Source: Elusimicrobiota bacterium (GTDB lineage: Bacteria; CG03; SLGR01; JBDRKX01). Taken from it: a DNA stretch of 64,000 nucleotides. Of the stretch, positions 1 through 64,000 are shown piece after piece. Numbering within the stretch: position 1 is the first letter of the stretch; each line of letters begins with the position of its first letter. The notes beneath the pieces are model-generated. The model searched no databases and was not told the origin of the DNA. It saw nothing but the letters and a program-made list of their open reading frames with translations. The position numbers and the translations under genes were made by a program. Location of the stretch: contig JBDRKX010000057.1 in the NCBI GenBank assembly GCA_043813605.1, positions 886-64,885 on the forward strand. Direction: 5' to 3'.

Positions 1-611
1 TGATAATCGTTTTTCGGGAATTCTTCCGGATCCAGCAACGCTTTTACACCTTCCTGCTTTGCTATAACTTTTGCCGGCTGATCATCTATTCCTCCGAAAA
101 AAAAGAAATGAAAAAAAAGCAATCCTGACAAGAGAACAGGAAAAACAAACGACATTGTCATTCTGAAGATATGCCTTTTTACTGTTATATAATAATAAGC
201 GAATCCCCACAAAATCAGCGCCATAAGTGTCATATGGGCTTCTGCTATGTACACGAGTTTCGTATTATACATTACTGCCGTGTGATAGAAATCCAACCAT
301 ATGTATCTGTAAATATAAGGAGGATAATGAGGCACAAACCACATAAAAACCGCAAACCATACCGTCATTCTCAGAAAAAGGGAAAACGCGTATTTCAACG
401 ATGGGATATATATATCAAAGGGTTTTTTGCCGGCATATAGATTGCCGGCTATGATCTCCATTAAGGCCACGGGCATAAACAGCAGAGACATAATAACACT
501 GTCGCTTGCTGATTCCCATGATAATCCGGCAATAATAATATAAATATAGATTGCCCAAACTGAAAACAGAGGGAATATGACCTCAAATATTTTTTTTCTG
601 TTTATGTTCAT
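1..611 (-). CDS. Polytopic membrane protein, N-terminal part of a 4th paralog of the membrane/beta-propeller family; the gene runs off the window start
   Basis: Reverse translation from an ATG at 609-611 gives MNINRKKIFEVIFPLF...FFFGGIDDQPAKVIAKQEGVKALLDPEEFPKNDY. It has multiple hydrophobic helices and the same FYFxGG(L/I) junction motif as ORFs 686-2266, 2272-3864 and 6902-8494. It is absent from the ORF track, which only shows an antisense 171-440 ORF. Confidence 0.6.
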   Translation of the reverse strand, partial: MNINRKKIFEVIFPLFSVWAIYIYIIIAGLSWESASDSVIMSLLFMPVALMEIIAGNLYAGKKPFDIYIPSLKYAFSLFLRMTVWFAVFMWFVPHYPPYIYRYIWLDFYHTAVMYNTKLVYIAEAHMTLMALILWGFAYYYITVKRHIFRMTMSFVFPVLLSGLLFFHFFFFGGIDDQPAKVIAKQEGVKALLDPEEFPKNDY

Positions 612-685
612 ATTTCAGCACTGAACATTATGTTATAATAATATCTTATATCTTGTCAAAGGTATTAAAACGCACAGCAATTACT

Positions 686-2266
686 CTATTTTAGGGAATT
701 TTTTTTCCATACCTGATCTAACTCTATCTTCACAATACCCGCCATAGAGTTGATATACATATCATCCCCGTAGACCGCCAGGCCGGCCGGTTTCCCGCCG
801 ACCTTAACACTCCATAGTCTTTCTCCGCTTTCTATATTGACCGCAATCAATCTGCCATACAGAAAACTGAGCATATATATTGCCTTTCTTTCCCTGTCAA
901 TCCGTATTTTCTGAACATAGGGTTCGCCTTTTAAAACACGCCTTATTTTCAGATCATCCAGTCCAACCAGATAAAGGCTGTCCGTACCGCCGGCCTGGCA
1001 ATAGAGCACTCCTTCATCTTCATCTATTTCCAGCGCTGAAGCGCCGTATATATCCAGATCCAGTGTTCTTATTACTTTCATGTTCTCTGGATCCACCTCA
1101 TAAATATCGTCGCTAAGATTCGTTCCGGTGACATAAAGCATGCCCGATCTGTCTGAAATGCATATATTCCACAAGAGCGTTCCGGGACGGGCATCCGGCG
1201 GGATCATATATCCCAGCATGTTCCCTGTTTCGTAATCATAACTGTAAAGACCGGCAAATATATCAGTACATATAAATATCCTTTTCCTTTCTATATCATG
1301 CCGTATATCGGATGTTTCCCAGTGTTTTACGTCTATTCCGGCAGGGAATGTCCTGATAACAGAAAGATCCCGCTTGTCCAGTTCATAAACTTTTTCTTCA
1401 TACCAAGGCACTGCAAGTATATGCTCTCCTTCGGCAGTCATTGCCCTTATGTAATAACCCGTTGAATATTCGGTCTGTTTGGTATCAATATCTATTCTAA
1501 GGATATTCGGAGATTTTTCATTAATATCTTTACCGAATGTTTTAGCATAATTCGCATACAACGCATTTTCTTTCGGATCTATATATATGTCCCGCGGATA
1601 TAACCTGTACTCTTCAGTCCATTTTAAATAATGAAAATAATCCTTTTTTGGGAATTCATCAGCCGAATAGAATATTTTCACACCATTCTGAGACGATATT
1701 TCTTCCGGTGAAGCTTTTCCCAGCCCGCCTGTGAAATAAAAGTGATAAAAAAGCATATAGCACAGTACCCCGGGCATTATCAGCGAACTGAAAATACGTA
1801 ATATCCGTTTTTTCACCGTAAGAAAAGAATACGATATAATCCATATTATGAATGCCAGCCAAGCCAAGTATGATTCTGCGGTAAAAACGAGTAACAGATT
1901 CGGGATAAAAAATGTGTAAATCAATTCCATATGTATGCGGTTGGCAGGCATATGCATTTCTACAAGCCAAAATGCATAGAGACACAGCCAGAAAACGATC
2001 CTGCCAAAAATAGTTATACGCGACAATGTTTTCTTCTGTGGTTTACCGGCAGAGTATTTATCAAAATAGCAGCGGTTCCAGACCGCTTCAAAAAAAACAA
2101 CAGGGACGAAAAATATTAAAAGGAACCATACATTGATTATGTCCTTAAGCATCAAATGGCTCAGCAGCCTGATATATACCACGACGATCCATACAGAGGT
2201 TAATGGAGAGAGGAAATAGACAATGCCTGACATCGCCTTCATTAATACCCTCTTTGTATAATCCAT
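686..2266 (-). CDS. Membrane protein with about 7 TM helices and a C-terminal YVTN/PQQ-like beta-propeller (paralog 1)
   Basis: N-terminal half is hydrophobic. Motif HFYFTGGLG is followed by repeated LYVTG and GKPAGLA blade-like motifs. It is paralogous to 2272-3864 and 6902-8494. Confidence 0.75.
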   Translation of the reverse strand: MDYTKRVLMKAMSGIVYFLSPLTSVWIVVVYIRLLSHLMLKDIINVWFLLIFFVPVVFFEAVWNRCYFDKYSAGKPQKKTLSRITIFGRIVFWLCLYAFWLVEMHMPANRIHMELIYTFFIPNLLLVFTAESYLAWLAFIIWIISYSFLTVKKRILRIFSSLIMPGVLCYMLFYHFYFTGGLGKASPEEISSQNGVKIFYSADEFPKKDYFHYLKWTEEYRLYPRDIYIDPKENALYANYAKTFGKDINEKSPNILRIDIDTKQTEYSTGYYIRAMTAEGEHILAVPWYEEKVYELDKRDLSVIRTFPAGIDVKHWETSDIRHDIERKRIFICTDIFAGLYSYDYETGNMLGYMIPPDARPGTLLWNICISDRSGMLYVTGTNLSDDIYEVDPENMKVIRTLDLDIYGASALEIDEDEGVLYCQAGGTDSLYLVGLDDLKIRRVLKGEPYVQKIRIDRERKAIYMLSFLYGRLIAVNIESGERLWSVKVGGKPAGLAVYGDDMYINSMAGIVKIELDQVWKKNSLK

Positions 2267-2271
2267 GTCCC

Positions 2272-3864
2272 TTACTTATTCTCCCTTTTTGCCTGTGATG
2301 CCCTCCAGACTTCTTCAAGTTTTACAGAGATAATGCCCGCTCTTGAATTGATATATAGCATATCTCCGCCATAAGCCAGTCCGTAGGGCTTACCTCCCGT
2401 ATTCAGCTCCCAGTACCTCCTGCCGGTGTCAATATCAACTGCAGTTAGTTTTCCGTATATGTAGCTGAGGAGATAAAGACAGTTTCTGTCTTCATCTATA
2501 TGTATTTTTCTGGAATGCACACAACCCCTTATCTGTCTTTTTACCGTAAAAGATTCTATGTCTATTATGCACAATCGGTTTGTGCCCCAGTCCTGGCAAT
2601 ATATAACCTTATTCTTATCATCGAGCTTAAGCGCGCAGACCTCGACTATATCCAGGTCAAGTGTCCTGGTTATTTCAAGCCTGTCAGGATCGACTTCCAG
2701 CAGGTCTATTTTACCCGGTCCCTGCACAGCAAGATATATCATTCCCGTAGTTTCCGATACCTGCATAAGCCATAATTCTACTGTACCGAATTTTTTTAAA
2801 ATATCTGCTTCCATAGTGCCTATAAGTTCCCCTGTTTTATAATCGTATTTCTGGAGCCTGGCATCCATATCGTATGTTATATATACGCAATTCCTTGACC
2901 GATCCTTAAAAATATCCCGCACTTTACAGGAATTATACCTGTATTCTTTAAGCGCAAATACACGTCTTACTGACAGGTCTTTCTTTTCTAACTCATATAT
3001 TTTTTTCTCGAACCATGGTGCAGCCATAAGAGATGAATTACCGACCCATACATCCCGTATATAAAATCCGGCAAAATAATCTGTCTTTTTTGTATTTAGG
3101 TCTATCCTCAGTAAAGTCGGCATTCTTTTAGGCGTTTCTATCATGGTTTCTGCGTAAACGCAGTACAATGCATTCTCGGCATTGTCATAATAAAGACTCC
3201 TGGGATGAAACCGCACAGTATCATTCCATTTTGTATAATAGATGTAATCCGTTTTAGGGAAATCGGCGGCCGCGTATACCACGTCTACACCCGCCTGTTT
3301 TACTATTTCCTGCGTAGGCCGATCGCCTAATCCGCCGGCAAAATAAAAATGCTGCATCAGCAGATAACTAAAAAACACCGGAAGCAGAAGTGAAGAGAAT
3401 ATTCTAAAAACCCTCCTCTTTACTGCAAATCCGTAATAGGCAATAAGCCACAAAATAAACATAAGAACAGATATGTAGGATTCAGCCAGATATATAGACC
3501 AGGTCAGTGAAAAAAAATATCTTGGCGGAAAATTAAGAAACGCCCAATAATCATTATCGGGGAAATAAGCGTGTACCGTAAGATATAAATAGAGAACCAG
3601 CCAGAACAATATCCGTAATACCGCATGGACTGTCCCGGTCCAATTCCGGCCAAGAACTTTTCCGTCGGGAAACAACCTTGACAATACCAACTCATATAGT
3701 ATTACCGGGATAAAAAGCAGGATAGTCACCCCGGCATGAATACTGTTCCTGCTGTTCAGATGAAAGATCAGCCACAAATAGTAACCGGCGACCCATGTAA
3801 TCAACAGGGGTGTACAAAAAAAGCATACCTTGCGTATCAAATCCCGCAGCCATTTAGTATTCAT
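2272..3864 (-). CDS. Membrane protein with C-terminal YVTN/PQQ-like beta-propeller (paralog 2)
   Basis: Same architecture as paralog 1: HFYFAGGLG, LYINSRAGI, GGKPYGLA. It lies 5 nt from the neighbouring paralog and 1 nt from the upstream rSAM. Confidence 0.75.
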   Translation of the reverse strand: MNTKWLRDLIRKVCFFCTPLLITWVAGYYLWLIFHLNSRNSIHAGVTILLFIPVILYELVLSRLFPDGKVLGRNWTGTVHAVLRILFWLVLYLYLTVHAYFPDNDYWAFLNFPPRYFFSLTWSIYLAESYISVLMFILWLIAYYGFAVKRRVFRIFSSLLLPVFFSYLLMQHFYFAGGLGDRPTQEIVKQAGVDVVYAAADFPKTDYIYYTKWNDTVRFHPRSLYYDNAENALYCVYAETMIETPKRMPTLLRIDLNTKKTDYFAGFYIRDVWVGNSSLMAAPWFEKKIYELEKKDLSVRRVFALKEYRYNSCKVRDIFKDRSRNCVYITYDMDARLQKYDYKTGELIGTMEADILKKFGTVELWLMQVSETTGMIYLAVQGPGKIDLLEVDPDRLEITRTLDLDIVEVCALKLDDKNKVIYCQDWGTNRLCIIDIESFTVKRQIRGCVHSRKIHIDEDRNCLYLLSYIYGKLTAVDIDTGRRYWELNTGGKPYGLAYGGDMLYINSRAGIISVKLEEVWRASQAKRENK

Positions 3865-3865
3865 A

Positions 3866-5251
3866 TCAGCAGTTTTTCCTGTTTCTTTTTAATCCCAGTA
3901 TATTATAATCCAACAACCTCTGTATAATATATCTTATTTGAAAAAGCCTCAGGTTCTCAATCAGTCCTCCCAATTGCCGCGGCCGCATAAAGAACTTCAA
4001 GAAAGCCCGCCTGACAGCAGAAGAAAGAATTTCTTCATCAACAGTCGGCGGGACCCATTTTACCGACTGAAAACTCCTCAATTTTCTGTCGGATTTGATC
4101 TCTGTCCCGTATTTTTCCCACAATTCAGTTCCGGGAAGAATATCAAGAAAAAGGAACTGGGCACGCAGCAACCGGCTTCTCAGCGCAAATTCTATTGTTT
4201 TCTCGATAGTTTCTTCTGTTTCCCCGGGCAGACCAAAGATAAAGAAACCCTGAACAGCAATTCCTGCTCTATCAATCATCTCTATGGCCCTGCCTATAAC
4301 TTCTACCGATGTATTCTTTCGGACATTATTAAGTATTCCCTCATCTGCGGATTCTATACCGAGAGCCAGCATATAACATCCCGACTTTTTCATAAGCGCA
4401 AGTAACTCATCATCAAGTAGCGTCTCTGCCCTCAATCCGTTAGGACAACACCAGGAGATATCCAGTTCACGCCTTATTATATCTTCGCATATTAAAGTAA
4501 GGTGTTTCCTGTCAGCAGATAGATTATCATCTTCAAAATGGATCTCTCTGACCCCGTATTCACGAACGAGATATTCTATTTCATCAACAACCAAGCGAGG
4601 TTTTCTGAAGCGAATAACATTACCCCATATCCCGCTCGAAGCGCAGAAACTGCAAACGCAGTAACATCCGCGCGTTGTTATTACCGGCGCCGCAGGAAAA
4701 CCCTTTATCAACCCTCCATGCGGAGCTTTTCTGTATTTGGAAGGATTGATCTGCTCCCAGTCCGGAATAGCTATCTCATTAATATCCGGTTTCAGCTTTC
4801 TAGGAATAAATCCTTCCCGGGATATCGCTGAATTCACAAACCCGGGTATTTTCAGGTTCTCAATTCCGGTATCTTGCATCCTGGTAATAATTTCTAGAAG
4901 TGTTTCTTCGCCTTCCCCCACTACGACACCGTCTGCTTTGGTCTTTTCCAGGCTCTCATATGGCATAGCTGTCGGATGAGGACCGCCCAAAACGACTTTA
5001 ACAGCCCGCTTTTTGAGCATCCCAGTCAGTTCTATGACATTATCAAAAAAGTCAGTCATACAGTATATGCCTACAAGATCACAATCGGATAACCTTGCCG
5101 CGAGCCTGCTGTTTTTTATTCTCAAGTTAAGTCCGTCTATAATAATCGTTTCTATCCCGGCTTTTTTTAAACTTGAACTCAGATAGCCCAGCGCAAGCGG
5201 AGGCGTTATCAGATGGGTATGGTATAATGGTCTGCAGAGGCCTACTTTCAT
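3866..5251 (-). CDS. B12-binding domain radical SAM protein (subfamily B, COG1032-like)
   Basis: N-terminal Rossmann-like B12-binding region (VLGGPHPT, VGEGE). Radical SAM motif TTRGCYCVCSFC fits CxxxCxxC. Confidence 0.8.
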   Translation of the reverse strand: MKVGLCRPLYHTHLITPPLALGYLSSSLKKAGIETIIIDGLNLRIKNSRLAARLSDCDLVGIYCMTDFFDNVIELTGMLKKRAVKVVLGGPHPTAMPYESLEKTKADGVVVGEGEETLLEIITRMQDTGIENLKIPGFVNSAISREGFIPRKLKPDINEIAIPDWEQINPSKYRKAPHGGLIKGFPAAPVITTRGCYCVCSFCASSGIWGNVIRFRKPRLVVDEIEYLVREYGVREIHFEDDNLSADRKHLTLICEDIIRRELDISWCCPNGLRAETLLDDELLALMKKSGCYMLALGIESADEGILNNVRKNTSVEVIGRAIEMIDRAGIAVQGFFIFGLPGETEETIEKTIEFALRSRLLRAQFLFLDILPGTELWEKYGTEIKSDRKLRSFQSVKWVPPTVDEEILSSAVRRAFLKFFMRPRQLGGLIENLRLFQIRYIIQRLLDYNILGLKRNRKNC

Positions 5252-5359
5252 CGCTCTATGCCGGCATTATAATCAAACTTCCGCATGACTATTAAAATTA
5301 TCTATGAGGATTATCATATCAGGAAATTCCGCTGTATCAGATTTATGCCCGGCATAAAT

Positions 5360-6811
5360 TCATTCTGTTAGATTATCACCCGCACATACGAAAAAATATC
5401 CGATTATATATTCAAAATCCAGTCCATCCCTGAAGCCTGCTATAAAAAACCTGATAAGATTGATAAAAAAACCGGCTTTCTGCTTTTTAATCAGCCGGAA
5501 AGCCCTTCTTAATGTAAAATAAAAAAGACATTTATAACGGAATAATCCTACTTTGCGCGGATTCAGTGAGTCAGTTACTATATTGTACCTCCTGTGCAGT
5601 GAGTCTATTCCGTCCCACCCGGTGACTTTTCCTCCTTTCTCCAGCAGTATTTCGGCGGATCTTGTCTTATGGAGCGGCCGGTATGTGAAGAATATCGGCC
5701 TGTCCACATCCAGTTCCCTGACAAAATCGAATGTATCTTTAAGTGTTTCGGGCGTCTCTCCGGGTCCGCCCAGCATATTATAACCTGTTATCTTTATACC
5801 CTCTTTATGTATCATCTCAAAAACCCGCCTGTATTGGTCATTAGAGATATTCTTATTATATATCCCCCTGCGTATACCCTCATTCCCGGCTTCTATCCCG
5901 GTTCTTAATATTCTACAATTTGCTGACGCCAGCATCTTTATGCGTTCTTCGTCTATTGTATCTGCCCGGGTAAAGCACGAAAAAGGGAGCTCCCCCGATA
6001 ATCCGCTCTTTTTATACGCAGTTACAAAACCAAAAAGCCATTCCTTATTGTTCGGAAACACCGGATCGAAAATATGCGCGATACGCATACCTCTGTTTTT
6101 ATATTTTTCATAATGATATCTTATTTCTTCGACAAATGATTCAGGAGTGCGCCATCTGATATGGGGCCCGGGTATCTTTTCCCTCTTTAATGCCTCGGAA
6201 CAGTACGTACATGAAAATGGGCAGCCCCTGTTTCCTATTACATAGAGCATCTGATTATAGAACAGGTATTTATCTATGTCTTTCCACTGATCATAATCCG
6301 GGAACGGTAATGAGTCAAGGTCTTCTATTAATGGCCTTGTGGTATTCCTTACTATCTTTCCTGTATTATCCCTGAACCAGACACCTTTTATTCCACTGAA
6401 CGGCTTACTGTTTTCCAAATTATCAAGATATTCTTCCAATGCATATTCGCCGTCGCCCATAATAATAGCATCGACTTGCGGATAATTATTTATGGAATCA
6501 TCAGGATCGACTGCACAGTGCCAACCGCCCATAATTATTTTCAGAGAATCCTTATTCTTTTTTGCCTCTGATATTATTTCTCTGCAATAGGGCATATATA
6601 GAGATGTGGCGGATATGCCCAGCACATCCGGATCCTGGCTGCATAGTTCGGCGGCCAGATGTTTTTTCCATTTTTTCCGGTGGAATGTAAAATCGATTAT
6701 ACTCGATTCATGTATCGTACGTTCGTTTATATACGTAGAGAGACATGTTATGCCTATGTCCAGTATGGAAACATCTCCGCTCAGATTCGGATTGACAATA
6801 GAAACCTTCAT
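5360..6811 (-). CDS. B12-binding domain radical SAM protein (subfamily B)
   Basis: IIMGGWHC and MGDGE B12-domain motifs. IGNRGCPFSCTYC CxxxCxxC cluster. Confidence 0.8.
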   Translation of the reverse strand: MKVSIVNPNLSGDVSILDIGITCLSTYINERTIHESSIIDFTFHRKKWKKHLAAELCSQDPDVLGISATSLYMPYCREIISEAKKNKDSLKIIMGGWHCAVDPDDSINNYPQVDAIIMGDGEYALEEYLDNLENSKPFSGIKGVWFRDNTGKIVRNTTRPLIEDLDSLPFPDYDQWKDIDKYLFYNQMLYVIGNRGCPFSCTYCSEALKREKIPGPHIRWRTPESFVEEIRYHYEKYKNRGMRIAHIFDPVFPNNKEWLFGFVTAYKKSGLSGELPFSCFTRADTIDEERIKMLASANCRILRTGIEAGNEGIRRGIYNKNISNDQYRRVFEMIHKEGIKITGYNMLGGPGETPETLKDTFDFVRELDVDRPIFFTYRPLHKTRSAEILLEKGGKVTGWDGIDSLHRRYNIVTDSLNPRKVGLFRYKCLFYFTLRRAFRLIKKQKAGFFINLIRFFIAGFRDGLDFEYIIGYFFVCAGDNLTE

Positions 6812-6901
6812 TTCAAGCCTTTTGTTCTCCTGAGACTTTTAAATATCATGTTATTTTCGATTATAGCAACAATCCGCATCAAATTAAACCGGCTTCCCGT
6901 A

Positions 6902-8494
6902 CTAATCTGTCCTGTCGTATTTATTCCACACACTATTTAGATCAAGATATATTATGCCGGACATTGAACTTATGTAAAGTCGGTCTCCCTCACGGGCGAG
7001 TCCGTAAGGTTTCCCGCCGACTTTCAAAGACCATTTTCTTTTTCCTGATTCAAGGTCAAGAGCAACGATCCTGCCATAGAAATATCCTAAAAGATACAGG
7101 CAGCGCCTCTGCCTGTCAATAGAAATCCTGCGAGAATGGACTTCGCCGGACAGCAACCGCTTTACAGTGAATTTTCTGATATCAATCTCGTAAAGCCTTG
7201 ACGAGCCTCCGTCCTGGCAGTAAAGAACACCCTGTTCATCGTCTATCTTTAAAGCTGTCGGTTCTACAATATCAAAGTCAAGTGTTCTTGTTATTTTTAA
7301 AGTCGATGGGTCTATTTCAATAATATTCATATCTTTGGCTGCCTGCGGGACTATATATATCATGCCTGTCTTTTCTGAAACCTGCATAAGCCACAACTCT
7401 ACTGTTCCATAGTCTTTAAAACCGGCAGGGTCTGTCTCCATGACAAGCGAGCCCGTGCTGTAGTCGTACTTCTGCAGTACAGACTGCATATCATGCGTTA
7501 CATAGAGGCAGTTTTCCGCTTCACTATAGTGAATATCTCTGATTTTGAATGGATATATCCCGCCATCAAATGGGAATGATCTCACTAACGACAGATCATC
7601 TTTTCTGAATTCATATATTTTTCTTTCAAACCAGGGTGCAATAATAACAGTATCAGATGTCTGACAGATACTCCGGGCATAGTATGATGTCCGGTATACC
7701 GTACTTCGGGTTTCCATATCAATACGTAATAGACAGGGAAATATCTTTTTCTCTTCGTGAAAAGTATTCGCATACACTGCATACAGAGCATTTTGCCTAT
7801 TGTCTATGATTATCCCGCCGGGATTTAACTTCACTTTTTTTGTCCATTGCATAAAATGAGCATAATCCCTTCTGGGAAAATTATCTTCAGTATAGAATAT
7901 CTTTACTCCCGGCTGCCCTGCAATCGAATTCCCTGATGCCGAACCCATTCCGCCAAAAAAATAAAAATGGGCCATTAATCCGTATGCACACGCCCCCGGC
8001 AGTATAAGCGACACTACTATTCTTAATTTTCTTCTTTTTACTACAACCGCCCAATAGATCAAAAACCATAGAAAGAATGCGGCAAGTGCGTACAGCCATT
8101 GTGCTCTTAATATTGCACACACAAAATTAATTATATGCTGTAATGGAAACCCGAAAAAAAGGCGGATTTGAGTATCTGTGGCCCACGGCTGATGAGTCGA
8201 ATACACTGCATTAAGATAGAACAGATAAATAAAAAACCATAACATTATCCTTAAAGCAACGGCTATTTTTTCTTTTAATTCCAAGGGCCATAATCTAAGC
8301 GGGCGGCGCGATAAAAAAATGCCGCCGCCTGCCAGCTCTATCAATATTACCGGAAGAAAGAAGAGCAGCATAAGTCCTATAGGGATCCTGTTCTTATAAT
8401 TGATCTGATAAAGAAAACATATATACAGGACATTTACCCAGACGCCCGATAACGGGCCCAAAATCTGTGTTAGTTTTACTGCGATATACCGCAT
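6902..8494 (-). CDS. Membrane protein with C-terminal YVTN/PQQ-like beta-propeller (paralog 3)
   Basis: AHFYFFGGMG junction, then LYVTHDMQ, GGKPYGLA, LYISSMSG blades. It is paralogous to 686-2266 and 2272-3864. Confidence 0.75.
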   Translation of the reverse strand: MRYIAVKLTQILGPLSGVWVNVLYICFLYQINYKNRIPIGLMLLFFLPVILIELAGGGIFLSRRPLRLWPLELKEKIAVALRIMLWFFIYLFYLNAVYSTHQPWATDTQIRLFFGFPLQHIINFVCAILRAQWLYALAAFFLWFLIYWAVVVKRRKLRIVVSLILPGACAYGLMAHFYFFGGMGSASGNSIAGQPGVKIFYTEDNFPRRDYAHFMQWTKKVKLNPGGIIIDNRQNALYAVYANTFHEEKKIFPCLLRIDMETRSTVYRTSYYARSICQTSDTVIIAPWFERKIYEFRKDDLSLVRSFPFDGGIYPFKIRDIHYSEAENCLYVTHDMQSVLQKYDYSTGSLVMETDPAGFKDYGTVELWLMQVSEKTGMIYIVPQAAKDMNIIEIDPSTLKITRTLDFDIVEPTALKIDDEQGVLYCQDGGSSRLYEIDIRKFTVKRLLSGEVHSRRISIDRQRRCLYLLGYFYGRIVALDLESGKRKWSLKVGGKPYGLAREGDRLYISSMSGIIYLDLNSVWNKYDRTD

Positions 8495-8501
8495 AATACA
8501 G

Positions 8502-9905
8502 CTATATAAAATAACCGGTTATCTTCAAGGCATTCCTGAAAACGATTATTTTTCTGGGCATCCTCACAAGAAGCCGGATTATCCTCGTTATGTTCAGATA
8601 AAACCTTCTGTATGCATACCGCTGAATTTTCTTAAGCGGTTTTTTTATCACCTTTTCATAACTTGTTTTCCCGGCATAATAGTGACATGAAGAATCATAA
8701 TCTAATTCAAATTCAGCATAATTATCTTTCACGATATCATATAGTTCCGTTTTTTTCTGCGGTGTAACCACAAAAAAACCCGCAAAATCCAGGGGGGCCC
8801 GGCAGGCGAAGTCTACGGTCTCCAGCATCTCATCAACGGTTTCCGTGGGGAAACCTATCATGAAATAGCACTTTGTCAGCAATCCCAGCCTGCTGGCACA
8901 GCGTATATTTTGAAGCAATTTCTTTTTGTTTATGTTCTTTTTTATCATTTTCTGTATCCTGTCAGAGGCACTTTCCAATGCAAAGGTTATCATGTATGTT
9001 CCCGCTTTTTTCAGTTTAAGTATGGCAGCACTGTCTAGGATATCCCCCCTTATACCATTAGGAAAACATATCTTCACGTCAATTCCGGATTCTATTATCA
9101 TATCACATATTTTATGAAGTCTTTTTAAGTCAAGATTAAATATATCATCAAACACATGGAATTCGTCAATACAATATTTTTCCCTGAGCAGTTTTATCTC
9201 ACTGAATACATTCTCCGCCGACCGTTTTCTGAAATTTCTGCCGAAAATATTATGGCAGAAGATACATTTATAGGGACATCCCCTTGAAGTTATGATACCC
9301 ATATATTTACGGCCGCTCATAACAAGATTCATACTTAGCACACCCGTATTTGAATATGCGTCAATATCAAGCAGGTCCCAGGCAGGGAAAGGCAGTTCAT
9401 CAAGATTGCCGATAAGTTCAACTGGTTTGGTTTTAATATAAGTGCCATTTTCCCTATATGCTATTCCCGGGATACCGGAGACATTCCCTCCATCGTACAG
9501 TTTTTCAAATATCCTGCAGAAACTTATCTCACCCTCCCCTATTACTGCAATATCTATATTAGTATCATCCAGTATATCTTCGCTGCACATAGTGGCATGA
9601 GGCCCTCCTGCTATTACCGGTATGTTTTTATCCTGCTTTTTTATATAACGGGCTATTTCATGAAGTTTACTGTCTTCTTCACTGCAGGCACTTACTCCCA
9701 CAATATCCGGCTTGAATTGCCCCGCCATAAAACGGATGGCAGATGGCTGCCGGTTTCCTATCCTGAGATCGACAATTCTTATGTCACATTGAGCGGGATA
9801 TTCAGCTCTTAGATATGACGCTATATATGCCAATCCGAGGGGGGGGGCAATATCATCAATCCGGCCTGAAAAAGGTTTTATCAGTAGGATTCTTTTTCTT
9901 TTCAT
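8502..9905 (-). CDS. B12-binding domain radical SAM protein (subfamily B)
   Basis: IAGGPHAT and IGEGE motifs. TSRGCPYKCIFC CxxxCxxC cluster. 4-nt overlap with the upstream gene. Confidence 0.8.
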   Translation of the reverse strand: MKRKRILLIKPFSGRIDDIAPPLGLAYIASYLRAEYPAQCDIRIVDLRIGNRQPSAIRFMAGQFKPDIVGVSACSEEDSKLHEIARYIKKQDKNIPVIAGGPHATMCSEDILDDTNIDIAVIGEGEISFCRIFEKLYDGGNVSGIPGIAYRENGTYIKTKPVELIGNLDELPFPAWDLLDIDAYSNTGVLSMNLVMSGRKYMGIITSRGCPYKCIFCHNIFGRNFRKRSAENVFSEIKLLREKYCIDEFHVFDDIFNLDLKRLHKICDMIIESGIDVKICFPNGIRGDILDSAAILKLKKAGTYMITFALESASDRIQKMIKKNINKKKLLQNIRCASRLGLLTKCYFMIGFPTETVDEMLETVDFACRAPLDFAGFFVVTPQKKTELYDIVKDNYAEFELDYDSSCHYYAGKTSYEKVIKKPLKKIQRYAYRRFYLNITRIIRLLVRMPRKIIVFRNALKITGYFI

Positions 9906-10996
9906 TTTAGTTCATTCCCCAGCGTTCTGCATAACATATCAGTTAATTTTAGAGGATTAAACAGTATGTTCGTGAGCAGATTGCATTCGTGTGTGCAGTA
10001 GCATTTTGTCCGTCTGATATGGGCTCTTATTGTCCGGGCTTCTTCTGAAAAAACCAGTTTTTTCAGGCTATAACCGGACTCCCGCAGATTTCCGATCTTC
10101 ATATCAAGCAGCTCGCACGGAAATACATCCCCGTTACTTTGTATTACAGCACTCATTTTACCGGCATAGCATTGCACCTGCCTGCTTTGATCTTCCAGTG
10201 TTTTCAATATTATTTTTCTTCTCAGCATATTGAAAGGCACATAAATCTTTGAGAACATACCGCTGTCACCGCCCCATTCCTGTCCTTCAGAATAATCGTT
10301 TTCTTCCATATTAGATATATCCCTGTAATAATCCGGATTGTATGCTTTGAAAGCCTTATCCCTGGTATAACCCCTGGTCAGTATTACAGTTATTGAATCC
10401 GGCTGCATCACCCTGAAAACATAGTCATAAGTCTTTTTTATATTCTCCTGATTAGCCGCCGAAAAAGTAATGTTTACCCCGAGATTCAGATTCTTATATC
10501 TTTTTTTAACCTCTTTCAGCATACGGAATGTTTCAAGAGCACAGGAGAAGACACCTTCATGACCCCTGATATTATCGTGCTCTTCTTTTATTCCGTCGAT
10601 CGCAATATCTACACTGAACTGTATATTACGGCATTTCTTCAGGATTTTCTCAACAGATGCCGCAATATTGTCCGATAACAGTCCGTTTGTAGGAGTTGTT
10701 ATTGTCTGAACTCCGTTGTTCTTTGCGAATATATATACTATTTCCGGCAGGTCACTACGCAGATACGGTTCTCCACCGGTCAGATTCAGAAAAAAAAACC
10801 GGCCGGCATTTTGTGAAATCTGCCGTATCTCGTCATAACTCAATTCATCTGCCGTATTGATGCTGTTTTTCACATTAAAACAGTGGCCACAGCTGCAATT
10901 GCAGTTTCCTGTCACAAAAAAAGTAATATATTCCGGCATCTGCATAGTCTTAAAAAACACTTTACCCGCCAGTCTGGCAATATCAGGCACTCTCAT
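9902..10996 (-). CDS. Radical SAM protein with C-terminal SPASM/twitch-like Cys cluster
   Basis: FVTGNCNCSCGHCFN CxxxCxxC; LTGGEPYL; C-terminal CYAG...FPCELL...CYCTHEC. The track ORF (to 11254) is trimmed to the internal Met (MRVPDIARL) at 10996, which abuts the stop of the GT2 gene. Confidence 0.7.
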   Translation of the reverse strand: MRVPDIARLAGKVFFKTMQMPEYITFFVTGNCNCSCGHCFNVKNSINTADELSYDEIRQISQNAGRFFFLNLTGGEPYLRSDLPEIVYIFAKNNGVQTITTPTNGLLSDNIAASVEKILKKCRNIQFSVDIAIDGIKEEHDNIRGHEGVFSCALETFRMLKEVKKRYKNLNLGVNITFSAANQENIKKTYDYVFRVMQPDSITVILTRGYTRDKAFKAYNPDYYRDISNMEENDYSEGQEWGGDSGMFSKIYVPFNMLRRKIILKTLEDQSRQVQCYAGKMSAVIQSNGDVFPCELLDMKIGNLRESGYSLKKLVFSEEARTIRAHIRRTKCYCTHECNLLTNILFNPLKLTDMLCRTLGNELK

Positions 10997-12039
10997 TTCA
11001 GCATCCTGCTCGATATATAATCTATTCCTCCTAATATAAAACCAAAACCGGAATATAGGTTTGTAAAATAATTCATCGGTATAAACCCGATTACAAAAAG
11101 CAGTCCTTTTTTCCTTACAATAAATCTGAAAAGTATTGCATTTGCTATAAAAAAAGACGGTACAGTCAGTATCATGGCTGAAAAAAAGACCTTTAGCGGG
11201 ATAATACCAAATATAAAAAAGGCTACCTGCACTACCATTAAATATGACATGCATACGCTTATAATATTATTTATCCTTGTGTCTTGATCGTTAGTGAATT
11301 TTTTATGCTTCAGGATGAGCTTGGTCCATGGTACGGCACGGGAGAACAGATCAGATGCGACCAGTGTCAGGAGATTATAGCTCTTATGATGTATTACCTG
11401 TATTTTCTTGTTAAGATATATCCTGTGGCCGGCATCCACCAGCCTGTATCCAAGTTCAATATCTTCTACCGAAGTCTTACTGAAACTCTCATCAAATCCT
11501 CCCACCTGCCGGAAAGCATCTTTGCGGACCGCCCCGCACCCGGACCAGAAGAGAAAAGCATCCTTTGATGAGGTCTGGTGTGTATAGTAACTTATCAGAT
11601 TTTTATATACAGAAAAAAAATTCTTACATATCGTCTCCCTGGCATATGAGCCTATAACGGCACTTATTTGCGGATTATGCATGAAAGTCCGCGCTATTTT
11701 TCCTAATGTATTTTTTTCGACAAAGACATCGGCATCTATAAAAACCAGTATCTCCCCCACAGCCTTTTGCGCCCCCCGGTTTCTTGATACTGCGGCGCCT
11801 GTCCGGGAACCGGCTATTATTACACGGCAGGGAAAATCCCCGGCTATCTTAACTGACTCGTCAACGGAATGATCATCTACGACTATTATTTCGTAGCTTT
11901 TATAATCCGAACTTAATATGCTCTTTAAACACCTCCTCAGGCTGACTGCAGCATTACGTACCGGGATTATGACTGATATATTAAACTCTTCTGCCATTAT
12001 CCGCATCAAAGTAACGCTCAGCTTCCTCTGCCGCATCAA
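10993..12039 (-). CDS. Family 2 glycosyltransferase with C-terminal TM segments (GtrB/polyprenyl-phosphate sugar synthase-like)
   Basis: ISVIIPVRNAAVSLRRCL...IIVVDDHSVDES GT-A signature with DxD-like VDD and FIDADV. About 4 hydrophobic helices at the C-terminus. The true start may be an internal Met (MAEEF), since the 5' end overlaps the next gene. Confidence 0.75.
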   Translation of the reverse strand: MMRQRKLSVTLMRIMAEEFNISVIIPVRNAAVSLRRCLKSILSSDYKSYEIIVVDDHSVDESVKIAGDFPCRVIIAGSRTGAAVSRNRGAQKAVGEILVFIDADVFVEKNTLGKIARTFMHNPQISAVIGSYARETICKNFFSVYKNLISYYTHQTSSKDAFLFWSGCGAVRKDAFRQVGGFDESFSKTSVEDIELGYRLVDAGHRIYLNKKIQVIHHKSYNLLTLVASDLFSRAVPWTKLILKHKKFTNDQDTRINNIISVCMSYLMVVQVAFFIFGIIPLKVFFSAMILTVPSFFIANAILFRFIVRKKGLLFVIGFIPMNYFTNLYSGFGFILGGIDYISSRMLK

Positions 12040-13426
12040 ATCCCATTTTCATGGCATCGGTTGCAGTTGCATACACAAATCTTCCCTGTCGGCCGGCAAG
12101 CGCCAAGTTGCCTATATCCGATAACCGGAGCATTAAACTGTCTACTGTTTTCCTGTAATCTCCTGTATACACGGGATAACTGTAGCGCCATTTTTGTGTA
12201 AAATAATCGACTATCTCATTTCTTTCTAAAAACCCGGCCTTTGAAAGACCGGCAGCAACTTCTTCCATTACAAGGCTGTCATCCATATTCCACAGATCAT
12301 CATCGGTATTAAGCGGTATTTCCACACACAGCGATGTTTTGTCTTTTGGAGCCATTCGCGCACTCCAGTTCTTCGGCTCCGTTATCCTGCTGAAGACATA
12401 ATCGTCTTCAGGAAAATATACCCAATTATTGCCCGATATGCTTTCTCTATTGATAATCAGAAAGACAAACAACATAGCTCTATATTTGACCGTGCCAGCC
12501 ATATTCTGATATTCTGCTTCCAGTTGAGGCTCCAACATCGATACAAGTTCCGGAAGAGGAACTGTAGAAATCACGTAATCGCATTTCAAAAGTGTCTCCT
12601 CACCGTCTTTTTCAATTAATATTTTCTGTGCAGTACCATTATTTACATATACATTCCTTATCTTGTTACACAGGTTTATTTCTCCCCCATTATTTTCTAT
12701 CTCACGGCCCATTTTTTCAAATATAGCGCCAATACCCAAGTCCGGATAGAAATATTCTTTAATATATGTAGCCGGAACCGATTTTTTGCGGGAAAACAGC
12801 CTGAGCATTACGTCCCAGAATCCCACGAGCGTGATCCTGCTGGAGGCCCATTCTACTGATATATCGTCTATGGACAATCCCCAGAATTTTTCCGTATAGG
12901 GTTTAAAATAGATATCATAAAGCACCCGGCCGAACCTGTTAAGGAGCCAATCCTTCAGCGTCTTCTCTTTCAGAGGTAAGACCATGTTCTTTACCGACCG
13001 TCCCATATACTCCAGCATAGCTGCAAACAGTATCACCGGAGACATATTAAACAGCAGGTTTCCTAACCTTAGCGGATATGCCACGAACTTGCGTCTGATA
13101 AAAATACTGCTGTTTCTTTTTCTCACTACGAGGTCGGAAGGAGCAATTTTTTTTATCTCATCCAGCACCTTCTCGTTGTCGGGGTAAAACCTGTGCCCAC
13201 CGAAGTCAAATATAAAGTCCCCGTACTTTATCGATGCGCAAAGCCCCCCTATGTCAGGTCGCTCATCAAATATACAGACTTTATATCCTCCGGCTGCTAA
13301 TTTAGTGGCCGCTGCAAGACCTGCCGGCCCCGCACCGAGTACAGCAACAGTTTTTTGTTCCGATTTTCCGTTTTTATGGTTTATCAACATCACATTCCGT
13401 TTTTTAGTAGAAATCCCCAGGATCAA
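11981..13426 (-). CDS. FAD/NAD(P)-binding oxidoreductase (amine oxidase / phytoene desaturase-like fold)
   Basis: Dinucleotide-binding motif VAVLGAGPAGLAAATKLA...FDERPDIGG near the N-terminus. Length 481 aa. Confidence 0.7.
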   Translation of the reverse strand: MILGISTKKRNVMLINHKNGKSEQKTVAVLGAGPAGLAAATKLAAGGYKVCIFDERPDIGGLCASIKYGDFIFDFGGHRFYPDNEKVLDEIKKIAPSDLVVRKRNSSIFIRRKFVAYPLRLGNLLFNMSPVILFAAMLEYMGRSVKNMVLPLKEKTLKDWLLNRFGRVLYDIYFKPYTEKFWGLSIDDISVEWASSRITLVGFWDVMLRLFSRKKSVPATYIKEYFYPDLGIGAIFEKMGREIENNGGEINLCNKIRNVYVNNGTAQKILIEKDGEETLLKCDYVISTVPLPELVSMLEPQLEAEYQNMAGTVKYRAMLFVFLIINRESISGNNWVYFPEDDYVFSRITEPKNWSARMAPKDKTSLCVEIPLNTDDDLWNMDDSLVMEEVAAGLSKAGFLERNEIVDYFTQKWRYSYPVYTGDYRKTVDSLMLRLSDIGNLALAGRQGRFVYATATDAMKMGFDAAEEAERYFDADNGRRV

Positions 13427-13505
13427 TAATGGCTTTTCTTAGTATATAATAAATCATTAGACATATCTTTGCAAAGCTTCTTTAGGTTCTTTAGCTTTGA
13501 TTCAG

Positions 13506-14330
13506 TTATAATATTTTCAGGTACTGGCCTATCGGTTGGAACTCAAAATCAGACAACAAAGCGTTCAACTTACGTTCGGTCGACCTGATGTTATGATAAT
13601 GGACAAAGCGCCTTTTTGCTGAAATACCTTCAATTACCGGAATCTCCGGATCGAGGTCGAATGGATGTATATATATAACTGCCGGACTGCCTTCACTGTT
13701 AACAGTTCTGATCGCCCACTTTATGAAATTGTAGTGCCAGAACCGCAGAAAAAAACCTCCGGCAAACGGTATATTCCGGCCCAGTATTCTGACAGTAGAA
13801 GAAGGTAATTCAATGATCTTTTCAGATTCCGCCAATTCGATCTCATACTTGTACCGCTCGGAATCCTTTATACCGAATATTGACGTTTTAAACGGATATA
13901 TACTACAGTCATATCTTATGCCATATGCATATAATATCTTCATTGCCCAAAGAGACTCTTCTGTAACTGAAAAAAGCGGCGCGCGATAACCTACAATCTT
14001 TTTTTGCGCTATATCACCTACTATATCCAGAGCTTTTTTTAAATCGAGTTCAAAATCTTTGTGAGACTGATCATATACAAGCTGATGGCTGTATCCATGA
14101 AGGGCTATTTCGTGCCCGGCTGATGATACTTTCCTTATTATCTCCGGGTACTTCTCGGCAATATAGCCGAGAACAAAGAATGTCGCTTTTACATCATATT
14201 CATCGAGAAGGCCAAGCAGTTTTTCAGTTTCAGGCATAATACGGCTTTCGAAACCGGACCAGTCACTGAATTTGATAGACTCTATACCGCAAAACCAGTC
14301 TTCCAGGTCAATTGAAAGACAGTTGATCAT
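13506..14330 (-). CDS. Polysaccharide deacetylase (NodB homology domain)
   Basis: N-terminal LSIDLEDWF motif and HGYSH His motif typical of carbohydrate esterase 4/NodB deacetylases. The DxEDWF start resembles the exopolysaccharide-locus deacetylase subfamily. Confidence 0.7.
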   Translation of the reverse strand: MINCLSIDLEDWFCGIESIKFSDWSGFESRIMPETEKLLGLLDEYDVKATFFVLGYIAEKYPEIIRKVSSAGHEIALHGYSHQLVYDQSHKDFELDLKKALDIVGDIAQKKIVGYRAPLFSVTEESLWAMKILYAYGIRYDCSIYPFKTSIFGIKDSERYKYEIELAESEKIIELPSSTVRILGRNIPFAGGFFLRFWHYNFIKWAIRTVNSEGSPAVIYIHPFDLDPEIPVIEGISAKRRFVHYHNIRSTERKLNALLSDFEFQPIGQYLKIL

Positions 14331-14382
14331 ATAAATCTAATATTGCCGCTGACAACATAAAGCAAAGTAGAGTGGCGCTATA

Positions 14383-14925
14383 TCATTTATAGGTTCTGAG
14401 CACAGCTTTCACCCTGGCCGCCAATTCAACCAGTGAAAAATCCTTGCCCAGGTAGTCATCCGCCCCCGCCCTCAATCCTTCTATAATATCATTTTCATCA
14501 GCGTTCCCATTGATTATGATTATAGGAATATGCGCCGTTGGTTTGTTCTTTTTCAGAATACGACAGATACTCAAAACATCGACATCGGGAAGGGTCAAGT
14601 CCAATATGATCAGACTAATATCAGTGTTCTCGACACTTGAAAGGCCTTCTTTGTCAGCTGAATAGACCACCCCGAAGCCCCTGTTACGCAAGGCTCTTTC
14701 CAGCGAATTAGCCAAAGCGAGCTCATCTTCTATAATGAGTATCCTGTTACTTTCAGGAGTACGCGATGAAATTCTGGTAGAAACCAATCCGACTATATTA
14801 TAAAAATCTTCAACTCGGTTATCTTTAATAGCGGATATGGCTTTCTTATATACATCACTCGGCACAAGCATCAGCTCATATAAACCTATGCCGTTCTTAT
14901 TGCCGCCGTATTTGCTTTTTTTCAT
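14383..14925 (-). CDS. Single-domain response regulator (receiver only) with a 55-aa N-terminal extension
   Basis: ILIIEDE...LILDLTLPDVD...DDYLGKDF receiver motifs. No output domain. Confidence 0.75.
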   Translation of the reverse strand: MKKSKYGGNKNGIGLYELMLVPSDVYKKAISAIKDNRVEDFYNIVGLVSTRISSRTPESNRILIIEDELALANSLERALRNRGFGVVYSADKEGLSSVENTDISLIILDLTLPDVDVLSICRILKKNKPTAHIPIIIINGNADENDIIEGLRAGADDYLGKDFSLVELAARVKAVLRTYK

Positions 14926-14959
14926 TACTGATAGTCAAAAAAAAAGAAAAGGATATCCG

Positions 14960-15652
14960 TTATTTCTCTTCGATTTTATATCCCACACCTCTGATTGTCT
15001 TTATCAAGTTGCCGTCTGAACCCAGAGACTTTCGAAGGTTTTTGACATGCGCATCAATAGCCCTTGAAGAACCGAAGTACTCATAACCGAGGACACTTTC
15101 ACACAGGAAATCCCGGCTCAATACCGTGCCCCTTTTTTCTATGAGAGCATATAACAGGTTGAATTCTTTTGGCCTAAGGTCGACTCTTTTTCCTTTTACT
15201 TCTACAGTATGTGCTTCATTATCAAGCACTATACTTCCAACTGTAAGTATGTCACTTTCATTTTCCCTGTATTCGACACGTCTTAAAACTGCTTTTACTC
15301 TTGCTACAAATTCCCCTTTATTGAAAGGTTTTGTGATATAATCATCCGCCCCCATCTCAAGCCCTATGATCTTATCCACCTCTCGGGAACGCACGGTCAA
15401 TATGATTATAGGGATCGTCTTTGTCTTCAATTCTTTTCTCAGAATACGGCAAACTTCTAATCCGCCGATTGTAGGAATACCGAGATCCAATATTATAAGA
15501 TCCGGCAAAAGGGCTATAGTCTTTCTTATTGCTTCCTCGCTGTTAACCCCTACTATAACATTGAATCCTTCATGCTCAAGGATATCCTTGACAACCTCCC
15601 TTATGGACTGTTCATCATCTATAACAAGCACTTTTTTCTTCATAGTTGCCAC
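14960..15652 (-). CDS. OmpR/PhoB-family response regulator (receiver plus winged-helix DNA-binding domain)
   Basis: VLVIDDEQSIRE...LILDLGIP receiver. C-terminal RPKEFNLLYAL...GYKIEEK winged helix. Confidence 0.85.
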   Translation of the reverse strand: MATMKKKVLVIDDEQSIREVVKDILEHEGFNVIVGVNSEEAIRKTIALLPDLIILDLGIPTIGGLEVCRILRKELKTKTIPIIILTVRSREVDKIIGLEMGADDYITKPFNKGEFVARVKAVLRRVEYRENESDILTVGSIVLDNEAHTVEVKGKRVDLRPKEFNLLYALIEKRGTVLSRDFLCESVLGYEYFGSSRAIDAHVKNLRKSLGSDGNLIKTIRGVGYKIEEK

Positions 15653-15656
15653 CTCT

Positions 15657-17438
15657 TTACTCCGCTCTACGGTCTAATACATAATTACTCTTCACATTTT
15701 TCTTTGCATATTTCTTAAGCTCTGTACCCAATTTTGATATTTCCCCCATATGAATAAACGCTTGTTCCGCAACTCTTACAACACCTATCGAAAGCGCTAC
15801 TATCGGAAATTCTTCGACTTCTCCCTTCCTGTTCTCAATTATAATAATGCCCTTGTCCCAATCTTCTTTATTGTAATATTGAGACATCGCTTCATCAAAT
15901 TCATTGATTATTGCAGAACATATCTCATCAATCTTGTCTTCGTCTATGACACAGATGAAATCATCCCCTCCTATATGCCCTATGAAATTCCCTTCAGGAT
16001 TCATCCTTTTTATAACATCGACCAATATTCTGGCTGTTGCCTTGATAATCTCATCTCCCTTATAAAAGCCATAATAATCATTATATGACTTAAATCTATC
16101 TATATCAACATACAGAACAGCAAAATCTTCCCCGCTTTTAAGGCGCATCTCAATATTTCTTGCAATACTTGTATTACCGGGAAGATACGTAAGCGGACTA
16201 ACATTCAGACCATGCTGTGTTCTGGAAAAAGCTGCTTTAACTCTTGCCAGAAGAATCGCCGGCCTAAAAGGTTTTGTAAGATAATCATCTACTCCAAGCT
16301 CAAGTCCCTTAATCTCATCGGCTTCCGAACCTTTTGCAGTCAGCATTATTATAGGCAAGTTGCTCATAAGGACATCTTCTCTTATCTTACTGCATACTTC
16401 GAAGCCTGTCATATACGGCATCTTGACATCCAGTATGATGATATCAGGACTCTCTGCATATATCTTTTCCAGAGCTTCTTTTCCATCTTTTGCTACGATC
16501 ATTGTATACCCATGAAGCTCCAGTGTATCTTTAACCAGTTCCCGGATTATCTCCTCATCATCAGCTATCAGTATTTTAGCGCTTATTGTTTGTGGAACTT
16601 TCTTACCGTTTTTTGTTGTTTTATTCAGAACATTATTGACTGTATTCATAAGAACTTCTTTATCATAAGGCTTTGTATAGCACTCCTTTGCCCCCAGCAT
16701 AAGGCACTTCTCGCGGCATTGCTCTATGTCAATACTGGTTACAACAATTACCGGTATATTGCATGTAGCCAAGTTTTTTTTAAGTTCTTTTATTACTTCA
16801 TATCCATCCATCCCCGGCATCCTTAAATCAAGGAGGATAAGGCCTATATCCTCTTTCCGGGCGATATTTATACCTTGCTGCCCGCTCAATGCGCTAAATA
16901 CTCTCAGATCTTTGCTCTCCAGATAATCTTTGGTCATTTCAAGAACAGACTCTTCGTCATCAATTACCAGGACTGTTTGTACCTTTAATATTTTTTCACT
17001 TTTAAGTACGTGCTCTACCGTCGCATACAAATACTCTAAGTTAAAGGGTTTTGCCAGAAAATCCACTGCCCCCAATTCAATACCTTCCTCTTGAATATTC
17101 TCAATTATTGAAGTCAGAACTACCGGTATCTGGGAAGTGCATTCATCGCTCTTCAGAGATTTCAGTACTTTGAATCCGTCAATATTCGGGTTTAGTATAT
17201 CGAGTAGAATTATATCCGGCTGAGTTTCTTTTGCCTGCCTTATACCTGCGGCGCCGTCATATGCCTTGCTCACCACATATCCTTTTGACTGCATCTGCTT
17301 ACCCAGCAAATCGGCAACAGTCTGATTATTATCAATAATAAGGACGTTGCTAGGCACTTTCGCTCCCGGATACCGGCAATGTAAAATAAAATGTAGTACC
17401 CTTTCCCATCTCGCTCTCAACCCATATCCTGCCGCCAT
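15657..17438 (-). CDS. Triple-receiver GGDEF-domain protein (putative diguanylate cyclase with a variant GGDDF motif)
   Basis: Three REC domains (VLIIDNNQ.., VLVIDDEES.., ILIADDEEI..). The GGDEF domain has the motif HIGGDDF preceded by DIDRFKSYND. The 5' end overlaps the kinase gene by about 90 nt, so the true start is probably internal and non-ATG. Confidence 0.75.
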   Translation of the reverse strand: MAAGYGLRARWERVLHFILHCRYPGAKVPSNVLIIDNNQTVADLLGKQMQSKGYVVSKAYDGAAGIRQAKETQPDIILLDILNPNIDGFKVLKSLKSDECTSQIPVVLTSIIENIQEEGIELGAVDFLAKPFNLEYLYATVEHVLKSEKILKVQTVLVIDDEESVLEMTKDYLESKDLRVFSALSGQQGINIARKEDIGLILLDLRMPGMDGYEVIKELKKNLATCNIPVIVVTSIDIEQCREKCLMLGAKECYTKPYDKEVLMNTVNNVLNKTTKNGKKVPQTISAKILIADDEEIIRELVKDTLELHGYTMIVAKDGKEALEKIYAESPDIIILDVKMPYMTGFEVCSKIREDVLMSNLPIIMLTAKGSEADEIKGLELGVDDYLTKPFRPAILLARVKAAFSRTQHGLNVSPLTYLPGNTSIARNIEMRLKSGEDFAVLYVDIDRFKSYNDYYGFYKGDEIIKATARILVDVIKRMNPEGNFIGHIGGDDFICVIDEDKIDEICSAIINEFDEAMSQYYNKEDWDKGIIIIENRKGEVEEFPIVALSIGVVRVAEQAFIHMGEISKLGTELKKYAKKNVKSNYVLDRRAE

Positions 17439-18762
17439 GCTGTTTTACTATACCTTCCGCGATAGCAAGGCCAAGACCCGTTCCCTTTGGACCGGCTATA
17501 TTTCTGGTACTATCCGATTGTTCAAACTGCCCGAACACTTTAACAAGATCTTCTTCGGGAATACCCGGGCCGGTATCTTTAACATATACGAATATCCGAC
17601 GAACATCTTTTCTTCCCGCACCGATAATTATATATCCATTATCCGGAGTGAATTTCAGCGCATTGCCTATAAGGTTTGTAAGTACCTGGTTGATCCTTAC
17701 TTCATCGGCCATAACAAGCGGCAATGACTCTTCTATGTTTATTGAAATCTCTATCTTCTTTTTTTCTGCTACTGAAGTAAGCAGTTTTGCGACTTTTTCT
17801 ATGATATTTCTCATATCCTGAGCCTCTATATCAAATGACATCCTGGCTGATTTAATACTTGCAATATCCAGAATATCGTTAATAAACTGCGACAGCCTCT
17901 GCGCACTGCCCTTCATTATCCTCAGCGCTTTTTGCCGCTTAGACAGAGCAATAGTTTCACCTGCTTCCATAAGAAAATCTATATAGCCCTCAATAGCTGC
18001 CAGCGGAGTACGCAGTTCATGCGAAACTGCATTAACAAAATCATCTTTGGCCTGGTCCAGTTCCGCAAGTTTTTCGGCCATCTGGTTGAATTCATATGCA
18101 AGCATTCCCAATTCGTCTTTTGATCTAATATTTATGCGAGTAGTGAGATCTCCTTCTCCAATTGCATTAGCCCCGACAGCCAGTCTCTTTATCGGCACTG
18201 CTATTGTCCTTGAAACTACAAGAGCGCATACAAGACCGAATAATACTGCAACCAGAGAGATCCCTATGATCCTTTTCCTTGAAGCTTTTAATCGTTCATT
18301 AATATACTTTTCGTAATCTGTCTGATTAAATCCGATCTGCCCTACACCCAGTCTCTGGTCCTCTGAATAGACAGGCGCGGACATTTCTAAAATATTTTTT
18401 CTGTATCCTGTTATGTATTCTTCTGTTATATTACTGCTGATAAATCTTTTGCTCGCTGCCCTGTAGTAGCTGTCTTTATCGGTATATATGATCCTTCCCT
18501 GAGGACCTATAAAATTTATATACTGAACTCCCCAATAGGAGTTTTTAAGAGCTCGCATATTGTGAAACAGAAGCAGCTCATCATGCAAAAGCAGTGATTC
18601 TTTTGATATATTGGCAAGATTCGCAAATATGGATTTCTGGCGGTTTTTGATTTCCTCGATCTGGTTCTTTTGCTCAAATATGAAGAGGGTATAACTGATC
18701 ATAAGAACCACTAGTATAATTATAGATACAGTGAAAATACTTAATTTAGTTCTAAGTTTCAT
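17350..18762 (-). CDS. Sensor histidine kinase (two TM helices, periplasmic sensor, HAMP, HisKA, HATPase_c)
   Basis: HAMP (IAVPIKRLAVGANAIGEGDL). H-box VSHELRTPLAAIEGY. G-boxes DTGPGIP and GTGLGLAIA. Confidence 0.85.
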   Translation of the reverse strand: MKLRTKLSIFTVSIIILVVLMISYTLFIFEQKNQIEEIKNRQKSIFANLANISKESLLLHDELLLFHNMRALKNSYWGVQYINFIGPQGRIIYTDKDSYYRAASKRFISSNITEEYITGYRKNILEMSAPVYSEDQRLGVGQIGFNQTDYEKYINERLKASRKRIIGISLVAVLFGLVCALVVSRTIAVPIKRLAVGANAIGEGDLTTRINIRSKDELGMLAYEFNQMAEKLAELDQAKDDFVNAVSHELRTPLAAIEGYIDFLMEAGETIALSKRQKALRIMKGSAQRLSQFINDILDIASIKSARMSFDIEAQDMRNIIEKVAKLLTSVAEKKKIEISINIEESLPLVMADEVRINQVLTNLIGNALKFTPDNGYIIIGAGRKDVRRIFVYVKDTGPGIPEEDLVKVFGQFEQSDSTRNIAGPKGTGLGLAIAEGIVKQHGGRIWVESEMGKGTTFYFTLPVSGSESA

Positions 18763-18795
18763 CTCATAAAATTCTTACAAATTTTCTCAATAAAG

Positions 18796-19818
18796 TCAAC
18801 TTGATAGTTTCTCGATAATCCCCATAATTTCAGCAGGATTAAACATATCCATACAAAATGGATTTAATGAACATTTCTTTTTATAACAACAATAGCAGGA
18901 GACAGGCGCAATCAGCTTTCTGCCTAAACCGAAAAGCTCGATTTCTGCCGCTGAAGTAGGGCCAAACAGCGCAATTAGATTTGTCTTAACAGCTAATGCT
19001 GTATGGAGTGCAAGTGTATCTGTAGTTATAAGAACTTCGCATTTGCCAATAAGCGCCGCGAATACCTTTACGGGCAGATCCAAAGCATATAACAAATCCG
19101 GGTATTTCGTTCTGATAATATCTATATTCGCCGCCTCACTCTTTCCGCCGAAAATGACAAGAGCATTATCTCCGGAACTTGAAAAGACTTCGATCAATTC
19201 ACAGACTCTATCCACAGGCAGCCTTTTAGTAGGCCAGCGTTCTCCTGAACCAAAATTTATGCCTATTATCCGCTGCCCGGCTGCCAAGCCATGTTTTTTC
19301 AAAATATTGTCAGCATATTTTCGGTTTTCAGAATCTGTATTTATATAGGGCATCCCGGCAGACCGCTCGAGACCAAGCATTGCCTTTACTATTTCCTGAT
19401 ATGTCCTGGTGTTTTCTTTCTTTAAAATATCATTTTCCGGTGAAGGCCCGAGAATACTCATCTTCCACATCTCTTCGGCACCCGGTGCCGGAACGATCTC
19501 CCCTCGCTCTTCAATAAGACCAAGACATCTTGCACCGAGTCCGGTTGCGATTGAGACAGCATCCATAGATTCTTCAAGATTTATTACCAGTGTAAATCCC
19601 TCTTTTTTCAGCATCGCGGCTGTGTCCCGGATATTTTTTTCTTCAAATACAATAATATTGTCTACATCCGGATTCCCTTCAAGTATTTCCCTTGATGTCT
19701 CGTCTACAAGCCACCATATTTCTGCACCATTGTATTTTTCCTTAAGAACCGGAAGAACTCCCGTAGTCCGCAATACATCTCCCATGGCGCCCAGCTTGAT
19801 GATAAGCACCTTTGTCAT
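18796..19818 (-). CDS. Family 9 glycosyltransferase (heptosyltransferase-like)
   Basis: MTKVLIIKLGAMGDVLRTTGVLPVLKEKYNGAEIWWL is the classical GT9 N-terminus. The track ORF is trimmed to Met18, which abuts the stop of the upstream gene. Confidence 0.75.
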   Translation of the reverse strand: MTKVLIIKLGAMGDVLRTTGVLPVLKEKYNGAEIWWLVDETSREILEGNPDVDNIIVFEEKNIRDTAAMLKKEGFTLVINLEESMDAVSIATGLGARCLGLIEERGEIVPAPGAEEMWKMSILGPSPENDILKKENTRTYQEIVKAMLGLERSAGMPYINTDSENRKYADNILKKHGLAAGQRIIGINFGSGERWPTKRLPVDRVCELIEVFSSSGDNALVIFGGKSEAANIDIIRTKYPDLLYALDLPVKVFAALIGKCEVLITTDTLALHTALAVKTNLIALFGPTSAAEIELFGLGRKLIAPVSCYCCYKKKCSLNPFCMDMFNPAEIMGIIEKLSS

Positions 19819-20972
19819 TGGAGCAGATCCTCGTATATTTCCGCCAATCTGACAGCCATCATGGGCCAATCATAGTTTTCCCTGACGAATTTACTGCCCT
19901 CAGAAACAAGCTTGCTGCGCATTTTGCGGTCTGTCATAAGAAACTCTATCTGCTTAACAAAATCAGCAGGTGTATCTGCAATAAGTATATTCAATCCTTC
20001 CTCTGCACCGACACCTTCAGCACCAAGCGAAGTCGATATAACAGGCAGGCCGGTCGCCATTGCTTCCAGTATTTTTCCCCTTATCCCTATTCCCAGTCTG
20101 ATAGGCGCTACAAAAATACCGGAATCATACAGATGATCTCTTATATCAGGCACAGTACCAGTTACCCTGACATTTTTACAGCAAATATCTCTGAAAGCTT
20201 TTTCTCCGTCTGAGCCAACGATATTGAAGAATATTTCAGGATACTTGATGTGTATCTCCGGAAAAACTTCCTCCAGGAAAAAATTCACAGAATCGACATT
20301 CGGATAATGAAGGAAATGCCCCACATAGACAAGGTCGTCGGATTCTCTTTCTGGTTTAAAAGCATAATGGCCGCAGTCGGTACCGGTAGGTGCCGGATAA
20401 ACCCTTGTACCGGGCAGCTTTTCCTTTAAAACCTCCGCATCGTTATAACTCACTGTAAACACTGCATCAAAAAGAGGATATATGTCATCCATAAGCCGGC
20501 GCATCCTGGTCCACTCAACATATCTTTCCTTCTCATTTAAATGTCTGTTATGAAAACACTTATCAAAATAAAGACTACTGACATCATGCTCCGTAAAAAA
20601 AAGAGGCACATTACTATTCTCTTTTATCATGAATGCATAATAAGCCATGGTCAAAAAGTCTATCTGAATAAAATCATAGGAATCCTTCAGAAGAGAAGTA
20701 AGCTCCCGAGTCATCTCCGGACTTGAATAATACTGGAAAATAAGCGGTAATTCACCTTCATACTGCTTCCTTGCAACGACAACAACCCTTTTGCAGAACT
20801 CCTCTAAAGCTTTTAGATCCGCCGGGGCAATTTCATTGTCACAATAAGAGACCAGATGTATATCGTAATACCGGCTGATATGTTTAATAAGATTGAATAT
20901 CCTGACATTGCCTCCAGTAATGGGAGGATAGGGATAATAAGGAAGAATCCACAGGAAGCTTTTTTTATTCAT
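19815..20972 (-). CDS. Family 4 glycosyltransferase (GT-B fold)
   Basis: ITGGNVRIF N-terminus. C-terminal EAMATGLPVISTSLGAEGV nucleotide-sugar binding motif. Confidence 0.8.
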   Translation of the reverse strand: MNKKSFLWILPYYPYPPITGGNVRIFNLIKHISRYYDIHLVSYCDNEIAPADLKALEEFCKRVVVVARKQYEGELPLIFQYYSSPEMTRELTSLLKDSYDFIQIDFLTMAYYAFMIKENSNVPLFFTEHDVSSLYFDKCFHNRHLNEKERYVEWTRMRRLMDDIYPLFDAVFTVSYNDAEVLKEKLPGTRVYPAPTGTDCGHYAFKPERESDDLVYVGHFLHYPNVDSVNFFLEEVFPEIHIKYPEIFFNIVGSDGEKAFRDICCKNVRVTGTVPDIRDHLYDSGIFVAPIRLGIGIRGKILEAMATGLPVISTSLGAEGVGAEEGLNILIADTPADFVKQIEFLMTDRKMRSKLVSEGSKFVRENYDWPMMAVRLAEIYEDLLQ

Positions 20973-21973
20973 TTTTTATTTCCCAGGAACTGTATCAGCA
21001 ACTGCACATTATTAGCGCTGTTCATACCTATGTACATTATATAGGCCCTGCTCTTCATTAACAACCTGAGCGCAATCCGCATCCTGCAGAAAGCCTTTTT
21101 TGCAAGTTTTACCATATTACTGAAAGAGACCTCCAGATCAAGATACTCGATCACCTGAGGAAGTCCGATCCCGACTACAAGGTTCCCGAAAAGCGCAGCG
21201 AACATGCGCATTTTATTGATTTTTTTAATTTTTGCATAATTAAAAGCCCATCTTTTTCCTATTATAAGCATATCAGGAATTACAGGTTCGGCTATCTTTT
21301 CTCTAAACCACCGGACATCAAGAAGCACTTTTTTACCATATTTTCTGCGGTGCAGTTCATAAACATATTTGTCTGGAATATTGTCAAACCTTTCCCTTTC
21401 TTCTTCCTTGAGCCCAATTCTTACAGGAAAAGGCATCATTTTCAGATTTTTATCCATAAGTACTATGTCATCACTGAAAAAAAACATGTTTTTATTGCCT
21501 ATTAATTCCATCAGAAATGTAGTTTTGCCGCTGCCGGTAGGAGCTGTTATGATCACACCTCTGCCGTTATAATTTAATCCTAACCCATGTACACGGTAAA
21601 GGGATTTTTGCTCCAGCATCTCGCCGGCAACTGACAGAACGGCCAGATATCCTATCTCGTGAAGTAAATCGTTATCAAGTGATACCATTTTTATACGGCT
21701 GTTCGTTCTATCATATTCCGAAAGACCTTTTCCCTTATAGTCTATATATTTTTTATTCCCCCCGTCATACATCGTGAATTCTCTGTGCCGCAGAACAGCC
21801 GGTTTATTTTCCACTAACGAATAATCGGGCTGCTCCCGTGCAAGAACTACCGAAAATTCTACTATTCTTGCCTGATCAATATAAAAATAGGAGAAATCCT
21901 TCCTGAGCTTTTCTATTATCTCTTCAGGCCCGGACACATCAATCTGAATCCCATAAAATTCCAGCCTTATCAT
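20969..21973 (-). CDS. HprK-related P-loop kinase (HPr kinase C-terminal-domain-like)
   Basis: VHGLGLNYNGRGVIITAPTGSGKTTFLMELIGNKNMFFFSDDIVLMD matches the HprK C-terminal kinase core with a Walker A motif. Trimmed to the internal Met (MIRLEFYG) that abuts the upstream GT2 stop. Confidence 0.6.
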   Translation of the reverse strand: MIRLEFYGIQIDVSGPEEIIEKLRKDFSYFYIDQARIVEFSVVLAREQPDYSLVENKPAVLRHREFTMYDGGNKKYIDYKGKGLSEYDRTNSRIKMVSLDNDLLHEIGYLAVLSVAGEMLEQKSLYRVHGLGLNYNGRGVIITAPTGSGKTTFLMELIGNKNMFFFSDDIVLMDKNLKMMPFPVRIGLKEEERERFDNIPDKYVYELHRRKYGKKVLLDVRWFREKIAEPVIPDMLIIGKRWAFNYAKIKKINKMRMFAALFGNLVVGIGLPQVIEYLDLEVSFSNMVKLAKKAFCRMRIALRLLMKSRAYIMYIGMNSANNVQLLIQFLGNKK

Positions 21974-22977
21974 CGCTTTCCTTTCAAGTACATCAGAAAG
22001 CCGCTGATCAGACCCAGACCGTAACAAAAATGACTGAATGGAAACAGCATGAAGCATATTATCATAACCGCAAGGTTTTTCTCCCGTTTTATCAGTATAT
22101 CCAGTGCATACAGCATGCATAACAGACCATAAACGATAACAGGAAACAATGCCACAGGCCATATCGCGTTAATAACCGGAAATAATATAATATATAACGC
22201 AAAAAAACCGGGCAAAAGGAATACGAATCCAAAATTCATAGTGTCCAGCCTCATTGAAATGGCGCGGCCCCGGCCGGAATTGAAAACCTGGCAGCAATAC
22301 TGCCATAGTTTTTTTCTACGAAAATGGTAAACAATTATCTCCGGTGAAAAAACCATCCTGCAGTCCCTTTTTCCCAGTTTCTTCAGCAGATGATTCTCTT
22401 CATTGCAATAGAGGCGCATATCAAAAAGTTCATTGTCGGAATCCAGCGCACTCCTGCGCATACCGAGGTTACACAGGATTAATGATTGTTGATCTGCCCT
22501 ATAATCACCTGCCGATACGTTATACCTCTTTTTCATTCCTGCAGCACCCCAGAAAGAACTAAGGACATAACCCTGAGCTCTTTCAAATAAACTGCTGTCG
22601 GCAGGGGTCAGATTAGGCCCCCCTATGATTTGGACATCAGGGTATTGTTTAAATTTCTGCAATACCTTTTCTATAAAATCTTCTTTAACAGTTGCATCGT
22701 CATCTATAAAATACAGGATCTCACCCGAAGCTTCTGATACAGCATAATTCCTCAGCATAGATTTACATTCCTCATCAGCTATAGAAACCTTTACACTGAT
22801 CATGCTTCTAAGTTCAGCCACTTTTTTTTCGATATCATCATTAAGGCTGTCAATAACCAGGACAAGCTCTACTTCCGCCCTGTCTTCAATATGTTTTAGC
22901 GCGAGATATATACTGGCAAGACAATTTGCTATATATTCGTATCTTTTGTTCAGAATTATTATAATAGACAATTTCAT
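21970..22977 (-). CDS. Family 2 glycosyltransferase with C-terminal TM helices
   Basis: LSIIIILNKRYEYIANCL...LVLVIDSLND...FIDDDA GT-A motifs. Hydrophobic C-terminal 90 aa. Confidence 0.75.
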   Translation of the reverse strand: MKLSIIIILNKRYEYIANCLASIYLALKHIEDRAEVELVLVIDSLNDDIEKKVAELRSMISVKVSIADEECKSMLRNYAVSEASGEILYFIDDDATVKEDFIEKVLQKFKQYPDVQIIGGPNLTPADSSLFERAQGYVLSSFWGAAGMKKRYNVSAGDYRADQQSLILCNLGMRRSALDSDNELFDMRLYCNEENHLLKKLGKRDCRMVFSPEIIVYHFRRKKLWQYCCQVFNSGRGRAISMRLDTMNFGFVFLLPGFFALYIILFPVINAIWPVALFPVIVYGLLCMLYALDILIKREKNLAVMIICFMLFPFSHFCYGLGLISGFLMYLKGKR

Positions 22978-23032
22978 GTTATCTATTATACTACAATTTG
23001 ATATATCCTCAAAATAACTGCCGGATATCTAT

Positions 23033-23803
23033 TTACTTGCTTCTTTTAAGCTCGGCCTGCAGCATACGGCCGATCCCATATTTCATCTTTTGCAGTTCTG
23101 TATCGCGGAAATGATCCCGGGGGAAAGGGCTTTTTATTTCAATTTCTTCAATTATCCTCGCCGGCTGCCGGCTTAATACGAGTATTTTATGTCCCAATGT
23201 TAAAGCTTCTTCTATGCTGTGTGTTACATATACTATAGTTGTTTTCTTCAAATTCCATACTTTCAGCAGATATCGCTGAAGGAAGTTCCTTGTCTGAGCA
23301 TCCAATGCCCCGAAAGGTTCATCCATAAGAAGAACTTCGGGCTCTACAACAAGAGCCCTTACTATTGCCACACGCTGCTTCATCCCGCCGGACAGCTGAT
23401 ACGGATAAAAATTGGCAACATGTTCAAGGCGAACAAGATACAGGAGCTCATCAGCCAGTTTACTTCTTTCATTTTTCGACATGCCTTTTGCCGCAAGCCC
23501 GAATTCGACATTCTTTTTTACGGTATACCAGGGGAAAAGAGCATATTCCTGGAATATTATTGTCCTCTCAGCTCCGGGTGCAGAGACAGGACTTCCGTTA
23601 AAAAGAACGCGGCCGGCAGTAGGAAAAATAAAACCGGCTATCATATTAAGTATTGTACTTTTACCGCATCCCGAGGGCCCGATCAAGACAACTATTTCAC
23701 TTTCATTTACTGAAAACGAGACATTATTCAGTGCCTGTATATGCCGGTCTTTAGAAAGATTGCGATATACTTTAGAGACTTTTTCAAAAATTATTTTTGA
23801 CAT
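23033..23803 (-). CDS. ABC transporter ATP-binding protein (NitT/TauT family-like)
   Basis: Walker A LIGPSGCGKST. ABC signature LSGGMKQRVAIVRAL. Walker B LLMDEPFGALD. Confidence 0.9.
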   Translation of the reverse strand: MSKIIFEKVSKVYRNLSKDRHIQALNNVSFSVNESEIVVLIGPSGCGKSTILNMIAGFIFPTAGRVLFNGSPVSAPGAERTIIFQEYALFPWYTVKKNVEFGLAAKGMSKNERSKLADELLYLVRLEHVANFYPYQLSGGMKQRVAIVRALVVEPEVLLMDEPFGALDAQTRNFLQRYLLKVWNLKKTTIVYVTHSIEEALTLGHKILVLSRQPARIIEEIEIKSPFPRDHFRDTELQKMKYGIGRMLQAELKRSK

Positions 23804-23810
23804 ATTATTC

Positions 23811-24605
23811 TTACTCCGTAAAACTGAACTTAGCCCATGGAACGAGGACGTTTTCTATTTTTGTTAAAGCATAATACATAGCTATATTTGCCAGGCCTAT
23901 ACATATCATACCTACGAATATTCTCTCAGTTATTATAACATTTCTTCCTTCGAGTATCAGATATCCCAATCCGTCGGGTGCGGATACAAATTCCGCCGCC
24001 ACAATTATAAACCATGCAAATGACAGACCCGATCGCAATCCAAAAAATATTCTCGGTAATACGGCCGGGAATATCACCTTGCGTAGGATTGAAAATCCAT
24101 CCGAACCCAGCGCCCTTGCAGCCCGTTTGTACTCTTCAGGCACCGCATGTACACCGATAATAGTATGGAGCAATATAGGAAAAAATACTCCGATGAAAAT
24201 AATAAAGGATTGCTGAGTATTAGTTATCCCGAACCACAAAAGACTTATGGGTATCCAGGCAACGGGAGGTATGGGCCTTAAAAAATCACATATACCTCTA
24301 ACCTGCCAGTATGTTCTTTTAGAAAGCCCTGTAATAATTCCTATAGATACGCCGCATAACGCAGCGGCCGAAAAACCTATCATTATTCTCCTGATACTTG
24401 CAGCAAAATGGGTGAGCAGTATGCCATCAGTTAGCAACATCCAGAATTCAGCAACGACTTTTGAAAACGGAGGCAGGTAAATCGCGGCCCGCGGTTCGAA
24501 CCTGGGATAAATACATCTCGCAAAAATTTCCCACACAATCAGTATCAGGAAAAGGAGATCGAGTTTACGCGCTGCCACGGCTATTCTTTTAATGCGCGCT
24601 TTCAT
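23811..24605 (-). CDS. ABC transporter permease (binding-protein-dependent inner membrane component)
   Basis: Six hydrophobic segments and an EAA-like loop (ARALGSDGFSILRKVIFPAVLP). Start trimmed to MKARIKR. Confidence 0.8.
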   Translation of the reverse strand: MKARIKRIAVAARKLDLLFLILIVWEIFARCIYPRFEPRAAIYLPPFSKVVAEFWMLLTDGILLTHFAASIRRIMIGFSAAALCGVSIGIITGLSKRTYWQVRGICDFLRPIPPVAWIPISLLWFGITNTQQSFIIFIGVFFPILLHTIIGVHAVPEEYKRAARALGSDGFSILRKVIFPAVLPRIFFGLRSGLSFAWFIIVAAEFVSAPDGLGYLILEGRNVIITERIFVGMICIGLANIAMYYALTKIENVLVPWAKFSFTE

Positions 24606-25441
24606 TTCACATCCCATGGAAGGAGCCATTTTTTTGTTTTTATTAAAATGGAGTCCATTATCAGCCCCAGTATCCCTATGACAACCATCCCGAGTACAGC
24701 CATCTGAGGCAGTCCCCTGTTCCTCGAATCGAGTATCAAGTACCCAAGTCCTGATACGGATCCCACCATCTCGGCGCCCACGACAACCACCCAGCAGAAA
24801 CCCAGTGAAAGACGCAGACCGGAGAAAATCTCAGGGAGCACCGCGGGGAAAATAACTTTTTTTAAAAGATCCAGGCGACTCGCTCCCAGACTTAACGCCG
24901 CCTGCTTCAGTCTATAATCAATACCGTCAATTCCATAGAGAGTATGCAATGCGATAGGAAAAATACCGCTTATTACAATAACCATTATCATCTCTGCATT
25001 GCCGATGCCGAACCATATCAGTCCAAGCGGAATCCAGGCAAAAGGAGGGACGGGCCTCAACAGGACTATTATTATTTTTATCCTGTCCCTCAGAGGTTTG
25101 CTTATTCCCATTAAACATCCCAAACCGATGCCCAGTAAAGCCGCAATAGAAAATCCCAGCAAGATACGCTGCAGGCTGTCTCTAATATGCACCAGTAGTT
25201 CTCCTCTTTTCAAGAGATCGGCGCCCATTTCCAGGACCTTAAGCGGTGAAGGCAGTATATGCTGGGCCATGGTATTGAATTTCGGATGTATGTATCCCGC
25301 AAATAACTGCCATAACAGGACAAATATTATCAGAGAAACATATTTTATAAGGAATTTCATACGAATAGCCTCAAAAACCTTTCTCATTTTACTAATAGCA
25401 ATTTTTTTCTGTATATACACAACTGCCGAATTCCTTTTCAA
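24602..25441 (-). CDS. ABC transporter permease (second transmembrane subunit)
   Basis: Paralog of 23811-24605 with EAA-like loop AALSLGASRLDLLKKVIFPAVLP. 4-nt overlaps at both ends. Confidence 0.8.
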   Translation of the reverse strand: MKRNSAVVYIQKKIAISKMRKVFEAIRMKFLIKYVSLIIFVLLWQLFAGYIHPKFNTMAQHILPSPLKVLEMGADLLKRGELLVHIRDSLQRILLGFSIAALLGIGLGCLMGISKPLRDRIKIIIVLLRPVPPFAWIPLGLIWFGIGNAEMIMVIVISGIFPIALHTLYGIDGIDYRLKQAALSLGASRLDLLKKVIFPAVLPEIFSGLRLSLGFCWVVVVGAEMVGSVSGLGYLILDSRNRGLPQMAVLGMVVIGILGLIMDSILIKTKKWLLPWDVK

Positions 25442-26880
25442 TAAATACTGAATTCTCCGGCAAGCTCTAGCTTCTTCTCAAGATCAGGTGTCTTATACCT
25501 GTAATAATCACAGAATATGTCCGGGCCGTCTTGGATCAAGTCTCTGCACATATCGGCCGTATGGCAAGCCGCAATCACAAATCTAAGGCTTGTTACATCG
25601 GTGGGTATCCGCGCTACATCTGATCCTGTTTTATAAAATTCTTTACTTTTATTTATTAGTTTCTTGACCGTATCAGGCTGAAAAGTACAGCTGTGTTCAA
25701 GCGGTAAGAACAGTTCGCCCTTATACTGTTCATATAATTTTGTAACCGGATATGGTTCCAGCCACCTCAGCTGGACACCGCACTTCAGATCCTCTTCCAA
25801 ATATCGTCTTATATCAAGCGTATCTTTAAAATCGTCCAATGTTTCAAAAGGGAATCCCCACATCAATCCGGTCTCAACAATATCTATGTAATCCGTGGAT
25901 TTTTTAATTATTTCAAGCCATTTTTCTACATTATCGCCTCTTTTTATCTTTTCAAGCACCCTGTTGCTGCCTGTATCCAATCCGTAAAATATGGTCTCAC
26001 AACCACTGGTACTAAGCGCTTCCAAAAGTTCTTCATCCATGCACTCGGCACGGGTCATACAGAACCACTTTATAGACAGGTTTTCCATTTTTATCCTGCG
26101 GCAGAGATCCAGTGTCCTTTGCTTATTGACGGTAAATGTCGGATCCACAAAAAACATATGCTTCATACCGTATTCCCTGTCGAGCATGATCATTTCTTCT
26201 ACAACATTCTCTATGGAATTAAACCTCACCTTGCTGCCGTCAAAATGACTCAGGCTGCAGAAATGGCACCCGAATGGACAACCCCGCTGTGTAAGAACGG
26301 ACGCTATCTGGTATTGCTTGCTGAAATCTATAATATGGTAAGCCGGTTTCGGTATCCTGTCAAGATCCGTTATATGCGGTCTGCGTTCATTGACATACAC
26401 TTCGCCGTTTTGCCTGTAGACTATGCCCTTGATGTCTTTCAGCCCGGCAGACCCGGAAGCAACGACCTCAACAATCGTATCTTCAGCTTCCCCCACAGCG
26501 ACTACATCAATAAATTCGAATTTCCTGACAAGCTGTTCTGCTACTCCGGAAGGCCCTATCCCGCCGAGCAGCATCATTTTTTCAGGAAACCTTTTTTTAA
26601 GCTCTTCGCTCACTCTTACCACAAAAGGCAGATGCACAAGATGGCAGCCTATCCCTATTATATGAGGGGCTGTATCTATTGTATTTATGAAACTATCTAT
26701 TTCTTCTTTAAGCGTTTTCTTGTGGTCCAGACAAAACTCGCTGAAACTGACATTATAGCCCGCCTTTTCAAGCGATGCAATGAGCAGGAATATACCTACT
26801 GTATTATGTTTATACACTACTCTTTCATCAAAATTCTTGGCAATCGTAATATTAACCAGTGTTATATTGTTCATAAACAC
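25438..26880 (-). CDS. B12-binding domain radical SAM protein (subfamily A, paralog 1)
   Basis: ITLVNITIA N-terminus, GIGCHLVHLPFVV, LGGIGPS, VGEAE, LTQRGCPFGCHFCS CxxxCxxC, RWLEPYP. Conserved C-terminal DYYRYKTPDLEKKLELA. Confidence 0.8.
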   Translation of the reverse strand: MFMNNITLVNITIAKNFDERVVYKHNTVGIFLLIASLEKAGYNVSFSEFCLDHKKTLKEEIDSFINTIDTAPHIIGIGCHLVHLPFVVRVSEELKKRFPEKMMLLGGIGPSGVAEQLVRKFEFIDVVAVGEAEDTIVEVVASGSAGLKDIKGIVYRQNGEVYVNERRPHITDLDRIPKPAYHIIDFSKQYQIASVLTQRGCPFGCHFCSLSHFDGSKVRFNSIENVVEEMIMLDREYGMKHMFFVDPTFTVNKQRTLDLCRRIKMENLSIKWFCMTRAECMDEELLEALSTSGCETIFYGLDTGSNRVLEKIKRGDNVEKWLEIIKKSTDYIDIVETGLMWGFPFETLDDFKDTLDIRRYLEEDLKCGVQLRWLEPYPVTKLYEQYKGELFLPLEHSCTFQPDTVKKLINKSKEFYKTGSDVARIPTDVTSLRFVIAACHTADMCRDLIQDGPDIFCDYYRYKTPDLEKKLELAGEFSIY

Positions 26881-26890
26881 CTCCCTATGT

Positions 26891-28339
26891 CTAATAGATA
26901 CTGCATTCTCTGACTGTGTCCAGTTTTGCTTCCAGTCCGGGAGTATAATACCTGTAATAATCAGAAAAAATATCCCTGTTCTCTTTAATGAGATCCCCGA
27001 AAATTTCCGCCATATGAAACGCTGCGGATATATATCTCAGGTTTGTTATATCCAAAAACTTGTGATTAACAGAAGAATTCCCGGTACCCTTATAATCAGC
27101 GACTTCTTCTTTAAGCATTTTCTTAACCAGATGCGGTTTAAAAATAGAACTTTCTTCTTCAGGCAGAAAAAGAGTATCGCGATACTGCCTGTAAAGACTG
27201 GTGTTTACATATGGTTCAAGCCATCGCAGGTTAACTGTATAACCAATATCTCCGGTAATATAGTTATATATGCGCATAGTCTTTCTGAAATCCTCCGTTT
27301 CCTCAAAAGGGAATCCCCATATCAGGCGCACACGGGCCTCTTTAAAATATTTAACTGATTTTTCTATTACACTGATGGATTTATCCAGTGAAAAATTCTT
27401 TCTGATCTTTTTTCCTACATACTCACTGCCGGTCTCCATACCAAAAAAAACAGATTCACATCCTGAATCACTCATAGATTTCATCATCTCTTCATCTATT
27501 AACTCCGGCTGCACTATACACTCCCACTTAATATCAGGGCACTCATCTCTGACCGCTTCACACAGAGACAGAACCCTTTCTTTATCATAACAGAAGAATG
27601 AATCTCCGAAAAATATCCGGCGCAGGCCTTTCTGTATCGACAACTGCTTAAGCTCTTCTATAACGCTCTCTATACTCCTCGATCTCAATCTCTGCTGCCA
27701 GAAATCTCCCGCACTGCAAAACGTGCAATTATGGGGACATCCGCGCTCGGTAAAAACAGTGGGTATCTGATATTTTTCTATCCTGACTTGCGAAAGATCG
27801 AACCCATCTAAACTATCGGGAACTTCGGCGCATTTCCTGAGTTCATTTGCATATACCACCCCGTCCTTACGGTATACTACTCCCGTGATACCCTCAAAAT
27901 CCCCCGCCTCGTTACGCACAAGTTCTGCCATTGTAACCTCGCCCTCACCGATAACAACAGCATCCAGAAAACTGAACTTTTCCATAAGTCTGACAGCCAC
28001 TGCGGATGGCCCGATACCGCCCAGTAATATCACCTTTTCCGGACATTTTTCTTTAAGATACCGCGCAACTGAAACCGCAAAAGGCAGATGCACAGAATGA
28101 CAGCCTATTCCCACCAGCTTAGCGGGAGAATCGGCAAATTTTGTAAACGCGGATATCTCTTCATCATACGATAAGTCATAGTCAAGATTATGTTCATAGA
28201 GGTTTACCGTGTATCCGGCCTTTTCAATAGCTGCTGCAACATAATAGGCCCCCATTGATTTTTTTTCAAAGCCGCCTAACTCAGCAAAAGGCCATTTTGT
28301 TGTAATATTGATCAGAACAATATCTTCACTCATTATCAC
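26891..28339 (-). CDS. B12-binding domain radical SAM protein (subfamily A, paralog 2)
   Basis: GIGCHSVHLPFAV, LGGIGPS, IGEGE, FTERGCPHNCTFCS. C-terminal DYYRYYTPGLEAKLD. Confidence 0.8.
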   Translation of the reverse strand: MIMSEDIVLINITTKWPFAELGGFEKKSMGAYYVAAAIEKAGYTVNLYEHNLDYDLSYDEEISAFTKFADSPAKLVGIGCHSVHLPFAVSVARYLKEKCPEKVILLGGIGPSAVAVRLMEKFSFLDAVVIGEGEVTMAELVRNEAGDFEGITGVVYRKDGVVYANELRKCAEVPDSLDGFDLSQVRIEKYQIPTVFTERGCPHNCTFCSAGDFWQQRLRSRSIESVIEELKQLSIQKGLRRIFFGDSFFCYDKERVLSLCEAVRDECPDIKWECIVQPELIDEEMMKSMSDSGCESVFFGMETGSEYVGKKIRKNFSLDKSISVIEKSVKYFKEARVRLIWGFPFEETEDFRKTMRIYNYITGDIGYTVNLRWLEPYVNTSLYRQYRDTLFLPEEESSIFKPHLVKKMLKEEVADYKGTGNSSVNHKFLDITNLRYISAAFHMAEIFGDLIKENRDIFSDYYRYYTPGLEAKLDTVRECSIY

Positions 28340-28404
28340 CTCCAGATCCCGGCTGCCGGGTGCAGATAAATGAAACGCTGTTATAATTGCAGATACTTTC
28401 TATC

Positions 28405-29586
28405 TTATTTATTTTCCGGGCACGAATAATCCGGGTATGGGGGCTCTGCCACTTTACCGTCCCAGTTTTCTGGAAGAAAAACCGGTTTTTCAGGAACCTT
28501 CCATCCCAGTTTTTCAAAAGTCTTTGCCATATATTCAGGAACCATTATTTCCTTCATTTCTTCTTCAGTCCAGGCTTTATTTATCCGGCCCTGTTCATGC
28601 AGGACTTTGATGATACGGGAATCCTCTTTTACCCAGAAATCAGAATGTATATACCTGAATGTAGGCGGATATGAAGTAAGATATCTGGCAGTCTGGTCTA
28701 CTATAAGTTTTCTTTCATAGGCTTTTATACGCGGGTCCTTCCTGTAAAAATCGGCGGCGCCCTCAGTATCGTATCTGGCATATAATACAGCTTCCACAGC
28801 CGCATCAGCCAGAGCCTGGACGACATCAGGCGCATTCTCGTGTATTTCTTTACGGATGAAATCAAACCCGGTATTAAAAAAGTAGGGATAACCGGTATCT
28901 ATCTTTTTTCCCAGGCCTTTCTGTTCGGCAAAAGTTATATGCGGATCCCATAGCACCACGGCATCTAAGCCTTTAGGCAATAACTGGGCGTCACGCATAC
29001 TCATGCCTGCAACTCTAAAATCCTTATCCCTTAACAGCTTTTTATTCTCTGCCATTGCCGTAAGATAGAATTCCGCATATGATCCCAGTGTAGTGCCCAC
29101 AACAGTTATATTATTTTGTTTCAGGTCCTCCGGTTTTTTTATCTTGGACCTGGGATTTACCAGCATCGCAATTTCGTGGTTAACTGCTGTTAAAGCATAG
29201 GCCCTTACCGGCGCGCCTTTATCGACAGTCAGCCAGAATGGAAAATCTCCGTAATGGGTGACCTGCGTCTGGCCTCCGAGAAATGCTTCCACTATAGGAG
29301 GGCCTGATAAAAAACTTGAAAATTTTGCAGGAAGACCGCGTTTTTCAAGCAGCTTTTTTTCTTTTATTATCCCGAAACATGCTGAATACCCCGGTATATC
29401 GGCAAAATAACCCACACTTATCGGAAGCCAGCCCTTAGATTCCAGCCAATCAAGTGATTTCTGGCTTACCTGTTCATACGGGAGAGGCCAATCCCATTCT
29501 GTCTTATCCTCGGCAAAACACTGCGTGGATACTGCAAGCATAAACACAGCAACAATCACCAGCAAAAATTTTGTTTTATTATTCAT
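28405..29586 (-). CDS. ABC transporter periplasmic substrate-binding protein (NMT1/THI5-like, NitT/TauT family), secreted
   Basis: Signal peptide MNNKTKFLLVIVAVFMLAVSTQCFA. About 390 aa soluble domain. It sits in an operon with two permeases and an ATPase. Confidence 0.65.
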   Translation of the reverse strand: MNNKTKFLLVIVAVFMLAVSTQCFAEDKTEWDWPLPYEQVSQKSLDWLESKGWLPISVGYFADIPGYSACFGIIKEKKLLEKRGLPAKFSSFLSGPPIVEAFLGGQTQVTHYGDFPFWLTVDKGAPVRAYALTAVNHEIAMLVNPRSKIKKPEDLKQNNITVVGTTLGSYAEFYLTAMAENKKLLRDKDFRVAGMSMRDAQLLPKGLDAVVLWDPHITFAEQKGLGKKIDTGYPYFFNTGFDFIRKEIHENAPDVVQALADAAVEAVLYARYDTEGAADFYRKDPRIKAYERKLIVDQTARYLTSYPPTFRYIHSDFWVKEDSRIIKVLHEQGRINKAWTEEEMKEIMVPEYMAKTFEKLGWKVPEKPVFLPENWDGKVAEPPYPDYSCPENK

Positions 29587-29613
29587 AATACCTCCTGTAA
29601 TCCCACACTATTA

Positions 29614-31029
29614 TCAGCTGGGAACTATTTTATTCGTAAGTTTAACTTTTTCTTCAAGATCAAGTGTCTTGTACCTGTGAAAATCCGGAAATATCTCCGG
29701 ATTTTCATTGATAATATCTGAAGCCATCGAGTATACATGCGAATGGCTGATTACGCTTCTCAAACTGATCGTGTAATCGTATTCACCTGCATGAGAGAAT
29801 GTAGCACTGACCTGCTGCCTGCCTTTGTCCCTGTCGTAAATAGCCGAGAGCATCTCCGGTCTGTATAAGGTATCTTTATATTTTTCGAAATACGGCGTAT
29901 TGACAAAAGGCTGAAACCAGGTAAGCTGGACAACACAGCCGAGTTCATTCTTGAGATAATCATGTACTTTTATGGTCTGTTTCAAGTCTTCCAGGGTCTC
30001 AAAAGGAAATCCCCACATAAGACTGACCTCTATACGAGAGAAATACTTCTTGCTCATCTCAATGACTTTAAGTCCCTGCTCTACGGTAAATCCGCCTTTG
30101 ATCTCCTTTAAGACAGCATCGCTGCCGGATTCCAATCCATAAAAGATCGCATTAAAATTCACATCAGCGAGCATGCTGCACGCTTCTTCATCTATAAGAT
30201 CCAGCCGGCCATAAGTCTTGTATTCTTTCATACCTGAATTCTTACGTATCATTTCGATATAGCTTTTAAGCCTGGGTTTGTTGAGCATAAAACATGAATC
30301 GGCAAAAAAGACCTTCTTAACACCCATTGTTTCAAGTATTTTAAGCTCTTCAGATATCCTTTCCGGCGAACGGTAGGTGATCTTCCTCTTCCAGTAACCG
30401 CCCAGACTGCAGAACGGGCATCCGAACGGACATCCGCGGGCGACCATGACCATCGGCTGTCTGTATGTTGCGACATCAAGATATTTATAGGCCGGCATCG
30501 GGATATCATCAAGATCTTCTATTCTCTCCATAGCCGGGGTCTGTATTATCCTTCCTTCTTTCCTGAATACGATCCCGCCGATATCGCTGAAATCGCGATT
30601 ATTTTCCATGAGCCGTTTTACAATAACAGGAAAATTCAGCTCCGCCTCACCGACGACTACCATGTCTATCTTATCAAACTCTACCATAAGTTTATCGGCT
30701 ACAAGCGATGGGCCTATTCCTCCCAATATGATGAATTTTTCGGGATATCTCTTTTTTATCTCCTGTGATATTTTCACTGCAAACGGCAGATGGATAGAGT
30801 GACAGCCTATACCGATGATCTTTTCAGATTTTTCAAAAAACTTAACTGCTGTTTCCAGTTCTTTTTCCGCGCCTATTTCGAAATCAAGAAAATATTCCCT
30901 GAAATCGACTTCTATCCCGACCTGTTCAAGACACGCGATTATACTGAAAATACCGACAGTACTCAGGCGATTGACCAGAACGCCGTCAAACGTCGTCTTT
31001 GTCGTTATATTTATTAAAGTTATATCCAT
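29614..31029 (-). CDS. B12-binding domain radical SAM protein (subfamily A, paralog 3)
   Basis: ITLINITTK, GIGCHSIHLPFAV, LGGIGPS, VGEAE, MVARGCPFGCPFCS. C-terminal DFHRYKTLDLEEKVKL. Confidence 0.8.
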   Translation of the reverse strand: MDITLINITTKTTFDGVLVNRLSTVGIFSIIACLEQVGIEVDFREYFLDFEIGAEKELETAVKFFEKSEKIIGIGCHSIHLPFAVKISQEIKKRYPEKFIILGGIGPSLVADKLMVEFDKIDMVVVGEAELNFPVIVKRLMENNRDFSDIGGIVFRKEGRIIQTPAMERIEDLDDIPMPAYKYLDVATYRQPMVMVARGCPFGCPFCSLGGYWKRKITYRSPERISEELKILETMGVKKVFFADSCFMLNKPRLKSYIEMIRKNSGMKEYKTYGRLDLIDEEACSMLADVNFNAIFYGLESGSDAVLKEIKGGFTVEQGLKVIEMSKKYFSRIEVSLMWGFPFETLEDLKQTIKVHDYLKNELGCVVQLTWFQPFVNTPYFEKYKDTLYRPEMLSAIYDRDKGRQQVSATFSHAGEYDYTISLRSVISHSHVYSMASDIINENPEIFPDFHRYKTLDLEEKVKLTNKIVPS

Positions 31030-31056
31030 TTCTTATTATCAAATTCTCAAGTGATC

Positions 31057-32115
31057 TCAGAAAGCAAGCTGCATCTGAACAGCAACCACGTCAGCGGGTT
31101 TTGCGCCGTAATTATCATCAACACTGCAGGTTGTATAATTCACTTTCAGATCGTTCAGGGCATTACCCTTGAGTGAACATGTAATACCGAGCGTCAACGT
31201 ATGAATGCTCGATTCACTCTGGTCTGCATCAGGATCATACATATCATATCTGGCGACAGCTTCAACAGCATCCATAACCATGTAGCCGGCCGTAAAATAC
31301 ATGCCCATTAGCTTCTGTTCCGCTATTGTATATGTCTGGCCTGCCTCTAATTCTGAACTCGATTCGTAATTTGCCTGCAGGTATTCGCAAATAAGCCTGA
31401 GTTTATTTTTTTTGTAAGAAATATCGACTCCCATGGCGTTCTCTGCAACATCTTTTTCTACGATACTTCCCAGACTGGATGTCAGATCCACTCTTGAAGA
31501 ACCCATAAAACCCGACGCGCCGATCTGCAGGCATTCAGTGGGGCTTTTAAAAACTCTAAGACAGTAATCCAGTTTTCCGTTATCGTCAAAATTATCAAGC
31601 CCTGTCCCGCCGGTAACAAATAGAAAATACCCGCACGGCTTCCCGTGACATTTCATATTACCCCACAGTTCGACACCTTTATCATATGCGTAAGAACCCT
31701 TTCTGCCCATATTTGTCCATATCGAATTGATAGCTTGCGCCCTGTTTATTAACGGGAGTTTCGGCAGAGTTCCCGTACCCGTTAATGTGAATTTATACCA
31801 AGTCTGACCTACTTTTATGTTAAATGCAGGATCAATTTTATAATTAACCCATGCATCCAGAAGTGTAAACGGATGGAAATAAGTGCCATCTCCCCATTCA
31901 CTGAGTACCATATAGTTCATATCAGGCGTAAGGTTTCCGAGCGCTCCCAGCCTCGCTCTCTTCAGGTTTTTTGTGACCTCAAAATCGTCATTGTCGGAAT
32001 ACTGCCACCACAGATGTGTAAATCCGAACGGCTTTATAGTAGGTTCCGCCTGACATGTCCCTGCAAAAAACACAAAAAGACTCCCAACAAGCATAAAAGC
32101 AAATAATTTCCTCAT
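31057..32115 (-). CDS. Outer-membrane beta-barrel porin-like protein (secreted, C-terminal Phe)
   Basis: Signal peptide MRKLFAFMLVGSLFVFFAGTCQA. Alternating amphipathic beta-strand pattern. Terminal ...VAVQMQLAF. Start trimmed to MRKLFAF, which has a GGAGG ribosome-binding site 7 nt upstream. Confidence 0.6.
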   Translation of the reverse strand: MRKLFAFMLVGSLFVFFAGTCQAEPTIKPFGFTHLWWQYSDNDDFEVTKNLKRARLGALGNLTPDMNYMVLSEWGDGTYFHPFTLLDAWVNYKIDPAFNIKVGQTWYKFTLTGTGTLPKLPLINRAQAINSIWTNMGRKGSYAYDKGVELWGNMKCHGKPCGYFLFVTGGTGLDNFDDNGKLDYCLRVFKSPTECLQIGASGFMGSSRVDLTSSLGSIVEKDVAENAMGVDISYKKNKLRLICEYLQANYESSSELEAGQTYTIAEQKLMGMYFTAGYMVMDAVEAVARYDMYDPDADQSESSIHTLTLGITCSLKGNALNDLKVNYTTCSVDDNYGAKPADVVAVQMQLAF

Positions 32116-32119
32116 GATA

Positions 32120-32127
32120 ATCCTCCC
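32120..32127 (-). promoter_or_regulatory. Shine-Dalgarno (GGAGG) for the porin-like gene
   Basis: The minus-strand sequence ATTATGGGAGGATTATCATG places GGAGG 7 nt before the ATG at 32115. Confidence 0.5.
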
Positions 32128-32199
32128 ATAATAGTTGTTACAGTTATGCAGCCATAGAAAGACCATCTTTCAAATGGCTGGACAACACTAGTTCTTTTT

Positions 32200-32413
32200 G
32201 TGTATTTTTAAATCGAGGTAATGAGGAATACGTCTTCATAATGATTGTGGTACGACCACGGTAAGGAGGGTGACGCCTCATTTCTCGACTCTGTGCTTTG
32301 ATTATATCCTGCGGTTCGACCGCGCAATTCGGGAGGCTAAGCCGAGTCAGGAATTTAGAGGATCTTCTTTGCCTTAATATGTCGGTATCGGTTTTTGTAT
32401 TTGGAGGTTTATT
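32200..32413 (+). ncRNA. Candidate IS110 bridge/guide RNA in the transposase 5' leader (speculative)
   Basis: A non-coding, structured-looking leader (for example CGACCACGGTAAGGAGGGTGACGCCTC...GCGGTTCGACCGCGC) lies immediately upstream of an IS110 recombinase. IS110/IS621 elements are known to encode a bridge RNA at this position. Confidence 0.25.
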
Positions 32414-33793
32414 ATGAAACAATTTTTTATTGGAGTGGACGTTTCTGAAGCTAGATTTGATATGGCTTTCAGGGATACCAATGGACAGGCTGTTAGACCT
32501 GATTCTTCTTTCTCTAACTGTCCTGACGGCATCAGAGATCTTATTGGATGTTGTATCGCTACGGCTTCTCTCATTGGAAAAAGAACCAAAATTGTAATTG
32601 GAATGGAATCCACTTCCAACTTCCATAAAAATCTTGCTTCTGCTCTCTATTCCTCCAAACGCAAATTTGAGGTCCATGTTATTAATCCTCTTACTATTAA
32701 GCAATTCAAAAAAATGCATCTCAAAGTCTACAAAACCGATAAACTTGATGCCCACATGATTGCCCTCTACCTTGCAAAAATGACTCCCAAAGCATCTTTC
32801 CAGCCTCTTCCCGGACAGGAAGAACTCAAAGAGATTACTCGCCTCAGAAGATCCTATCAGGAAGAAACTACTAAATTTAAAAATCGGCTTCGACGCTTGC
32901 TTAGAATTTATTTCCCCGGATACAAAAAACTTCTTGGAACTAAAATCTCTGTAAAGTTTCTTGTCGCTTTTTCTGAACTCAATTCCCCTGAGGAAATACT
33001 CTCCTATGACATGACTGACCTCGCAAATACTTCCATAGCTTGCAGGCATAAAATTGGCACGCCTTTTGCTAAGAAACTCTTTACGCTCGCTCAAAAAGCT
33101 CCGGTTAAATCTATTCCTAAAGGCAACTCTCTTGTCATCAAATGGACAGCAGAACGGCTTCTCCAACTTCAATCGCAAATTAAAATTCTTGATAAGGAAA
33201 TCATATCTATGCTTGAAGCTTTCTTTCCTGCGCATAATCTTCATTCTATTCCCGGCATCGGGCCCATTTCCATTGCTACGATTATCGCTGAAACCGGTGA
33301 TATTAAAAGATTTTCTACTCCGGAAAAGTTTATCGGTTATGTCGGTCTTTATCCTGTCGTATGGGAATCCGGTGAAATGAAAGTCAGGTTCCAAATGACT
33401 CGCAAGGGGAATAAATCCCTCAAGATGACTTTCCTGGTCGCTTCTGCTGCGGCCAGAAGATTTAATCCGGTCATTAGAAACATGTATGATAGGCTCCGCA
33501 ATAGAGGTAAATCTAAAAAAGCTGCGGGGGGCGCTATAGCCAGAAAATTGGCTACTATTGCTTTTACTATCCTTAACAATGATGAAGCCTGGGATCCCAA
33601 GAAAGCTGTGGCTGGATTGATTAAATCTCAACAAATGGCTGAGGAGTATATTAAAAAGGAAAACAGGCTCCCCTTTGAGGTTATACCTCAATACGCGGTC
33701 TCTGCCGCAAGTTCTTCTTCCGAGGATAATTCGAGGCAGCTCTGTTCCCTGGAATCTATTATACAAAGTGGAGGTAATATTGAAAACCCCTGA
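32414..33793 (+). CDS. IS110-family transposase (DEDD-type)
   Basis: N-terminal FIGVDVSEARFDMAF (RuvC-like DEDD). C-terminal IPGIGPISIATIIAETGDIKRFSTPEKFIGYVGLYPVVWESGEMKVRFQMTRKGNKSLK is the hallmark IS110 motif. Confidence 0.9.
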   Translation: MKQFFIGVDVSEARFDMAFRDTNGQAVRPDSSFSNCPDGIRDLIGCCIATASLIGKRTKIVIGMESTSNFHKNLASALYSSKRKFEVHVINPLTIKQFKKMHLKVYKTDKLDAHMIALYLAKMTPKASFQPLPGQEELKEITRLRRSYQEETTKFKNRLRRLLRIYFPGYKKLLGTKISVKFLVAFSELNSPEEILSYDMTDLANTSIACRHKIGTPFAKKLFTLAQKAPVKSIPKGNSLVIKWTAERLLQLQSQIKILDKEIISMLEAFFPAHNLHSIPGIGPISIATIIAETGDIKRFSTPEKFIGYVGLYPVVWESGEMKVRFQMTRKGNKSLKMTFLVASAAARRFNPVIRNMYDRLRNRGKSKKAAGGAIARKLATIAFTILNNDEAWDPKKAVAGLIKSQQMAEEYIKKENRLPFEVIPQYAVSAASSSSEDNSRQLCSLESIIQSGGNIENP

Positions 33794-33977
33794 TTCTTTA
33801 TACAATTTATTATCGTCTATTTTAATTGACAACTGTTATTATATTTCCTTATCTTATTTTACCACCTGTGTTACTTACTAAAAATATTATAAACAATACT
33901 AACGATTATTATAAGTGTTTATTTCCGCCTTTAATTGACTTTTTTCCCTCTTAATTATTAACGGATATTCCAAGTAA

Positions 33978-35228
33978 TCAGACTATGCTGATTTTGGGTA
34001 AAGGAAACAGCAGTTTTCCGCCTTGACTTAGGTATTTTTCTTCTTTTTTAAGAAAATTATCCCTAAAATGCCATGGAAACACAAGAAAATAACCCGGATT
34101 AAGCACATGCGCTTTCTCTTCTGATATTATAGGGATTTTTGTTCCAGGCGTATAGCATCCGAACTTGTCTTCGTTAACCTCAGCAATATATGAAATATCA
34201 TTACTGTTGAATCCGCAGAATTGAAGCAATACATTACCTTTTGTAGATGCCCCGTAACCAATAATAAGTTCGCCACCGGCCCTTATATCATGAATAATTT
34301 TGCACAGTTGTTCCCTGTGCGCATATATTCTATTACTGAATTTTTCATATGGAGCCAACGTCTGCAGTCCATCTTTCTGCTCCATGGCAATAAGCTCAGC
34401 CATATATGCACTCTTTTCATTGAAGACCGAGTGCGTTTTGGCAGCAGTTACTGAAAAACTCCCGCCGTTAATGGCATTAAGTTCTATATCTATTATCTTG
34501 AACCCTGTGCGGTCAAGCATCCATTTTATCTGGCTCAACCTGTAATAAGCCAGGTGTTCATGGCATATTGTGTCATAGGCATTCTGCTGAAGCATTGACG
34601 GTAAATAACTCTGCTCAAACACCCATATCCCGTCATCAGAAAGAATATCATGAACCTGCTTCGCAAATTCAGCAGGCGCCTCCAGATCATATATAACCGC
34701 GATTGAAGTAACAGCTTTCACTTTCCTTTTGCCAAGTATCTTTTTCATTATTTCAGAAGAAAAATAATCGTCAATCAAATGTATATTGTCCGGATAATAT
34801 TTCCTGAAAGTCCTTCCCCCCGGATCAACGCCTATCAACATAAGCCCTTTCTGCGGATAAGCCTTCAATAATGTACCGTCATTACTTCCGATATCGAGAA
34901 TACAATCACCCGGATCCGGATCTGCCGTCTTAATAATCCTCCCCACTTTCTCCTCCAGGTGACGTTTCATGGTCTCATTGATACTCGAACGATACCCGTA
35001 CTTCTCCCAATAATCTTTATTAAAACAATAAGTGTGTTTCAGCTGGACCAGGCCGCATTTTTCATTATCAGTACTCTCATTACATTTAACGAGTTCCAGT
35101 GGAGCAGAATCTACATCCTCTCTAATATCACGAGGAAAAACACCGTCCAGGACCTGATTACCGAGATCTACAATATCGACCAGGTCTGTATTCCCGCATA
35201 AACGGCATTTTGTTATTCTTTTGTACAT
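33978..35228 (-). CDS. Sugar C-methyltransferase-like SAM-dependent methyltransferase (TylCIII/NDP-hexose C-methyltransferase architecture)
   Basis: N-terminal zinc-ribbon-like CRLCGNTDL...LGNQVL...VKCNE..CGLVQL. Class I methyltransferase core ILDIGSNDG. C-terminal C-methyltransferase-like domain. Confidence 0.65.
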   Translation of the reverse strand: MYKRITKCRLCGNTDLVDIVDLGNQVLDGVFPRDIREDVDSAPLELVKCNESTDNEKCGLVQLKHTYCFNKDYWEKYGYRSSINETMKRHLEEKVGRIIKTADPDPGDCILDIGSNDGTLLKAYPQKGLMLIGVDPGGRTFRKYYPDNIHLIDDYFSSEIMKKILGKRKVKAVTSIAVIYDLEAPAEFAKQVHDILSDDGIWVFEQSYLPSMLQQNAYDTICHEHLAYYRLSQIKWMLDRTGFKIIDIELNAINGGSFSVTAAKTHSVFNEKSAYMAELIAMEQKDGLQTLAPYEKFSNRIYAHREQLCKIIHDIRAGGELIIGYGASTKGNVLLQFCGFNSNDISYIAEVNEDKFGCYTPGTKIPIISEEKAHVLNPGYFLVFPWHFRDNFLKKEEKYLSQGGKLLFPLPKISIV

Positions 35229-35932
35229 AGATTCCGGGTCCTCGATCTAAAAACCAGTTTTACCGCCTCAAATGAATACTGAACAAATGTAAGCAACAGA
35301 TTATTACTGCTTTTACCTCCCCGGCGGTCTCCATTGACTACTCCTATCTCCTTTATTTTCACACGGTTTTTTTCCAAATCACACAATAACCGCATGCTGA
35401 AATCACCAAATCCGTAAAATATCTTATCGTAATCGCATAGTTCCAGGGATTTTCGCCGGCAGGCTATGAAACCGTACAAATAGTCACTGACATGCCCGCC
35501 CAGCGCGCTTCCTACCATCCTGTTGAATAACAGGCTCGACCAGTGACGCCAACGACGATTCATCCTGCCGCCCTCTATAAATCTTGATGCTGAAACACAC
35601 TCAAAACCTGATAAAGTCTCTATAATCACAGGCAAATAACACGGTTGATGATTAAAATCCGAATCCATGATGACTATGATCTCACCGGAAGCCTGTTCGA
35701 TCCCGCACCTGACGGAATATCCCATACTTCTTCTGTCTGTCCTCAACACTGCTTGTAAATACGGCTTCTCCAGCCTGCTGACAATTTTGTATGTGCCATC
35801 CGGGCTATTATCATCTACCACTATTATTTCGTGCTCATGCGACTTGAGCTCTTTATGTATTTCGTCAATTAGAGGTACTATATTATTTCTTTCATTAAAT
35901 GTGGGTATTATTACGGATATTTTTTCGGTCAT
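35213..35932 (-). CDS. Family 2 glycosyltransferase (polyprenyl-phosphate sugar transferase, ArnC/DPM1-like)
   Basis: ISVIIPTFNERNNIVPLIDEIHKEL...IIVVDDNSPDGT is the classical dolichyl/undecaprenyl-phosphate sugar synthase N-terminus. Confidence 0.8.
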   Translation of the reverse strand: MTEKISVIIPTFNERNNIVPLIDEIHKELKSHEHEIIVVDDNSPDGTYKIVSRLEKPYLQAVLRTDRRSMGYSVRCGIEQASGEIIVIMDSDFNHQPCYLPVIIETLSGFECVSASRFIEGGRMNRRWRHWSSLLFNRMVGSALGGHVSDYLYGFIACRRKSLELCDYDKIFYGFGDFSMRLLCDLEKNRVKIKEIGVVNGDRRGGKSSNNLLLTFVQYSFEAVKLVFRSRTRNLCTKE

Positions 35933-35942
35933 GTCTCAAGTG

Positions 35943-37040
35943 CTATTTTTTCAGCTTTTTTATTTTATCACATATATATTCTATCTCTTTATCTGAAATA
36001 GTACAGAATGACGGAAGGCATATCACGCCGGCGGAAACAGCTTCCGCATTCGGCAATGCGTTTGATTTGTATATAGGCATTATGCTGTATGGATAGAAAC
36101 CCGGCCTTGTTTCAATACCGGAATCAAGCAGAGAAGCTATGGTCCCGTCTCTATCATACACGAATCTCTTTTTGTCTATTCTCAATGCCACTGTCCACAC
36201 AACAGGGTCAACTTCTTTTCTGAACATCTGCATAGTGACCCCCGCCTCATTTCCTAACTGCTCCAGATATCTACTGTAAATACGCTGTTTATCTTTAATG
36301 ATTTTATCAAGACATTCGAACTGAGCGCACCCGACGGCTGCCTGTAAATTGGTCATACGAAAATTATACCCGTGCATCTCGGGCCAGTAGTGTTTTTGGG
36401 GACTCATTCCATGGTTGCGCAACAGACGCATCCTGTTATTAATATCTTCCTCTGAGAGAACGACTATCCCCCCCTCTCCCGTTGTTATGGTCTTAGTCGC
36501 CTGAAAACTGAAACAGCCGGCATCACCGAAAGTACCGGCAAGCTTGTTCATATATTTGGAAAAAACAGCTTCTGCACAATCTTCTATAATACAGAGATCA
36601 TGTCTCCCCGCCAATTCTATTAATGCGGCCATATCACAAACATTCCCATAATTATGTACCGCAATAACAGCCCTGGTCTTTTCTGTTATGGCTCGCTCCA
36701 CACAACTAATATCCAGGCACCATGTATCTGGGTCAATATCCGCAAATACAGGTACGGCCCCTGCGGATAAAACCATATTAGCCGCGGCAAAAAAGGAAAA
36801 TCCGGGGACAATAACCTCGTCTTTACCGGAAAGTCCGAGCCCCAGGACTGCAAGCTGTAATGCGGCAGTCCCGTTTGATACGGTTATTCCGAACGGGACT
36901 TTATGGTATTCAGCAAATTCTTTTTCAAACCGCTCTACGTAATACCCGTCTGAGATCCAGGTCGATTCCAGGGCATTCACCAGATATTCTTTTTCTTTTC
37001 CGTAAAATACAGGTTTTGCCCATGGAATATTTTTTTTCAT
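35943..37040 (-). CDS. DegT/DnrJ/EryC1/StrS-family PLP-dependent sugar aminotransferase
   Basis: IPWAKPVFYGKEKEYLVNALESTWIS N-terminus. SFQATKTITTGEGG Schiff-base lysine motif. Confidence 0.85.
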   Translation of the reverse strand: MKKNIPWAKPVFYGKEKEYLVNALESTWISDGYYVERFEKEFAEYHKVPFGITVSNGTAALQLAVLGLGLSGKDEVIVPGFSFFAAANMVLSAGAVPVFADIDPDTWCLDISCVERAITEKTRAVIAVHNYGNVCDMAALIELAGRHDLCIIEDCAEAVFSKYMNKLAGTFGDAGCFSFQATKTITTGEGGIVVLSEEDINNRMRLLRNHGMSPQKHYWPEMHGYNFRMTNLQAAVGCAQFECLDKIIKDKQRIYSRYLEQLGNEAGVTMQMFRKEVDPVVWTVALRIDKKRFVYDRDGTIASLLDSGIETRPGFYPYSIMPIYKSNALPNAEAVSAGVICLPSFCTISDKEIEYICDKIKKLKK

Positions 37041-38482
37041 AAGCTTGCTCCGTTTTGTTTGGGGCTGTAAAATACCTTAAGATTTCCTGTCCCCATGCGC
37101 AGAAGCTGCCGCGGACTTCTGCAAAAACACTTTAACTGCATCCATCCGAAGCTGGATATAAATATAAGGTCAAATATGAAATTTGCAGGCAGCTTGATTA
37201 TCAGTTTTAAAAAGTTTAGAGGAACAGGTGTTTTAACTGCCAGGTAAAAGAGCTTGTGCAGGTTTACAAGGCGGCGTATATCTTTCTGTACAAGAGGAGA
37301 ATTTTTGAAATATGTAGAATCGTATGATGCGTTTTCCATGTTTGGGAGAAGACCTTTTTCCAGGCAGTACTTGCTTATTTTAAGTCCTGGATAGGGTTGG
37401 AAAATAGAAAAATAGAGATAATCAGTTTTTATGAGCCTGTTCAGCGTTACTGTCTCCAGGGCATTGTCAACGCTCTCGCCCGGAAGCCCGAGAATATTGG
37501 CAGTTAGGAATTTGATACCGTATTTATGAAGTAATTTTGCGCAGGCTATGATCTGATCATTGCCGATATTTTTATTCAATATTTCCTTGCGTATTTTTTC
37601 GTTTCCGCTTTCAAGACCGAAACAGACCTTGGATACTCCGGCCTTTGCAAGAGCAGCAATTGTATCTTCGTCAGCTGAAGCCGCCTGTATATTGCATACA
37701 AAGGGAAGTCCTATATGCGCGCTGTATTTTTCAGAAAATTCCGCTATCCATTTTCTGTCTATTGTGAAATATTCGTCTACGAAAGTGAAAGATTTTGGAT
37801 TGTATTTTAGTTTAAGTTCAGTGAGCTCAGTTACTACTCTGCCGACACTGTGTTTTCTTGCAAATTTACTGTTGCTGTTGTATAGTTTTCGTGTCAGCTG
37901 GTTATAGCAGTAGCTGCAATCAAATACGCAGCCCCTGCCCGCCAGCACATCAATGGAAGATGGCTTATTGAAGTATCCGTATTTCTGATAGAGTTCTCTG
38001 TCAGGGAAAGGAAGTTCGTCAAGGTCAATAAGCGGCCGCAAAGGATTTCTTGCAATTCTTCCCTGTTCTTTTATCCAGAGCCCGGCTATGTCGGTATAAG
38101 AAGTATTAGCGTCAATGCTGTTAGAGAGTTCAAGCATCGCATATTCGCCTTCTCCCCTGCAGATTATGTCAACAGCTTCTTCTTTTATACTTTCTTCCGG
38201 AAAGAGAGTGGGGTGCAGATTGCCTAAAACGCTTATAATTCTGTTGCCGGCCGCCTTAAGCCTTGATACTGTTTCGAGCGCCCATTCGAACTCTCCGGAT
38301 GCTGTAATTGTAGAAAATGCGACTATATCAGGTTTTAGCTTTAGTATTTCCCTGACATTGTTTTCTATATCCGCATCCATAACAAGTTCAACCTCGTGTC
38401 CGTGTTTCTTCAGCATTGCGGATATGGACATCGTTCCAAAAAAAGCGTATACGACTCTCTGGCAGAATACTACTTTTGCCAT
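37037..38482 (-). CDS. B12-binding domain radical SAM protein (subfamily B)
   Basis: LGNLHPT and RGEGE motifs. LAGRGCVFDCSYCYN CxxxCxxC. 4-nt overlap with the aminotransferase gene. Confidence 0.8.
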   Translation of the reverse strand: MAKVVFCQRVVYAFFGTMSISAMLKKHGHEVELVMDADIENNVREILKLKPDIVAFSTITASGEFEWALETVSRLKAAGNRIISVLGNLHPTLFPEESIKEEAVDIICRGEGEYAMLELSNSIDANTSYTDIAGLWIKEQGRIARNPLRPLIDLDELPFPDRELYQKYGYFNKPSSIDVLAGRGCVFDCSYCYNQLTRKLYNSNSKFARKHSVGRVVTELTELKLKYNPKSFTFVDEYFTIDRKWIAEFSEKYSAHIGLPFVCNIQAASADEDTIAALAKAGVSKVCFGLESGNEKIRKEILNKNIGNDQIIACAKLLHKYGIKFLTANILGLPGESVDNALETVTLNRLIKTDYLYFSIFQPYPGLKISKYCLEKGLLPNMENASYDSTYFKNSPLVQKDIRRLVNLHKLFYLAVKTPVPLNFLKLIIKLPANFIFDLIFISSFGWMQLKCFCRSPRQLLRMGTGNLKVFYSPKQNGASL

Positions 38483-38488
38483 ATTTGT

Positions 38489-38768
38489 TTAATCTGGAAC
38501 ATAGACGCCTGCCGTATATCTTTCGCTGTGCTTTATGTGTTTATATCTATGTTCATGCATAAGTATCCTGAATTCTTCGATTGTGCGGATCCGGTAGTCA
38601 GCGGCGCATAAGTAATTCATCAGTTTCTGCAGAATAGAGCTGTTCTTTTTTCTTTCTTACCACATCCTCGGTTATTATAATCCTTTTTGCGATCTTCTTC
38701 ATGTCCGATCTTTCATAATACCGCAGGATAGATCCGTCCACCAGACACAATATATCAAACTATATTGT
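38489..38768 (-). pseudogene. Frameshifted, 5'-truncated duplicate of the C-terminal half of the adjacent methyltransferase gene (38769-39353)
   Basis: The reverse strand translates in two frames to ...ILRYYERSDMKKIAKRIIITEDVVRKKKEQ and then KNSSILQKLMNYLCAADYRIRTIEEFRILMHEHRYKHIKHSERYTAGVYVPD*. These align with ...VIHELLEDFKNIAERVVIIEDVLIKKRKDSSILQKVMNFLCGIEYELFTAAEFEKLMKEHGYSCKKNDKRYYTGYFA of the intact gene. The frame switches at a poly-A run. Confidence 0.6.
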
Positions 38769-39353
38769 TCATTCCTTTCGTGCGAAATAGCCTGTATAAT
38801 ACCGCTTATCGTTTTTTTTACAGCTATAGCCGTGTTCCTTCATCAGCTTTTCGAATTCAGCTGCAGTAAACAGCTCATATTCAATACCGCATAGAAAATT
38901 CATCACTTTTTGAAGAATTGAACTGTCTTTCCGTTTCTTAATCAATACATCTTCTATTATTACAACCCTTTCTGCTATATTCTTAAAATCCTCCAGCAAT
39001 TCATGTATAACTGTTTTTCTGAAATGCGCCAGTGAAATAATCATGATAACTACATCGGCTCTGAATTTCCCCCCGCTCATGCCGGATCTTATGTCATAAC
39101 AATGGTGCTTGATGCCTTTTTTTGCCAAATGTGCACTGAAAGATACGCTTGCATCAATACATTCATATACACAGCCATCGGGCAAGAACCCGCTCAAAAC
39201 CCCCGTCCCGGAGCAGACATCTATAACTGAATCTCTACTTTCTATATACTCTGCCGCTATCTTAAAGCGCTTATTGTAAGAAAACCCCAATTTAAGCGCA
39301 GTAAGAGTATTATACATCAGGCAGTTGCGGTAATAAAGGCCTCTCCACAACAT
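38769..39353 (-). CDS. Class I SAM-dependent methyltransferase
   Basis: Motif I VIDVCSGTGVLSGFL. About 194 aa. Confidence 0.7.
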   Translation of the reverse strand: MLWRGLYYRNCLMYNTLTALKLGFSYNKRFKIAAEYIESRDSVIDVCSGTGVLSGFLPDGCVYECIDASVSFSAHLAKKGIKHHCYDIRSGMSGGKFRADVVIMIISLAHFRKTVIHELLEDFKNIAERVVIIEDVLIKKRKDSSILQKVMNFLCGIEYELFTAAEFEKLMKEHGYSCKKNDKRYYTGYFARKE

Positions 39354-39357
39354 TTGT

Positions 39358-39855
39358 CTATTTATGGAAGACCTTCTTAATGCTCGGTCGAGTTAAACAA
39401 TATATAACGGCAACACAGAATACCACGTTTAGAAGAGAATGGACTATTATGGAAATAACAGTTATCGTCTCATAAGACAATCCGGTATTCAGAAAAAAAC
39501 CATATTTCTGGTCAAGCTTTTTTGTATGCTCTAAAAAAGCCGGATAATGATGTTTCCAGTAAACCGTTATTATTGTAAACAGGCATATGCATATCAATAT
39601 TTTTCTGTATATCTCTTTAAAATGCATTATACCGATCGCCGTTATAATACCGAGTATGCGCTGAAACCAGGAAAAAAGATAGCGGACAGTAGCAAGCCAT
39701 CCCATGTATTCATATACCTGGAAATACATGTCTCTGTCTACATAAAGTTTATGCATATGAATAACCGGGCCTATGATATACAATATACCTATGACAATAA
39801 CTGCTGCTCGGGGAGTAGTATCTGCCTGAGTATTTGAAACATCTTTACTGTTCAT
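39358..39855 (-). CDS. Hypothetical integral membrane protein (4 predicted TM helices)
   Basis: Hydrophobic segments AAVIVIGILYIIGPVI, ILGIITAIGIM, ILICICLFTIITV, VISIIVHSLLNVVFCVAVIYCL. No recognisable motif. Confidence 0.5.
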   Translation of the reverse strand: MNSKDVSNTQADTTPRAAVIVIGILYIIGPVIHMHKLYVDRDMYFQVYEYMGWLATVRYLFSWFQRILGIITAIGIMHFKEIYRKILICICLFTIITVYWKHHYPAFLEHTKKLDQKYGFFLNTGLSYETITVISIIVHSLLNVVFCVAVIYCLTRPSIKKVFHK

Positions 39856-40000
39856 AGCGATATAATACGGTTATTATTGTAATGATATTAAGTTTTATAG
39901 CTAAAAGCAATTTGTCCCGGCCTGACTATAATAGAGGACAACAGTTTCAGATCCCAGTATACCCAGCTAACACATCATATGATCAGCAACGGTATTATTC

Positions 40001-40777
40001 TTAAGGCAGAATAATACGACGCAGCTTCTTTCTTTTGTAGACCCTCAAATCATTTCTTTTTAGCAAGATCATTTTACGGTATTCAGCAGGAGTATAGCCG
40101 CTGAATTTTTTAAACATCCGTATAAATGATTCTGTATTCAGATAACCCATTTTTTCGGATATGTAAGATATGCTGCAATTATGCTCCTGAAGCAGGTTCT
40201 TTGCCTTATTCATTTTGACAATGAATTTGTATTTATTAAAATTCATGCCTGTTTCCCGCTTAAACGCACGGCTTAAATATTTTGGGCTCAAGTAAACCAG
40301 TTCCGCCACATCAACAAGGCTCAGCTTTTTATACCAATTCCTCTTTATTATGTCTTTTACTCTATCCATTTTACTATGAGCATCCACACTATGAAAAAAA
40401 TTCTCTTTTTTCCTTTCGAGCACATTTTCTATTATTGCTTTAATCTGCTCGGTATCCAAAGTCTTTTCGATATAATCATCCGCCCGGTTTCTTAAAGCAT
40501 TGATGATTGAATCTTTTGTAGCATAAGCTGTCGATATTATTACAGAAATTCCAGGGGCACATTTCTTTATCTTTGTAAGGAACTCAATACCTTTCATTTC
40601 GGGCATTATTACATTCAGGATAACCAGGCCGATCTCATTCGGTTCTTTAAGCAACCGCACTGCTTCTTTACCATTAGAAACTCCGATTGAATTGTATTCC
40701 CCGAGAGACTTTCTTAAATCTCTCCGGTACTTTTTGTCATTATCTACTATTGCGATCTTTGTATACATTTTTTCCAA
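40001..40777 (-). CDS. Response regulator with AraC-type helix-turn-helix output domain
   Basis: Receiver (IAIVDNDKKYRRDL...VILNVIMPEMKG). C-terminal AraC HTH (LSLVDVAELVYLSPKYLSRAFKRETGMNFNKYKF...MGYLNTESFIRMFKKFSGYTPAEYR). Confidence 0.8.
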   Translation of the reverse strand: MEKMYTKIAIVDNDKKYRRDLRKSLGEYNSIGVSNGKEAVRLLKEPNEIGLVILNVIMPEMKGIEFLTKIKKCAPGISVIISTAYATKDSIINALRNRADDYIEKTLDTEQIKAIIENVLERKKENFFHSVDAHSKMDRVKDIIKRNWYKKLSLVDVAELVYLSPKYLSRAFKRETGMNFNKYKFIVKMNKAKNLLQEHNCSISYISEKMGYLNTESFIRMFKKFSGYTPAEYRKMILLKRNDLRVYKRKKLRRIILP

Positions 40778-41039
40778 AACTTTATCTATTATATACTGGT
40801 TTTTACAAAATTATAATTAATATTGCAACATTAGGATCTTACTGACAGCGGATTCAGGAAACAACTCAACCGTAAAACGACAATGCTGTTCCAATATAAT
40901 CAAATATATTAATTTTTCGTTAAGGGACCGAAAGGGGATTGCTTATTTTTAATTGTTAAATATCCCGAATGCCGGTTCGCTTACAGTATACAGCACTGCT
41001 TTTAAAAGATATGTTTTTTATTCCAAAAATATCCTGGAA

Positions 41040-41771
41040 CTATTTTGCGCCCTTTTTCTTGAGGAGAACGGCTATTTTTTCTCTTTTATGCTTCTCTGCT
41101 ATTTGCAACGGAGTCAGACCTTCATCATTCGTTACATTTAATTTAGCGCCGTTGTCTATAAGAAACTCAACCATATCGGCAGATTCATAGAATACCGCAA
41201 ACATGAGTGGAGTTTTGTTCCCGGGACCTGCCGCATTGATATCGGCTTTGGCTTTTAGCAGCAGTTTTGCTGCATCAAGAGCATTATGGCGTACTGCTGA
41301 CATCATCGGGGCCCAGCCATTCTTTTTTGTTGCATTCACCTTTGCCCCCTTTTTCAATAAATATTCGGTGATGTCAACATTATTAGTCGCTGCTGCTACT
41401 GTCAACGGATACTTCGGCGTGTTTATTCCCAGATTGATATCTGCTCCCTCATCTATAAGGAACTTGGCCATTGCTGTCTGCTTGGCCATTATTGCTCCCG
41501 TCAGTGCCGTCATACCCTTGGAGTTTTTTACATTAATATCTGCTCCCTCCTTAAGTGCTTTTTTCACTTCTTCAATCTTTCCCTCTTTAATTGCTTCCCG
41601 CGGAAGAGCATTTTCCGGGCGCTCAACCTTAGCTTTGCTTTTCTCTGCACCTGCTTTACTTTTCTCTGCACCTGCTTTGCTTTTCTCTGCACCTGCAGGA
41701 TAAACCCCGGCATACGACACAATGCTTACCACCATACTAAAACACAAGATAACAGATAGATATTTTCTCAT
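41040..41771 (-). CDS. Secreted ankyrin-repeat protein with an N-terminal AGAEKSK heptad tandem repeat
   Basis: Signal peptide MRKYLSVILCFSMVVSIVSYA. 3x AGAEKSK. At least 4 ANK repeats (G.TPL..A........V.LL...GA..N). Confidence 0.75.
   Translation of the reverse strand: MRKYLSVILCFSMVVSIVSYAGVYPAGAEKSKAGAEKSKAGAEKSKAKVERPENALPREAIKEGKIEEVKKALKEGADINVKNSKGMTALTGAIMAKQTAMAKFLIDEGADINLGINTPKYPLTVAAATNNVDITEYLLKKGAKVNATKKNGWAPMMSAVRHNALDAAKLLLKAKADINAAGPGNKTPLMFAVFYESADMVEFLIDNGAKLNVTNDEGLTPLQIAEKHKREKIAVLLKKKGAK
41633..41695. repeat. 3 x 21-bp direct tandem repeat (coding; AGAEKSK x3)
   Basis: GCTTTGCTTTTCTCTGCACCT / GCTTTACTTTTCTCTGCACCT / GCTTTGCTTTTCTCTGCACCT. Confidence 0.8.
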
Positions 41772-41878
41772 CCTGATTGCCTCCTTTTGATTTTTATCAA
41801 TATAGCCTCACTTCCTAATACGGATTTTAACATCAATTGCCCAAATGTCAAGAAAACACTGCATTAATCCGGACTGCT

Positions 41879-43189
41879 TCACTCCTGACAACAGCCGATA
41901 TCCCGCGTTCTTGCCGTCTTGAAATTTGCGCATCCGCCCTGACATATATTCTTATCATCAAAAACTGTATCCCCGGATCCTCTATTGCCCTGCAGATAGT
42001 CTATAAAATTCGCGTACAGACCGCAGGAGCTGCATTTGCCCAGCAGTGGTTTTTTTAATATTTCCGCAAGTTTTTTCTTATAAAACATCTCAATTTCTTT
42101 CCGATTATTAAAACTGAATATCTCTGGCCCTTTAAGAAAAACTGACGGGCATGGAAAAACCGTCAGATCCGGATTAATGGTCAACAGCGTATAAAATCCG
42201 TCTTCCGAAGCATATGTTATCGGGCACCGGGCAAAACATATCTTGGGAAATTTTCCTTTTATCTTCTTCCATTCCTCATCAGAAAACAGGCATTGAGGCA
42301 GCGGCCGATAAATAAAAAACGGGATAAACATCATAGAACTCATACTAATCATTTTATCCAGTTTACTAAATAGAATATTCTTCCCGATAAAGATATCTTC
42401 CGCTGCCGTCTCCCCTGAAACAGCCGGAAGCTCAAGGCTGACTCTTATATACTTGGGCCGGAACCTGCTCGCATCCAGAAATATTTCCCTGCATGAATCA
42501 TCTTCTTCTGCAGCAGTGATAATATGTGAAAACCCAAATGGGATGCGCCTTTTCGACAGCCCGGACAGGTTTTCTCTGAATATTTTTTTTCTTGTTTCAT
42601 CCAGTTCATTTATAATGCTGTAATTTACCGAGATATCATACAGCAAAGGATTATCCAGTACATCAAGCAGTTCCTGATCATAGAGGTTGTTTGTTGACAT
42701 TGTAACTTCAAAACCCTCTTCAAAACACATCTCCAGCATCCTTGAGAATTCGGGATGTACCGTCGGCTCCCCGCCCAGCAACCTGATTTTATCCCACCCC
42801 TGCGTACCTGCCCAAGTTAAAACACGGGACATATCAGCAGGACTAATCTCCTGAGGCATTTCTTTCTGGAGTCCTTCAGCATAGCATGAATGGCATGCTA
42901 AATTACATCGATAGGTCAGGCATATCCTCAGGCATCCCATGAAATTTTTCATAAAAACATCCGGATTCCGGGTAATATTGAGAGCCGCCCGTTGATAAAG
43001 GGTATTCAGCAGTCCGGGTTCTTTATCCGTATCAAAAGATTCAACAGGTTTTTTCGACACAAATAACAATCTGATTACCTCCGAAACAAATAATGTAAAG
43101 AAAACTGAGCCAAGTCTTTGCAGCCGGGCATTTTTTACAAGATCAAAAAGTTTGTTCTTTTTTCTTAAAAGGTGTTTTGTTATGCTCAT
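41879..43189 (-). CDS. Radical SAM/SPASM-domain protein with an N-terminal TM helix
   Basis: LTYRCNLACHSCYAEG CxxxCxxC; LLGGEPTVHPEF; C-terminal SPASM-like CPSVF...GKCSSCGLYANF...CQGGCANF. A hydrophobic N-terminal segment SVFFTLFVSEVIRLLFV. Confidence 0.7.
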   Translation of the reverse strand: MSITKHLLRKKNKLFDLVKNARLQRLGSVFFTLFVSEVIRLLFVSKKPVESFDTDKEPGLLNTLYQRAALNITRNPDVFMKNFMGCLRICLTYRCNLACHSCYAEGLQKEMPQEISPADMSRVLTWAGTQGWDKIRLLGGEPTVHPEFSRMLEMCFEEGFEVTMSTNNLYDQELLDVLDNPLLYDISVNYSIINELDETRKKIFRENLSGLSKRRIPFGFSHIITAAEEDDSCREIFLDASRFRPKYIRVSLELPAVSGETAAEDIFIGKNILFSKLDKMISMSSMMFIPFFIYRPLPQCLFSDEEWKKIKGKFPKICFARCPITYASEDGFYTLLTINPDLTVFPCPSVFLKGPEIFSFNNRKEIEMFYKKKLAEILKKPLLGKCSSCGLYANFIDYLQGNRGSGDTVFDDKNICQGGCANFKTARTRDIGCCQE

Positions 43190-43202
43190 TTCAAGTAATC
43201 TT

Positions 43203-43979
43203 TCAATTTACTGCATCTTTTTTAACAGTGCATGATGCAGCCACAAACCATGCAGTCGGAACCTTTAAAAATTTTCTTTTTCCGGCCCATCCTGCATATA
43301 AAAGACAGAGCTGTGAAAATCTATCTGCCAATTCATCATTTACATATTTTCTCATCAGCAGCAGCAATGTATTCGCCGGGCTGATTATATGTACACAGTA
43401 ATCAATATCTTCAACTGTCCAACCGGTACTTTCTATTATACCCTTCAATTCAGACGCTGTATGTGTCTGCGCCGTGTAGTCAACCCGCCTCATCATTTTT
43501 TCTATCTTCAGCATAAGGCGAAAATTACAATTACTCTTATTATTATAAGTTATGATCAGCTTTCCGCCAGGTTTAATGACTCTCTTCAATTCGGTTAATG
43601 CCTCAACTAGTTCTTCGTCAGAATTAAAATGATCCAGTGTTGATGTGGAGAATATCATATCGAATGAGTTATCGTAAAAAGGGATATTCCTGACATCTGC
43701 CATTTTATAGATATGCTTAAGCCCCTTAGACCTGCTTCTATCCATAGCTATATTCACCGTCTTTTCTGAAATATCAATACCGAACACCTCTGATTCAGCA
43801 TATTCCGGCGAAAACAGGATCTCGTCTGTTCCATAAGCCTCCTCACGCAGATCTGTTTTTAATATTTTTTCTCCTGCAAGACCGCCGGCCCATCTTTTAA
43901 CAAGAGACCGGAATTCTCCAGCCTTGTATTTTCCAAGCATCGGGTCGATATGCGCATTATCGAGGTTCTTTTTTTTCAT
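43203..43979 (-). CDS. Class I SAM-dependent methyltransferase
   Basis: Methyltransf_11-like core (EVFGIDISEKTVNIA...FDMIFSTSTLDHF...VIKPGGKLIIT). Confidence 0.7.
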   Translation of the reverse strand: MKKKNLDNAHIDPMLGKYKAGEFRSLVKRWAGGLAGEKILKTDLREEAYGTDEILFSPEYAESEVFGIDISEKTVNIAMDRSRSKGLKHIYKMADVRNIPFYDNSFDMIFSTSTLDHFNSDEELVEALTELKRVIKPGGKLIITYNNKSNCNFRLMLKIEKMMRRVDYTAQTHTASELKGIIESTGWTVEDIDYCVHIISPANTLLLLMRKYVNDELADRFSQLCLLYAGWAGKRKFLKVPTAWFVAASCTVKKDAVN

Positions 43980-44010
43980 GATATACCGGTCTTTGTATAT
44001 ACCAGCAGTT

Positions 44011-45429
44011 CTACAATGTATTTTTTCTTAATACCCTGTGCCAGTATTTTTTTATTCCATAGACAAATCCTTTATGCCCCGTGGGGTAGAGCCTGAAATA
44101 TGATGTATAACCCTCCCACACAATAAAAAAACAAGAATAAAGTTTCTCCAGAGGGAGATATATTAATTTTTTGACAATCGGCAGAATAAACGGCCACTCT
44201 ACTGTCAGAGCAAACAATTTCCTGAGATTTTCTACTGCTCTTTTTTCATTCACCGATTCAAACAGAAAAGGCGTCTTTCCCGGTTCCAGATGGTCAATAT
44301 TGTCATCCAGCATATTATTGTCTTCACTAAATTTATGTATCTCTGTCTGCGGATACGGCATCAGCAGTTTAACACTGCTGTACCCGGGTCTTAAATCCAC
44401 ATTCATCTGTAATGTTTTGAAATCATCGGCCAGACTACCGGTAGGGATCCCTATAATATTAGTCATTTCCAGACGGATACCCTCTCTCTTTATACAACCG
44501 GCAGCTTTAACTATGCTTTCTCTGGACATCCCCCTTTTCAGGATATCATTCCGAAGCCGGTCGTCTGCTGTTTCCAGCCCCATACTCATTGCGATACACC
44601 CTGCTTTCTTAAGCAGTTTTACATTTTCTTCAGCTATAAGATCGGCCCGCACATAACAGAAAAATGGGATCCCTACCTCCAGTGAATATAGGGAAGTAAA
44701 TTCATCCAGCCATTCTCGAGAGGATATAAAAAGATCGTCTTCGAACATAACCAGTCTGATGTCTGTCTTTTCTTTCATCCTGCAGATCTCATCTATTACA
44801 TTCTCCGGGCTTCTTCTTCGGATTACATTCGCCCTGTGACCATACAACCGGCTATATGCAGGATGAGAGCAATATGAACAGCTATAAGGACACCCCCTGC
44901 CTGTGATCACGTGCATCTTGCCTTTACAATAAGTCTCATTGTCAGGAAACAGATCCCTGTCAGGAAAAGGCAGAGTATCGAGATCTTCGATAAGAGGCCT
45001 GGGAGGATTTCTGTAGATTATCCCGTCTTCCTTTACATAGAGATTTGCGATATTCCTGATATTCGTTTTTTCGCTCAAGGCTTTAATCAGTTCGAGAATG
45101 GCATATTCACCCTCTCCGCGGCAGACACAATCTATGCTTTTATCCTGGATTATTTCCGGGACAAAAGTTGGATGTGCGCCGCCAAATAGTGTGAAAATAT
45201 CGTATTTTTCTTTAACTTGCCTGTTAAGCTGTAAATATTCATTAAAAAAAACTGTCGGAGAACTGTACGCAAGCACATCATATGACCCTTTATTGAGCTC
45301 TCGGCATACTCTGGCATGATCCGCTCCAATTACCTTTACAAAGCAGCCGTACTGCTTTAAAAGCGCCGAAAGAAGCATAATCGAAATATGCTCTATATCA
45401 ATGTCTATTACAGGAAACAGTAATCTCAT
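44011..45429 (-). CDS. B12-binding domain radical SAM protein (subfamily B)
   Basis: FGGAHPT and RGEGE motifs. ITGRGCPYSCSYCSH CxxxCxxC. Confidence 0.8.
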   Translation of the reverse strand: MRLLFPVIDIDIEHISIMLLSALLKQYGCFVKVIGADHARVCRELNKGSYDVLAYSSPTVFFNEYLQLNRQVKEKYDIFTLFGGAHPTFVPEIIQDKSIDCVCRGEGEYAILELIKALSEKTNIRNIANLYVKEDGIIYRNPPRPLIEDLDTLPFPDRDLFPDNETYCKGKMHVITGRGCPYSCSYCSHPAYSRLYGHRANVIRRRSPENVIDEICRMKEKTDIRLVMFEDDLFISSREWLDEFTSLYSLEVGIPFFCYVRADLIAEENVKLLKKAGCIAMSMGLETADDRLRNDILKRGMSRESIVKAAGCIKREGIRLEMTNIIGIPTGSLADDFKTLQMNVDLRPGYSSVKLLMPYPQTEIHKFSEDNNMLDDNIDHLEPGKTPFLFESVNEKRAVENLRKLFALTVEWPFILPIVKKLIYLPLEKLYSCFFIVWEGYTSYFRLYPTGHKGFVYGIKKYWHRVLRKNTL

Positions 45430-45454
45430 TTGCTTTTACTTAATAACAAGCCCG

Positions 45455-46636
45455 CTACAACCCGGGCCTGTATCTTCTTATTACTCCCTGATACCTTTTC
45501 CTTATCCTCTCGGCTTCGACAACGGAACTGAATTTTCTTACAGCACTGGCGGCTTTCCTGCCTATCTCCTCTCTCAGTTGTGAATCATCTATGAGAGTAA
45601 CAATAGCTTCTGTCAATTCGTCTACATCCGCAGGAGAAACCAGCATCCCTGTTTCCCCGGTCTTTATCACCTGATGCGAACATGGCAGGGTAGTAAACAC
45701 TGAAGCCTTTCCGGCTGACATCGCCTCTAATAATGCAAGAGGCAGACCCTCGTACAGAGAAGGAAGGACAAAAACATCGCATGTATTGAGAAAATCCCTG
45801 ATCTTATCCGGAGGTATCTGTCCGGTAAACAACACATACTCCTGGAGATTTTTCTTGTTTATTAATCCCTGCAGATTCTTCATTTCACCGCAATCAGGGC
45901 CGACAATAAGGAGTTTTATACCTTTTTTCTTGTAATGACTCACCGCCCTGTCTATCGAAAATATCAGATACCTTATGCCTTTTCTCGGCAGTATCCTGGC
46001 GATAGTGAGGATAATGGTCTTGCCTTTAAGTCCGTATTTCTCGATAATCACCGGGTTTTTTTCCGCAGTCTCAAATGCGTCCACATCTATGCAATTGCCC
46101 TGGTAGACAATTCTTTTCTCTATATCAGTTTTCCCCGTAATTTCATATATCTCTTCTGCCTGGACCTCCGAATTACATATTATCATCCTTGTCCTGTATA
46201 AAAGAGGCCGCCCGATGAAAAAATCGTAGATTTTTTTCATGAATCTCAGAAACGGATTGCTGAAGTGATATCCGTATACGGTCAGTATCAAAGGCGTACC
46301 GCTTATTTTTGAAAAAATAAATGCCGTATCAGTTGTATTTGATCCATACTCAAATGCATGCACAATATCCGGTTTTTCCTTCCATAACGCCCTGAAAACA
46401 CCGAATACAAACCTGTATATCTGAAGAGGATTACTTGAAACCTTTAAAGAAAATGTCGGGAGTGTCAGCAGGGTATAACCGCCGATTTTTTTTCTTGACG
46501 AACACATTCGGGTACCGCCTGAAATAACAATAACATCATCTGTCTTGGAGAGTTCTGACGCCAGATGATGTATATGATGCTCCCTCCCTCCTAAACAATC
46601 AGGGTATGCAGTATGTACAACAAATGCTATTTTCAT
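45455..46636 (-). CDS. Family 4 glycosyltransferase (GT-B)
   Basis: HTAYPDCLGGREHHIHHLASEL N-terminus. C-terminal EGLPLALLEAMSAGKASV motif. Confidence 0.8.
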   Translation of the reverse strand: MKIAFVVHTAYPDCLGGREHHIHHLASELSKTDDVIVISGGTRMCSSRKKIGGYTLLTLPTFSLKVSSNPLQIYRFVFGVFRALWKEKPDIVHAFEYGSNTTDTAFIFSKISGTPLILTVYGYHFSNPFLRFMKKIYDFFIGRPLLYRTRMIICNSEVQAEEIYEITGKTDIEKRIVYQGNCIDVDAFETAEKNPVIIEKYGLKGKTIILTIARILPRKGIRYLIFSIDRAVSHYKKKGIKLLIVGPDCGEMKNLQGLINKKNLQEYVLFTGQIPPDKIRDFLNTCDVFVLPSLYEGLPLALLEAMSAGKASVFTTLPCSHQVIKTGETGMLVSPADVDELTEAIVTLIDDSQLREEIGRKAASAVRKFSSVVEAERIRKRYQGVIRRYRPGL

Positions 46637-46670
46637 TATTTAGGTTTACCTACCCGAAAATATTAAAATT

Positions 46671-48236
46671 CTATTTTGCGCCGTATTTTTTCAGGAGTTC
46701 CAGTATCCCGCTGTTACCTTTTATCTGCGCTTCCTTTAAAGCTGTCATGCCGTTTTTCATTACGATATTCGGATCTGCACTGTTTTGAAGCAGAAACCGG
46801 ACTGCGTCAATAGCATTTCTTGACACCGCGCCTATAAGTGCCGTCCTGCCGTTGTATTTCGTGTCATTGACATCTGCCCCCTTTTCAAGCAGGAACCTTA
46901 ATACTGATACCGAATTATTGTATGCAGCTGACATAAAAGCAGTCGCCCCCGCTTCTCCCCGGGCATTGATATCTGCTCCGGCCCGGTAAAACATCTTACA
47001 TGCCTTTAAATTATTACAATAAGCTGCCACCATAAACGCTGTCTTGCCGTCTTCTCTCTTTAGGTTGATGTCTATTATACCCTTTCGAAGCAATAGCCTG
47101 GTAATTTCCGGCTGGTTAAGCCTTGTAGCCGCCTTAAAAAGAGCACTTTCGCCAGTCCCATCAACCGCATTGATATCAGCGCCATATTTCAATAGTAATT
47201 TTATCATACTATAGGATGCATTATGTCTAATCCCGTTCAGAAGCGCATTGCTTCCTTCTAAAGTCTTCCTGTTCACTTCTGCGCCGTTTTCTAACAGTAT
47301 TTTTGCCGATTCAAAATGATCCAGATTTGCAGCCAGTGTCAATGCATTACTGTTCATATTATCTTCTCTGTCTATCTCGGCTCCGTACTCTATTAATATT
47401 TCAATCATACCCGGCAAGTTTTTATATACCGCGGCTATAAGTAATGACGGATATTCCTCCATTTTGGCATCGATATCCGCACCGGCATCCAACAGCAGGC
47501 GTGCTACTTTTTCCGAGTTTGAAAACACTGCAACCCCGAGTACATTATGCTTATTTCTGAAGCTATAATTTATATCAGCTCCATACTTTATCAGCATACG
47601 GGCGCATCTGATCTGACCTAGCCTTGCGGCATGTATCAGCGGTGTTCCTACCGCCTTATCAACTGCATCCACATAAGCACCTGCTTCCAGAATAAGCCCC
47701 AGCGTGTCCGCTGCATTGGATTTACTGGCAAAATGAGCAGCAGTGAGACCGTTATTGTTTGCAGCATTTACATCTGCGCCCAGTTGAATCAATACTTCTG
47801 CGGATTCCCTTGCATCAAACATAGCGGCGGCCATAAGAGGCCTGTTGCCATTTACGTTACTGTTTTCAACACTTGCTCCTCTTCCGATAAGCAGTTTCAG
47901 TACTTTTGGCGAATTTGACCAGGCTGAAAATAGCAGAAGGTTGCTTTTTGCATGGGTCCTTACTGTCATATCTGCGCCCTTTTCAATGAGCAGTTCTGCC
48001 GTTTTTTCTGAATCGTGCCTGCACGCGAACATCAGCGGAGTTGTCTTTAATCCTATTTCCGTGTTAATATCCCAACCGGTATCAATGACTTTTTTAAGCC
48101 GCCGCGCATTATCCAGTTTTATAATTGCCCTGATATACAAACCGCTTGAACATCCGCCGGTCAACATTAACATACCGCATAAAAGCAGATTGATCATAAT
48201 CCGGACAGATTTCACTGTTCTTGTGTTATTCTGCAT
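46671..48236 (-). CDS. Ankyrin-repeat lipoprotein (about 14 ANK repeats)
   Basis: Lipobox LLCGMLMLTGGCSS. Continuous 33-aa ANK repeats (TPLM.A......E....LI..GAD.N). Confidence 0.75.
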   Translation of the reverse strand: MQNNTRTVKSVRIMINLLLCGMLMLTGGCSSGLYIRAIIKLDNARRLKKVIDTGWDINTEIGLKTTPLMFACRHDSEKTAELLIEKGADMTVRTHAKSNLLLFSAWSNSPKVLKLLIGRGASVENSNVNGNRPLMAAAMFDARESAEVLIQLGADVNAANNNGLTAAHFASKSNAADTLGLILEAGAYVDAVDKAVGTPLIHAARLGQIRCARMLIKYGADINYSFRNKHNVLGVAVFSNSEKVARLLLDAGADIDAKMEEYPSLLIAAVYKNLPGMIEILIEYGAEIDREDNMNSNALTLAANLDHFESAKILLENGAEVNRKTLEGSNALLNGIRHNASYSMIKLLLKYGADINAVDGTGESALFKAATRLNQPEITRLLLRKGIIDINLKREDGKTAFMVAAYCNNLKACKMFYRAGADINARGEAGATAFMSAAYNNSVSVLRFLLEKGADVNDTKYNGRTALIGAVSRNAIDAVRFLLQNSADPNIVMKNGMTALKEAQIKGNSGILELLKKYGAK

Positions 48237-48534
48237 TATAAAAAAATAATCCCTTTATTAATTCGATCTCACATAATTTCAAAAAAACACCCGCGTTCTT
48301 GTTCTGAATTATAATTTTTATTTGAGTATATGGCAATTTTAACGGGTAGTCAATACTTCCCATGAAAGCAGGCTCAGCCGACACATTTGCTCTAAAGCGA
48401 TATCGCTCCGCAATTCCATTTTATCACGCCTCACCATTAGCTATCCCAATTTTCTCGATTATTTTAATTTGCTTAATAAAAAAAAAGATTATATTATATA
48501 TTCGGGCCTTATAAAAAGTTACCGATTTATAAAA
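48237..48534. promoter_or_regulatory. AT-rich divergent intergenic region (putative promoters for 46671-48236 and 48535-49977)
   Basis: About 300 bp of non-coding sequence between divergently oriented genes, AT-rich with A/T tracts. No promoter motif confidently assigned. Confidence 0.3.
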
Positions 48535-49977
48535 ATGACAGATATATCTATTATCAACATAACTATGGCGAAATATTTCGGCGGGCGGGTCGTTTATGAA
48601 CGGACCTCGGCCGGAGCTGTTTCTCTTATCGGGGCACTTGAACATGCAGGCTATAATGTTAACTTCCACGAACATTTCATAGACCACAGAAACACTTTAG
48701 CCGAAGAAGCTGAAAAACTTATTCCCTTTATCGATATTTCTTCCGGGATTATCGGAATGGGATGCCATTCTGTACATCTTCCTTTCGTGGTTATGGCATC
48801 AAAAGAACTGAAGGCACGCTTCCCCGATAAAAAAATAATCCTCGGCGGCATAGGCCCTTCCAGTGTCGCAGATAAACTGCTTGATAAATTCGATTTTATT
48901 GATGCCATTGTAGTCGGGGAAGCGGAAGAAACCATCATTGAAGTAATGCGCAGTATCGGGTCCACTCTCGCGGGCATTAAAGGTGTCGTCTACAGGGATG
49001 TTTCAGGAGTGCATATCAATGCGAATAGACCTCCCATCGAAGATCTTGATACTATCCCATTGCCGGCTTACCATATTGTAAATTTCGAAGAGTATGAAAT
49101 ACCTACTATAATAACTTCGCGGGGATGCCCTCACAGATGCCCTTTCTGCAGTCTTAGTCTTTTCTGGGGCAAAAGAACCAGGTACCGATCCACGGAAAGC
49201 AGCATCAGAGAACTGAAACTGCTTAAAGAAAAATACGGAGTGAAATATGTGTTTTTTGCGGATCCGACATTCAATGCAGACAAACAAAGAGTGATCGACC
49301 TTTGTGCCGCCATGAGAACTGAAAACCTTGATCTCAAATGGGAATGTCTTGTCAGATCAGACCTCATGGACGACGATATTATGAGAGAAATGAGCCTAAG
49401 CGGTTGCGATGCTGTTTTTTTCGGCTTGGAAACAGGCAGTGAGCACGTATACAAAAAAATAAAACGGGGCGCTACTACAGTTGCGGATTCGATTGAAGTC
49501 ATTCGGAGATCATCGGAATTCTTTAAGACTACGGAGGTCGGACTTATGTGGGGTTTCCCCTTTGAAACACTTGATGATTTCAAAAAAACTCTCGCAGTCA
49601 GGAATAAACTGGAAACAGAACTATGCACACAGGTGCAGTTGAGGTGGCTCGAGCCTTATCCGTGTACGGATCTGTTCAAGGAATACAGTAACGAGCTCTT
49701 CCTGCCCAAAGATGTGAGCCTTGTATATAAAAAAGATGATGTTACACAGGAAGTGGCAAAAGGGAAAGAATTTTATGCTGGAGACAAGAACATCTCTAAT
49801 ATCAGTATCGTTTCGGATGTAACAAATGTTCGGCTTGTTATTGCCGCATCCCATACAGCTTCCTTCTGCCGCGATATCATAGAAGAGAATCCGTCTATTT
49901 TTCCCGACTATTACAGGTACAGAACCCCTGACCTGGATAAAAAACTTGAACTTGCCAGAAAATACAGCATATATTAG
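48535..49977 (+). CDS. B12-binding domain radical SAM protein (subfamily A, paralog 4)
   Basis: MTDISIINITMA, GMGCHSVHLPFVV, LGGIGPS, VGEAEE, ITSRGCPHRCPFCS, RWLEPYP. C-terminal DYYRYRTPDLDKKLELA. Start trimmed to MTDIS. Confidence 0.8.
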   Translation: MTDISIINITMAKYFGGRVVYERTSAGAVSLIGALEHAGYNVNFHEHFIDHRNTLAEEAEKLIPFIDISSGIIGMGCHSVHLPFVVMASKELKARFPDKKIILGGIGPSSVADKLLDKFDFIDAIVVGEAEETIIEVMRSIGSTLAGIKGVVYRDVSGVHINANRPPIEDLDTIPLPAYHIVNFEEYEIPTIITSRGCPHRCPFCSLSLFWGKRTRYRSTESSIRELKLLKEKYGVKYVFFADPTFNADKQRVIDLCAAMRTENLDLKWECLVRSDLMDDDIMREMSLSGCDAVFFGLETGSEHVYKKIKRGATTVADSIEVIRRSSEFFKTTEVGLMWGFPFETLDDFKKTLAVRNKLETELCTQVQLRWLEPYPCTDLFKEYSNELFLPKDVSLVYKKDDVTQEVAKGKEFYAGDKNISNISIVSDVTNVRLVIAASHTASFCRDIIEENPSIFPDYYRYRTPDLDKKLELARKYSIY

Positions 49978-50013
49978 ACTTCCGGAGTCCGCTAAAGAGC
50001 ACACTCAGACAAC

Positions 50014-50157
50014 ATGAAGATAACTGCGCCCTGTGACAATATTGATGAGGTAAAACTGTTCGTTGAGGCAGGAGCTGATTACAAAAATATCTGGAAAAAT
50101 ATTTATGCTGACACATACGGCTGGACTTGCGGTAAAAAAGAATGCTTTCATATTTAA
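50014..50157 (+). other. Small Cys-containing ORF (47 aa); possible gene remnant
   Basis: MKITAPCDNIDEVKLFVEAGADYKNIWKNIYADTYGWTCGKKECFHI. It lies below the 60-aa cutoff of the ORF track and just downstream of the subfamily-A rSAM. Its N-terminus resembles the start of a larger enzyme, so it may be a truncated fragment. Confidence 0.2.
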
Positions 50158-50249
50158 ATAATGGAAGACAGCACACATGAACATTAAGTCTAAAGAAAAA
50201 GCTGTCTACCGTATTATAGATAATAGTGTCATCGCAGAGGTCAATACAG

Positions 50250-51956
50250 ATGATTAAAAATAAAAACCTCCTGACGATTCTCCTGTTTATATTCTTTATT
50301 GTTTCCTATTTCACAATAAACATCCATCGCATTTCCGAGAACCGGGTACTAGTAGGGGATGATGTTCCCAACCACCTGGTATTTTCGATTGAAGTATATT
50401 ATAAAATCAATGATATTTTAAGTTCACAGGACAGTGGATTTGCCTCTAAATTAATCTCGTTAGTCCGGTTGATTTCTGAACCCGTTGATCAGGCAGCGCC
50501 CACATATTCAAACTTTGTCTACATCACCACATACCCTGTATACCGCATATTCGGCAAAAATCTTTTTTCCGCACGACTGAGCAATTTTCTCTATCTTTTG
50601 ATACTCATATTTGCCGTATACCATATAGGAAAAGAACTGATATCGGGTCCCGGAGGCCTGCTTTCGGTATTTATTACACTGATGTTCCCGTATATTTTCG
50701 AGCCCTTGCGTCAATATGGTTTAGACCTACCAATGACGGCTCTTTCTTCTCTAGGTATATTGTTTTTAATAAAATCCGACGGCCTCAGGGACATCCGGTA
50801 TTGTACGGCATTCGGCCTGTCAGCCGGGATAGGCATGCTCATTAAGCCGCAATGCGCCGTTATCATTGGTATTCCTCTTCTTGTTGTTGCAGTAAAAACA
50901 GTTTTTTTCAGACACTCAGAAAAAAAGAAATCATGGATCAATATCATAATAAATTCTTCTGTCATAATCCTGATCACTGCAATGCTGTTCCAATTATGGC
51001 CCGGTAAAAGCATGATTCCACTTCTCTTTGGAAGCTTCAATAACAGCAATTTCCCTTACAGTTTTTATTTCCTTAAAAGTATTTTTGGAGTTCTACTGGG
51101 CCCTGTGCCGGCGGTGATCCTGATTATCTCAGTGTTTTACTGGATAAAAACAAAAAATGAGCACAGATTCCTTGCTGCTGCATGGATCATCGCTCCTATC
51201 TTCGGTTTTTACATATTATTCCTGACCCATTTCTACAAAGAACGCTTTTTGATGCCGATACTGCCTATCGCAGCAATACTTATCTCATGGACAGTCTTAA
51301 ACATAAGGCTGACAAAAATACGCGCTGGTGCCCTGATAGTATCAGTTGTCTTTTTTTACACTCAGTTCCTGTTTCTTTCCTATTCCCGGCCGAAAATAGC
51401 AGACATGGATCATACTCTTTCATACCTTGAAAACATGAAACATCATCCGGTGGGGATATTCAATCATTCTCCTTTCGGATATATGAACTATAAAAACGAT
51501 CCATTCAATGCAAAAGGTTTGGTTTCAGTTATTACAGACAATAGTACAACTGATAAAGAAATATCAATCATAACCGTGATCTGTTCCGCATTTGCACCGA
51601 CAGCTTTCGAGCTCCGGTATTGGACGAAGATTGCCGGAAGACAATTCGACCTGCAGGACATAGCCGTTAATTTTGGAAATGCACACAAAAAAATAGATAC
51701 TGCTGATTTTATTGTTTTTGGAATTCCACCAAGCCTCAATTTCAAAGGATGGCCGGATGAAGAACACCTCACATATAATATGCACACCTCCAGCGATTAC
51801 TTTACTCTCAGAAGACTGCAAAAACATTTTTCTGAAGAATATACCCGTTTCACACAGAAATTCAGCAGTTATCAAATGCTCTTCGAACATATGGAAACGG
51901 TGGGAAGTCCAAGGATGTTCAAGTGGTACATATACAAAAGAATCCGCAGTTCCTGA
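50250..51956 (+). CDS. GT-C-fold membrane glycosyltransferase (ArnT/PMT-like, family 39/83-like)
   Basis: At least 11 predicted TM helices. First-loop acidic motif VGDDVPNH. Periplasmic C-terminal domain. Confidence 0.55.
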   Translation: MIKNKNLLTILLFIFFIVSYFTINIHRISENRVLVGDDVPNHLVFSIEVYYKINDILSSQDSGFASKLISLVRLISEPVDQAAPTYSNFVYITTYPVYRIFGKNLFSARLSNFLYLLILIFAVYHIGKELISGPGGLLSVFITLMFPYIFEPLRQYGLDLPMTALSSLGILFLIKSDGLRDIRYCTAFGLSAGIGMLIKPQCAVIIGIPLLVVAVKTVFFRHSEKKKSWINIIINSSVIILITAMLFQLWPGKSMIPLLFGSFNNSNFPYSFYFLKSIFGVLLGPVPAVILIISVFYWIKTKNEHRFLAAAWIIAPIFGFYILFLTHFYKERFLMPILPIAAILISWTVLNIRLTKIRAGALIVSVVFFYTQFLFLSYSRPKIADMDHTLSYLENMKHHPVGIFNHSPFGYMNYKNDPFNAKGLVSVITDNSTTDKEISIITVICSAFAPTAFELRYWTKIAGRQFDLQDIAVNFGNAHKKIDTADFIVFGIPPSLNFKGWPDEEHLTYNMHTSSDYFTLRRLQKHFSEEYTRFTQKFSSYQMLFEHMETVGSPRMFKWYIYKRIRSS

Positions 51957-52116
51957 TTTCCGCAACTCGCGATGCGCATCTTTTCTTCTAGCATATTGTC
52001 CCATAATCCGGGAAAATATATTATTTCTTAGATTTTTTTGTATAATAATAAACGACAAGAATTATAACAAGAAAAAAATAATTCCGGCAGACTGTCACCA
52101 GAAAGGAACAGGAACG

Positions 52117-52986
52117 CTGAAAAAACATTTAATCATTGGAGCAAACGGGCAATTAGGATGCGATCTGACCAGGGTTCTGAGCGATAAAGACACGTCAACT
52201 CTGACCCATGATGATATCGAAATAGGCGATTATCAAACGGTCAAAGAAGTCTTAGGATCCATTAAGCCTGAAATAATAATAAACACAGCTGCTTATCATA
52301 ACGTTGAAGAATGTGAGAAAAACGAACTTGAAGCATTCAGGATCAATTCGATAGGCGCTAAAAACCTTGCTGTTGCTGCAGAAAGTATCGGCGCTACACT
52401 CATACATATAAGCACTGACTATGTTTTTGACGGCAAAAAAAACAGTCCCTACATAGAACATGACACCCCGAATCCGCTGAATACATACGGCCTGTCTAAA
52501 TTAGCAGGGGAATGCTACATCAGGAATAATACCGGTAAATATTTTATAATAAGGACAACAGGCCTATACGGGATGCATCAGTGCCGGGCAAAAAGCGGGA
52601 ATTTCATTGATACAATGCTCAGGCTGGCCCGGGAAAAAAAAGAGATAAAAGTCGTAAACGACCAGATATTGTCACCCACCTACACTCTTGACCTCGCACA
52701 TAAGATAGCGGAACTGGCGGATACTGATAAGTACGGCCTGTATCATATTGTAAATTCGGGTTTTTGTTCATGGTATGATTTTGCAAAAAAAATATTCGAA
52801 TATTCTGATATTAAAGCTGACCTGCAGCCCGTGAGATCCGATGAATTCCCATCATCGGTAAAAAGACCTTCATATTCTGTTCTGGACAGCATTAATTTTG
52901 AGCTTGCCGGAATAGGAAAACCGCGGAAATGGACTGAAGCGCTGATGGCATATATCGAAAAAAGGAGACAAAAAAATGATCAATGA
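52117..52986 (+). CDS. rmlD: dTDP-4-dehydrorhamnose reductase-like (RmlD-family SDR); start codon uncertain (possible CTG)
   Basis: HLIIGANGQLGCDL...INTAAYHNVEECEKNELEAFRINSIGAKNLAVAAESIGATLIHISTDYVFDG...YGLSKLAGE is the RmlD signature including the YxxxK catalytic motif. There is no in-frame ATG/GTG/TTG between the upstream stop and the Rossmann motif. CTG at 52117 is preceded by AAAGGAACAGGAAC. Confidence 0.7.
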   Translation: MKKHLIIGANGQLGCDLTRVLSDKDTSTLTHDDIEIGDYQTVKEVLGSIKPEIIINTAAYHNVEECEKNELEAFRINSIGAKNLAVAAESIGATLIHISTDYVFDGKKNSPYIEHDTPNPLNTYGLSKLAGECYIRNNTGKYFIIRTTGLYGMHQCRAKSGNFIDTMLRLAREKKEIKVVNDQILSPTYTLDLAHKIAELADTDKYGLYHIVNSGFCSWYDFAKKIFEYSDIKADLQPVRSDEFPSSVKRPSYSVLDSINFELAGIGKPRKWTEALMAYIEKRRQKNDQ

Positions 52987-53425
52987 CGTAAAACTGGTAC
53001 CCCTTGAGATATACATGGACGACAGGGGTTATCTGATTGAGATAATAAGGTCTGTGGACCCGCATTTCAACAAGTTCGGACAAGTGTATCTTGTAGGAGA
53101 TATGACGCGGGGCACAGTAAGGGCATTCCACAAGCACGATGTCCTGTGGGATTTCTTTTTTATATCACACGGATCAGCGAAATTCGGCCTTTATGACGAC
53201 AGGCCGGACAGCTCTACATATAAAGAAAGGGCCGTACTTGTTTCAGGAGAAAGAAAACCTTCTGTCCTTGTTGTCCCCCCCGGTGTATTTCACGGATGGA
53301 TGGCGCTGGAAGACGATACGCAGATGATCAGCATAGCAAGCGAAGTTTATAACAGGTCGAACCCTGACGAAGTCAGAGTGCCTCCGGATTCTTTCGGCTT
53401 TCAGTGGGAAATAGAAGGCCGATGA
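52976..53425 (+). CDS. RmlC-like cupin (dTDP-sugar 3,5-epimerase / keto-isomerase family)
   Basis: LEIYMDDRGYLIEI...FHKHDVLWDFFFISHGSAKFGLYD has cupin His residues typical of RmlC/FdtA-like sugar isomerases. 11-nt overlap with the upstream gene. Confidence 0.6.
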   Translation: MINDVKLVPLEIYMDDRGYLIEIIRSVDPHFNKFGQVYLVGDMTRGTVRAFHKHDVLWDFFFISHGSAKFGLYDDRPDSSTYKERAVLVSGERKPSVLVVPPGVFHGWMALEDDTQMISIASEVYNRSNPDEVRVPPDSFGFQWEIEGR

Positions 53426-54411
53426 TCTTAGTAACAGGAGGGGCAGGATACATAGGCAGTGTCCTTGTAAGAAGACTGCTTGACCGCGGATACCGGGTTA
53501 AAGTATACGATACTTTCTTTTTCGGGGAGGAACCTCTCGAAGAAGTCAGGGAGAATATCCTGATTGAAAGAGGAGATATCAGGGATTTCAATGAAAAAGT
53601 ACTCGAAAATATCGATGCTGTTATCCACCTGGCAGCACTTTCTAATGATCCTACTGCCGAATATAATCCTGGAACAAACATGGAGATCAATGCCGAAGGA
53701 ACCAGGTCACTGGCGCGCCTATGCAAAAAATGCGGGATAAAAAAGTTTATTTACGCTTCTTCCTGTTCTGTCTACTATACCGAGGAAGTCTGTGATGACC
53801 TGAAAGACGAAAATTCCCCCGTCTCTCCGGCTGCGCCCTATTCCCTCTCTAAGTTAAAAGGTGAAGAGGCTCTTCTGGAATTAGCAGACGCTGACTTTGC
53901 TCCCGTCTTATTAAGGCAGGGTACCGTCTACGGAATGAGTCCGAGAATGAGATACGACCTTGTGGTAAATACTATGGTAAAGGACATATTCACCACAGGA
54001 ACGATAAAAGTATTTGCCCGGGGTGAAATGTGGAGGCCGATTATAAGCGTTAATAATATAGTTGATTTTTACATATACTGCCTGGAGACCGATACGGATA
54101 TCGGCGGCGAGATTATCAACCTGGTCCATAAGAACTATCGGATAATCGATCTTGCCGGACAGGTAAAGGAAGTCCTGAAAGATATCAAAGACATCCGGAT
54201 CGATGTGCAGGAATTCATACCAAGCAAATTTAGAAGCTACAGAGTCTCAAACAAGAAAAGCAGGGATTTACTCGGATTTACCGCCGAAGAAACCCCTGAG
54301 GATACTGCAATGGAGATATATAAATCCTTAGAAAAAAACGGATTATCGGAAGTAAATAATCCTGTATACTATAATATTCAGTGGATGGAAGAAAAAGGGT
54401 ACCTTAAATAA
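53422..54411 (+). CDS. NAD-dependent sugar epimerase/dehydratase (extended SDR)
   Basis: MILVTGGAGYIGSVLVRRLL Rossmann motif. YSLSKLKGE YxxxK. The ATG overlaps the upstream TGA (ATGA). Confidence 0.8.
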   Translation: MILVTGGAGYIGSVLVRRLLDRGYRVKVYDTFFFGEEPLEEVRENILIERGDIRDFNEKVLENIDAVIHLAALSNDPTAEYNPGTNMEINAEGTRSLARLCKKCGIKKFIYASSCSVYYTEEVCDDLKDENSPVSPAAPYSLSKLKGEEALLELADADFAPVLLRQGTVYGMSPRMRYDLVVNTMVKDIFTTGTIKVFARGEMWRPIISVNNIVDFYIYCLETDTDIGGEIINLVHKNYRIIDLAGQVKEVLKDIKDIRIDVQEFIPSKFRSYRVSNKKSRDLLGFTAEETPEDTAMEIYKSLEKNGLSEVNNPVYYNIQWMEEKGYLK

Positions 54412-54440
54412 CCGTACAAGTTATACTGCTTTACTGTAAT

Positions 54441-55565
54441 TCAGTTAAATCTCTTTAATATCCTCTCTTTATTGGGAAAAAAAGCTTTTTCCAGCATAAC
54501 ACCATTTGTGCAAGAAAGCCAGCAGTGGCATTTTTTACTATTAAAATATTCACGTATTTTCTCTGCTTTATCCCCGGACCACACAGCGTCAAAACCCGAT
54601 ACCCTTACATTGCCGGCAAGCATCTCTTTATGTACCGGGCAGAAATAAAGATTGCCTTCAGGATCCATCATGGCGAATCTTTCGCCGCAGGGACAGTCAG
54701 GAAAAAACCGGGCCGGATCTTTTAAGTATTTTAACAGATAGTGAAAATCCAGGAGATAGAACAGCAGGCTCAGGTCATTGAACAGCTGCGCAGGGCTGAA
54801 AACAGCCCAATCCATGCGGTTGTATATATCTTCTATGATGCAGTCTATCGAATGTTCAACAGCAGTTATATTCTCCGGAGTCCACTCAAACCTCTGCGTA
54901 TCCTTTTTCTGCACCATCAACTGGAACGATACTCTGAATCCCATTTTTCCCGCCCACTCATATACAGGGAATATCTGATCTGAGTTTTCCGGGATCAGCG
55001 TGAAATTAAAGCAAGGGAACATGCCGGGATACTTCTTTCTTAACAACAGCGCCGATTCCACAAGGGCGTCAAATGCCCCATTCACACCCCTTATCCTGTC
55101 ATGCACACCTTTTATCCCGTCTAAAGACGTTCCCAGCGATATATTGTCCAACCCGGAAGTCTTTTCTATTTCTTTTATTCCGGATAGAACTTTATCTGTA
55201 TTGAGAAGGTTGGAGAGTATCAATATACCGGGTCGCGGATATCTTTTGCGAAAAAAGGACACTATGGCAGGAAATTCGCTGTGAAGCCATGGCTCACCGC
55301 CCGAGAGTATTATGTACCTGATATCATCCAGCATTTCCGAGTTTTCAACGATCTTTTTGATTTTAGCCAAACTCAGATCCTTGTTTTTCTGTCTCTTCTT
55401 CCTGTACTTGAGATCGCACATTATACAGTCGGAATCGCACCTGTATGTAAGTTCAAAATGAAGTTCCGAAGGCGGATTAGCGCCAACGGAGACCCCGATA
55501 ACATTTTCTTCCATATAATTCCCGAGTTCCTTGAGAAATTTCTTTACTTCAACTGCAATGCTCAT
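54441..55565 (-). CDS. Radical SAM protein with C-terminal twitch/SPASM-like Cys cluster
   Basis: LTYRCDSDCIMCDL CxxxCxxC; ILSGGEPWLHSEF; C-terminal FCPVHKE...CHCWLSCTNG. Confidence 0.7.
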   Translation of the reverse strand: MSIAVEVKKFLKELGNYMEENVIGVSVGANPPSELHFELTYRCDSDCIMCDLKYRKKRQKNKDLSLAKIKKIVENSEMLDDIRYIILSGGEPWLHSEFPAIVSFFRKRYPRPGILILSNLLNTDKVLSGIKEIEKTSGLDNISLGTSLDGIKGVHDRIRGVNGAFDALVESALLLRKKYPGMFPCFNFTLIPENSDQIFPVYEWAGKMGFRVSFQLMVQKKDTQRFEWTPENITAVEHSIDCIIEDIYNRMDWAVFSPAQLFNDLSLLFYLLDFHYLLKYLKDPARFFPDCPCGERFAMMDPEGNLYFCPVHKEMLAGNVRVSGFDAVWSGDKAEKIREYFNSKKCHCWLSCTNGVMLEKAFFPNKERILKRFN

Positions 55566-57238
55566 AATATGCTTTTTAACTCTTCTAGTTTCTCTTTTAT
55601 CGTATCTATTATCTCCGGGGCTTCGAAATCACCCTTTTCAAAATCCAGGGCAGCCTCGTAGTTCTCTATCGCTCTCCTGAAATCTCCTTGTTTTTCAAAG
55701 TTCTCTGCAAGTTTGCTGTATGTGTCCCTGTTCCTTGCTTCTTCATTCAGGGATCTCTCGTAACATCCCGCGGCCCGGGCATGGTCTCCCTCATAGGAAT
55801 AATAATCACCCAGCAGCGCCCATTTATCCGGTTTCTTCAAAAGGACTCCCGAAGTCTCCGGGACACCTATACCGAGTGCGTATTGACAAAATCTTTCGTA
55901 CCTGTCGAACCTCAGTGCATAATCATTTTTATCCGCTTTCCAGTATAGATGATGGTCCCCCGAACTTATCCCGAACTCTGACGGGTTATTACGTAAATAA
56001 GTCCCTTTTTCCAGTGTACAGAATGACTGGCTTGCCAGAACATTATTTATATAAGGGCGTACTTTTTTTAAAAAATCAAGTGTTTCAAAAAAATCCTCTT
56101 CGGTTTCCCCGGGAAATCCGAATACTATGTTTATCTGAGCATTGATCCCGGCTTCATACGTATTTTTCAGCACTTCCACCGCTTCTTCCGGCCGATGTCT
56201 TTTATTCATCTTCTCAAGAACCCGCCCGGAACCCGACTCCACTCCGAAATAAAGCCATTCACATCCCGCAGCATTCATCTTTTTCAGAAGTTCCGGCGTC
56301 ATATCTTTTCTTATCATGGCCTGACCGGCCCATCTGATACTCAATGAATTCTCCAATACAAGTTCGCAGAATTCATCAAGTACTTTCAAACTGCCGTTCA
56401 AAAGCAGTCCGTTAAAATAGAAATAGTCGGTTTCAGGCATTTTATCAATATGATAAGTTATCTGCTCAAAAAGTCTTCTGCCGCTCATTGTCCGGTATTT
56501 CTGCCAGAAAAGGCGTTCATAACAGAAATGACAGTCATTGATACAGCCTCTGCTGTCAAGGATATCTATTCTGCCGGGCTGACTGTACGGCATGGTCCGC
56601 ATGTCTTCTGTAAAATCATCATATTCAGGGAACAGAAGCGCATCCAGGTCACTGACAACCTGCGGATCGCCGCAATCAATGATATCCTTTCCCTCTTTAA
56701 CCAGAAAACCCGGGCATCGCGGTAAGCCCCCTTTATCATTCCCGCCCTCAAGTTTCTCTATCAATTCCGGTAACGCTATATCAGCTTCACCTGTACAAAC
56801 ATAGTCCACATGATCCTGCGCGATAAAATCAAAGGCCATCTGTGCACGGGAAGCTTTGTGCCCCATAAACACGGTTACTATGTCACTATCGGTTTCTTTT
56901 ATCTTCCGCGCCAGTTCAAGACTTATCAGTGTATTCGGCGTATGCGTGGTAAAACATACCATCCCGGGATGCTGACTCGTTATTTTTTTAACATTCTCCT
57001 TAAAAACACTATCTGTAAATAATTGTTCTACAAATGAAGGATTCTCCCATAGGGAATAATAATCTCTGTTATCCCAGTATTTTCTGTATTCTGAACTGCA
57101 CTCATAATACAGAGAATTGTTCATATCGAAAACAGACACTTCATGGCCTTTGTTCCTGAGCAATGTCGAAAAAAAAGCAAGTATATATGGGGGGCAATAG
57201 CGGACCCACCAGGGACATTTAACAAGCGCTATCCTCAT
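55562..57238 (-). CDS. B12-binding domain radical SAM protein fused to C-terminal TPR repeats
   Basis: MGHKASR, TGEAD, LDSRGCINDCHFCY CxxxCxxC. The last about 110 aa show TPR-like helical repeats (YYSYEGDHARAAGCYERSL...YSKLAENFEKQGDFRRAIENYEAAL). Confidence 0.75.
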   Translation of the reverse strand: MRIALVKCPWWVRYCPPYILAFFSTLLRNKGHEVSVFDMNNSLYYECSSEYRKYWDNRDYYSLWENPSFVEQLFTDSVFKENVKKITSQHPGMVCFTTHTPNTLISLELARKIKETDSDIVTVFMGHKASRAQMAFDFIAQDHVDYVCTGEADIALPELIEKLEGGNDKGGLPRCPGFLVKEGKDIIDCGDPQVVSDLDALLFPEYDDFTEDMRTMPYSQPGRIDILDSRGCINDCHFCYERLFWQKYRTMSGRRLFEQITYHIDKMPETDYFYFNGLLLNGSLKVLDEFCELVLENSLSIRWAGQAMIRKDMTPELLKKMNAAGCEWLYFGVESGSGRVLEKMNKRHRPEEAVEVLKNTYEAGINAQINIVFGFPGETEEDFFETLDFLKKVRPYINNVLASQSFCTLEKGTYLRNNPSEFGISSGDHHLYWKADKNDYALRFDRYERFCQYALGIGVPETSGVLLKKPDKWALLGDYYSYEGDHARAAGCYERSLNEEARNRDTYSKLAENFEKQGDFRRAIENYEAALDFEKGDFEAPEIIDTIKEKLEELKSIL

Positions 57239-57270
57239 ATCAGACTTTTAGACATATTACCAAAATCCCG

Positions 57271-58833
57271 TCAGCTGCTGAGAGCTTCCCTTATCTTATT
57301 CAGCATTCCGTAAAGGCTGTAGGGTTTCTTCATCACTGTATAGTTCTTCTTTCGCGCCTCGTTCAAGCGTGCGCTGTCGAAATACCCGGTACAAAGAAGT
57401 ATCTTAAGCTTTGGTTTATGTTCTTTCAATCTATCAATTAATTCAAGGCCGGTGCCGTCCGGCAGAACAATATCACTGAATACCAGGTCCACTGAGCCGG
57501 CTTTCTTAAAGGCGGCATATGCCTCTTTCATAGACCTGGCTTCTATTACCGAATAATTATTCTTTTTAAGTATCTTCTTCACCGCGTCTCTCAATGTATC
57601 CTCATCTTCTATAAGCAGGATGGTCTCTCCCCGGCCTTTTATCCCGTCTGCAGGGATGACTTTTTTTGAACTCTTTTTTTTCTCTACAGAACCTGCAGGA
57701 AAATAGACACTGAATTTAGCGCCTTCTCCCGGAACGGACGATACAGTTAACCACCCGCCATGCTGCTCTATTATAGCTTTGGTAACCGCAAGGCCCAATC
57801 CGGTACCTTTACCCGGTTCTTTAGTCGTAAAAAAAGCGTCAAATATTGCCGGTATTATTTCTTTGCTTATCCCCGTCCCGGTATCCTCTATTGTCAATAC
57901 TGCGAACTCTCCTTCCTTTGAACCGGGAATATCATCGATCATTTCAGGAGTGATCCTTATGTTCTCTGTCTTTATCTTTACTCTGCCGCCATCCGGCATC
58001 GCGTCCCTCGCATTCAGCATCATGTTCATCACTATCTGTTCGACATTGCCCTCATCCGCAGTAACAGTTCCAAGATCCTCATTTAGTTCACATTCGATAA
58101 CTATATCTTCACCGATAAGCCGCCGCAATACATTCAAAATACTGGATAGGGTCTCATTCAGGTTGACCGGTTTCATTTCAACGGCCTGCCTGCGGCTGAA
58201 CACCAGGAGCTCCTTGATAAGGTTTTCCGCAAGTATGGTACAGTACTGAATGCTTTTCATATCCGCATATATATCATCGGACTCATCCAAACTAAGCAGG
58301 ACAGAATCTCCCATCACCTTGATCGAGCTCAATATGTTATTAAAATCATGCGCGATACCTTCAGCCAGTCTCCCGACTGTTTCTATCTTCTGTGATTGTA
58401 TCAATTGATCCATAACCTTACGCTTTTCGACTTCCACTTTTTTCCGTTCGATAGCATACCGGACAGAACGGAACAGCATCTTACTGCTGATATATCCCTT
58501 AACAATATAATCCTGCGCACCTTCACGAAGCGCATTTATCGTCAATTCATCGTCTTCAGTAACTGTTAATATAATAATCGGGAGATCGGGTACGCACTCT
58601 TTTACTTTTCTGAATGTTTCAAGCCCGCTGCTGTCCGGAAGAGACAGATCCAGCAAGACCAGATCAAATCCGCCTTTCTGAAGGATACTTAAACCATCTC
58701 CCAGCTTTTCGCAGCATTCTATTTCAAAAGGATTATTCACAACTTCACCAAGCATGTCCTGAACGAGCATCTGGTGAGCAAGGCTATCTTCTATTATAAT
58801 GATTTTCTGCTTTTCCTTATTCATATATATCAA
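57271..58833 (-). CDS. Hybrid sensor histidine kinase (REC - HisKA - HATPase_c - REC), cytoplasmic
   Basis: N-terminal receiver (IIIIEDSLAHQ...LLDLSLPDSSG). H-box IAHDFNNILSSI. G-box GTGLGLAVTKAI. C-terminal receiver (ILLIEDEDTLRDAV...FSDIVLPDGTG). No TM segment. Confidence 0.8.
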   Translation of the reverse strand: MIYMNKEKQKIIIIEDSLAHQMLVQDMLGEVVNNPFEIECCEKLGDGLSILQKGGFDLVLLDLSLPDSSGLETFRKVKECVPDLPIIILTVTEDDELTINALREGAQDYIVKGYISSKMLFRSVRYAIERKKVEVEKRKVMDQLIQSQKIETVGRLAEGIAHDFNNILSSIKVMGDSVLLSLDESDDIYADMKSIQYCTILAENLIKELLVFSRRQAVEMKPVNLNETLSSILNVLRRLIGEDIVIECELNEDLGTVTADEGNVEQIVMNMMLNARDAMPDGGRVKIKTENIRITPEMIDDIPGSKEGEFAVLTIEDTGTGISKEIIPAIFDAFFTTKEPGKGTGLGLAVTKAIIEQHGGWLTVSSVPGEGAKFSVYFPAGSVEKKKSSKKVIPADGIKGRGETILLIEDEDTLRDAVKKILKKNNYSVIEARSMKEAYAAFKKAGSVDLVFSDIVLPDGTGLELIDRLKEHKPKLKILLCTGYFDSARLNEARKKNYTVMKKPYSLYGMLNKIREALSS

Positions 58834-58881
58834 CCTCCGGCAATATCTCTTTCTTAATATCTTAATGTGAAACCGGCAATT

Positions 58882-60231
58882 TTACAAACTCCTGTTTTCC
58901 CTGCCTTTCCACCGCCATAGAGGGGTAATTGAGCACTGCTTCCATATTTCCAGCTTTTCCATACATAAATATAACAGAATACCTGCATCATGTTTTCGTA
59001 TATGTTTTGCTATTTTTCTGTATATATCCGCCCTGACAGCGTCGGTATATCTTAATTTGCCGTCAAATCCTATTATAAGCTCCTCATCCAGTATATTATT
59101 ATCAGGAAACCTGTTTTCTATGATCTTTTTAAGTTCACGGCGAAATCGCAGTGAACCCAGGCTTATCCACCTTATTCTTTCCTTGTCAATATTATCAAAA
59201 AGATCTCCTATCAACTGCCTGTAATCCTCTTCCCACCCGTCATAGTAGACAACAGGATCGAAATGAAAGGCGACATCAAATCCATGCTGTACACAGCGGG
59301 AAGCGGCCTTAAGGCGGTTTTCCAGAGTTGCAGAATAGAATTCATTATTATCTATAACCGGCTGCGGGTTGAGTGACCATGCCACAACAACGTTATCTGC
59401 TGCCGGAACATCCAGTATATTTTCGATATTATCCGATTTTGTCTTGAATTCGAACACTGTTTCAGGGTGTCTTCTGAAGAACTCTATTATGTGTTTCGAA
59501 TACCCCGTAACGGGATCAAGAGCGAGAGAATCCGTAAACTCTCCGGAACCGATACGCCTTCCCATGCCGGCGTATGCGCCGAGCTTTTCCAGGTATTCCG
59601 CCATGTTCGACTGGATCACTATCCCGGGAGTATTGGTATATTCCTGGAGATAGCAGTATGTACATTCATAAGGACAGCCGAAACCCATATTAAATATGTG
59701 ATAGCCGCAGGAGACACACCCCTGAGTACAGGGACAGGTACGGAAAAAATCGAATTCTTCTTCAATTATAAAAAATGTTTTTCTCCTTTTATTATATGTC
59801 TCCAGCGAATATATATTTTCTTTTATGTATTCCTTGTAACTGCTGATCTCAATATATTCCGATTCTTCATACTTCTGCCGCACATCTTCCAGCAAAATGG
59901 AGTCTGCCGACATGCTGTCATAATAGACTGTTTCAGGATATAATTCAATTTCACTTATATCCGCTTTATTTTCGGGACGTATTGATATATCAGGAAGATA
60001 CGGTTTATATTTTTCGCCGGACAATGAAGTGCGCCGGAACCTCAGAACCAGCAGTCTTTTCTTTATTTCATTGAAAGACATATCCTGAAGTTCAGATGCC
60101 AGGTCCCGCAATGCAATATTGTCTTTTTTTGCGATCTCGTAAAAAAGGCGGGTGATTTCTCTTTTTTTATTTACTCCCAGCCGTACGAAATTCTTTTCAA
60201 CAAAGTCCCTTATTTCTTCAGCCGAGTTCAT
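58882..60231 (-). CDS. Spore-photoproduct-lyase-family (COG1533-like) radical SAM protein with a 170-aa N-terminal extension and an extra Cys cluster
   Basis: GFGCPYECTYCYLQ is the SPL-type CxxxCxxC with the YCYL signature. It is immediately preceded by CPCTQGCVSCGY. A C-terminal SPL-like alpha/beta region. Confidence 0.65.
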   Translation of the reverse strand: MNSAEEIRDFVEKNFVRLGVNKKREITRLFYEIAKKDNIALRDLASELQDMSFNEIKKRLLVLRFRRTSLSGEKYKPYLPDISIRPENKADISEIELYPETVYYDSMSADSILLEDVRQKYEESEYIEISSYKEYIKENIYSLETYNKRRKTFFIIEEEFDFFRTCPCTQGCVSCGYHIFNMGFGCPYECTYCYLQEYTNTPGIVIQSNMAEYLEKLGAYAGMGRRIGSGEFTDSLALDPVTGYSKHIIEFFRRHPETVFEFKTKSDNIENILDVPAADNVVVAWSLNPQPVIDNNEFYSATLENRLKAASRCVQHGFDVAFHFDPVVYYDGWEEDYRQLIGDLFDNIDKERIRWISLGSLRFRRELKKIIENRFPDNNILDEELIIGFDGKLRYTDAVRADIYRKIAKHIRKHDAGILLYLCMEKLEIWKQCSITPLWRWKGRENRSL

Positions 60232-60922
60232 TTACGATAAATCTTACAAGCTTATCAGCCATACTTCTTTTTGCGCCTTTTATCTTTGCTCTCGATTTTA
60301 AGTCAAATTTGTCATAGAAATGAAGTTTTCCTATTACTTCAGCCGCATAAAAAAGCGCCATTGCCTTTATTCCCGAACGGGATGCGGCGGAAAATACAGA
60401 AGATATTTCCATATCCAGACAGTCTATGCCGGCAGAAAGAAGCATATCGGTCTTCTCCTCTTCAAGCACGAGTGACGACACGGTGGCACATGTATATTTC
60501 ATATAACCGGAAGTGTCTACCGAATTTTCGAATTTCTCTACTAATTTACGATCAGGATAATAATAATCATTTTCCGGAAAACCATCCTGTTTTAGAAAAT
60601 CCGCGAAACTTTCCAGGTTCATACTCCTGCTCGGCAATATTTTATCTCCCACGTCTCCTTTTAATGCGCCGCAACTGCCGAATAAAATAAGGTTCTCGCA
60701 ATCTGTCTCTTTCAGCATTATCAGGCAATCGCCTGAAAAACACATATGTTTCAGGTATATAACCGTACATATATCGGAATGCGATATATCAAACAACATC
60801 CCTTTTGCGCCCGGTTTTGCATTAAGGGATTTAAACAAGCCCCTGTCATCCATGGGCAGCATCAGGCAGTTTTTTCTTATATCTTCCCTGTTTGCACCGA
60901 ATATTTTTTTAAAATCCACCAT
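60218..60922 (-). CDS. Purine nucleoside phosphorylase/MTA-SAH nucleosidase family (PNP_UDP_1) protein
   Basis: LILFGSCGALKGDVGDKI phosphate-loop-like motif. C-terminal DMEISSVFSAASRSGIKAMALFYAAEV resembles the MTAN xMExxA substrate motif. 14-nt overlap with the SPL-like rSAM gene. Confidence 0.55.
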   Translation of the reverse strand: MVDFKKIFGANREDIRKNCLMLPMDDRGLFKSLNAKPGAKGMLFDISHSDICTVIYLKHMCFSGDCLIMLKETDCENLILFGSCGALKGDVGDKILPSRSMNLESFADFLKQDGFPENDYYYPDRKLVEKFENSVDTSGYMKYTCATVSSLVLEEEKTDMLLSAGIDCLDMEISSVFSAASRSGIKAMALFYAAEVIGKLHFYDKFDLKSRAKIKGAKRSMADKLVRFIVNELG

Positions 60923-60939
60923 TACGGAATATAGGCCGT

Positions 60940-62751
60940 TTATTTGAAGAGTTTTTTCAGCTTATCGGCTTCTTTTTCGAGCTTTTTCTCCGCCTCTTTT
61001 TTCAGGCTTTCTTCTGCTTCTTTCTTTTTTTGTTCGGCAAGTGCTTCCGCTTCTTTCTTCTTTTTATCAGCCAGGTCTTCCGCTTCTTTTTTTCTGGACG
61101 CTATTTCATCCTCAAGTTCTTTTTTCTTCTGTTCTACGGTTTGCTTCTGAGTATTCAAATACGCCAGTTTCTGCTCTCTTTCTGAACTGATGTCAGATTC
61201 AAGTTTCTTCTTTCTGCCGGTGACTTCTTTATCAAGAAGACCGTTTACCCTGTTTTTTGCTTCTTTCAGTTTTCTGTCGAGTTCCTTTTTTAGCTGGCCG
61301 GAAATAATGCTGTCCAGATTCGAATTCACCGTGAATTCAGGTGCCTCCCGCGAACCGGATACTCCCACCGTAAGCTCTACCAGAGGATCCTCCAGCCTGA
61401 GGTATTCCAGCCAATTATCAGGCAATATACCCCGGCCTTTCCATTTTATACTGGAATCTATGCTGTCTCCCCTGATATCAGCTTTTACATTCAGGATTCC
61501 CGTTGAGCCGGCCAGTTCAAATCCGTCATAATCCAAAGAAACCGATTCTCCCGGCTCATCATGTGCCCTGTCTATGGAGACATCAAGCTTCATGTTCCCG
61601 TATACTGCGGTTATTAGTACCGGTTTTGCCGTTATCCACGGTGTTGTTGTTATGTCCCTGGCGCTGACCCTGTCATTCCCCGTTCCTGCAAGGAGCATCT
61701 CCCTGATATGAAACGGCGGATAGGAATATGCTTTCGGAAATATTACATCCGTTCCTTTCCCACGCTGTTTTTGGGGCTTTTTTTCTTTTTTAGGCGGCAT
61801 GTATTTCCTTATCTTTTCTATCCAGCCGATTGCGGTCCTGCATTTTTCTGTTATCAGCGTTCCAAAAAGTGTATCTGCTATATCTCCGACTTCTATTGAC
61901 GGCAGTTTCAGTTTTTCCATAATAGCCGCATAATCCTGCCGGCGGGCGGATTCTATCTCATCTACACTTCCCTTTATCTGGGCAAAAGAAGCATTTACCT
62001 GCGTAACTTTTGCCCCGGCTTTTTCCCGCAGTTTATCCGCCTCATTGATTGCCCCGGAGGCTTCTTCTATGCGTTTCCGGGCCATATCGATATCCTGGAT
62101 ATTGTTTATTTTAATACCTTTCAGACCGGCTATTTTATCCTGGATCAGCTTAACAGTTTCCCCGGCATCCAGGTCGCTTAAATCACTGTAATCCTTCTTT
62201 AGCCGGGAAAGTGAATCTTCAAGTTTTTTTACAGCTTTGAGGGATTCAAGGTCATCTTTATTAAATGCACTCTCCACATCGATCTTTTCAGTAGCGCGTT
62301 TTTTAACATCTTCGATCCAGGAGGACATCTTCTTTTTCCATTTCTTTTCACGTTCTTCCGGTTCAATTTTTTCTTCCTGCCCCCTTTTTGATTTCTTTGT
62401 GACAAAACCGGAAGAATCTCTCTTTGTATTGAATATTAGCCCTTTTCCTGAAGCCTCTTCAATAACAAGTTTTTTTTCAAGCAGCGCGTTGCCCACAAGG
62501 ACGAGTTTTATTTCTGACACATCCATCAGGTTTTTGTATTCATCTTTTCTGCTTGCCGCCTTGAATCCAGTGATCATTACTGCCGGACCCGACCAATCTA
62601 AATCCACTGCTTCCAATTCGACTTTAGCGCCCCATGCAGCTGTCCCCGCTTTCTCAACTGCCTTTTCAATGATATCGTCAAGAAAGAAAAGACCCGTCAG
62701 TATTACAACCGACAGCAGTATTATAAAAGTAATAAAACCCTTCCACCTCAT
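60940..62751 (-). CDS. AsmA-like membrane-anchored protein with a Lys/Glu-rich coiled-coil C-terminal tail
   Basis: N-terminal TM anchor FITFIILLSVVILTGLFF, then AKVELEAVDLDWSGPAVMITGFKA (AsmA-like N-terminal region). A central coiled coil. A C-terminal low-complexity KKKEAEALAEQKKKEAEESLKKEAEKKLEKEADKLKK. Confidence 0.5.
   Translation of the reverse strand: MRWKGFITFIILLSVVILTGLFFLDDIIEKAVEKAGTAAWGAKVELEAVDLDWSGPAVMITGFKAASRKDEYKNLMDVSEIKLVLVGNALLEKKLVIEEASGKGLIFNTKRDSSGFVTKKSKRGQEEKIEPEEREKKWKKKMSSWIEDVKKRATEKIDVESAFNKDDLESLKAVKKLEDSLSRLKKDYSDLSDLDAGETVKLIQDKIAGLKGIKINNIQDIDMARKRIEEASGAINEADKLREKAGAKVTQVNASFAQIKGSVDEIESARRQDYAAIMEKLKLPSIEVGDIADTLFGTLITEKCRTAIGWIEKIRKYMPPKKEKKPQKQRGKGTDVIFPKAYSYPPFHIREMLLAGTGNDRVSARDITTTPWITAKPVLITAVYGNMKLDVSIDRAHDEPGESVSLDYDGFELAGSTGILNVKADIRGDSIDSSIKWKGRGILPDNWLEYLRLEDPLVELTVGVSGSREAPEFTVNSNLDSIISGQLKKELDRKLKEAKNRVNGLLDKEVTGRKKKLESDISSEREQKLAYLNTQKQTVEQKKKELEDEIASRKKEAEDLADKKKKEAEALAEQKKKEAEESLKKEAEKKLEKEADKLKKLFK
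60944..61150. repeat. Imperfect short tandem repeats encoding the K/E-rich tail (low complexity)
   Basis: Reiterated GCTTCTTTCTTTTT / TTCCGCTTCTTT units on the plus strand. Confidence 0.5.
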
Positions 62752-63260
62752 GATTTAAACCTTGTGTATATACTGTATAGTTTTGAGGCTTTTAGTATTT
62801 TAATTATTTTCAGCTTTTCGACCTTCTGATGTAAGCTGTTCCTGTATATAAGAACAAATCTGACCGAAAACAGGTATAAAGGAACTGCCGCGGCCACAGA
62901 GATAACCAGGGAACCGAGGACAATAGTATTATTGAACCTTGTTAAAGGGATAACAGGTATATTGTACGCAGTTGTCCAGAAAGCATTGAGCCCTTCCGAC
63001 AAGAGCAGTCTGCTGCCTATGGCATGGGCGGCGGGATCGAGCGCCAATCCTGCAATTGAAAACAATAATGAAGAAAAAACCGCTGCAGAAACGTTTACTT
63101 TCAGGATTATTATCAGCAGGATCACAAAAATATTATGAAGCGCAAAGACCGGTGTCAGCCCTATTACGGAACCCAGTACTACACCCAGTGCGATCTCGGA
63201 AGGCGATGCATTCGCATTCAGGGCCTTAAACAGTTTTTTTATCAGTTTTATCCAGATCAT
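62748..63260 (-). CDS. DUF2062-like small membrane protein
   Basis: PSEIALGVVLGSVIGLTPVFALHNIFVILLIIILKVNVSAA matches the DUF2062 signature. 4 TM helices. 4-nt overlap with the upstream gene. Confidence 0.55.
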   Translation of the reverse strand: MIWIKLIKKLFKALNANASPSEIALGVVLGSVIGLTPVFALHNIFVILLIIILKVNVSAAVFSSLLFSIAGLALDPAAHAIGSRLLLSEGLNAFWTTAYNIPVIPLTRFNNTIVLGSLVISVAAAVPLYLFSVRFVLIYRNSLHQKVEKLKIIKILKASKLYSIYTRFKS

Positions 63261-63285
63261 TGTTCTGAAGTTTTATTCTATTATT

Positions 63286-63675
63286 TTACTTTTTTAAAGT
63301 CAATTGCTCTACGACTTCCGCCGGAAGCCTGCAGGGCCTGAGCTTTTCATTGATCGAAACGAGACGCGTTGCTCCCCTGACTATCTGTCTGCCGGATTCT
63401 TTTTCTCTTATATCGTACCCGAAATCCATTTTTACCCCGGAAATATTTTCCAGTTCGGTCTCAATAGTAAGGATATCTCCATATCTACCCGGTGATATAT
63501 AATCGATTTGGGCATGTTTTACGATAAACTGTACCCCGGCCTCCTTGAGGCTCTTTACGCAAATCCCCCTTGATTCCAGCCATTCTGTCCTGGCCATTTC
63601 AAAATAATCAAGATAATTAGCGTAATAAACGACCCCCCCGCAGTCTGTATCCCTGTAATAGATCTTTATTTCCAT
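63286..63675 (-). CDS. Hotdog-fold acyl-CoA thioesterase (YbgC/4HBT family)
   Basis: MEIKIYYRDTDCGGVVYYANYLDYFEMARTEWL is the classical 4HBT N-terminus with the catalytic Asp. Start trimmed to MEIKIY. Confidence 0.75.
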   Translation of the reverse strand: MEIKIYYRDTDCGGVVYYANYLDYFEMARTEWLESRGICVKSLKEAGVQFIVKHAQIDYISPGRYGDILTIETELENISGVKMDFGYDIREKESGRQIVRGATRLVSINEKLRPCRLPAEVVEQLTLKK

Positions 63676-63778
63676 ATATTCTCCGAATTTCCTTTCCAAT
63701 CATGTATATTTTTAGCAGTTTGTCAGGTATATTGTCAATAAATTGAAAATTTAGATTGTTTTTTGTAATATATGCACT

Positions 63779-64000
63779 ATGAAAATAAAAGTCAAAAGGA
63801 TCAGGGAAATAGATTTCCCGGGCTATCAACACCCGGGAGATAGCGGTATCGATCTTATAAATGCCTATGAAGACACGCTTATAGAGGCGGGGGAAAGGAA
63901 ACTTATCCCGACCGGCATTATTGTTGCCATTCCCGAAGGATACGAGATACAGCTCCGCTCCAGAAGCGGGTTGGCTATAAAGAAGGGTGTCATGGTACTC
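63779..64000 (+). CDS. dut: dUTP diphosphatase (N-terminal 74 aa; the gene runs off the window end)
   Basis: MKIKVKRIREIDFPGYQHPGDSGIDLINA...LIPTGIIVAIPEGYEIQLRSRSGLAIKKGV shows dUTPase motifs I-III. Confidence 0.8.
   Translation, partial: MKIKVKRIREIDFPGYQHPGDSGIDLINAYEDTLIEAGERKLIPTGIIVAIPEGYEIQLRSRSGLAIKKGVMVL

Follow-up and report, generated by a model that had tools for sequence, protein, structure and literature searches.

Radical C-methylation is the default activity of MgmA, CysS and TokK, the closest solved relatives of the class B (cobalamin-dependent) radical SAM (rSAM) enzymes described here, and we take GenK, Fom3 and PhpK to be class B methylases as well. Class B enzymes also perform non-methylation chemistry, as in ring contraction by OxsB, cyclisation by BchE and the reaction of ApyD, and AprD4 works without cobalamin; methylation is thus only a prior for a new member. 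We analysed a 64-kb stretch of DNA (the window) from an uncultured Elusimicrobiota bacterium that is dense in such enzymes and, as the original prediction held, matches no described pathway; a literature search found no paper describing this locus. Instead of encoding one giant pathway for sugar tailoring, the window is divided among several undescribed gene cassettes, distinct from one another and present in other uncultured anaerobes as well. Our best explanation, to which we give a probability of roughly 0.5 as a whole, is that the window may belong to an island devoted to the cell envelope and specialised metabolism. This island would combine, as a mosaic, at least three cassettes inherited independently of one another, each centred on class B rSAMs with the C-methylation roles proposed below.

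The CxxxCxxC motif is present in the translations of exactly 14 open reading frames (ORFs) of the window (3866, 5360, 8502, 9902, 25438, 26891, 29614, 37037, 41879, 44011, 48469/48535, 54441, 55562 and 58882), each with an rSAM family match, bearing out the predicted count. PF04055 (Radical_SAM) exceeded its Pfam cut-off in 13 of them, the exception being 58882, which matches PF04055 weakly and scores 98.5 bits with PF20903 (spore-photoproduct-lyase rSAM family). Of ten B12-binding modules that had been predicted, nine score 40–68 bits with PF02310 (cut-off 32.1 bits) and that of 55562 falls just short (24.3 bits, E = 2.9e-5). The remaining four rSAMs are 9902 and 54441 (SPASM), 41879 (MoaA-like N terminus, Cys-rich SPASM-like C terminus) and 58882 (SPL-like). 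None of the ten B12-rSAMs reached an NCBIfam cut-off, and none belongs to a characterised family: best scores were at most 37% of the cut-off for BchE, HpnJ, HpnR, PhpK, BzaD, ApyD, KedN5, AprD4, TsrM, ArsL and the MCR Gln methylase, and the highest fraction, 48%, was for TIGR03975, a broader RiPP C-methyltransferase subfamily. With backgrounds that are assumed values, not measured in this genome, the probability of at least 14 rSAMs among 51 genes is ~1e-12 (2% background) or ~1e-6 (6%), and that of at least ten B12-rSAMs is ~9e-11 (1%); rSAM density is far above chance. Nearly all genes run in the same strand direction with short gaps. The island extends beyond the left edge of the window, where a membrane/β-propeller paralog is cut at position 1, and ends on the right near 63.3 kb, at the start of thioesterase-like and dUTPase-like ORFs identified by eye.

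Four B12-rSAMs (25438, 26891, 29614 and 48469) form a distinct subfamily A, as predicted, with 36–52% mutual identity versus 22–34% for all other pairs; GIGCHS(V/I)HLPF, GGIGPS and the DYYRYKTPDLEKKLEL tail are legible in all four translations. The longest ORF of the fourth member (48535–49977, + strand) begins at 48469 (TTG), but the originally proposed start at 48535 (ATG) is more plausible because the paralog alignment begins at that Met. This gene is 51–59% identical to the neighbour of the 29614 ortholog in five other loci (L001, L003, L005, L086 and L087). A subfamily A profile searched against the PDB retrieved QCMT/MgmA first (1e-34), then AprD4, CysS, OxsB and TokK, and the AF2 model of 29614 (pLDDT 93.8) gave MgmA, CysS, TokK, OxsB and TsrM as top Foldseek matches (E = 3e-23 to about 1e-18); the predicted fold of subfamily A is that of class B enzymes. 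The proposal that a dozen paralogs act combinatorially on one sugar or glycolipid fared less well, since identity outside subfamily A is low and several members are more similar to orthologs from other genomes than to any enzyme of the window (8502, 55%; 37037, 57–58%; 44011, 43%; 29614, 60–66%). Gene-neighbourhood comparison with other metagenomes resolves the island into cassettes that are conserved separately and whose parts occur independently. The mosaic reading is supported by this low pairwise identity together with the synteny of cassette I on contig L095 and the recurrence of cassette II elsewhere; the cassettes are separated by an IS110 element, regulators and ankyrin genes.

The core of cassette I (6902–12039, − strand) comprises, in transcription order, a GT2 with C-terminal transmembrane (TM) helices (10993–12039), a SPASM rSAM (9902–11254), a B12-rSAM (8502–9905) and a membrane/β-propeller protein (6902–8494). 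It is syntenic on the unrelated contig L095, which holds cassette I only and carries the 55% match to 8502. The propeller protein belongs to a rare family (only 9 relatives among 5.8e9 proteins) whose members join an N-terminal membrane domain of several helices to a C-terminal 7-bladed YncE-like β-propeller. Two paralogs at 686–3864 (− strand; 686–2266 and 2272–3864), neither with a Pfam match above cut-off, share 37–44% identity with 6902 and with each other, and a 204-aa open frame at 1–620 (− strand), the N-terminal part of the fourth paralog, resembles the N termini of all three by eye, unaligned. Between this pair of paralogs and 6902 lie B12-rSAMs at 3866–5251 (− strand; PF02310 66.8 bits, PF04055 74.9 bits; best NCBIfam match BchE, 161 bits against a cut-off of 481) and 5360–6811 (− strand; 60.6 and 78.1 bits, under all NCBIfam cut-offs). 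Next to the core, 11981–14330 (− strand) encodes an FAD oxidoreductase (amine-oxidase/UDP-galactopyranose-mutase-like, PRK07208 group) and an XrtA-system-type polysaccharide deacetylase (TIGR03006 291 bits, cut-off 276). We propose that cassette I would modify a lipid-linked sugar that is later handled outside the cytoplasmic membrane, with the membrane-anchored propellers presumably facing the periplasm; propeller topology and the role of the GT2 are predictions from TM analysis and the AF2 model.

Cassette II is the most distinctive. Its transport/rSAM operon (23033–32166, − strand; Pfam and NCBIfam) is transcribed in the order anion-type, Porin_O_P-like porin (31057), A-type rSAM 29614, substrate-binding protein (SBP; 28405, best PDB matches TauA, 1.7e-5, and SsuA), A-type rSAMs 26891 and 25438, BPD_transp_1 permeases 24602 and 23811, and ATPase 23033. 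Thus, although the surroundings are rich in envelope-glycan genes as originally described, not all B12-rSAMs are embedded among them: three of the four subfamily A genes sit in this operon of a porin and an SBP-dependent ABC importer. An accessory block (41879–46636, − strand) encodes a GT4 (45455), B12-rSAM 44011, a class I SAM methyltransferase (43203) and the Cys-rich SPASM-like rSAM 41879. Orthologous blocks (44–71% identity) recur in other Elusimicrobiota (L086), Omnitrophota (L087) and metagenome L090; the SBP is the best-conserved protein (69–75%), and rSAM genes are interspersed among those for the porin, SBP and permeases in four arrangements, one each in the window and these three loci. 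In L087, orthologs of 45455, 44011, 43203 and 41879 (49%, 43%, 48% and 41%) directly flank the porin/ABC/A-type block in one contiguous run (GT4, 44011-like, methyltransferase, porin, SBP, A1, A2, aminotransferase, A2, two permeases, ATPase, 41879-like; 41–71% identical to window genes). Genes of the 41879 type accompany A-type genes in L001, L003, L005, L086, L087 and L090, fused to a B12-rSAM in a single 926-aa ORF in L090. The A-type genes of L001, L003 and L005 come without the importer, Ca. Adiutrix has a distant operon of SPASM rSAM, B12-rSAM and NMT1-type ABC importer, and three short contigs with related SBPs have no rSAM gene between the SBP and permease genes.

Outside the window, the cassette II set is always accompanied by an amino-acid-type (class I/II) aminotransferase (five loci, 57–68% mutual identity) that resembles Asp/aromatic aminotransferases and GntC, not DegT; this gene is absent from the 64-kb window. 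Further neighbours are of amino-acid or 2-oxoacid type: RidA in the L086 operon, a 2-hydroxyacid dehydrogenase in L001 and L005, and PLP decarboxylase and IorAB-like (2-oxoacid:ferredoxin oxidoreductase) genes in L090. These companions suggest that the direct substrate is probably a small amino-acid-like molecule and not a sugar. Wzm/Wzt, Kds and Lpt genes adjoin the set in L001 and L005 and ABC-2 exporters in L086 and L090 (ABC-2 transporters lie beside it in four other loci overall), and GT genes are nearby in L087 and the window; these neighbours favour a connection to glycans or to export. An IS110-family transposase (32414–33793, + strand; PF01548 101 bits, PF02371 81 bits) stands immediately upstream of the porin gene, so cassette II may be rearranged or incomplete here; a longer antisense ORF (32144–33832), without a family match, is probably spurious.

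Cassette III (33978–38482, − strand) is a true deoxysugar operon, transcribed in the order B12-rSAM 37037, DegT/LegC/PseC-like sugar aminotransferase 35943 (overlapping 37037 by 4 nt), GT2 35213 and NDP-hexose 3-C-methyltransferase 33978, which matches D-mycarose 3-C-methyltransferase 4rv9 (3e-64) and TcaB9 (1e-47). It would tailor a branched amino sugar derived from an NDP-4-keto-6-deoxyhexose. The closest 37037 ortholog on a long contig (L096, 57%) stands alone beside an FGGY kinase, without linkage to sugar genes. Envelope-glycan genes of the window include three GT2, two GT4, GT9, ArnT-like PMT_2, DegT, RmlD, an epimerase, the polysaccharide deacetylase and the NDP-hexose 3-C-methyltransferase. 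Some lie at 18796–22977 (− strand; heptosyltransferase-like GT9, GT4, a weakly HprK-like P-loop protein and a GT2 with C-terminal TM helices) and others at 50226–54411 (+ strand; ArnT-like GT-C glycosyltransferase (PMT_2), RmlD dTDP-4-dehydrorhamnose reductase and an NAD-dependent epimerase/dehydratase). The true RmlD start is probably well inside ORF 51712–52986, in which TIGR01214 (313 bits, cut-off 224) covers residues 140–416. Two further rSAM groups follow: B12-type 55562, with a C-terminal TPR region (best NCBIfam match TIGR03975, 134 bits, cut-off 282), then SPASM rSAM 54441 (54441–57238, − strand); and SPL-family 58882, with an N-terminal extension (TIGR04070 118 bits, cut-off 400), beside a PNP_UDP_1 nucleosidase/phosphorylase-like protein (PF01048 52.5 bits; 58882–60922, − strand). 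The island is interrupted by the IS110 transposase, eight regulatory genes and two ankyrin genes. A regulatory block at 14383–18762 (− strand) encodes a receiver protein, an OmpR-type regulator, a triple-receiver GGDEF protein and a HAMP histidine kinase; 38769–41771 (− strand) encodes a small methyltransferase, a small membrane protein, a receiver-AraC regulator and an ankyrin protein whose hydrophobic N terminus suggests that it is probably secreted; and 46671–48236 (− strand) encodes a large ankyrin-repeat protein whose N terminus includes a hydrophobic segment.

Judged by their relatives, the most likely chemistry of the B12-rSAMs is radical C-methylation, in which hydrogen-atom abstraction from an unactivated carbon at the [4Fe-4S]/SAM site would be coupled to methyl transfer from methylcobalamin. 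SPASM-type rSAMs are paired with B12-rSAMs in two of the cassettes and may contribute oxidation, epimerisation or C–C chemistry. In cassette II, the porin and the TauA/SsuA-like importer would take up an amino-acid-like anionic compound. Two to four subfamily A enzymes, the 41879-type rSAM and the ordinary methyltransferase, joined in other genomes by the class I/II aminotransferase, would turn this compound into a unit carrying extensive C-methylation. This unit could then be attached to a surface glycan, as the GT4 neighbours in the window and L087 suggest, or exported by ABC-2 transporters.

We weighed this mosaic against a single integrated pathway, in which the ten B12-rSAMs and four other rSAMs would all act on one elaborate sugar or glycolipid built by local glycosyltransferases. 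Co-orientation, short gaps and glycan genes throughout the window fit such a pathway, as does L097 (Deltaproteobacteria), which also combines B12-rSAMs with GT9, PMT_2, GT2 and methyltransferases; moreover, the GT4/44011/43203 block, 10 kb apart in the window, is joined to the transporter block in L087, indicating that at least those parts belong together. We nevertheless consider it quite unlikely, given that cassettes stand apart elsewhere (cassette I only in L095, no importer in L001, L003 and L005, the lone 37037 ortholog in L096), that identity is 22–34% outside subfamily A, that mobile, regulatory and ankyrin genes break up the island and that the companions of subfamily A elsewhere are of amino-acid type. 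Alternatively, cassette II might serve uptake and assimilation, or export and re-uptake, instead of a glycan pathway, importing either an anionic nutrient, organosulfonate-like or otherwise, or a secreted chelator, which the rSAMs and a PLP enzyme would process anaerobically. We think this reading unlikely. The interleaving of rSAM with transport genes in four orders, the strong conservation of an SBP whose nearest solved relatives are TauA and SsuA, the resemblance of the PLP enzyme to C–S β-lyases (PatB family, 118 bits) and RidA in L086 all speak for it, and rSAM enzymes such as IsrB take part in anaerobic sulfonate assimilation (PMC11423573). Adjoining ABC-2 exporters would also suit export and re-uptake. 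However, the presence of several paralogs and an ordinary methyltransferase suggests biosynthesis, the rSAM/aminotransferase core of L001 and L005 is accompanied by a Wzm/Wzt exporter but lacks the importer, the window holds no desulfonating or sulfite-handling genes, and we know of no class B rSAM in a catabolic role.

Methylation or cross-linking of ribosomal peptides by the B12-rSAM/SPASM pairs is very unlikely. SPASM partners are typical of RiPP clusters, ApyD and TIGR03975 are the best NCBIfam matches of subfamily A and 55562, respectively, and a 34%-identical relative in Clostridium sp. KNHs214 has SPASM rSAMs, an M50 peptidase and small ORFs around it, but every score is far under its family cut-off and gene spacing leaves almost no room for precursor genes beside the rSAM genes. 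Conserved small ORFs across the window and six related loci were only antisense shadows of large genes, and neither a leader peptidase nor a RiPP recognition element nor an ABC_membrane-type exporter is encoded in the window. Tailoring of hopanoid-, ladderane- or tetraether-like membrane lipids, which would explain HpnJ and TIGR04072 (‘lipid biosynthesis B12-binding/radical SAM protein’) among the top NCBIfam matches and Tes among the weak matches of 9902 and 41879, is scarcely probable: scores are well under cut-off (TIGR04072, 154 bits versus 360), and squalene, hopene, fatty-acid and ether-lipid genes are all absent from the window.

Among known systems, the best fold matches of predicted 29614 are the methylases MgmA/QCMT (PDB 9ccb), CysS (9n1b-d) and TokK (7kdx/7kdy), with which it shares a B12-binding Rossmann domain at the N terminus and, after it, a CxxxCxxC rSAM barrel. 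Identity to solved class B structures is only 14–19%, and subfamily A is set apart by a helical region and tail of its own, conserved at the C terminus, and by its transporter-operon context. Cassette III resembles branched deoxy-amino-sugar pathways (TcaB9, D-mycarose 3-C-methyltransferase, KijD1) in 33978, a clear full-length homolog, and in its DegT-type aminotransferase, and the window adds RmlD and an epimerase/dehydratase; it differs in the translational coupling between its B12-rSAM and DegT genes, an arrangement that, among deoxysugar pathways, we know only from aminoglycoside clusters (GenK/GenD1), and in having an envelope-glycan rather than a polyketide or aminoglycoside context. 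The DegT enzyme, membrane-anchored GT2s, deacetylase-family enzyme and ArnT-like PMT_2 parallel the Arn system (ArnB/C/D/T) at the level of domain families only; these parts are scattered, and no ArnA or ArnE/F equivalent was identified in the window. Like the NitT/TauT importers TauABC and SsuABC, cassette II has an NMT1/SsuA-type SBP (SsuA_fam 86.5 bits, cut-off 163.5), two BPD_transp_1 permeases and an ATPase, but it adds a dedicated Porin_O_P-like porin, inserts B12-rSAM genes among the transporter genes and lacks a TauD/SsuD-type desulfonating enzyme. Finally, groundwater Elusimicrobia, of the same phylum, carry rSAM-rich loci beside group VI nitrogenase-like genes, with up to 13 rSAM genes close together, several of them carrying a fused B12-binding domain (Meheust et al. 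2020, 10.1101/765248). No NifH/D/K-like gene occurs in the 64-kb window, and whereas those loci are set among tetrapyrrole genes, the rSAMs described here are set among glycan and transporter genes.

The original prediction counted 14 radical SAM (rSAM) enzymes in the window, ten of them with B12-binding domains, and the first figure was borne out in full. We extracted 51 long non-overlapping ORFs, exactly 14 of which carry a CxxxCxxC motif; in Pfam scans 13 of these exceeded the cut-off for PF04055 (Radical_SAM), and 58882 (genes are named here by start coordinate) was recovered through the spore-photoproduct-lyase (SPL) family PF20903. The second figure held for nine proteins (3866, 5360, 8502, 25438, 26891, 29614, 37037, 44011 and 48469/48535, the last a single gene with two possible starts), which scored 40–68 bits against a PF02310 cut-off of 32.1, but the tenth, 55562, which also has C-terminal TPR repeats, stayed sub-threshold at 24.3 bits. 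The four non-B12 rSAMs are the SPASM proteins 9902 and 54441, the MoaA-like, Cys-rich 41879 and the SPL-like 58882. The sequence motifs quoted in the prediction were correct in the window translations, and its division of the B12-rSAMs was confirmed, with a tight subfamily A (25438, 26891, 29614 and 48535; 36–52% identity) set against a loose remainder (22–34%). Measured against assumed background rates rather than this genome's own, rSAM density is far above chance (14 of ~51 genes; P ~1e-12 at a 2% background and ~1e-6 at 6%). Window composition is uniform (39–43% GC, steadily negative GC skew) and therefore does not suggest a chimeric contig.

Class B (cobalamin-dependent) rSAMs catalyse reactions that are among the most difficult in biology, such as methylation of unactivated carbons, yet to our knowledge substrates have been assigned to very few of the many known sequences. 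Class B membership is solid for the nine window enzymes that combine an above-cut-off PF02310 with an rSAM domain, and tentative for 55562; profile and model matches of subfamily A lead to solved class B proteins. The solved proteins nearest to the subfamily-A profile are MCR glutamine C-methyltransferase (9ccb), AprD4, CysS, OxsB and TokK, and an AlphaFold model of 29614 (pLDDT 93.8; the sole protein of the ten so tested for fold) gave MgmA, CysS, TokK, OxsB and TsrM as best Foldseek matches (E of 3e-23 to ~1e-18; TM 0.63–0.67 on the query). The domain alone is no proof of cobalamin use, AprD4 being a case in which a B12-binding domain does not mean that cobalamin is used; cobalamin binding and methyl transfer by the window enzymes are predictions. 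Unlike class B membership itself, belonging to any characterised B12-rSAM family is not supported. None of the ten reached any NCBIfam family cut-off, those for BchE, HpnJ, HpnR, PhpK, BzaD, ApyD, KedN5, AprD4, TsrM, ArsL, the MCR Gln methylase and the TIGR04072 'ladderane' type included; the highest ratio of score to cut-off was ~0.37 for these named families (3866 against TIGR04013) and ~0.48 over all NCBIfam families (55562 against TIGR03975, 134 versus 282 bits). No NCBIfam model for GenK, Fom3, GenD1, CloN6 or OxsB was among the matches, and the negative result for characterised families rests on NCBIfam together with PDB profile and fold comparisons.

Pfam and NCBIfam scans of all window ORFs showed what surrounds these enzymes. 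Envelope-glycan genes comprise three GT2, two GT4, a GT9, an ArnT-like PMT_2, RmlD, an epimerase/dehydratase, a DegT/LegC-like aminotransferase, an XrtA-type polysaccharide deacetylase and an NDP-hexose 3-C-methyltransferase, and transport is represented by a complete SBP-dependent ABC importer and a Porin_O_P-like porin. Three full paralogs and one truncated paralog of a membrane/propeller protein combine an N-terminal membrane domain with a C-terminal seven-bladed beta-propeller; the fourth (1–620, minus strand) runs off the left edge, and the island therefore exceeds the window. On the right, the island ends at ~63.3 kb, where a thioesterase-like and a dUTPase-like ORF begin (both recognised by eye only). 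A TIGR03545-family protein (228 bits, above cut-off) followed by a DUF2062 membrane protein (60940–63260, minus strand) seems to have no connection with the rSAM cassettes. Among eight signalling or regulatory genes, one (15657–17438, minus strand) codes for a GGDEF domain together with three receiver domains; a histidine kinase and two response regulators share its mid-island block, an arrangement suggesting that c-di-GMP takes part in the control of the envelope genes. Two ankyrin-repeat proteins inside the island (41040–41771 and 46671–48236, both minus strand) have hydrophobic or signal-like N-termini; free-living bacteria do not usually secrete ankyrin proteins. Scans of the window returned no Rfam family, cobalamin riboswitches included, and no tRNA, and promoter and terminator counts equalled the shuffled expectation and were uninformative. 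From their longest-ORF starts, 51712–52986 (plus), 9902–11254 (minus) and 20969–22162 (minus) overlap upstream genes by 190–260 nt; the true starts are probably downstream, as homology begins at residue 140 for RmlD and at ~41–87 for 9902.

We compared contigs carrying homologs of the subfamily-A enzyme 29614, which are almost confined to MAGs of Elusimicrobiota and Omnitrophota and to metagenomes, against all window proteins. A contiguous run in an Omnitrophota locus (L087) opens with a GT4 (49% identity to 45455), a B12-rSAM (43% to 44011) and a methyltransferase (48% to 43203), continues with a porin (44%), an SBP (71%), subfamily-A enzymes of types A1 (66% to 29614) and A2 (58% to 48535), a class I/II aminotransferase and another A2, and ends with two permeases (65% and 66%), an ATPase (65%), an rSAM (41% to 41879) and two more B12-rSAMs. 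An Elusimicrobiota-like JGI locus (L086) and a metagenome locus (L090) carry porin, SBP, permease, ATPase and subfamily-A genes interleaved in other ways and joined by two or three 41879-type genes. One 926-aa ORF in L090 (3422–6202, plus strand) fuses a B12-rSAM (31% to 8502) to a 41879-type rSAM (33%), a fusion that links the two families functionally. On the evidence of these loci, we treat the porin/importer/subfamily-A block (23033–32166), the accessory block (41879–46636) and 48535–49977 as one conserved system, cassette II. The system is spread out in this genome, with an IS110-family transposase (32414–33793, plus strand) just upstream of its porin gene. An overlapping ORF (32144–33832, minus strand) that has no family match and contains this transposase looks spurious.

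Three further loci (L001, L003 and L005) share a core of aminotransferase, A1, A2, a further B12-rSAM, a 41879-type rSAM and a methyltransferase, here adjoining a Wzm/Wzt-type ABC-2 exporter, a 2-hydroxyacid dehydrogenase and Kds/Lpt genes. In two of them (L001 4915–7257 and L005 3500–5824) the Wzt-like exporter ATPase carries a fused DegT/aminotransferase domain, which is odd for a protein that exports polysaccharide. A distant version in Ca. Adiutrix consists of a SPASM rSAM, a B12-rSAM, an NMT1-type SBP, a permease and an ATPase; an ankyrin gene (L046 16811–17974) lies near that operon. Searching metagenome contigs with the SBP gave six loci, most of them short. In a genome-contig search with subfamily A, most of the matches listed were distant B12-rSAMs (at or below 33% identity) and not the close relatives from Elusimicrobiota and Omnitrophota, and a rough count of neighbours among these listed matches gave GT2 in at least nine loci, GT4 in at least eight, and DegT and epimerase in at least four each. 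A cultured organism, Clostridium sp. KNHs214 (JQMW01000014.1), has a subfamily-A relative at 34% identity, whose RiPP-like surroundings include several SPASM rSAMs, small ORFs and an M50 peptidase; it could offer a distant relative that is amenable to experiment.

The aminotransferase is kept in five loci (57–68% identity among them) and resembles Asp/aromatic aminotransferases, with GntC closest and some similarity to the PatB C-S lyase, rather than sugar aminotransferases. A search of the window, pseudogenes included, did not find it; the IS110 insertion may have caused both this loss and the dispersal of cassette II. Companion enzymes are RidA (L086), a PLP decarboxylase with IorAB-like proteins (L090) and the 2-hydroxyacid dehydrogenase (L001 and L005), which, together with the aminotransferase type, speak for a substrate of the amino-acid or 2-oxoacid kind. 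We tentatively suggest, as a reading less likely than not, that cassette II may be a hitherto unrecognised cross-phylum, uptake-coupled radical SAM system, serving either as a new anaerobic means of assimilating an organo-S/P/N compound or in production of a new poly-C-methylated metabolite that is exported, displayed at the surface, or both. A dedicated anion porin and a TauA/SsuA-like importer would then feed an amino-acid-like compound directly to a PLP enzyme, B12-rSAMs and a SPASM-like rSAM.

There are two other cassettes. Cassette I (core 6902–12039) recurs in the same order in a JGI locus (L095), with a GT2 (53% to 10993), a SPASM rSAM (47% to 9902), a B12-rSAM (55% to 8502), a propeller protein (36%) and a second propeller paralog; by comparison, the window has the additional B12-rSAMs 3866 and 5360 as well as extra propeller paralogs. 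Membrane/propeller proteins are very rare: a search of 5.8e9 proteins gave nine matches. Cassette III (33978–38482) is a classical branched amino-deoxysugar set, in which a 4-nt overlap joins the B12-rSAM gene 37037 to a DegT gene, and next come a GT2 and the sugar 3-C-methyltransferase 33978, of the TcaB9/TylC3 type (PF08421, PF13489 and PF08484, 164 bits; 3e-64 against 4rv9 over residues 3–416). The 37037 family is large (>1,194 matches at E<1e-30). One ortholog (57%) occurs by itself next to an FGGY kinase, whereas a homolog at 42% identity, from a Deltaproteobacteria MAG, accompanies a second B12-rSAM, an rSAM, two methyltransferases, a GT9, two PMT_2 and a GT2, so its link to sugar genes is frequent, not fixed. 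The pairs 55562/54441 and 58882/60218 had no informative conserved context in the comparison data. 58882 is an SPL-family rSAM with an N-terminal extension of ~95 aa and a second CxxxCxxC (residues 168 and 186); it matched the wider PF20903 only, scoring 118 bits against a cut-off of 400 for the TIGR04070 spore photoproduct lyase equivalog. It overlaps a PNP_UDP_1 nucleosidase-like gene, the two spanning 58882–60922 (minus strand), and may take part in salvaging 5'-deoxyadenosine or SAH for the many rSAMs or have an unrelated repair function.

From the observed domain content, fold, operon organisation and cassette recurrence, we propose a composite reading, to which we assign a probability of roughly 0.5: three cassettes acting on separate substrates by radical C-methylation. 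The B12-rSAMs would be radical C-methyltransferases like their nearest solved relatives, working with SPASM-type partners. The substrate would be an NDP-deoxysugar in cassette III and a lipid-linked sugar handled outside the cytoplasmic membrane in cassette I, and in cassette II an imported amino-acid-like anion would be remodelled before its export or its attachment to a glycan. The original prediction instead saw one pathway, in which the paralogs tailor a sugar or glycolipid. The abundance of glycan genes fits that view, but the cassettes recur separately elsewhere (cassette I in L095, the cassette II core in L001, L003 and L005), and we consider it unlikely.

That cassette II serves uptake and assimilation, or export and re-uptake, seems rather doubtful. 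Its SBP was below cut-off against both sulfonate-importer models (86.5 versus 163.5 bits for SsuA_fam and 24 versus 304 for TauA), and, unlike the operons of TauABC/SsuABC sulfonate importers, cassette II has no TauD/SsuD-like desulfonating gene, none being present among the window ORFs. RiPP-type peptide modification is improbable: gaps flanking the rSAM genes span just 10–108 nt and yielded no precursor-peptide gene, and no free-standing small ORF was conserved over the window and six related loci, although very short or non-conserved precursors could escape such a comparison. Membrane-lipid tailoring we regard as highly improbable.

The island offers three compact, recurrent contexts open to experiment: the porin/ABC-importer operon with its interleaved B12-rSAMs, the lipid-linked-sugar/propeller cassette and the deoxysugar operon. 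The ligand of the SBP should reveal the substrate of cassette II, an unusual handle on a pathway. The importer operon is common to Elusimicrobiota and Omnitrophota at 41–71% identity. This suggests that anaerobes of groundwater and sediment have either passed on a useful trait horizontally or kept an old one. Should the products prove to decorate LPS or surface glycans, they would represent new, highly methylated envelope structures in phyla almost without cultured members.

Our literature search, covering B12-rSAMs with polysaccharide or LPS, Elusimicrobia/Omnitrophota and sulfonate SBPs, found no description of these cassettes, neither of B12-rSAM cassettes linked to NitT/TauT importers nor of the membrane/propeller cassette. 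The closest published observation is that of groundwater Elusimicrobia with up to 13 rSAM genes, some of B12 type, beside group VI nitrogenase-like genes (10.1101/765248), a group whose function was still unknown in a 2026 review (PMC13474568). The window is not such a locus, as none of its 51 ORFs matched Fer4_NifH or Oxidored_nitro. What is undescribed is the cassettes, above all the cross-phylum porin/importer operon with interleaved B12-rSAMs; the kind of enzyme they contain is well known.

Follow-up and report, generated by a model that had tools for sequence, protein, structure and literature searches.

Cobalamin-binding radical SAM enzymes (rSAMs) are encoded inside an operon for a NitT/TauT-type ABC importer in an uncultured anaerobe, known as an Elusimicrobiota metagenome-assembled genome (MAG). 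This locus raises the question of whether, and how, import and radical chemistry are linked. The window, that is the whole stretch of 64,000 nucleotides analysed, was compared with related loci and with a control set.

Layout of the importer-rSAM unit

Along the minus strand, from 32115 to 23033, the gene order is porin, A3, binding protein, A2, A1, permease 1, permease 2 and ATPase. A sequence-only reading had given this order from A3 onwards, with the rSAM genes inside the importer operon; the order and the ORF coordinates were confirmed by ORF, Pfam and NCBIfam analysis. The first gene of the unit (31057..32115), missed in that reading, encodes an outer-membrane porin (Porin_O_P-like) with the signal peptide MRKLFAFMLVGSLFVFFAGTCQA. 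It matches Pfam PF07396 at 38.6 bits (cutoff 20.9), its start was read from the sequence, and it precedes A3, in the same orientation, with 27 nt between them. According to Pfam, porins of the Porin_O_P type are anion/phosphate-selective.

A3 (29614..31029, minus strand, 471 aa, cluster motif CPFGCPFC) is a class-B (B12-binding) rSAM, as are A2 (26891..28333, minus; ATG 28333, the ORF extending to GTG 28339) and A1 (25438..26874, minus; ATG 26874, the ORF extending to GTG 26880), and all three match PF02310 and PF04055. The periplasmic binding protein (28405..29586, minus) is encoded between A3 and A2. Pfam and NCBIfam assigned permease 1 (24602..25441, minus; NitT/TauT type), permease 2 (23811..24629, minus; likely start ATG 24606, from the sequence) and the NitT/TauT-type ATPase (23033..23803, minus; PF00005). 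Both permeases belong to BPD_transp_1, which, at the level of sequence, marks the transporter as a type-I importer.

The eight same-strand genes are spaced by 0–73 nt, each with Shine-Dalgarno context. Gene boundaries had been described as overlapping by 4 nt, which holds at two junctions only: the A1 stop overlaps the permease-1 TTG at 25438–25441, and the permease-1 stop overlaps the permease-2 ATG (as ATGA) at 24602–24606. The remaining junctions are gaps of 7, 10–16, 27, 27 and 65–73 nt. Terminator-like sites within the unit were not above chance (9 found, 9.4 expected). We infer that the eight genes are co-transcribed. An IS110-family transposase gene (32414..33793, plus strand; PF01548 and PF02371), inserted directly upstream, marks the present 5′ boundary. 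A 562-aa minus-strand ORF at 32144–33832 was rejected, as Pfam identified it as the antisense shadow of this gene.

The best NCBIfam matches of the permeases were SaoP, TauC, NtrB and SsuC, with permease 1 below all cutoffs, and the ATPase scored 258 bits against SaoA (cutoff 360), 240 against TauB and 225 against NtrCD. SAO (SaoA/P/B/X), or Selenocysteine-Assisted Organometallic transport (bioRxiv 10.1101/2022.07.06.499078), gave the top-scoring models for ATPase and permeases alike, and is likewise a NitT/TauT-group importer of anaerobes with an unusual substrate. The scores are, however, under all Sao cutoffs, and the unit differs in having no Sec/Cys gating residue, CC/CU motif, MerB-like lyase or single-permease architecture.

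Recurrence of the unit in other genomes

Homologues of the binding protein formed 122 clusters, 12 of them at least 62% identical to it, and the protein founds a small clade, clade 1. All seven loci with a close homologue (59–75% identity: the window, L001, L003/L010, L007, L008, L011 and L174) have A-type rSAMs adjacent. L001 and L011 are labelled Omnitrophota and L003/L010 is a 'Planctomycetia' MAG, with metagenomes also among the sources; the association spans at least three phylum-level labels. The porin is included in five of the seven, and its orthologues (44–46% identity) head the unit in L001, L003, L007 and L174. Gene order within the unit is permuted and different in every locus, but where a contig spans the whole unit, porin and ATPase always enclose the rSAMs.

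Importer genes are enriched over the control set: none of 80 loci around generic B12-rSAMs (814 kb) carried a NitT/TauT permease or binding protein. As the binding protein was the route to six of the seven clade-1 loci, the association is free of sampling bias only when read from binding protein to rSAM. Two of four loci anchored on the rSAMs had a different NitT/TauT importer and two had none. L090 and L092, found in this way, encode a different, NMT1-type binding protein, and L090 also has a different outer-membrane channel. The trio of A3, A1 and an aminotransferase also occurs importer-free, flanked by O-antigen-type ABC2 exporters and lpt/kds genes, which indicates that import is an optional feed that the pathway can do without.

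The rSAM-importer arrangement picked out in the sequence-only reading is thus a conserved gene unit, not previously described. As rSAM and importer genes form a real, recurring unit, a shared small-molecule substrate, also proposed in that reading, is the most economical interpretation, and the importer's cargo is probably the substrate of the A-type rSAMs.

Enzymes, binding protein and neighbouring genes

The window encodes ten B12-rSAMs. A1–A4 form a single paralogue group, with 36–52% mutual identity and at most 30% to the six others. A4 (48535..49977, plus strand; Pfam and alignment) is detached from the unit, with ankyrin and PMT_2/RmlD genes as neighbours, and alignment supports the ATG at 48535 given earlier. 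It does share its C-terminus with A1–A3, from which a recent dispersal had been deduced. This motif, F.DYYRY.TPDL..K, is, however, common to the whole A subfamily in the alignment, and is therefore uninformative on the age of the fourth copy. A4 is 52% identical to A1, which finds closer relatives elsewhere (63% identity in L003), so that A4 is not its sister in the tree; from its sequence, A4 is an old duplicate.

The A3 clade has 100% bootstrap support, and A3 orthologues (59–66% identity; L001, L007, L008, L011, L174, L090, L091 and L173) all adjoin a binding-protein or aminotransferase gene. A1 orthologues occur in L003, L174, L092 and L090 (54–63%). A2 is a divergent paralogue (43% identity to A1, 36% to A3) with no closer orthologue found in the related loci, and groups with P0168 at 67% bootstrap.

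Subfamily-A enzymes combine the B12 domain with a CxxxCxxC motif. The best Foldseek matches of the A1 model (pLDDT 92) were AprD4, MgmA, CysS, TsrM, OxsB and TokK, all class-B rSAMs and mostly C-methyltransferases (MgmA, CysS, TokK, TsrM), with the non-methylases AprD4, a diol dehydratase and the top match, and OxsB also among them. The order of N-terminal B12 domain and rSAM core, and the Foldseek fold, are shared with the iterative small-molecule enzymes CysS, TokK/ThnK, GenK and Fom3 and with MgmA. A-type rSAMs are, however, only 17–21% identical to any solved class-B member and, unlike class-B C-methyltransferases, have their own C-terminal domain and motifs (GIGCHSxHLPF, WGFPFET, F.DYYRY.TPDL). 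None of those named is known to be encoded within an importer operon, unlike A1–A3. By analogy, the side-by-side paralogues A1–A3 suggest successive alkylations.

The binding protein (393 aa) has a Sec signal peptide, cleaved between STQCFA and EDK, and was assigned an SsuA/TauA fold from NCBIfam, PDB and Foldseek comparisons. NCBIfam assignments of the binding protein and the rSAMs are all under the curated cutoffs; for TIGR01728 (SsuA family) the binding protein scored 86.5 bits (cutoff 163.5). In Pfam, OpuAC and Phosphonate-bd matches were sub-threshold, and NMT1 was not returned, so the earlier description as NMT1/THI5-like gives way to SsuA and TauA as the nearest sequences and folds. The closest PDB sequence is TauA 6ssy (E = 1.7e-5). 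The AlphaFold model (pLDDT 94) matched SsuA 3ksj/3ksx and TauA 6ssy best, with ThiY and the thiamin-binding protein 4nmy also among the matches. Farther clades occur in plainly catabolic contexts, including TauE-family genes.

The TauA ligand-recognition residues, including the amine-binding Glu106, have been described (PMC6906117). Aligned to TauA, the protein keeps the backbone anion-binding positions (G95, G113, G168-S169), while Gln30 is replaced by Phe and Asp205 by Gly, as in SsuA. The acidic E138 adjoins the site aligned with Glu106, at which the alignment places I139. The ligand is probably a small polar solute, predicted to bear an anionic group together with an amine or oxo function.

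Of seven loci in which A3 is complete (the window, L001, L007, L008, L090, L091 and L173), five encode a class-I aminotransferase, but none was found in the window itself; the L174 sequence stops shortly past the unit. The aminotransferase is AspAT-like, its nearest solved relatives being aspartate and aromatic aminotransferases. L091 and L173 have a 2-hydroxyacid dehydrogenase gene, L091 and L007 AMP-binding or CapK-like adenylating enzymes, and L174 a carrier protein plus KR/PPTase; a few kb upstream, L008 encodes TauE, PAPS reductase and a CysN-like GTPase. In the window, Pfam identified a non-B12 rSAM (41879–43189), a SAM methyltransferase (43203–43979) and a B12-rSAM (44011–45429), all on the minus strand; L001 has orthologues of all three on the flanks of its importer unit (43%, 48% and 41–42% identity), and the 41879-type rSAM recurs in L003, L007, L174, L090, L091, L092 and L173. 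Around the unit, the window encodes GT2/GT4/GT9, Wzy-like, DegT, RmlD, PMT_2 and C-methyltransferase genes. In L001, L008, L092, L091 and L173 the surroundings comprise GT, Wzy, flippase, ABC2-exporter or lpt/kds genes, and most loci are embedded in glycan/LPS genes. The glycan link is one of neighbourhood, and such islands are mosaic, here with IS110 at the unit's edge.

Possible uses of the imported solute

The reading we favour, tentatively and at a probability of about 0.4, is that the importer takes up a small polar compound, probably similar to an amino or oxo acid, which the rSAMs then tailor, with C-methylation as the likeliest chemistry, for use in decorating envelope glycans. The porin, the secreted SsuA/TauA-fold binding protein and the NitT/TauT-type importer would bring into the cytoplasm an amino-acid- or 2-oxo-acid-like solute with an anionic group and an amine or oxo function. 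A3, A2 and A1 would then modify its unactivated carbons, most likely by successive C-methylations. In sister loci the AspAT-like aminotransferase, in some joined by the 2-hydroxyacid dehydrogenase, may interconvert amino, oxo and hydroxy forms, and the product would serve the glycan/LPS assembly encoded around the unit, either as a building block or as a decoration.

The main rival, which we consider unlikely though worth weighing, is O2-free scavenging of an organosulfonate, organophosphonate or similar compound, with the rSAMs (and the aminotransferase) cleaving or rearranging it to release S, P, N or carbon, in place of the O2-dependent SsuD/TauD, unusable by strict anaerobes. The hosts are indeed anaerobic candidate phyla. 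The ssuEADCB operon likewise interposes an enzyme gene between those for the binding protein and the permease, and in phn operons the radical SAM enzyme PhnJ is encoded together with an ABC importer. The unit shares with ssuEADCB/tauABCD (NitT/TauT, TC 3.A.1.17) the transporter family, the binding-protein fold, SsuA and TauA being closest in both sequence and fold, and an enzyme (here a putative one) for the imported solute encoded within the transporter operon, at the ssu position. The enzymes there are flavin or Fe/2-oxoglutarate oxygenases, however, whereas here they are cobalamin-type radical SAM proteins, and the unit has two permease paralogues and a dedicated porin. The phn (C-P lyase) precedent, with PhnJ acting on an imported organophosphonate, differs in that PhnJ falls outside the class-B (B12) rSAMs, the other Phn subunits are absent here, and the binding protein, with its sub-threshold Phosphonate-bd match, is no PhnD. 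Scavenging would also suit the anion/phosphate-selective porin family, the sulfur genes upstream in L008 and the TauE-associated catabolic contexts of distant binding-protein clades. Against it, Gln30 and Asp205, the sulfonate/taurine-recognition residues of TauA, are not conserved in clade 1, and sulfite reductase, sulfite exporter and phosphonatase are all absent inside the unit. The units sit amid methyltransferases, more rSAMs, carrier proteins and adenylating enzymes, in a glycan-biosynthesis neighbourhood and not among sulfur starvation genes, and the importer-free trio amid ABC2 exporters and lpt/kds genes fits biosynthesis better.

Less probable still is mere adjacency, in which the importer would take up an ordinary nutrient and the rSAMs, shuffled into its operon in a hypervariable envelope-glycan island, would have endogenous sugars or lipids as their substrates. 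As adjacency would predict, the island in the window is mosaic, with ten B12-rSAMs, many glycosyltransferases and IS110 at the unit edge, gene order varies in every locus, and the rSAM trio can stand importer-free. Such shuffling fits poorly with an association found in every clade-1 locus across phylum-level labels, recurring with a second, unrelated binding-protein subfamily and absent from all 80 controls, and with rSAM genes held within the porin-to-ATPase bracket by tight spacing or overlapping stop and start codons.

Import of a corrinoid piece, lower ligand or methyl-donor precursor as cofactor supply, which the sequence-only reading had also suggested, is very improbable. The ten cobalamin-type rSAMs of the window would fit such a need, and NitT/TauT relatives import vitamin precursors, ThiY and 4nmy being among the fold matches. 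Corrinoid uptake normally uses BtuFCD-type systems, however, and this importer is not of that type; neither the window nor 11 related loci showed a cobalamin, TPP or other riboswitch, and the importer association is specific to subfamily A and not to B12-rSAMs generally (0/80). Equally improbable is methylation of a ribosomal peptide or secreted protein, with the ABC genes unrelated or serving immunity or uptake: ApyD, a RiPP enzyme, is the best NCBIfam match of A1–A4 (146–178 bits) and Clostridium sp. KNHs214 has a relative, at 35% identity, within a RiPP-like cluster, but the ApyD scores are far under the cutoff of 750, no precursor-like small ORF was found in or beside the unit, recognition element, leader peptidase and exporter are all absent from it, and the partner aminotransferase and dehydrogenase act on free acids.

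The favoured reading, import followed by tailoring, would share its salvage-and-decorate logic, by analogy, with lic-type choline uptake, in which phosphocholine is placed on LPS or teichoic acid; lic differs in transporter family and enzymes, and its kinase, cytidylyltransferase and LicD were not found here. Import in this organism and its counterparts looks like a salvage feed, given that the enzyme trio operates importer-free in some lineages, and it may supply envelope-glycan decoration.

A predicted importer operon enclosing class-B radical SAM genes

Eight genes lie on the minus strand between window positions 32115 and 23033, as determined by Pfam and NCBIfam searches and by reading of the sequence, in a window of 41% G+C that is coding almost wholly on that strand. 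They encode, in order, a Porin_O_P-like outer-membrane protein (31057-32115, Pfam), the B12-binding radical SAM (rSAM) protein A3 (29614-31029, Pfam), a substrate-binding protein (SBP; 28405-29586, NCBIfam), the B12-rSAMs A2 (26891-28333) and A1 (25438-26874; both Pfam), two BPD_transp_1 permeases (24602-25441 and 23811-24629; both Pfam and NCBIfam) and an ABC ATPase (23033-23803, Pfam and NCBIfam). Stop and start codons overlap at the A1/permease-1 and permease-1/permease-2 junctions, the remaining gaps are 7 to about 70 nt, and a Shine-Dalgarno sequence precedes every gene. Terminator and promoter scans of the unit gave chance levels only: nine terminator-like hairpins were found against 9.4 in shuffled sequence, and a stem-loop past the SBP gene (28348-28360) folded no better than shuffles (z = -1.0). 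An Rfam search of the window and 11 related loci at gathering cutoffs identified no riboswitch or other element, and the sole match of an E-value-mode search of the operon was a chance snoRNA (E = 0.15). A complete IS110 transposase gene (32414-33793, plus strand; DEDD_Tnp_IS110 and Transposase_20 domains) sits between a sugar C-methyltransferase gene and the porin gene and now bounds the unit upstream; its insertion may have severed the unit from its original promoter. A 562-aa ORF on the minus strand (32144-33832) proved spurious, being the antisense of this transposase gene.

Both permeases carry PF00528, with SaoP, TauC, NtrB and SsuC as top NCBIfam matches (E = 1e-36 to 1e-52), and the ATPase matched SaoA (258 bits), TauB (240) and NtrCD (225); all these scores fell below equivalog cutoffs. 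On the permeases, the ATPase and the SBP fold, the importer is a type-I importer of the NitT/TauT family (TC 3.A.1.17). The placement of rSAM genes inside such an importer unit, proposed in a sequence-only reading, is confirmed, with the porin gene added and some details corrected. Import of organometallic compounds by a SAO system was considered since SaoA and SaoP were the top NCBIfam matches. It was ruled out by scores against cutoffs (SaoA 258/360, SaoP 157-179/295, SaoX 27.7/300), by motifs (no Sec/Cys gating residue or CC/CU motif was seen in the SBP or permease sequences read) and by gene content (no MerB-like gene, SaoL, was found in the window). The porin is predicted to belong to the Porin O/P family of phosphate/anion-selective porins from a PF07396 match (38.6 bits, cutoff 20.9) that covers only residues 59-155, profile positions 24-122 of 370. 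SBP carries a Sec signal peptide and the porin likewise has a signal peptide; the unit therefore encodes a complete outside-to-cytoplasm route.

A1-A3 and a detached paralogue, A4 (48535-49977), consist of an N-terminal B12 domain followed by an rSAM core (PF02310 and PF04055). They form a paralogue group of their own, subfamily A, with 36-52% mutual identity and at most 30% identity to the other six B12-rSAMs of the window. The CxxxCxxC cysteines (C199/C203/C206) are invariant, and further motifs typical of the subfamily are GIGCHSxHLPF, WGFPFET and a C-terminal F.DYYRY.TPDL. The subfamily is small (75 clusters at E ≤ 1e-40), comes from Elusimicrobia and Omnitrophica MAGs, and has no characterised member. 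Foldseek matched a structure model of A1 (pLDDT 92) to AprD4, MgmA, CysS, TsrM, OxsB and TokK (E = 1e-20 to 1e-23, TM about 0.65, 17-21% identity). By layout and motif A1-A4 are assigned to the class-B rSAMs, and the A1 model shares its fold with solved members. All named class-B families tried (ApyD, HpnJ, BchE, PhpK, MgmA/MJ0865, BzaD and the ladderane rSAM) scored below equivalog cutoffs, the best match of A1-A4 being ApyD (146-178 bits against a cutoff of 750). C-methylation is the commonest chemistry among class-B rSAMs; AprD4, the top structural match of A1, is a class-B-like enzyme not known to be a methylase. The reaction of A1 cannot be deduced from homology, and cobalamin binding and methyl transfer are predictions only.

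A4 had been read as a recent dispersal on account of its common C-terminus. That trait proved to be family-wide, and A4 is an old duplicate. It shares 52% identity with A1, which is more closely related to proteins of other genomes (63% in the related locus L003; L001 has two A1/A4-type copies). Neighbour-joining analysis clustered A1 with L003 and the homologues P0162, P0153 and P0167 (67% bootstrap) and placed A4 elsewhere.

Conservation, travelling partners and glycan surroundings

The synteny extends to related genomes. Among loci of clade 1, which comprises the window SBP and its close homologues, A-type rSAM genes adjoin the SBP gene in all seven with readable flanks, orthology being assigned by BLAST. 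Relative to porin-A3-SBP-A2-A1-permease-permease-ATPase in the window, the orders are porin-SBP-A3-A1/4-aminotransferase-A1/4-permease-permease-ATPase in L001, porin-rSAM-rSAM-SBP-A1-permease-permease-ATPase in L003 and L010, porin-A1/4-A3-SBP-permease-permease-RidA-x-ATPase-aminotransferase in L007, aminotransferase-A3-SBP-permease in L008, A3-SBP-permease-permease in L011 and porin-A1-A3-SBP-permease-permease-ATPase in L174. Gene order is thus shuffled, and the rSAMs lie within the porin…ATPase bracket wherever a contig spans the whole unit. In the reverse direction, searching from the rSAM alone led to four loci. Beside an A1-type gene of L092 (Omnitrophica WOR_2) lie genes for a permease, an ATPase and two binding proteins of the NMT1 type. 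L090 encodes an outer-membrane channel and one binding protein of this type some 2.6 kb downstream of its closest A1-type gene, and L091 and L173 (Elusimicrobia) have no importer near the rSAMs. A NitT/TauT permease or binding protein was found in none of 80 control loci around generic B12-rSAMs 26-33% identical to the A-family (814 kb in total, 36 loci of at least 10 kb). These controls were the yield of a metagenome scan seeded with the A-family alignment, which was dominated by the generic RGCPxxCxFC pattern and gave no new A-family loci, and were reused as a negative set. Since the importer occurs in A-loci and in 0/80 controls, the association is specific to subfamily A.

Other genes travel with the unit. 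Five of the seven loci having a complete A3 gene also encode a class-I PLP enzyme that resembles AspAT and aromatic aminotransferases, often directly upstream of A3 and nearly abutting; this partner is absent from the window, and the L174 sequence ends shortly past the unit. A non-B12 rSAM of the type starting at 41879 in the window is a nearly universal companion. In L001 the unit is flanked by a B12-rSAM (43%) and a SAM methyltransferase (48%) corresponding to the window genes starting at 44011 and 43203, and in L092 a B12-rSAM and methyltransferase pair takes the same position, its rSAM only a distant relative of the 44011 type; the window copies of all three types lie at 41879-45429. Further recurring neighbours act on carboxylic acids. 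These are 2-hydroxyacid dehydrogenases (L091, L173), CapK-like or AMP-binding adenylating domains (in L007 and, as B12-rSAM fusions, in L091), a carrier protein that has KR and PPTase domains (L174), an enzyme resembling diaminopimelate decarboxylase (L003) and RidA (L007). Unusual fusions were seen in L091 (16186-19323 and 21093-end; AMP-binding, B12-binding and radical SAM domains in 1045 and 1067 aa) and in L003 (3422-6202; a 926-aa protein joining a B12-rSAM to a 41879-type rSAM).

Glycan and LPS assembly genes (GTs, Wzy, flippase, ABC2 exporters, lptABC, kdsA/D) surround these genes in the window, L001, L008, L092, L091 and L173. SBP and A3 match proteins of an Elusimicrobiota MAG at 100% identity. 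The window itself forms an envelope-glycan island, with RmlD and epimerase genes and genes for GT2, GT4 and GT9 glycosyltransferases, a DegT aminotransferase, a sugar C-methyltransferase, PMT_2 and a polysaccharide deacetylase. It contains ten B12-rSAM genes (starting at 3866, 5360, 8502, 25438, 26891, 29614, 37037, 44011, 48535 and 55562, the last with a TPR tail), two SPASM rSAM genes (9902, 54441) and further rSAM genes, one with a MoaA-like N-terminus (41879) and one of the SPL family (58882). The rSAM density is very high across 3866-57238, within one 64-kb glycan island.

Several further features of the island were recorded. Three minus-strand paralogues (686-2266, 2272-3864 and 6902-8494; 526-530 aa, 38-43% identity) combine an N-terminal multi-pass membrane part with a C-terminal propeller-like repeat; their only Pfam match is a sub-threshold Wzy_C, and they may be polymerase- or ligase-like glycan-island proteins. 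Ankyrin-repeat proteins are encoded at 41040-41771 and 46671-48236 (minus; 243 and 521 aa), one directly beside A4. Just downstream of the importer unit, among glycosyltransferase genes, a 397-aa protein (20969-22162, minus) has a P-loop (APTGSGKTT) and a weak match to the HPr-kinase C-terminal domain. A 149-aa cupin-like ORF (52976-53425, plus), flanked by RmlD-like and epimerase genes, looks RmlC/FdtA-like, judging by its sequence. Four minus-strand genes at 58882-63260 encode the SPL-family rSAM (449 aa), a PNP_UDP_1 phosphorylase-like protein, a coiled-coil, Lys-Glu-rich 603-aa protein without a family and a DUF2062 protein. Neither a hopanoid reading, suggested by a superficial resemblance to HpnH/HpnG at 58882-60922, nor a ladderane-lipid reading of the island found support, the matches being SPL-family or far below cutoffs. 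The nitrogenase-paralogue/rSAM clusters of Elusimicrobia (bioRxiv 10.1101/765248) have no relevance, as nif-like genes are absent here.

The binding protein and its candidate ligand

SBP is nearest in sequence to TauA and SsuA, and Foldseek with its structure model (pLDDT 94) returned SsuA and TauA, then NrtA/CmpA and Thi5 (E = 5e-16 to 1e-11 for these five), and ThiY. It scored below the curated family cutoff of TIGR01728 (86.5 bits against 163.5) and far below those of the TauA models (24 bits against 304 and 490). Judged by its modelled fold, SBP is a NitT/TauT cluster-F binding protein outside every named specificity. The NMT1/THI5 label of the sequence-only reading was not upheld: the window protein has no PF09084 match at E ≤ 0.001, and Thi5 is only a distant fold neighbour. 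Some SBP homologues have weak precomputed PF09084 matches.

TauA contacts its ligand through Gln30, Gly61, Gly79, Thr132, Glu106 and Asp205, of which Glu106 binds the amine (PMC6906117). These contacts were transferred to SBP via a phmmer sequence alignment, not a superposed structure. At this level of mapping, SBP keeps the backbone anion-binding positions (G95, G113 and the G168-S169 turn), and its acidic E138 adjoins the residue that aligns to Glu106; F61 stands in place of Gln30 and G240 in place of Asp205, where SsuA also has Gly. The aligned residues are compatible with a ligand bearing an anionic head and perhaps an amine too.

The SBP family is small (122 clusters among 5.8 billion proteins) and falls into three clades by gene context. 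Clade 1 (59-75% identical), from Omnitrophota, a 'Planctomycetia' MAG, Elusimicrobiota and metagenomes, is the rSAM-associated clade. Clade 2 (50-55%) is mostly from Alphaproteobacteria (Xanthobacteraceae, Afipia, Hyphomonadaceae), and its best-resolved loci are plain importer operons with FolD, MTHFR-like, two PanB-like and TauE-family proteins and a PrpR-like regulator; in a Myxococcota member, an AspAT-like aminotransferase gene adjoins the SBP gene. Clade 3 (≤43%) is found with a biotin carboxylase set, a BKACE enzyme and an SDR. Nearly all pocket-mapped residues are common to clades 1 and 2, whereas clade 3 deviates and is more TauA-like. A common ligand, or closely similar ones, is probable for clades 1 and 2. 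More speculatively, the clade-2 ligand meets C1-tetrahydrofolate enzymes transferring onto or from 2-oxo acids, and these enzymes and the cobalamin radical enzymes of clade 1 could both add one-carbon units to an oxo-acid. The ligand might come to light from the clade-2 cluster of an Afipia or Xanthobacteraceae strain that can be cultured.

The clade-2 cluster, apparently undescribed, is conserved around position 10001 of five alphaproteobacterial loci (L012, L013, L016, L019, L020); its PanB-like proteins score below the PanB cutoff, and its PrpR-like regulator is of the sigma-54 type. Clade-3 proteins (around position 10001 of L027, L038, L051, L062 and others) resemble TauA at the residues aligned with its Gln30 and Thr132. 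Their neighbours include a PycB-like carboxyltransferase, biotin carboxylase, BCCP, an SDR, an MFS transporter and an IclR regulator, and the BKACE enzyme scores as 3-oxoadipate:acetyl-CoA acetyltransferase.

Possible functions of the unit

The reading we favour, at a probability of roughly 0.4, is an import-and-tailor unit. The porin, SBP and ABC importer would take up a small polar, acid-like solute, and A3, A2 and A1 would alkylate its unactivated carbons. An aminotransferase or dehydrogenase, where encoded, would fix the alpha-function, and the tailored product would serve to decorate envelope glycans. Since the enzyme trio also occurs in loci that have no importer, uptake would be an optional form of salvage.

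The main rival, itself unlikely, is an O2-free analogue of ssu/tau/phn nutrient scavenging. It is supported by the likeness of SBP to SsuA and TauA, by a gene order resembling that of ssuEADCB and by a porin of the anion type, and it is weakened by the importer-less versions embedded in biosynthesis genes. Quite unlikely is a role of subfamily A as an O2-independent substitute for the SsuD/TauD oxygenases, by which strict anaerobes would split or rearrange an imported sulfonate- or phosphonate-like zwitterion; cobalamin-assisted radical chemistry could then attack a C-S, C-P or C-C skeleton within a complete porin-to-cytoplasm pathway in Elusimicrobiota and Omnitrophota. Mere adjacency of importer and rSAMs is also improbable, as the association arose with two different SBP subfamilies, which argues for function over chance. 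Import of a cofactor, which the sequence-only reading had offered beside import of a substrate, seems very improbable. A small share of the probability falls to none of the readings given here. Modification of a peptide by the A-type rSAMs is favoured by a 35%-identical relative in a RiPP-like cluster of Clostridium sp. KNHs214 but is highly unlikely here, there being no precursor-like ORF: the unit's intergenic regions yielded no convincing candidate. That relative is the nearest cultured one of subfamily A, and its cluster (L175, GCA_000744935.1, 5458-19038) holds a 44-aa ORF, several SPASM rSAMs, two B12-rSAMs, an M50 peptidase and a methyltransferase.

Importers of the NitT/TauT type that have enzymes embedded in them are known already, as are class-B rSAMs. 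The open-access literature searched gave no description of units joining B12-rSAMs to NitT/TauT importers, or of Omnitrophota glycan loci rich in rSAMs; neither the combination nor the dedicated porin nor either protein subfamily is described there. Class-B rSAMs are among the largest enzyme pools without known substrates, and substrate discovery is the bottleneck. Here a soluble secreted SBP is genetically tied to three orphan rSAMs, so that it gives experimental access to the substrate of A1-A3, which its ligand would nominate. The unit is a rare case in which a whole uptake route (porin, SBP, permease and ATPase) is joined at operon level to radical tailoring enzymes, in phyla, Elusimicrobiota and Omnitrophota, with almost no cultured members. 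If the subfamily-A rSAMs substitute for SsuD/TauD, they would represent a new reaction type among class-B rSAMs and a new anaerobic route of organosulfur or organophosphorus assimilation; if the unit scavenges, it would be a new pathway of nutrient use by anaerobes. Should the biosynthetic reading be true, a salvaged poly-alkylated acid would be present on the envelope of Elusimicrobiota and Omnitrophota.

Follow-up and report, generated by a model that had tools for sequence, protein, structure and literature searches.

In spore photoproduct lyase (SPL), the hydrogen-atom donor is Cys140 in G. thermodenitrificans and Cys141 in B. subtilis. In LipA, the auxiliary cluster is bound by three Cys located just N-terminal of the radical SAM (rSAM) motif together with one C-terminal ligand. 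Pairing of an rSAM enzyme with a nucleosidase is known from MqnE and MqnB (aminofutalosine synthase and futalosine hydrolase), where adenosyl addition by the rSAM is followed by a PNP_UDP_1-family nucleosidase and a second rSAM, MqnC, acts afterwards. A comparable series has been described for bacteriohopanepolyols, with HpnH, HpnG, ring opening, the glycosyltransferase HpnI and the rSAM HpnJ (PMC13459092).

Here we analyzed a window of 64,000 nucleotides from an Elusimicrobiota bacterium (contig JBDRKX010000057.1), in which a previous sequence-only reading had described an SPL-family rSAM gene coupled to a gene for a PNP_UDP_1 nucleosidase. At least 590 species-level genomes encoded a full-length homologue of this rSAM, and metagenomic protein matches ran into the thousands. 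A literature search for the SPL family in Omnitrophota or Elusimicrobia, or for SPL together with a nucleosidase, retrieved no characterisation of this rSAM family.

A translationally coupled gene pair present across phyla

Both open reading frames of the sequence-only reading were recovered with the same limits and on the same strand (Table 1), and its overlap length was confirmed by reading the sequence directly. The rSAM ATG (60231-60229) lay inside the nucleosidase ORF, whose TGA occupied 60220-60218, and the rSAM start was backed by homologues beginning MNSPDEIK. However, the gene order had been inverted: the nucleosidase stop overlaps the rSAM start, not the reverse. The earlier count of 14 rSAMs agreed with the occurrence of CX3CX2C in 14 window ORFs, the SPL-like rSAM included, and no second nucleosidase was present in the window beside the 13 other rSAM ORFs.

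Table 1. Positions of the gene pair, its sequence features and a possible accessory gene within the window
Feature	Position	Strand	Basis
Nucleosidase-like gene, PNP/MTAN superfamily, 234 aa, upstream member of pair	60218..60922	-	PF01048 match
SPL-family radical SAM gene, 449 aa, downstream member of pair	58882..60231	-	PF20903 match
14-nt overlap ATGAACTCGGCTGA	60218..60231	-	Direct sequence reading
Radical SAM CX3CX2C (C186, C190, C193) within GCPYECTYCYLQ	59653..59676	-	129/129 homologues
E231 at SPL H-atom donor Cys140 position, motif GxGEFxDS	59539..59541	-	HMM alignment
Extra Cys motif C166-P-C168-x6-C175-G-Y	59707..59736	-	Homologue alignment
C423 (YLCME), distal Cys, candidate fourth ligand	58963..58965	-	125/125 ungapped sequences
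N-terminal helical domain, rSAM residues 1-98	59938..60231	-	Family-specific, basic
D170-M171-E172 motif of nucleosidase	60407..60415	-	Counterpart of MTAN E172-M173-E174, PNP E179-M180-E181
E195 of nucleosidase at catalytic Asp position (MTAN D197, PNP D204)	60338..60340	-	Alignment
B12-binding rSAM with TPR tail, possible accessory member	55562..57238	-	Domain matches

The coupling noticed in the window proved to be conserved across phyla. A nucleosidase gene overlapped the rSAM start in 32 of the 83 loci fetched with the rSAM, representing about six phyla, and of the 68 evaluable loci retrieved with the nucleosidase, 51 had the rSAM directly downstream, although these are not counts of independent events because many loci come from related lineages. 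The 32 paired loci were labelled Omnitrophota, Elusimicrobiota/Endomicrobia, Chlamydiota, Auribacterota, Erginobacter, Poribacteria and Planctomycetes, and their overlaps ranged from 8 to 41 nt (usually 8-34 nt; mode 34 nt). The adjacency of the two genes exceeds chance by far, and the nucleosidase and rSAM form a genuine, translationally coupled, cross-phylum two-gene cassette that is uncharacterised. Many genomes had the pair without the rSAM array of the window (for example, loci L001, L084, L085 and L121). No rSAM was found within 6 kb at ~25% of nucleosidase loci, which belong to a subclade with lower scores and with Brocadia among its members; likewise, no nucleosidase was found within 6 kb at Elusimicrobiaceae loci combining an aldo-keto reductase (AKR) with the SPL-like rSAM.

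Several partner genes recurred near the pair, namely those for AKR, GT2 glycosyltransferase, DUF362 ferredoxin and B12-rSAMs. In 29 loci the rSAM was directly preceded by the AKR gene, and the order AKR-PNP-SPL was found at L085. Three loci (L089, L131 and L136) had the order PNP-SPL-GT2, and two more (L121 and L158) the order PNP-SPL-GT2-AKR with overlapping ORFs. Other neighbours included AddA/AddB upstream of the rSAM in Elusimicrobiaceae, a pseudouridine synthase at L084, HhH-GPD at L089, and TilS-like, Maf, TatD and ArfB-like genes at L002. Neither transporter nor tRNA-guanine transglycosylase genes were recurrent near the pair, no squalene-hopene cyclase or hpn genes were seen in the loci, and mqnA or mqnD neighbours were absent from them.

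Within the window, the best counterpart of the B12-rSAM found beside the pair in Omnitrophota (L024, 1808-3118) was the B12-binding rSAM of Table 1 (31% identity, E 1e-48), with a hybrid histidine kinase gene (57271-58833) lying between it and the pair. Its assignment as an accessory member is weak, and our main claim is independent of this link. The SPASM rSAM at 54441-55565 was considered as an equivalent of the COG1533 rSAM (280 aa) in the Omnitrophota module, but the two had no similarity and the idea was rejected.

Family placement and conserved residues of the two proteins

The SPL-family assignment of the rSAM was well founded. It scored 98.5 bits against Pfam SPL PF20903 (cut-off 27), its AF2 model (pLDDT 92.7) matched the SPL structures 4rh0/4fhc in Foldseek with a TM score of 0.82 at 21% identity, and the signature GCPYECTYCYLQ (residues 185-196) was present, with C186, C190 and C193 aligned to SPL C90, C94 and C97; Pfam score, SPL-type partial barrel and CX3CX2C thus all placed it in the SPL superfamily. 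On the other hand, its scores were far below the curated cut-offs of TIGR04070 (SplB; 118 bits against an equivalog cut-off of 400) and TIGR03886 (57.3 bits against 437.55).

We then carried out the comparison with SplB residues that the sequence-only reading had proposed. At the donor position, placed by HMM alignment to the 4rh0 (C140A) and 4fhg (C140S) chains, the family has Glu in 126 of 129 sequences and Gln in the other 3. At the Tyr98 relay position the window rSAM has Y194, and the family mostly Phe (84/129) or Tyr (44/129). Y192, at the SPL Tyr96 position, is invariant, as are E231, H323, D325 and 13 Arg/Lys residues. The possibility that this enzyme would group with bona fide SplB was not borne out: because the score is low, Glu stands in place of Cys140 and mostly Phe in place of Tyr98, and the genomic context is metabolic, the rSAM is not SplB, and a reading as a true DNA-repair SPL was discarded. 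Judged from these residues, the rSAM is a distinct SPL-fold clade that has lost the Cys140/Tyr98 hydrogen-return chain, and despite the resemblance it cannot work in the SPL manner. The routine label 'spore photoproduct lyase' or 'DNA repair photolyase' for this family in non-spore-formers is almost certainly wrong.

Two further regions distinguish the family. First, the second cluster described in the sequence-only reading (CPCTQGCVSCGY, residues 166-177) was indeed present, but only three of its four Cys are conserved: C166, C168 and C175 are kept in 129/129 homologues and C172 in only 9/129, and the candidate fourth ligand is the distal C423 in the last beta-strand of the model. We infer that C166, C168, C175 and C423 bind a second Fe-S cluster or a metal. 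Second, the N-terminal domain, reported earlier as unmatched, matches no known family, yet it is conserved throughout the rSAM family. It is predicted to consist of five helices (pLDDT above 90), with invariant N21, R28, E32, K57 and R64, a median pI of 9.7 and a net charge of +7. Searches with residues 1-98 gave no SPL match, no Pfam family and no credible PDB match; the sole PDB sequence match, to Plasmodium eS4 (E 3.6e-4), was judged spurious because it involves a beta-rich region and the domain is predicted to be helical.

The partner protein also matched the family proposed for it. It scored 52.5 bits against PNP_UDP_1 PF01048 (cut-off 25.1), and its AF2 model (pLDDT 93.9) had the PNP/MTAN fold, with hexameric MTAP/DeoD PNPs as the best Foldseek matches (TM ~0.74; 1jdv/DeoD E 7e-15) and an MTAN structure only at rank 44. 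Membership of PNP_UDP_1 is therefore indicated by both Pfam score and fold, and within it the protein belongs to a discrete clade of 179 cluster representatives at E<=1e-30. Assignment to HpnG, MqnB or DeoD was rejected by curated scores far below the cut-offs: 18.5 bits for HpnG TIGR03468 (cut-off 187.1), 16-22 bits for DeoD-type NCBIfam models (cut-offs 230-338) and no match to MqnB models. Membership of the MTAN family seems improbable, with no match to MTAN NCBIfam models at E<=0.01.

Catalytic residues were mapped with the E. coli MTAN sequence, including its D197 and E174 positions, and with the DeoD sequence and numbering (Arg87, Arg24). The catalytic acids, whose loss would have spoken against a nucleosidase, are kept. 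D170-M171-E172 was aligned by both HMM and hhalign, E172 corresponding to the ribose-binding Glu of MTAN (E174) and PNP (E181); E172 never varies among 100 diverse members, in which D170/M171 reach at least 90% conservation. At position 195, at least 90% of the family carry Asp and the window copy has Glu, and the spacing of this residue from E172 (23 residues) is identical to that in MTAN and DeoD. The position of the PNP phosphate-binding Arg87 is L80 here and hydrophobic across the family. The position of DeoD Arg24 and of the water-activating MTAN Glu12 appears not to be conserved, and the N-terminal alignment there is unreliable; a correspondence of F8 to DeoD His4 was dropped for that reason. 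D65 and L70 are family-specific invariants. The protein is probably an adenine-releasing hydrolase.

Candidate functions of the cassette

The interpretation offered by the sequence-only reading was supported in part; it had misread the order of the two genes and the composition of the Cys cluster. The pair most likely belongs to a sugar-building pathway and not to DNA repair. By analogy, our preferred reading, plausible if somewhat short of an even chance, is that the cassette follows HpnH/HpnG-like logic, with adenosyl addition, adenine removal, reduction and glycosylation. The rSAM would add the SAM-derived 5'-deoxyadenosyl radical to an unsaturated acceptor, and the nucleosidase would strip adenine from the adduct. 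Where present, the co-operonic AKR would reduce the exposed ribose aldehyde to a polyol, and the GT2 enzyme would then glycosylate the product; in Omnitrophota, the B12-rSAM, the small COG1533 rSAM and the DUF362 ferredoxin could supply tailoring steps and electrons. The recurrent AKR and GT2 partners, including the PNP-SPL-GT2-AKR operon, provide circumstantial support for adenosylation followed by adenine removal, and the 13 invariant Arg/Lys of the rSAM suggest an anionic acceptor.

Several observations weigh against adenosyl addition. First, the rSAM has no homology to HpnH, MqnE or ArsS closer than the shared superfamily: the NCBIfam models of these three did not match it, and only SPL-type models did. 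This lowers the case for its being a member of those families, not for its working like them. Second, the gene order, in which the nucleosidase precedes the rSAM, would fit equally well if the nucleosidase acted before the rSAM. Third, the strongly basic surface and SPL ancestry could equally indicate a nucleic-acid substrate. Fourth, the nucleosidase fold is nearer to hexameric DeoD/MTAP than to MTAN, and no residue could be assigned as the counterpart of MTAN Glu12. Finally, there are the nucleosidase loci without rSAM and the Elusimicrobiaceae AKR-SPL loci without nucleosidase.

The second of these points leads to an alternative that we consider rather unlikely, in which the nucleosidase would free a base or ribose derivative from a (modified) nucleoside for subsequent transformation by the rSAM, and the AKR would reduce either a sugar aldehyde or the keto compound formed by a radical dehydration, as in AprD4/AprD3. 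MqnB followed by MqnC is one precedent for this sequence of events, and QueK (queuosine hydrolase) followed by QueL (radical queuine lyase) is another (PMC11570991, PMC11130926). Nearly all loci show the order nucleosidase-then-rSAM with translational coupling, the SPL ancestor binds nucleotides and the rSAM family is basic, and the invariant E231, H323 and D325 could bind sugar hydroxyls. However, reaction order cannot be diagnosed from gene order, the GT2 partner would have no obvious role, and the pair lacks the recurrent transporter or tRNA-guanine transglycosylase neighbours mentioned above.

Removal of a by-product is likewise improbable in our view. Here, a dedicated hydrolase of 5'-deoxyadenosine (5'-dAdo), or of MTA/SAH, would relieve product inhibition of the paired rSAM, possibly in a complex with it, and the AKR would detoxify 5-deoxyribose by reduction. 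Inhibition by 5'-dAdo is general among radical SAM enzymes, and enzymes of the MTAN type relieve it. The retention of adenine-type catalytic residues without the phosphate site fits such a role, the tight overlap suggests stoichiometric co-production, and a housekeeping MTAN could serve lineages that have no adjacent nucleosidase. Nevertheless, an enzyme of general salvage should not remain tied in an operon to a single rSAM family in different phyla and leave other rSAMs aside, the window has 13 other rSAM ORFs and only this one nucleosidase, and the recurrent GT2 partner would be left unexplained. The broader form of this idea in the sequence-only reading, salvage of 5'-dAdo from all 14 rSAMs of the locus, was not supported as stated, and we rejected it as the specific explanation, given that the pair is also found where the array is missing.

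Very unlikely, finally, is an enzyme that repairs or modifies DNA or RNA (an SPL-like lyase for another lesion, or base hypermodification) with a secondary nucleosidase association, since its supports, namely the SPL fold, the basic N-terminal domain with the 13 invariant Arg/Lys, and the DNA/RNA-gene neighbours (AddA/AddB in Elusimicrobiaceae and those at L002, L084 and L089), are countered by the lost Cys140/Tyr98 relay (the latter mostly Phe), by the lineage-specific nature of those neighbours, and by cross-phylum partners that are small-molecule enzymes (nucleosidase, AKR, GT2 and DUF362), and no PNP-fold enzyme with a polymer substrate is known.

Returning to adenosyl transfer, we tentatively put forward a fuller proposal, which is possible but doubtful: the SPL scaffold may have been re-used as a new class of 5'-deoxyadenosyl-transferring rSAM that, together with the nucleosidase, AKR and GT2, would graft the SAM ribose as a C5 polyol or glycosyl unit onto an anionic acceptor (for instance a nucleotide or a phospho-lipid carrier, perhaps even a nucleic-acid base), forming a hopanoid-independent counterpart of HpnH/G/I in Omnitrophota, Elusimicrobiota and allied phyla. 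If adenosyl transfer is true, it would represent an independent evolutionary origin of SAM-ribose grafting and suggest that Omnitrophota and Elusimicrobiota, both poorly characterised, contain a metabolite or modification not described before. If by-product removal is true, the pair would provide the first example of an rSAM served by a 5'-dAdo hydrolase of its own. The nucleosidase overlap and the repeated presence of AKR, GT2 and ferredoxin genes make the cassette compact and directly testable.

Comparison with described systems

Among rSAM enzymes, SplB (TIGR04070; PDB 4FHC, G. thermodenitrificans) shares with the window rSAM the same fold over ~350 residues (TM 0.82 on target), the CX3CX2C motif in the same CxYCYLQ context and the motifs TK, SxN, RF and R(F/Y)P. 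In contrast with SplB, the family has Glu for Cys140 and, in 65%, Phe for Tyr98, an extra 98-residue N-terminal domain and the CPCx6C plus C423 site, metabolic operon partners, and hosts from non-sporulating phyla. The architecture of the putative auxiliary Cys site resembles that of LipA, whose structures were among the weak fold matches of the rSAM model, although this is an analogy only: there is no specific homology, the spacing is CxCx6C and not CX4CX5C, and the candidate fourth ligand is Cys where LipA has Ser.

The nucleosidase shares the PNP fold, the GSxG loop, the (D/E)-M-E ribose motif and the catalytic Asp with MTAN (Pfs/MtnN), DeoD-type PNP and S. solfataricus MTAP. However, it is only 14-17% identical to them, all NCBIfam scores are under 22 bits, and the phosphate-binding Arg87 of DeoD PNP is absent.

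With regard to paired systems, QueK/QueL also has a nucleoside hydrolase and a radical enzyme acting successively on one substrate (PMC11570991), although QueK is of the IUNH type and not the PNP fold, and our pair has no Q-salvage transporters or tgt nearby. The likeness is used here as a logical precedent only. MqnE/MqnB/MqnC differs in that no Mqn model matches in the pair and many host lineages are fermenters. HpnH belongs to a different subfamily from the window rSAM, which gave no HpnH match, and the basic character of the latter suggests an anionic acceptor and not, as for HpnH, a triterpene. Nevertheless, HpnH/HpnG is likewise a conserved pair of an rSAM and a PNP_UDP_1 homologue, and the GT2 (HpnI), reductase and B12-rSAM (HpnJ) partners fit a sequence of adenosylation, adenine removal, ring opening/reduction and glycosylation.

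Conservation of the gene pair

Both genes were found exactly at the limits proposed by the sequence-only reading, on the minus strand, and Pfam scores supported their assignment to the SPL-type radical SAM (rSAM) and PNP_UDP_1 families (Table). The 14-nt overlap claimed there is also present, but the gene order is inverted: the nucleosidase lies upstream, and it is the nucleosidase stop that overlaps the rSAM start. Read along the coding strand, the junction is ...cgtaaATGAACTCGGCTGAagaa..., with the rSAM ATG (60231) 14 nt within the nucleosidase ORF and the nucleosidase TGA ending at 60218. This start call is supported by the fact that homologues open with identical residues (MNSPDEIK...). 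The 449-aa protein of the window is identical to a database entry of an Elusimicrobiota MAG.

The rSAM family is large: among the candidates examined, 4999 proteins matched at E<=1e-5 (the best 120 are full-length, at 45-57% identity), and at least 590 species-level genomes have a confirmed relative, with labels including Omnitrophota, Elusimicrobiota (Endomicrobia and cultured Elusimicrobium among them), Auribacterota, Chlamydiota, Planctomycetes, Spirochaetes and others. The nucleosidase family is discrete and of modest size, an exhaustive profile search with E<=1e-30 yielding 179 cluster representatives, each ~230-240 aa long.

Analysis of synteny revealed that the coupling is conserved in several phyla. 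Of the 83 loci fetched with the rSAM, 32 have the nucleosidase immediately upstream of it, the nucleosidase stop overlapping the rSAM start (one more is truncated at a contig end). Of the 68 nucleosidase-fetched loci with at least 400 nt downstream, 51 have the rSAM as the next gene downstream, one has it in divergent orientation and 16 lack it within 6 kb. As many of the loci belong to related lineages, these counts are not independent. The spread across phyla excludes chance as the source of the adjacency, and the two genes form a functional unit. The overlap measures 34 nt in 18 loci drawn from several phyla; the window shares its 14 nt with L085 and with L001, a second Elusimicrobiota MAG (L numbers designate loci fetched from other genomes or metagenomes). 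The constant 34-nt overlap implies a conserved dual-coding stretch, in which one protein's C-terminus and the other's N-terminus are both encoded.

The 16 rSAM-less nucleosidase loci belong to a subclade with lower scores, which has a Brocadia contig among its members. Members of this subclade (L087 of Candidatus Brocadia, L139, L142-L145) score 216-250 bits and have no SPL-like gene within 6 kb. A B12-rSAM, a small COG1533 rSAM and an aldo-keto reductase (AKR) occur near the nucleosidase in Brocadia, and L142 and L144 have unrelated neighbours (topoisomerase, RmuC, GH18).

Features of the two proteins

Judged by its sequence, the rSAM belongs to the SPL superfamily but is not a spore photoproduct lyase. 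The SPL signature GCPYECTYCYLQ lies at residues 185-196, and a family profile matched residues 98-385 with the SPL chains of Geobacillus in the PDB. The AlphaFold model (pLDDT 92.7, pTM 0.92) has SPL as its sole close solved relative (TM 0.82 on the target, 21% identity), and generic rSAM folds come next (E ~1e-4). However, the protein falls outside bona fide SPLs, scoring 118 bits against a cut-off of 400 for the SplB equivalog TIGR04070. The alignment with SplB proposed in the sequence-only reading placed E231, in the motif GxGEFxDS, opposite the H-atom donor Cys140, a position that is fixed because the PDB entries are C140A and C140S mutants. We aligned 129 full-length homologues, taken from loci of genomes and metagenomes. 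Opposite Cys140, 126 of them have Glu and 3 Gln; opposite Tyr98, 84 carry Phe and 44 Tyr; and Y192, which corresponds to Tyr96, is invariant. Thus, the Cys-to-Tyr hydrogen-return chain that defines SPL is absent, and the alignment shows that the SPL mechanism would not be usable by this enzyme. Public annotations of the family as 'spore photoproduct lyase' or 'DNA repair photolyase' are likely misleading.

The second Cys cluster claimed previously (CPCTQGCVSCGY, residues 166-177) is present, with C166, C168 and C175 found in 129/129 homologues, but C172, counted as part of it, is not conserved (9/129). A distal C423 in YLCME occurs in all 125 ungapped sequences. By analogy, this layout, three Cys directly before the rSAM motif and one putative C-terminal ligand, is that of the auxiliary clusters in enzymes such as LipA. 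Residues 1-98, already noted as an unmatched N-terminal domain, had no counterpart in Pfam and no credible one in the PDB; they are modelled as five helices with invariant N21, R28, E32, K57 and R64. H323 and D325 are further invariants not shared with SPL. The proteins of the family are basic: the median pI of the N-terminal domain is 9.7, the net charge of the entire protein is ~ +11, and 13 Arg/Lys are invariant, which suggests an anionic substrate or partner.

The nucleosidase-like model (pLDDT 93.9) best matched hexameric MTAP/DeoD-type PNPs (TM ~0.74, 14-17% identity), an MTAN structure appearing only at rank 44. Residues were mapped by HMM against PDB sequences and by hhalign against E. 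coli MTAN and DeoD; the results agreed on the core. FGSCG is opposite the (T/V)GS(A/C)G loop, D170-M171-E172 opposite the (E)-M-E ribose motif, and position 195 opposite the catalytic Asp (MTAN D197, PNP D204), at an identical distance of 23 residues from the Glu. E172 does not vary among 100 diverse members of the family, at least 90% of which have Asp at position 195; Glu takes its place in the window copy. L80 stands where PNP has the phosphate ligand Arg87, at a site that is hydrophobic family-wide, and the Arg24 region is not conserved. These alignments show a predicted enzyme that keeps its catalytic acids and lacks the phosphate site, and hydrolysis therefore looks more likely than phosphorolysis. 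No counterpart of MTAN Glu12 was placed in them. No curated subfamily model came near its cut-off (DeoD, HpnG and others, <22 bits vs 187-338), and membership tests placed the cassette proteins outside SplB, DeoD, HpnG, MqnB, HpnH and MqnE, and probably outside MTAN, of which no NCBIfam model was hit at E<=0.01.

Gene neighbourhoods

Neighbouring ORFs were clustered and annotated, and HMM searches were run across all 162 loci. A YdjG/Tas-like AKR immediately precedes the rSAM in 29 loci, the majority of them Elusimicrobiaceae without an adjacent nucleosidase, the others including some Omnitrophota; L085 has the order AKR-PNP-SPL; a GT2 glycosyltransferase is directly adjacent in 13; a DUF362 + 2x[4Fe-4S] protein is upstream of the nucleosidase in 20, mainly Omnitrophota; a B12-binding rSAM with a 280-aa PA0069/Rv2578c-like rSAM occurs in ~10, and a small nitroreductase-like protein in 14. 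DUF362 and the LarA N-terminal domain belong to one Pfam clan (PMC11770544). In L121 and L158, PNP, SPL, GT2 and AKR form four serially overlapping ORFs, and two divergently transcribed GT4 glycosyltransferases lie upstream. In Omnitrophota (L088; also L021, L022, L024, L025, L086) the pair closes a longer operon, with a polyferredoxin and a second DUF362 protein divergently transcribed. Gut and rumen Elusimicrobiaceae (L044, L048, L052-L079) have AddB, AddA, a YbaB-like protein, a CoA-binding protein and an AKR before the rSAM, and no nucleosidase within 6 kb of it.

The window contains no AKR and no close GT2 homologue. The three genes upstream of its pair recur with the pair as a five-gene order in L001, which may represent a lineage-specific envelope or lipid context. 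The count of 14 rSAMs at the locus was correct: 14 ORFs carry CX3CX2C, including the rSAM of the pair, and ten are mutually paralogous B12-binding rSAMs of ~470 aa. Four paralogous ORFs interleaved with this array gave no Pfam match. The window is otherwise minus-strand outside a single plus-strand island, and its GC skew changes sign at 52-54 kb.

Features of the window and of related loci
Locus	Feature	Coordinates	Strand	Remarks
Window	Nucleosidase-like ORF, 234 aa	60218-60922	minus	PF01048 (PNP_UDP_1), 52.5 bits, cut-off 25.1
Window	SPL-family rSAM ORF, 449 aa	58882-60231	minus	PF20903 (SPL), 98.5 bits, cut-off 27
Window	YbgC-like thioesterase, TIGR03546 (DUF2062), TIGR03545 (DUF748/AsmA-like)	60940-63699		directly upstream of pair
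Window	Hybrid histidine kinase	57271-58833		receiver domain at each end; between pair and B12-rSAM-TPR
Window	B12-rSAM-TPR	55562-57238		best window match to Omnitrophota module B12-rSAM (31% identity, E 1e-48)
Window	13 further CX3CX2C ORFs	1-57238		non-B12 rest includes SPASM-type rSAMs (9902-11254, 54441-55565)
Window	Four paralogous ORFs, ~526-530 aa	686-2266, 2272-3864, 6902-8494, 1-611		last one cut
Window	B12-rSAM, PMT_2/ArnT-like glycosyltransferase, two unannotated ORFs, NAD-dependent sugar epimerase/dehydratase	48469-54411	plus	island
Window	Ankyrin-repeat protein, 521 aa	46671-48236		inside rSAM array
Window	Three receiver domains + GGDEF	15657-17438		inside rSAM array
L121	PNP	5977-6714		
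L121	SPL	6684-8015		
L121	GT2	8015-8866		
L121	AKR	8848-9798		
L088	PP-loop ATPase (PF01171), B12-rSAM, 280-aa COG1533 rSAM, DUF362-Fer4, PNP, SPL	3044-8976		operon
L003, L012, L013, L017-L020, L022-L024, L026, L030-L032, L034, L039, L046, L049	Nucleosidase-rSAM overlap			34 nt

Possible logic of the cassette

In formation of the bacteriohopanepolyol side chain, HpnH couples the 5'-deoxyadenosyl radical to an alkene, the PNP homologue HpnG then removes adenine, ring opening and reduction of the ribose give the tetrol, and HpnI glycosylates before the rSAM HpnJ tailors the product (PMC13459092). By analogy, the set of nucleosidase, rSAM, reductase and GT2 (with or without B12-rSAM) would match this enzyme series. 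Because of this match, and because MqnE/MqnB carry out the same first two steps, we tentatively rank a comparable logic as the most likely: the rSAM would transfer an adenosyl group to an acceptor, probably anionic, the nucleosidase would hydrolyse off adenine, and reduction and glycosylation would follow.

Alternatively, the nucleosidase might act first and the rSAM second, an order seen for MqnB/MqnC and for QueK/QueL (PMC11570991), although we consider it unlikely here. It is also doubtful that the nucleosidase is a private 5'-deoxyadenosine (5'-dAdo) hydrolase that relieves product inhibition while the AKR reduces 5-deoxyribose, a scheme that would leave the GT2 partner unexplained. Repair or modification of nucleic acids by the rSAM, to which its SPL ancestry, its positive charge and neighbours restricted to particular lineages, such as AddAB, would point, is the least likely reading in our ranking. 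Salvage of 5'-dAdo for the 14 local rSAMs, previously offered beside adenosylation, is unsupported because the pair occurs elsewhere without that array.

Our literature search found no description of a nucleosidase-rSAM cassette of this type. The rSAM shares fold and superfamily with SplB, but has Glu/Gln in place of Cys140 and mostly Phe in place of Tyr98. The cassette would resemble the known pairs of an rSAM and a PNP-family protein in logic, but each of its two proteins belongs to a clade apart and has traits of its own.
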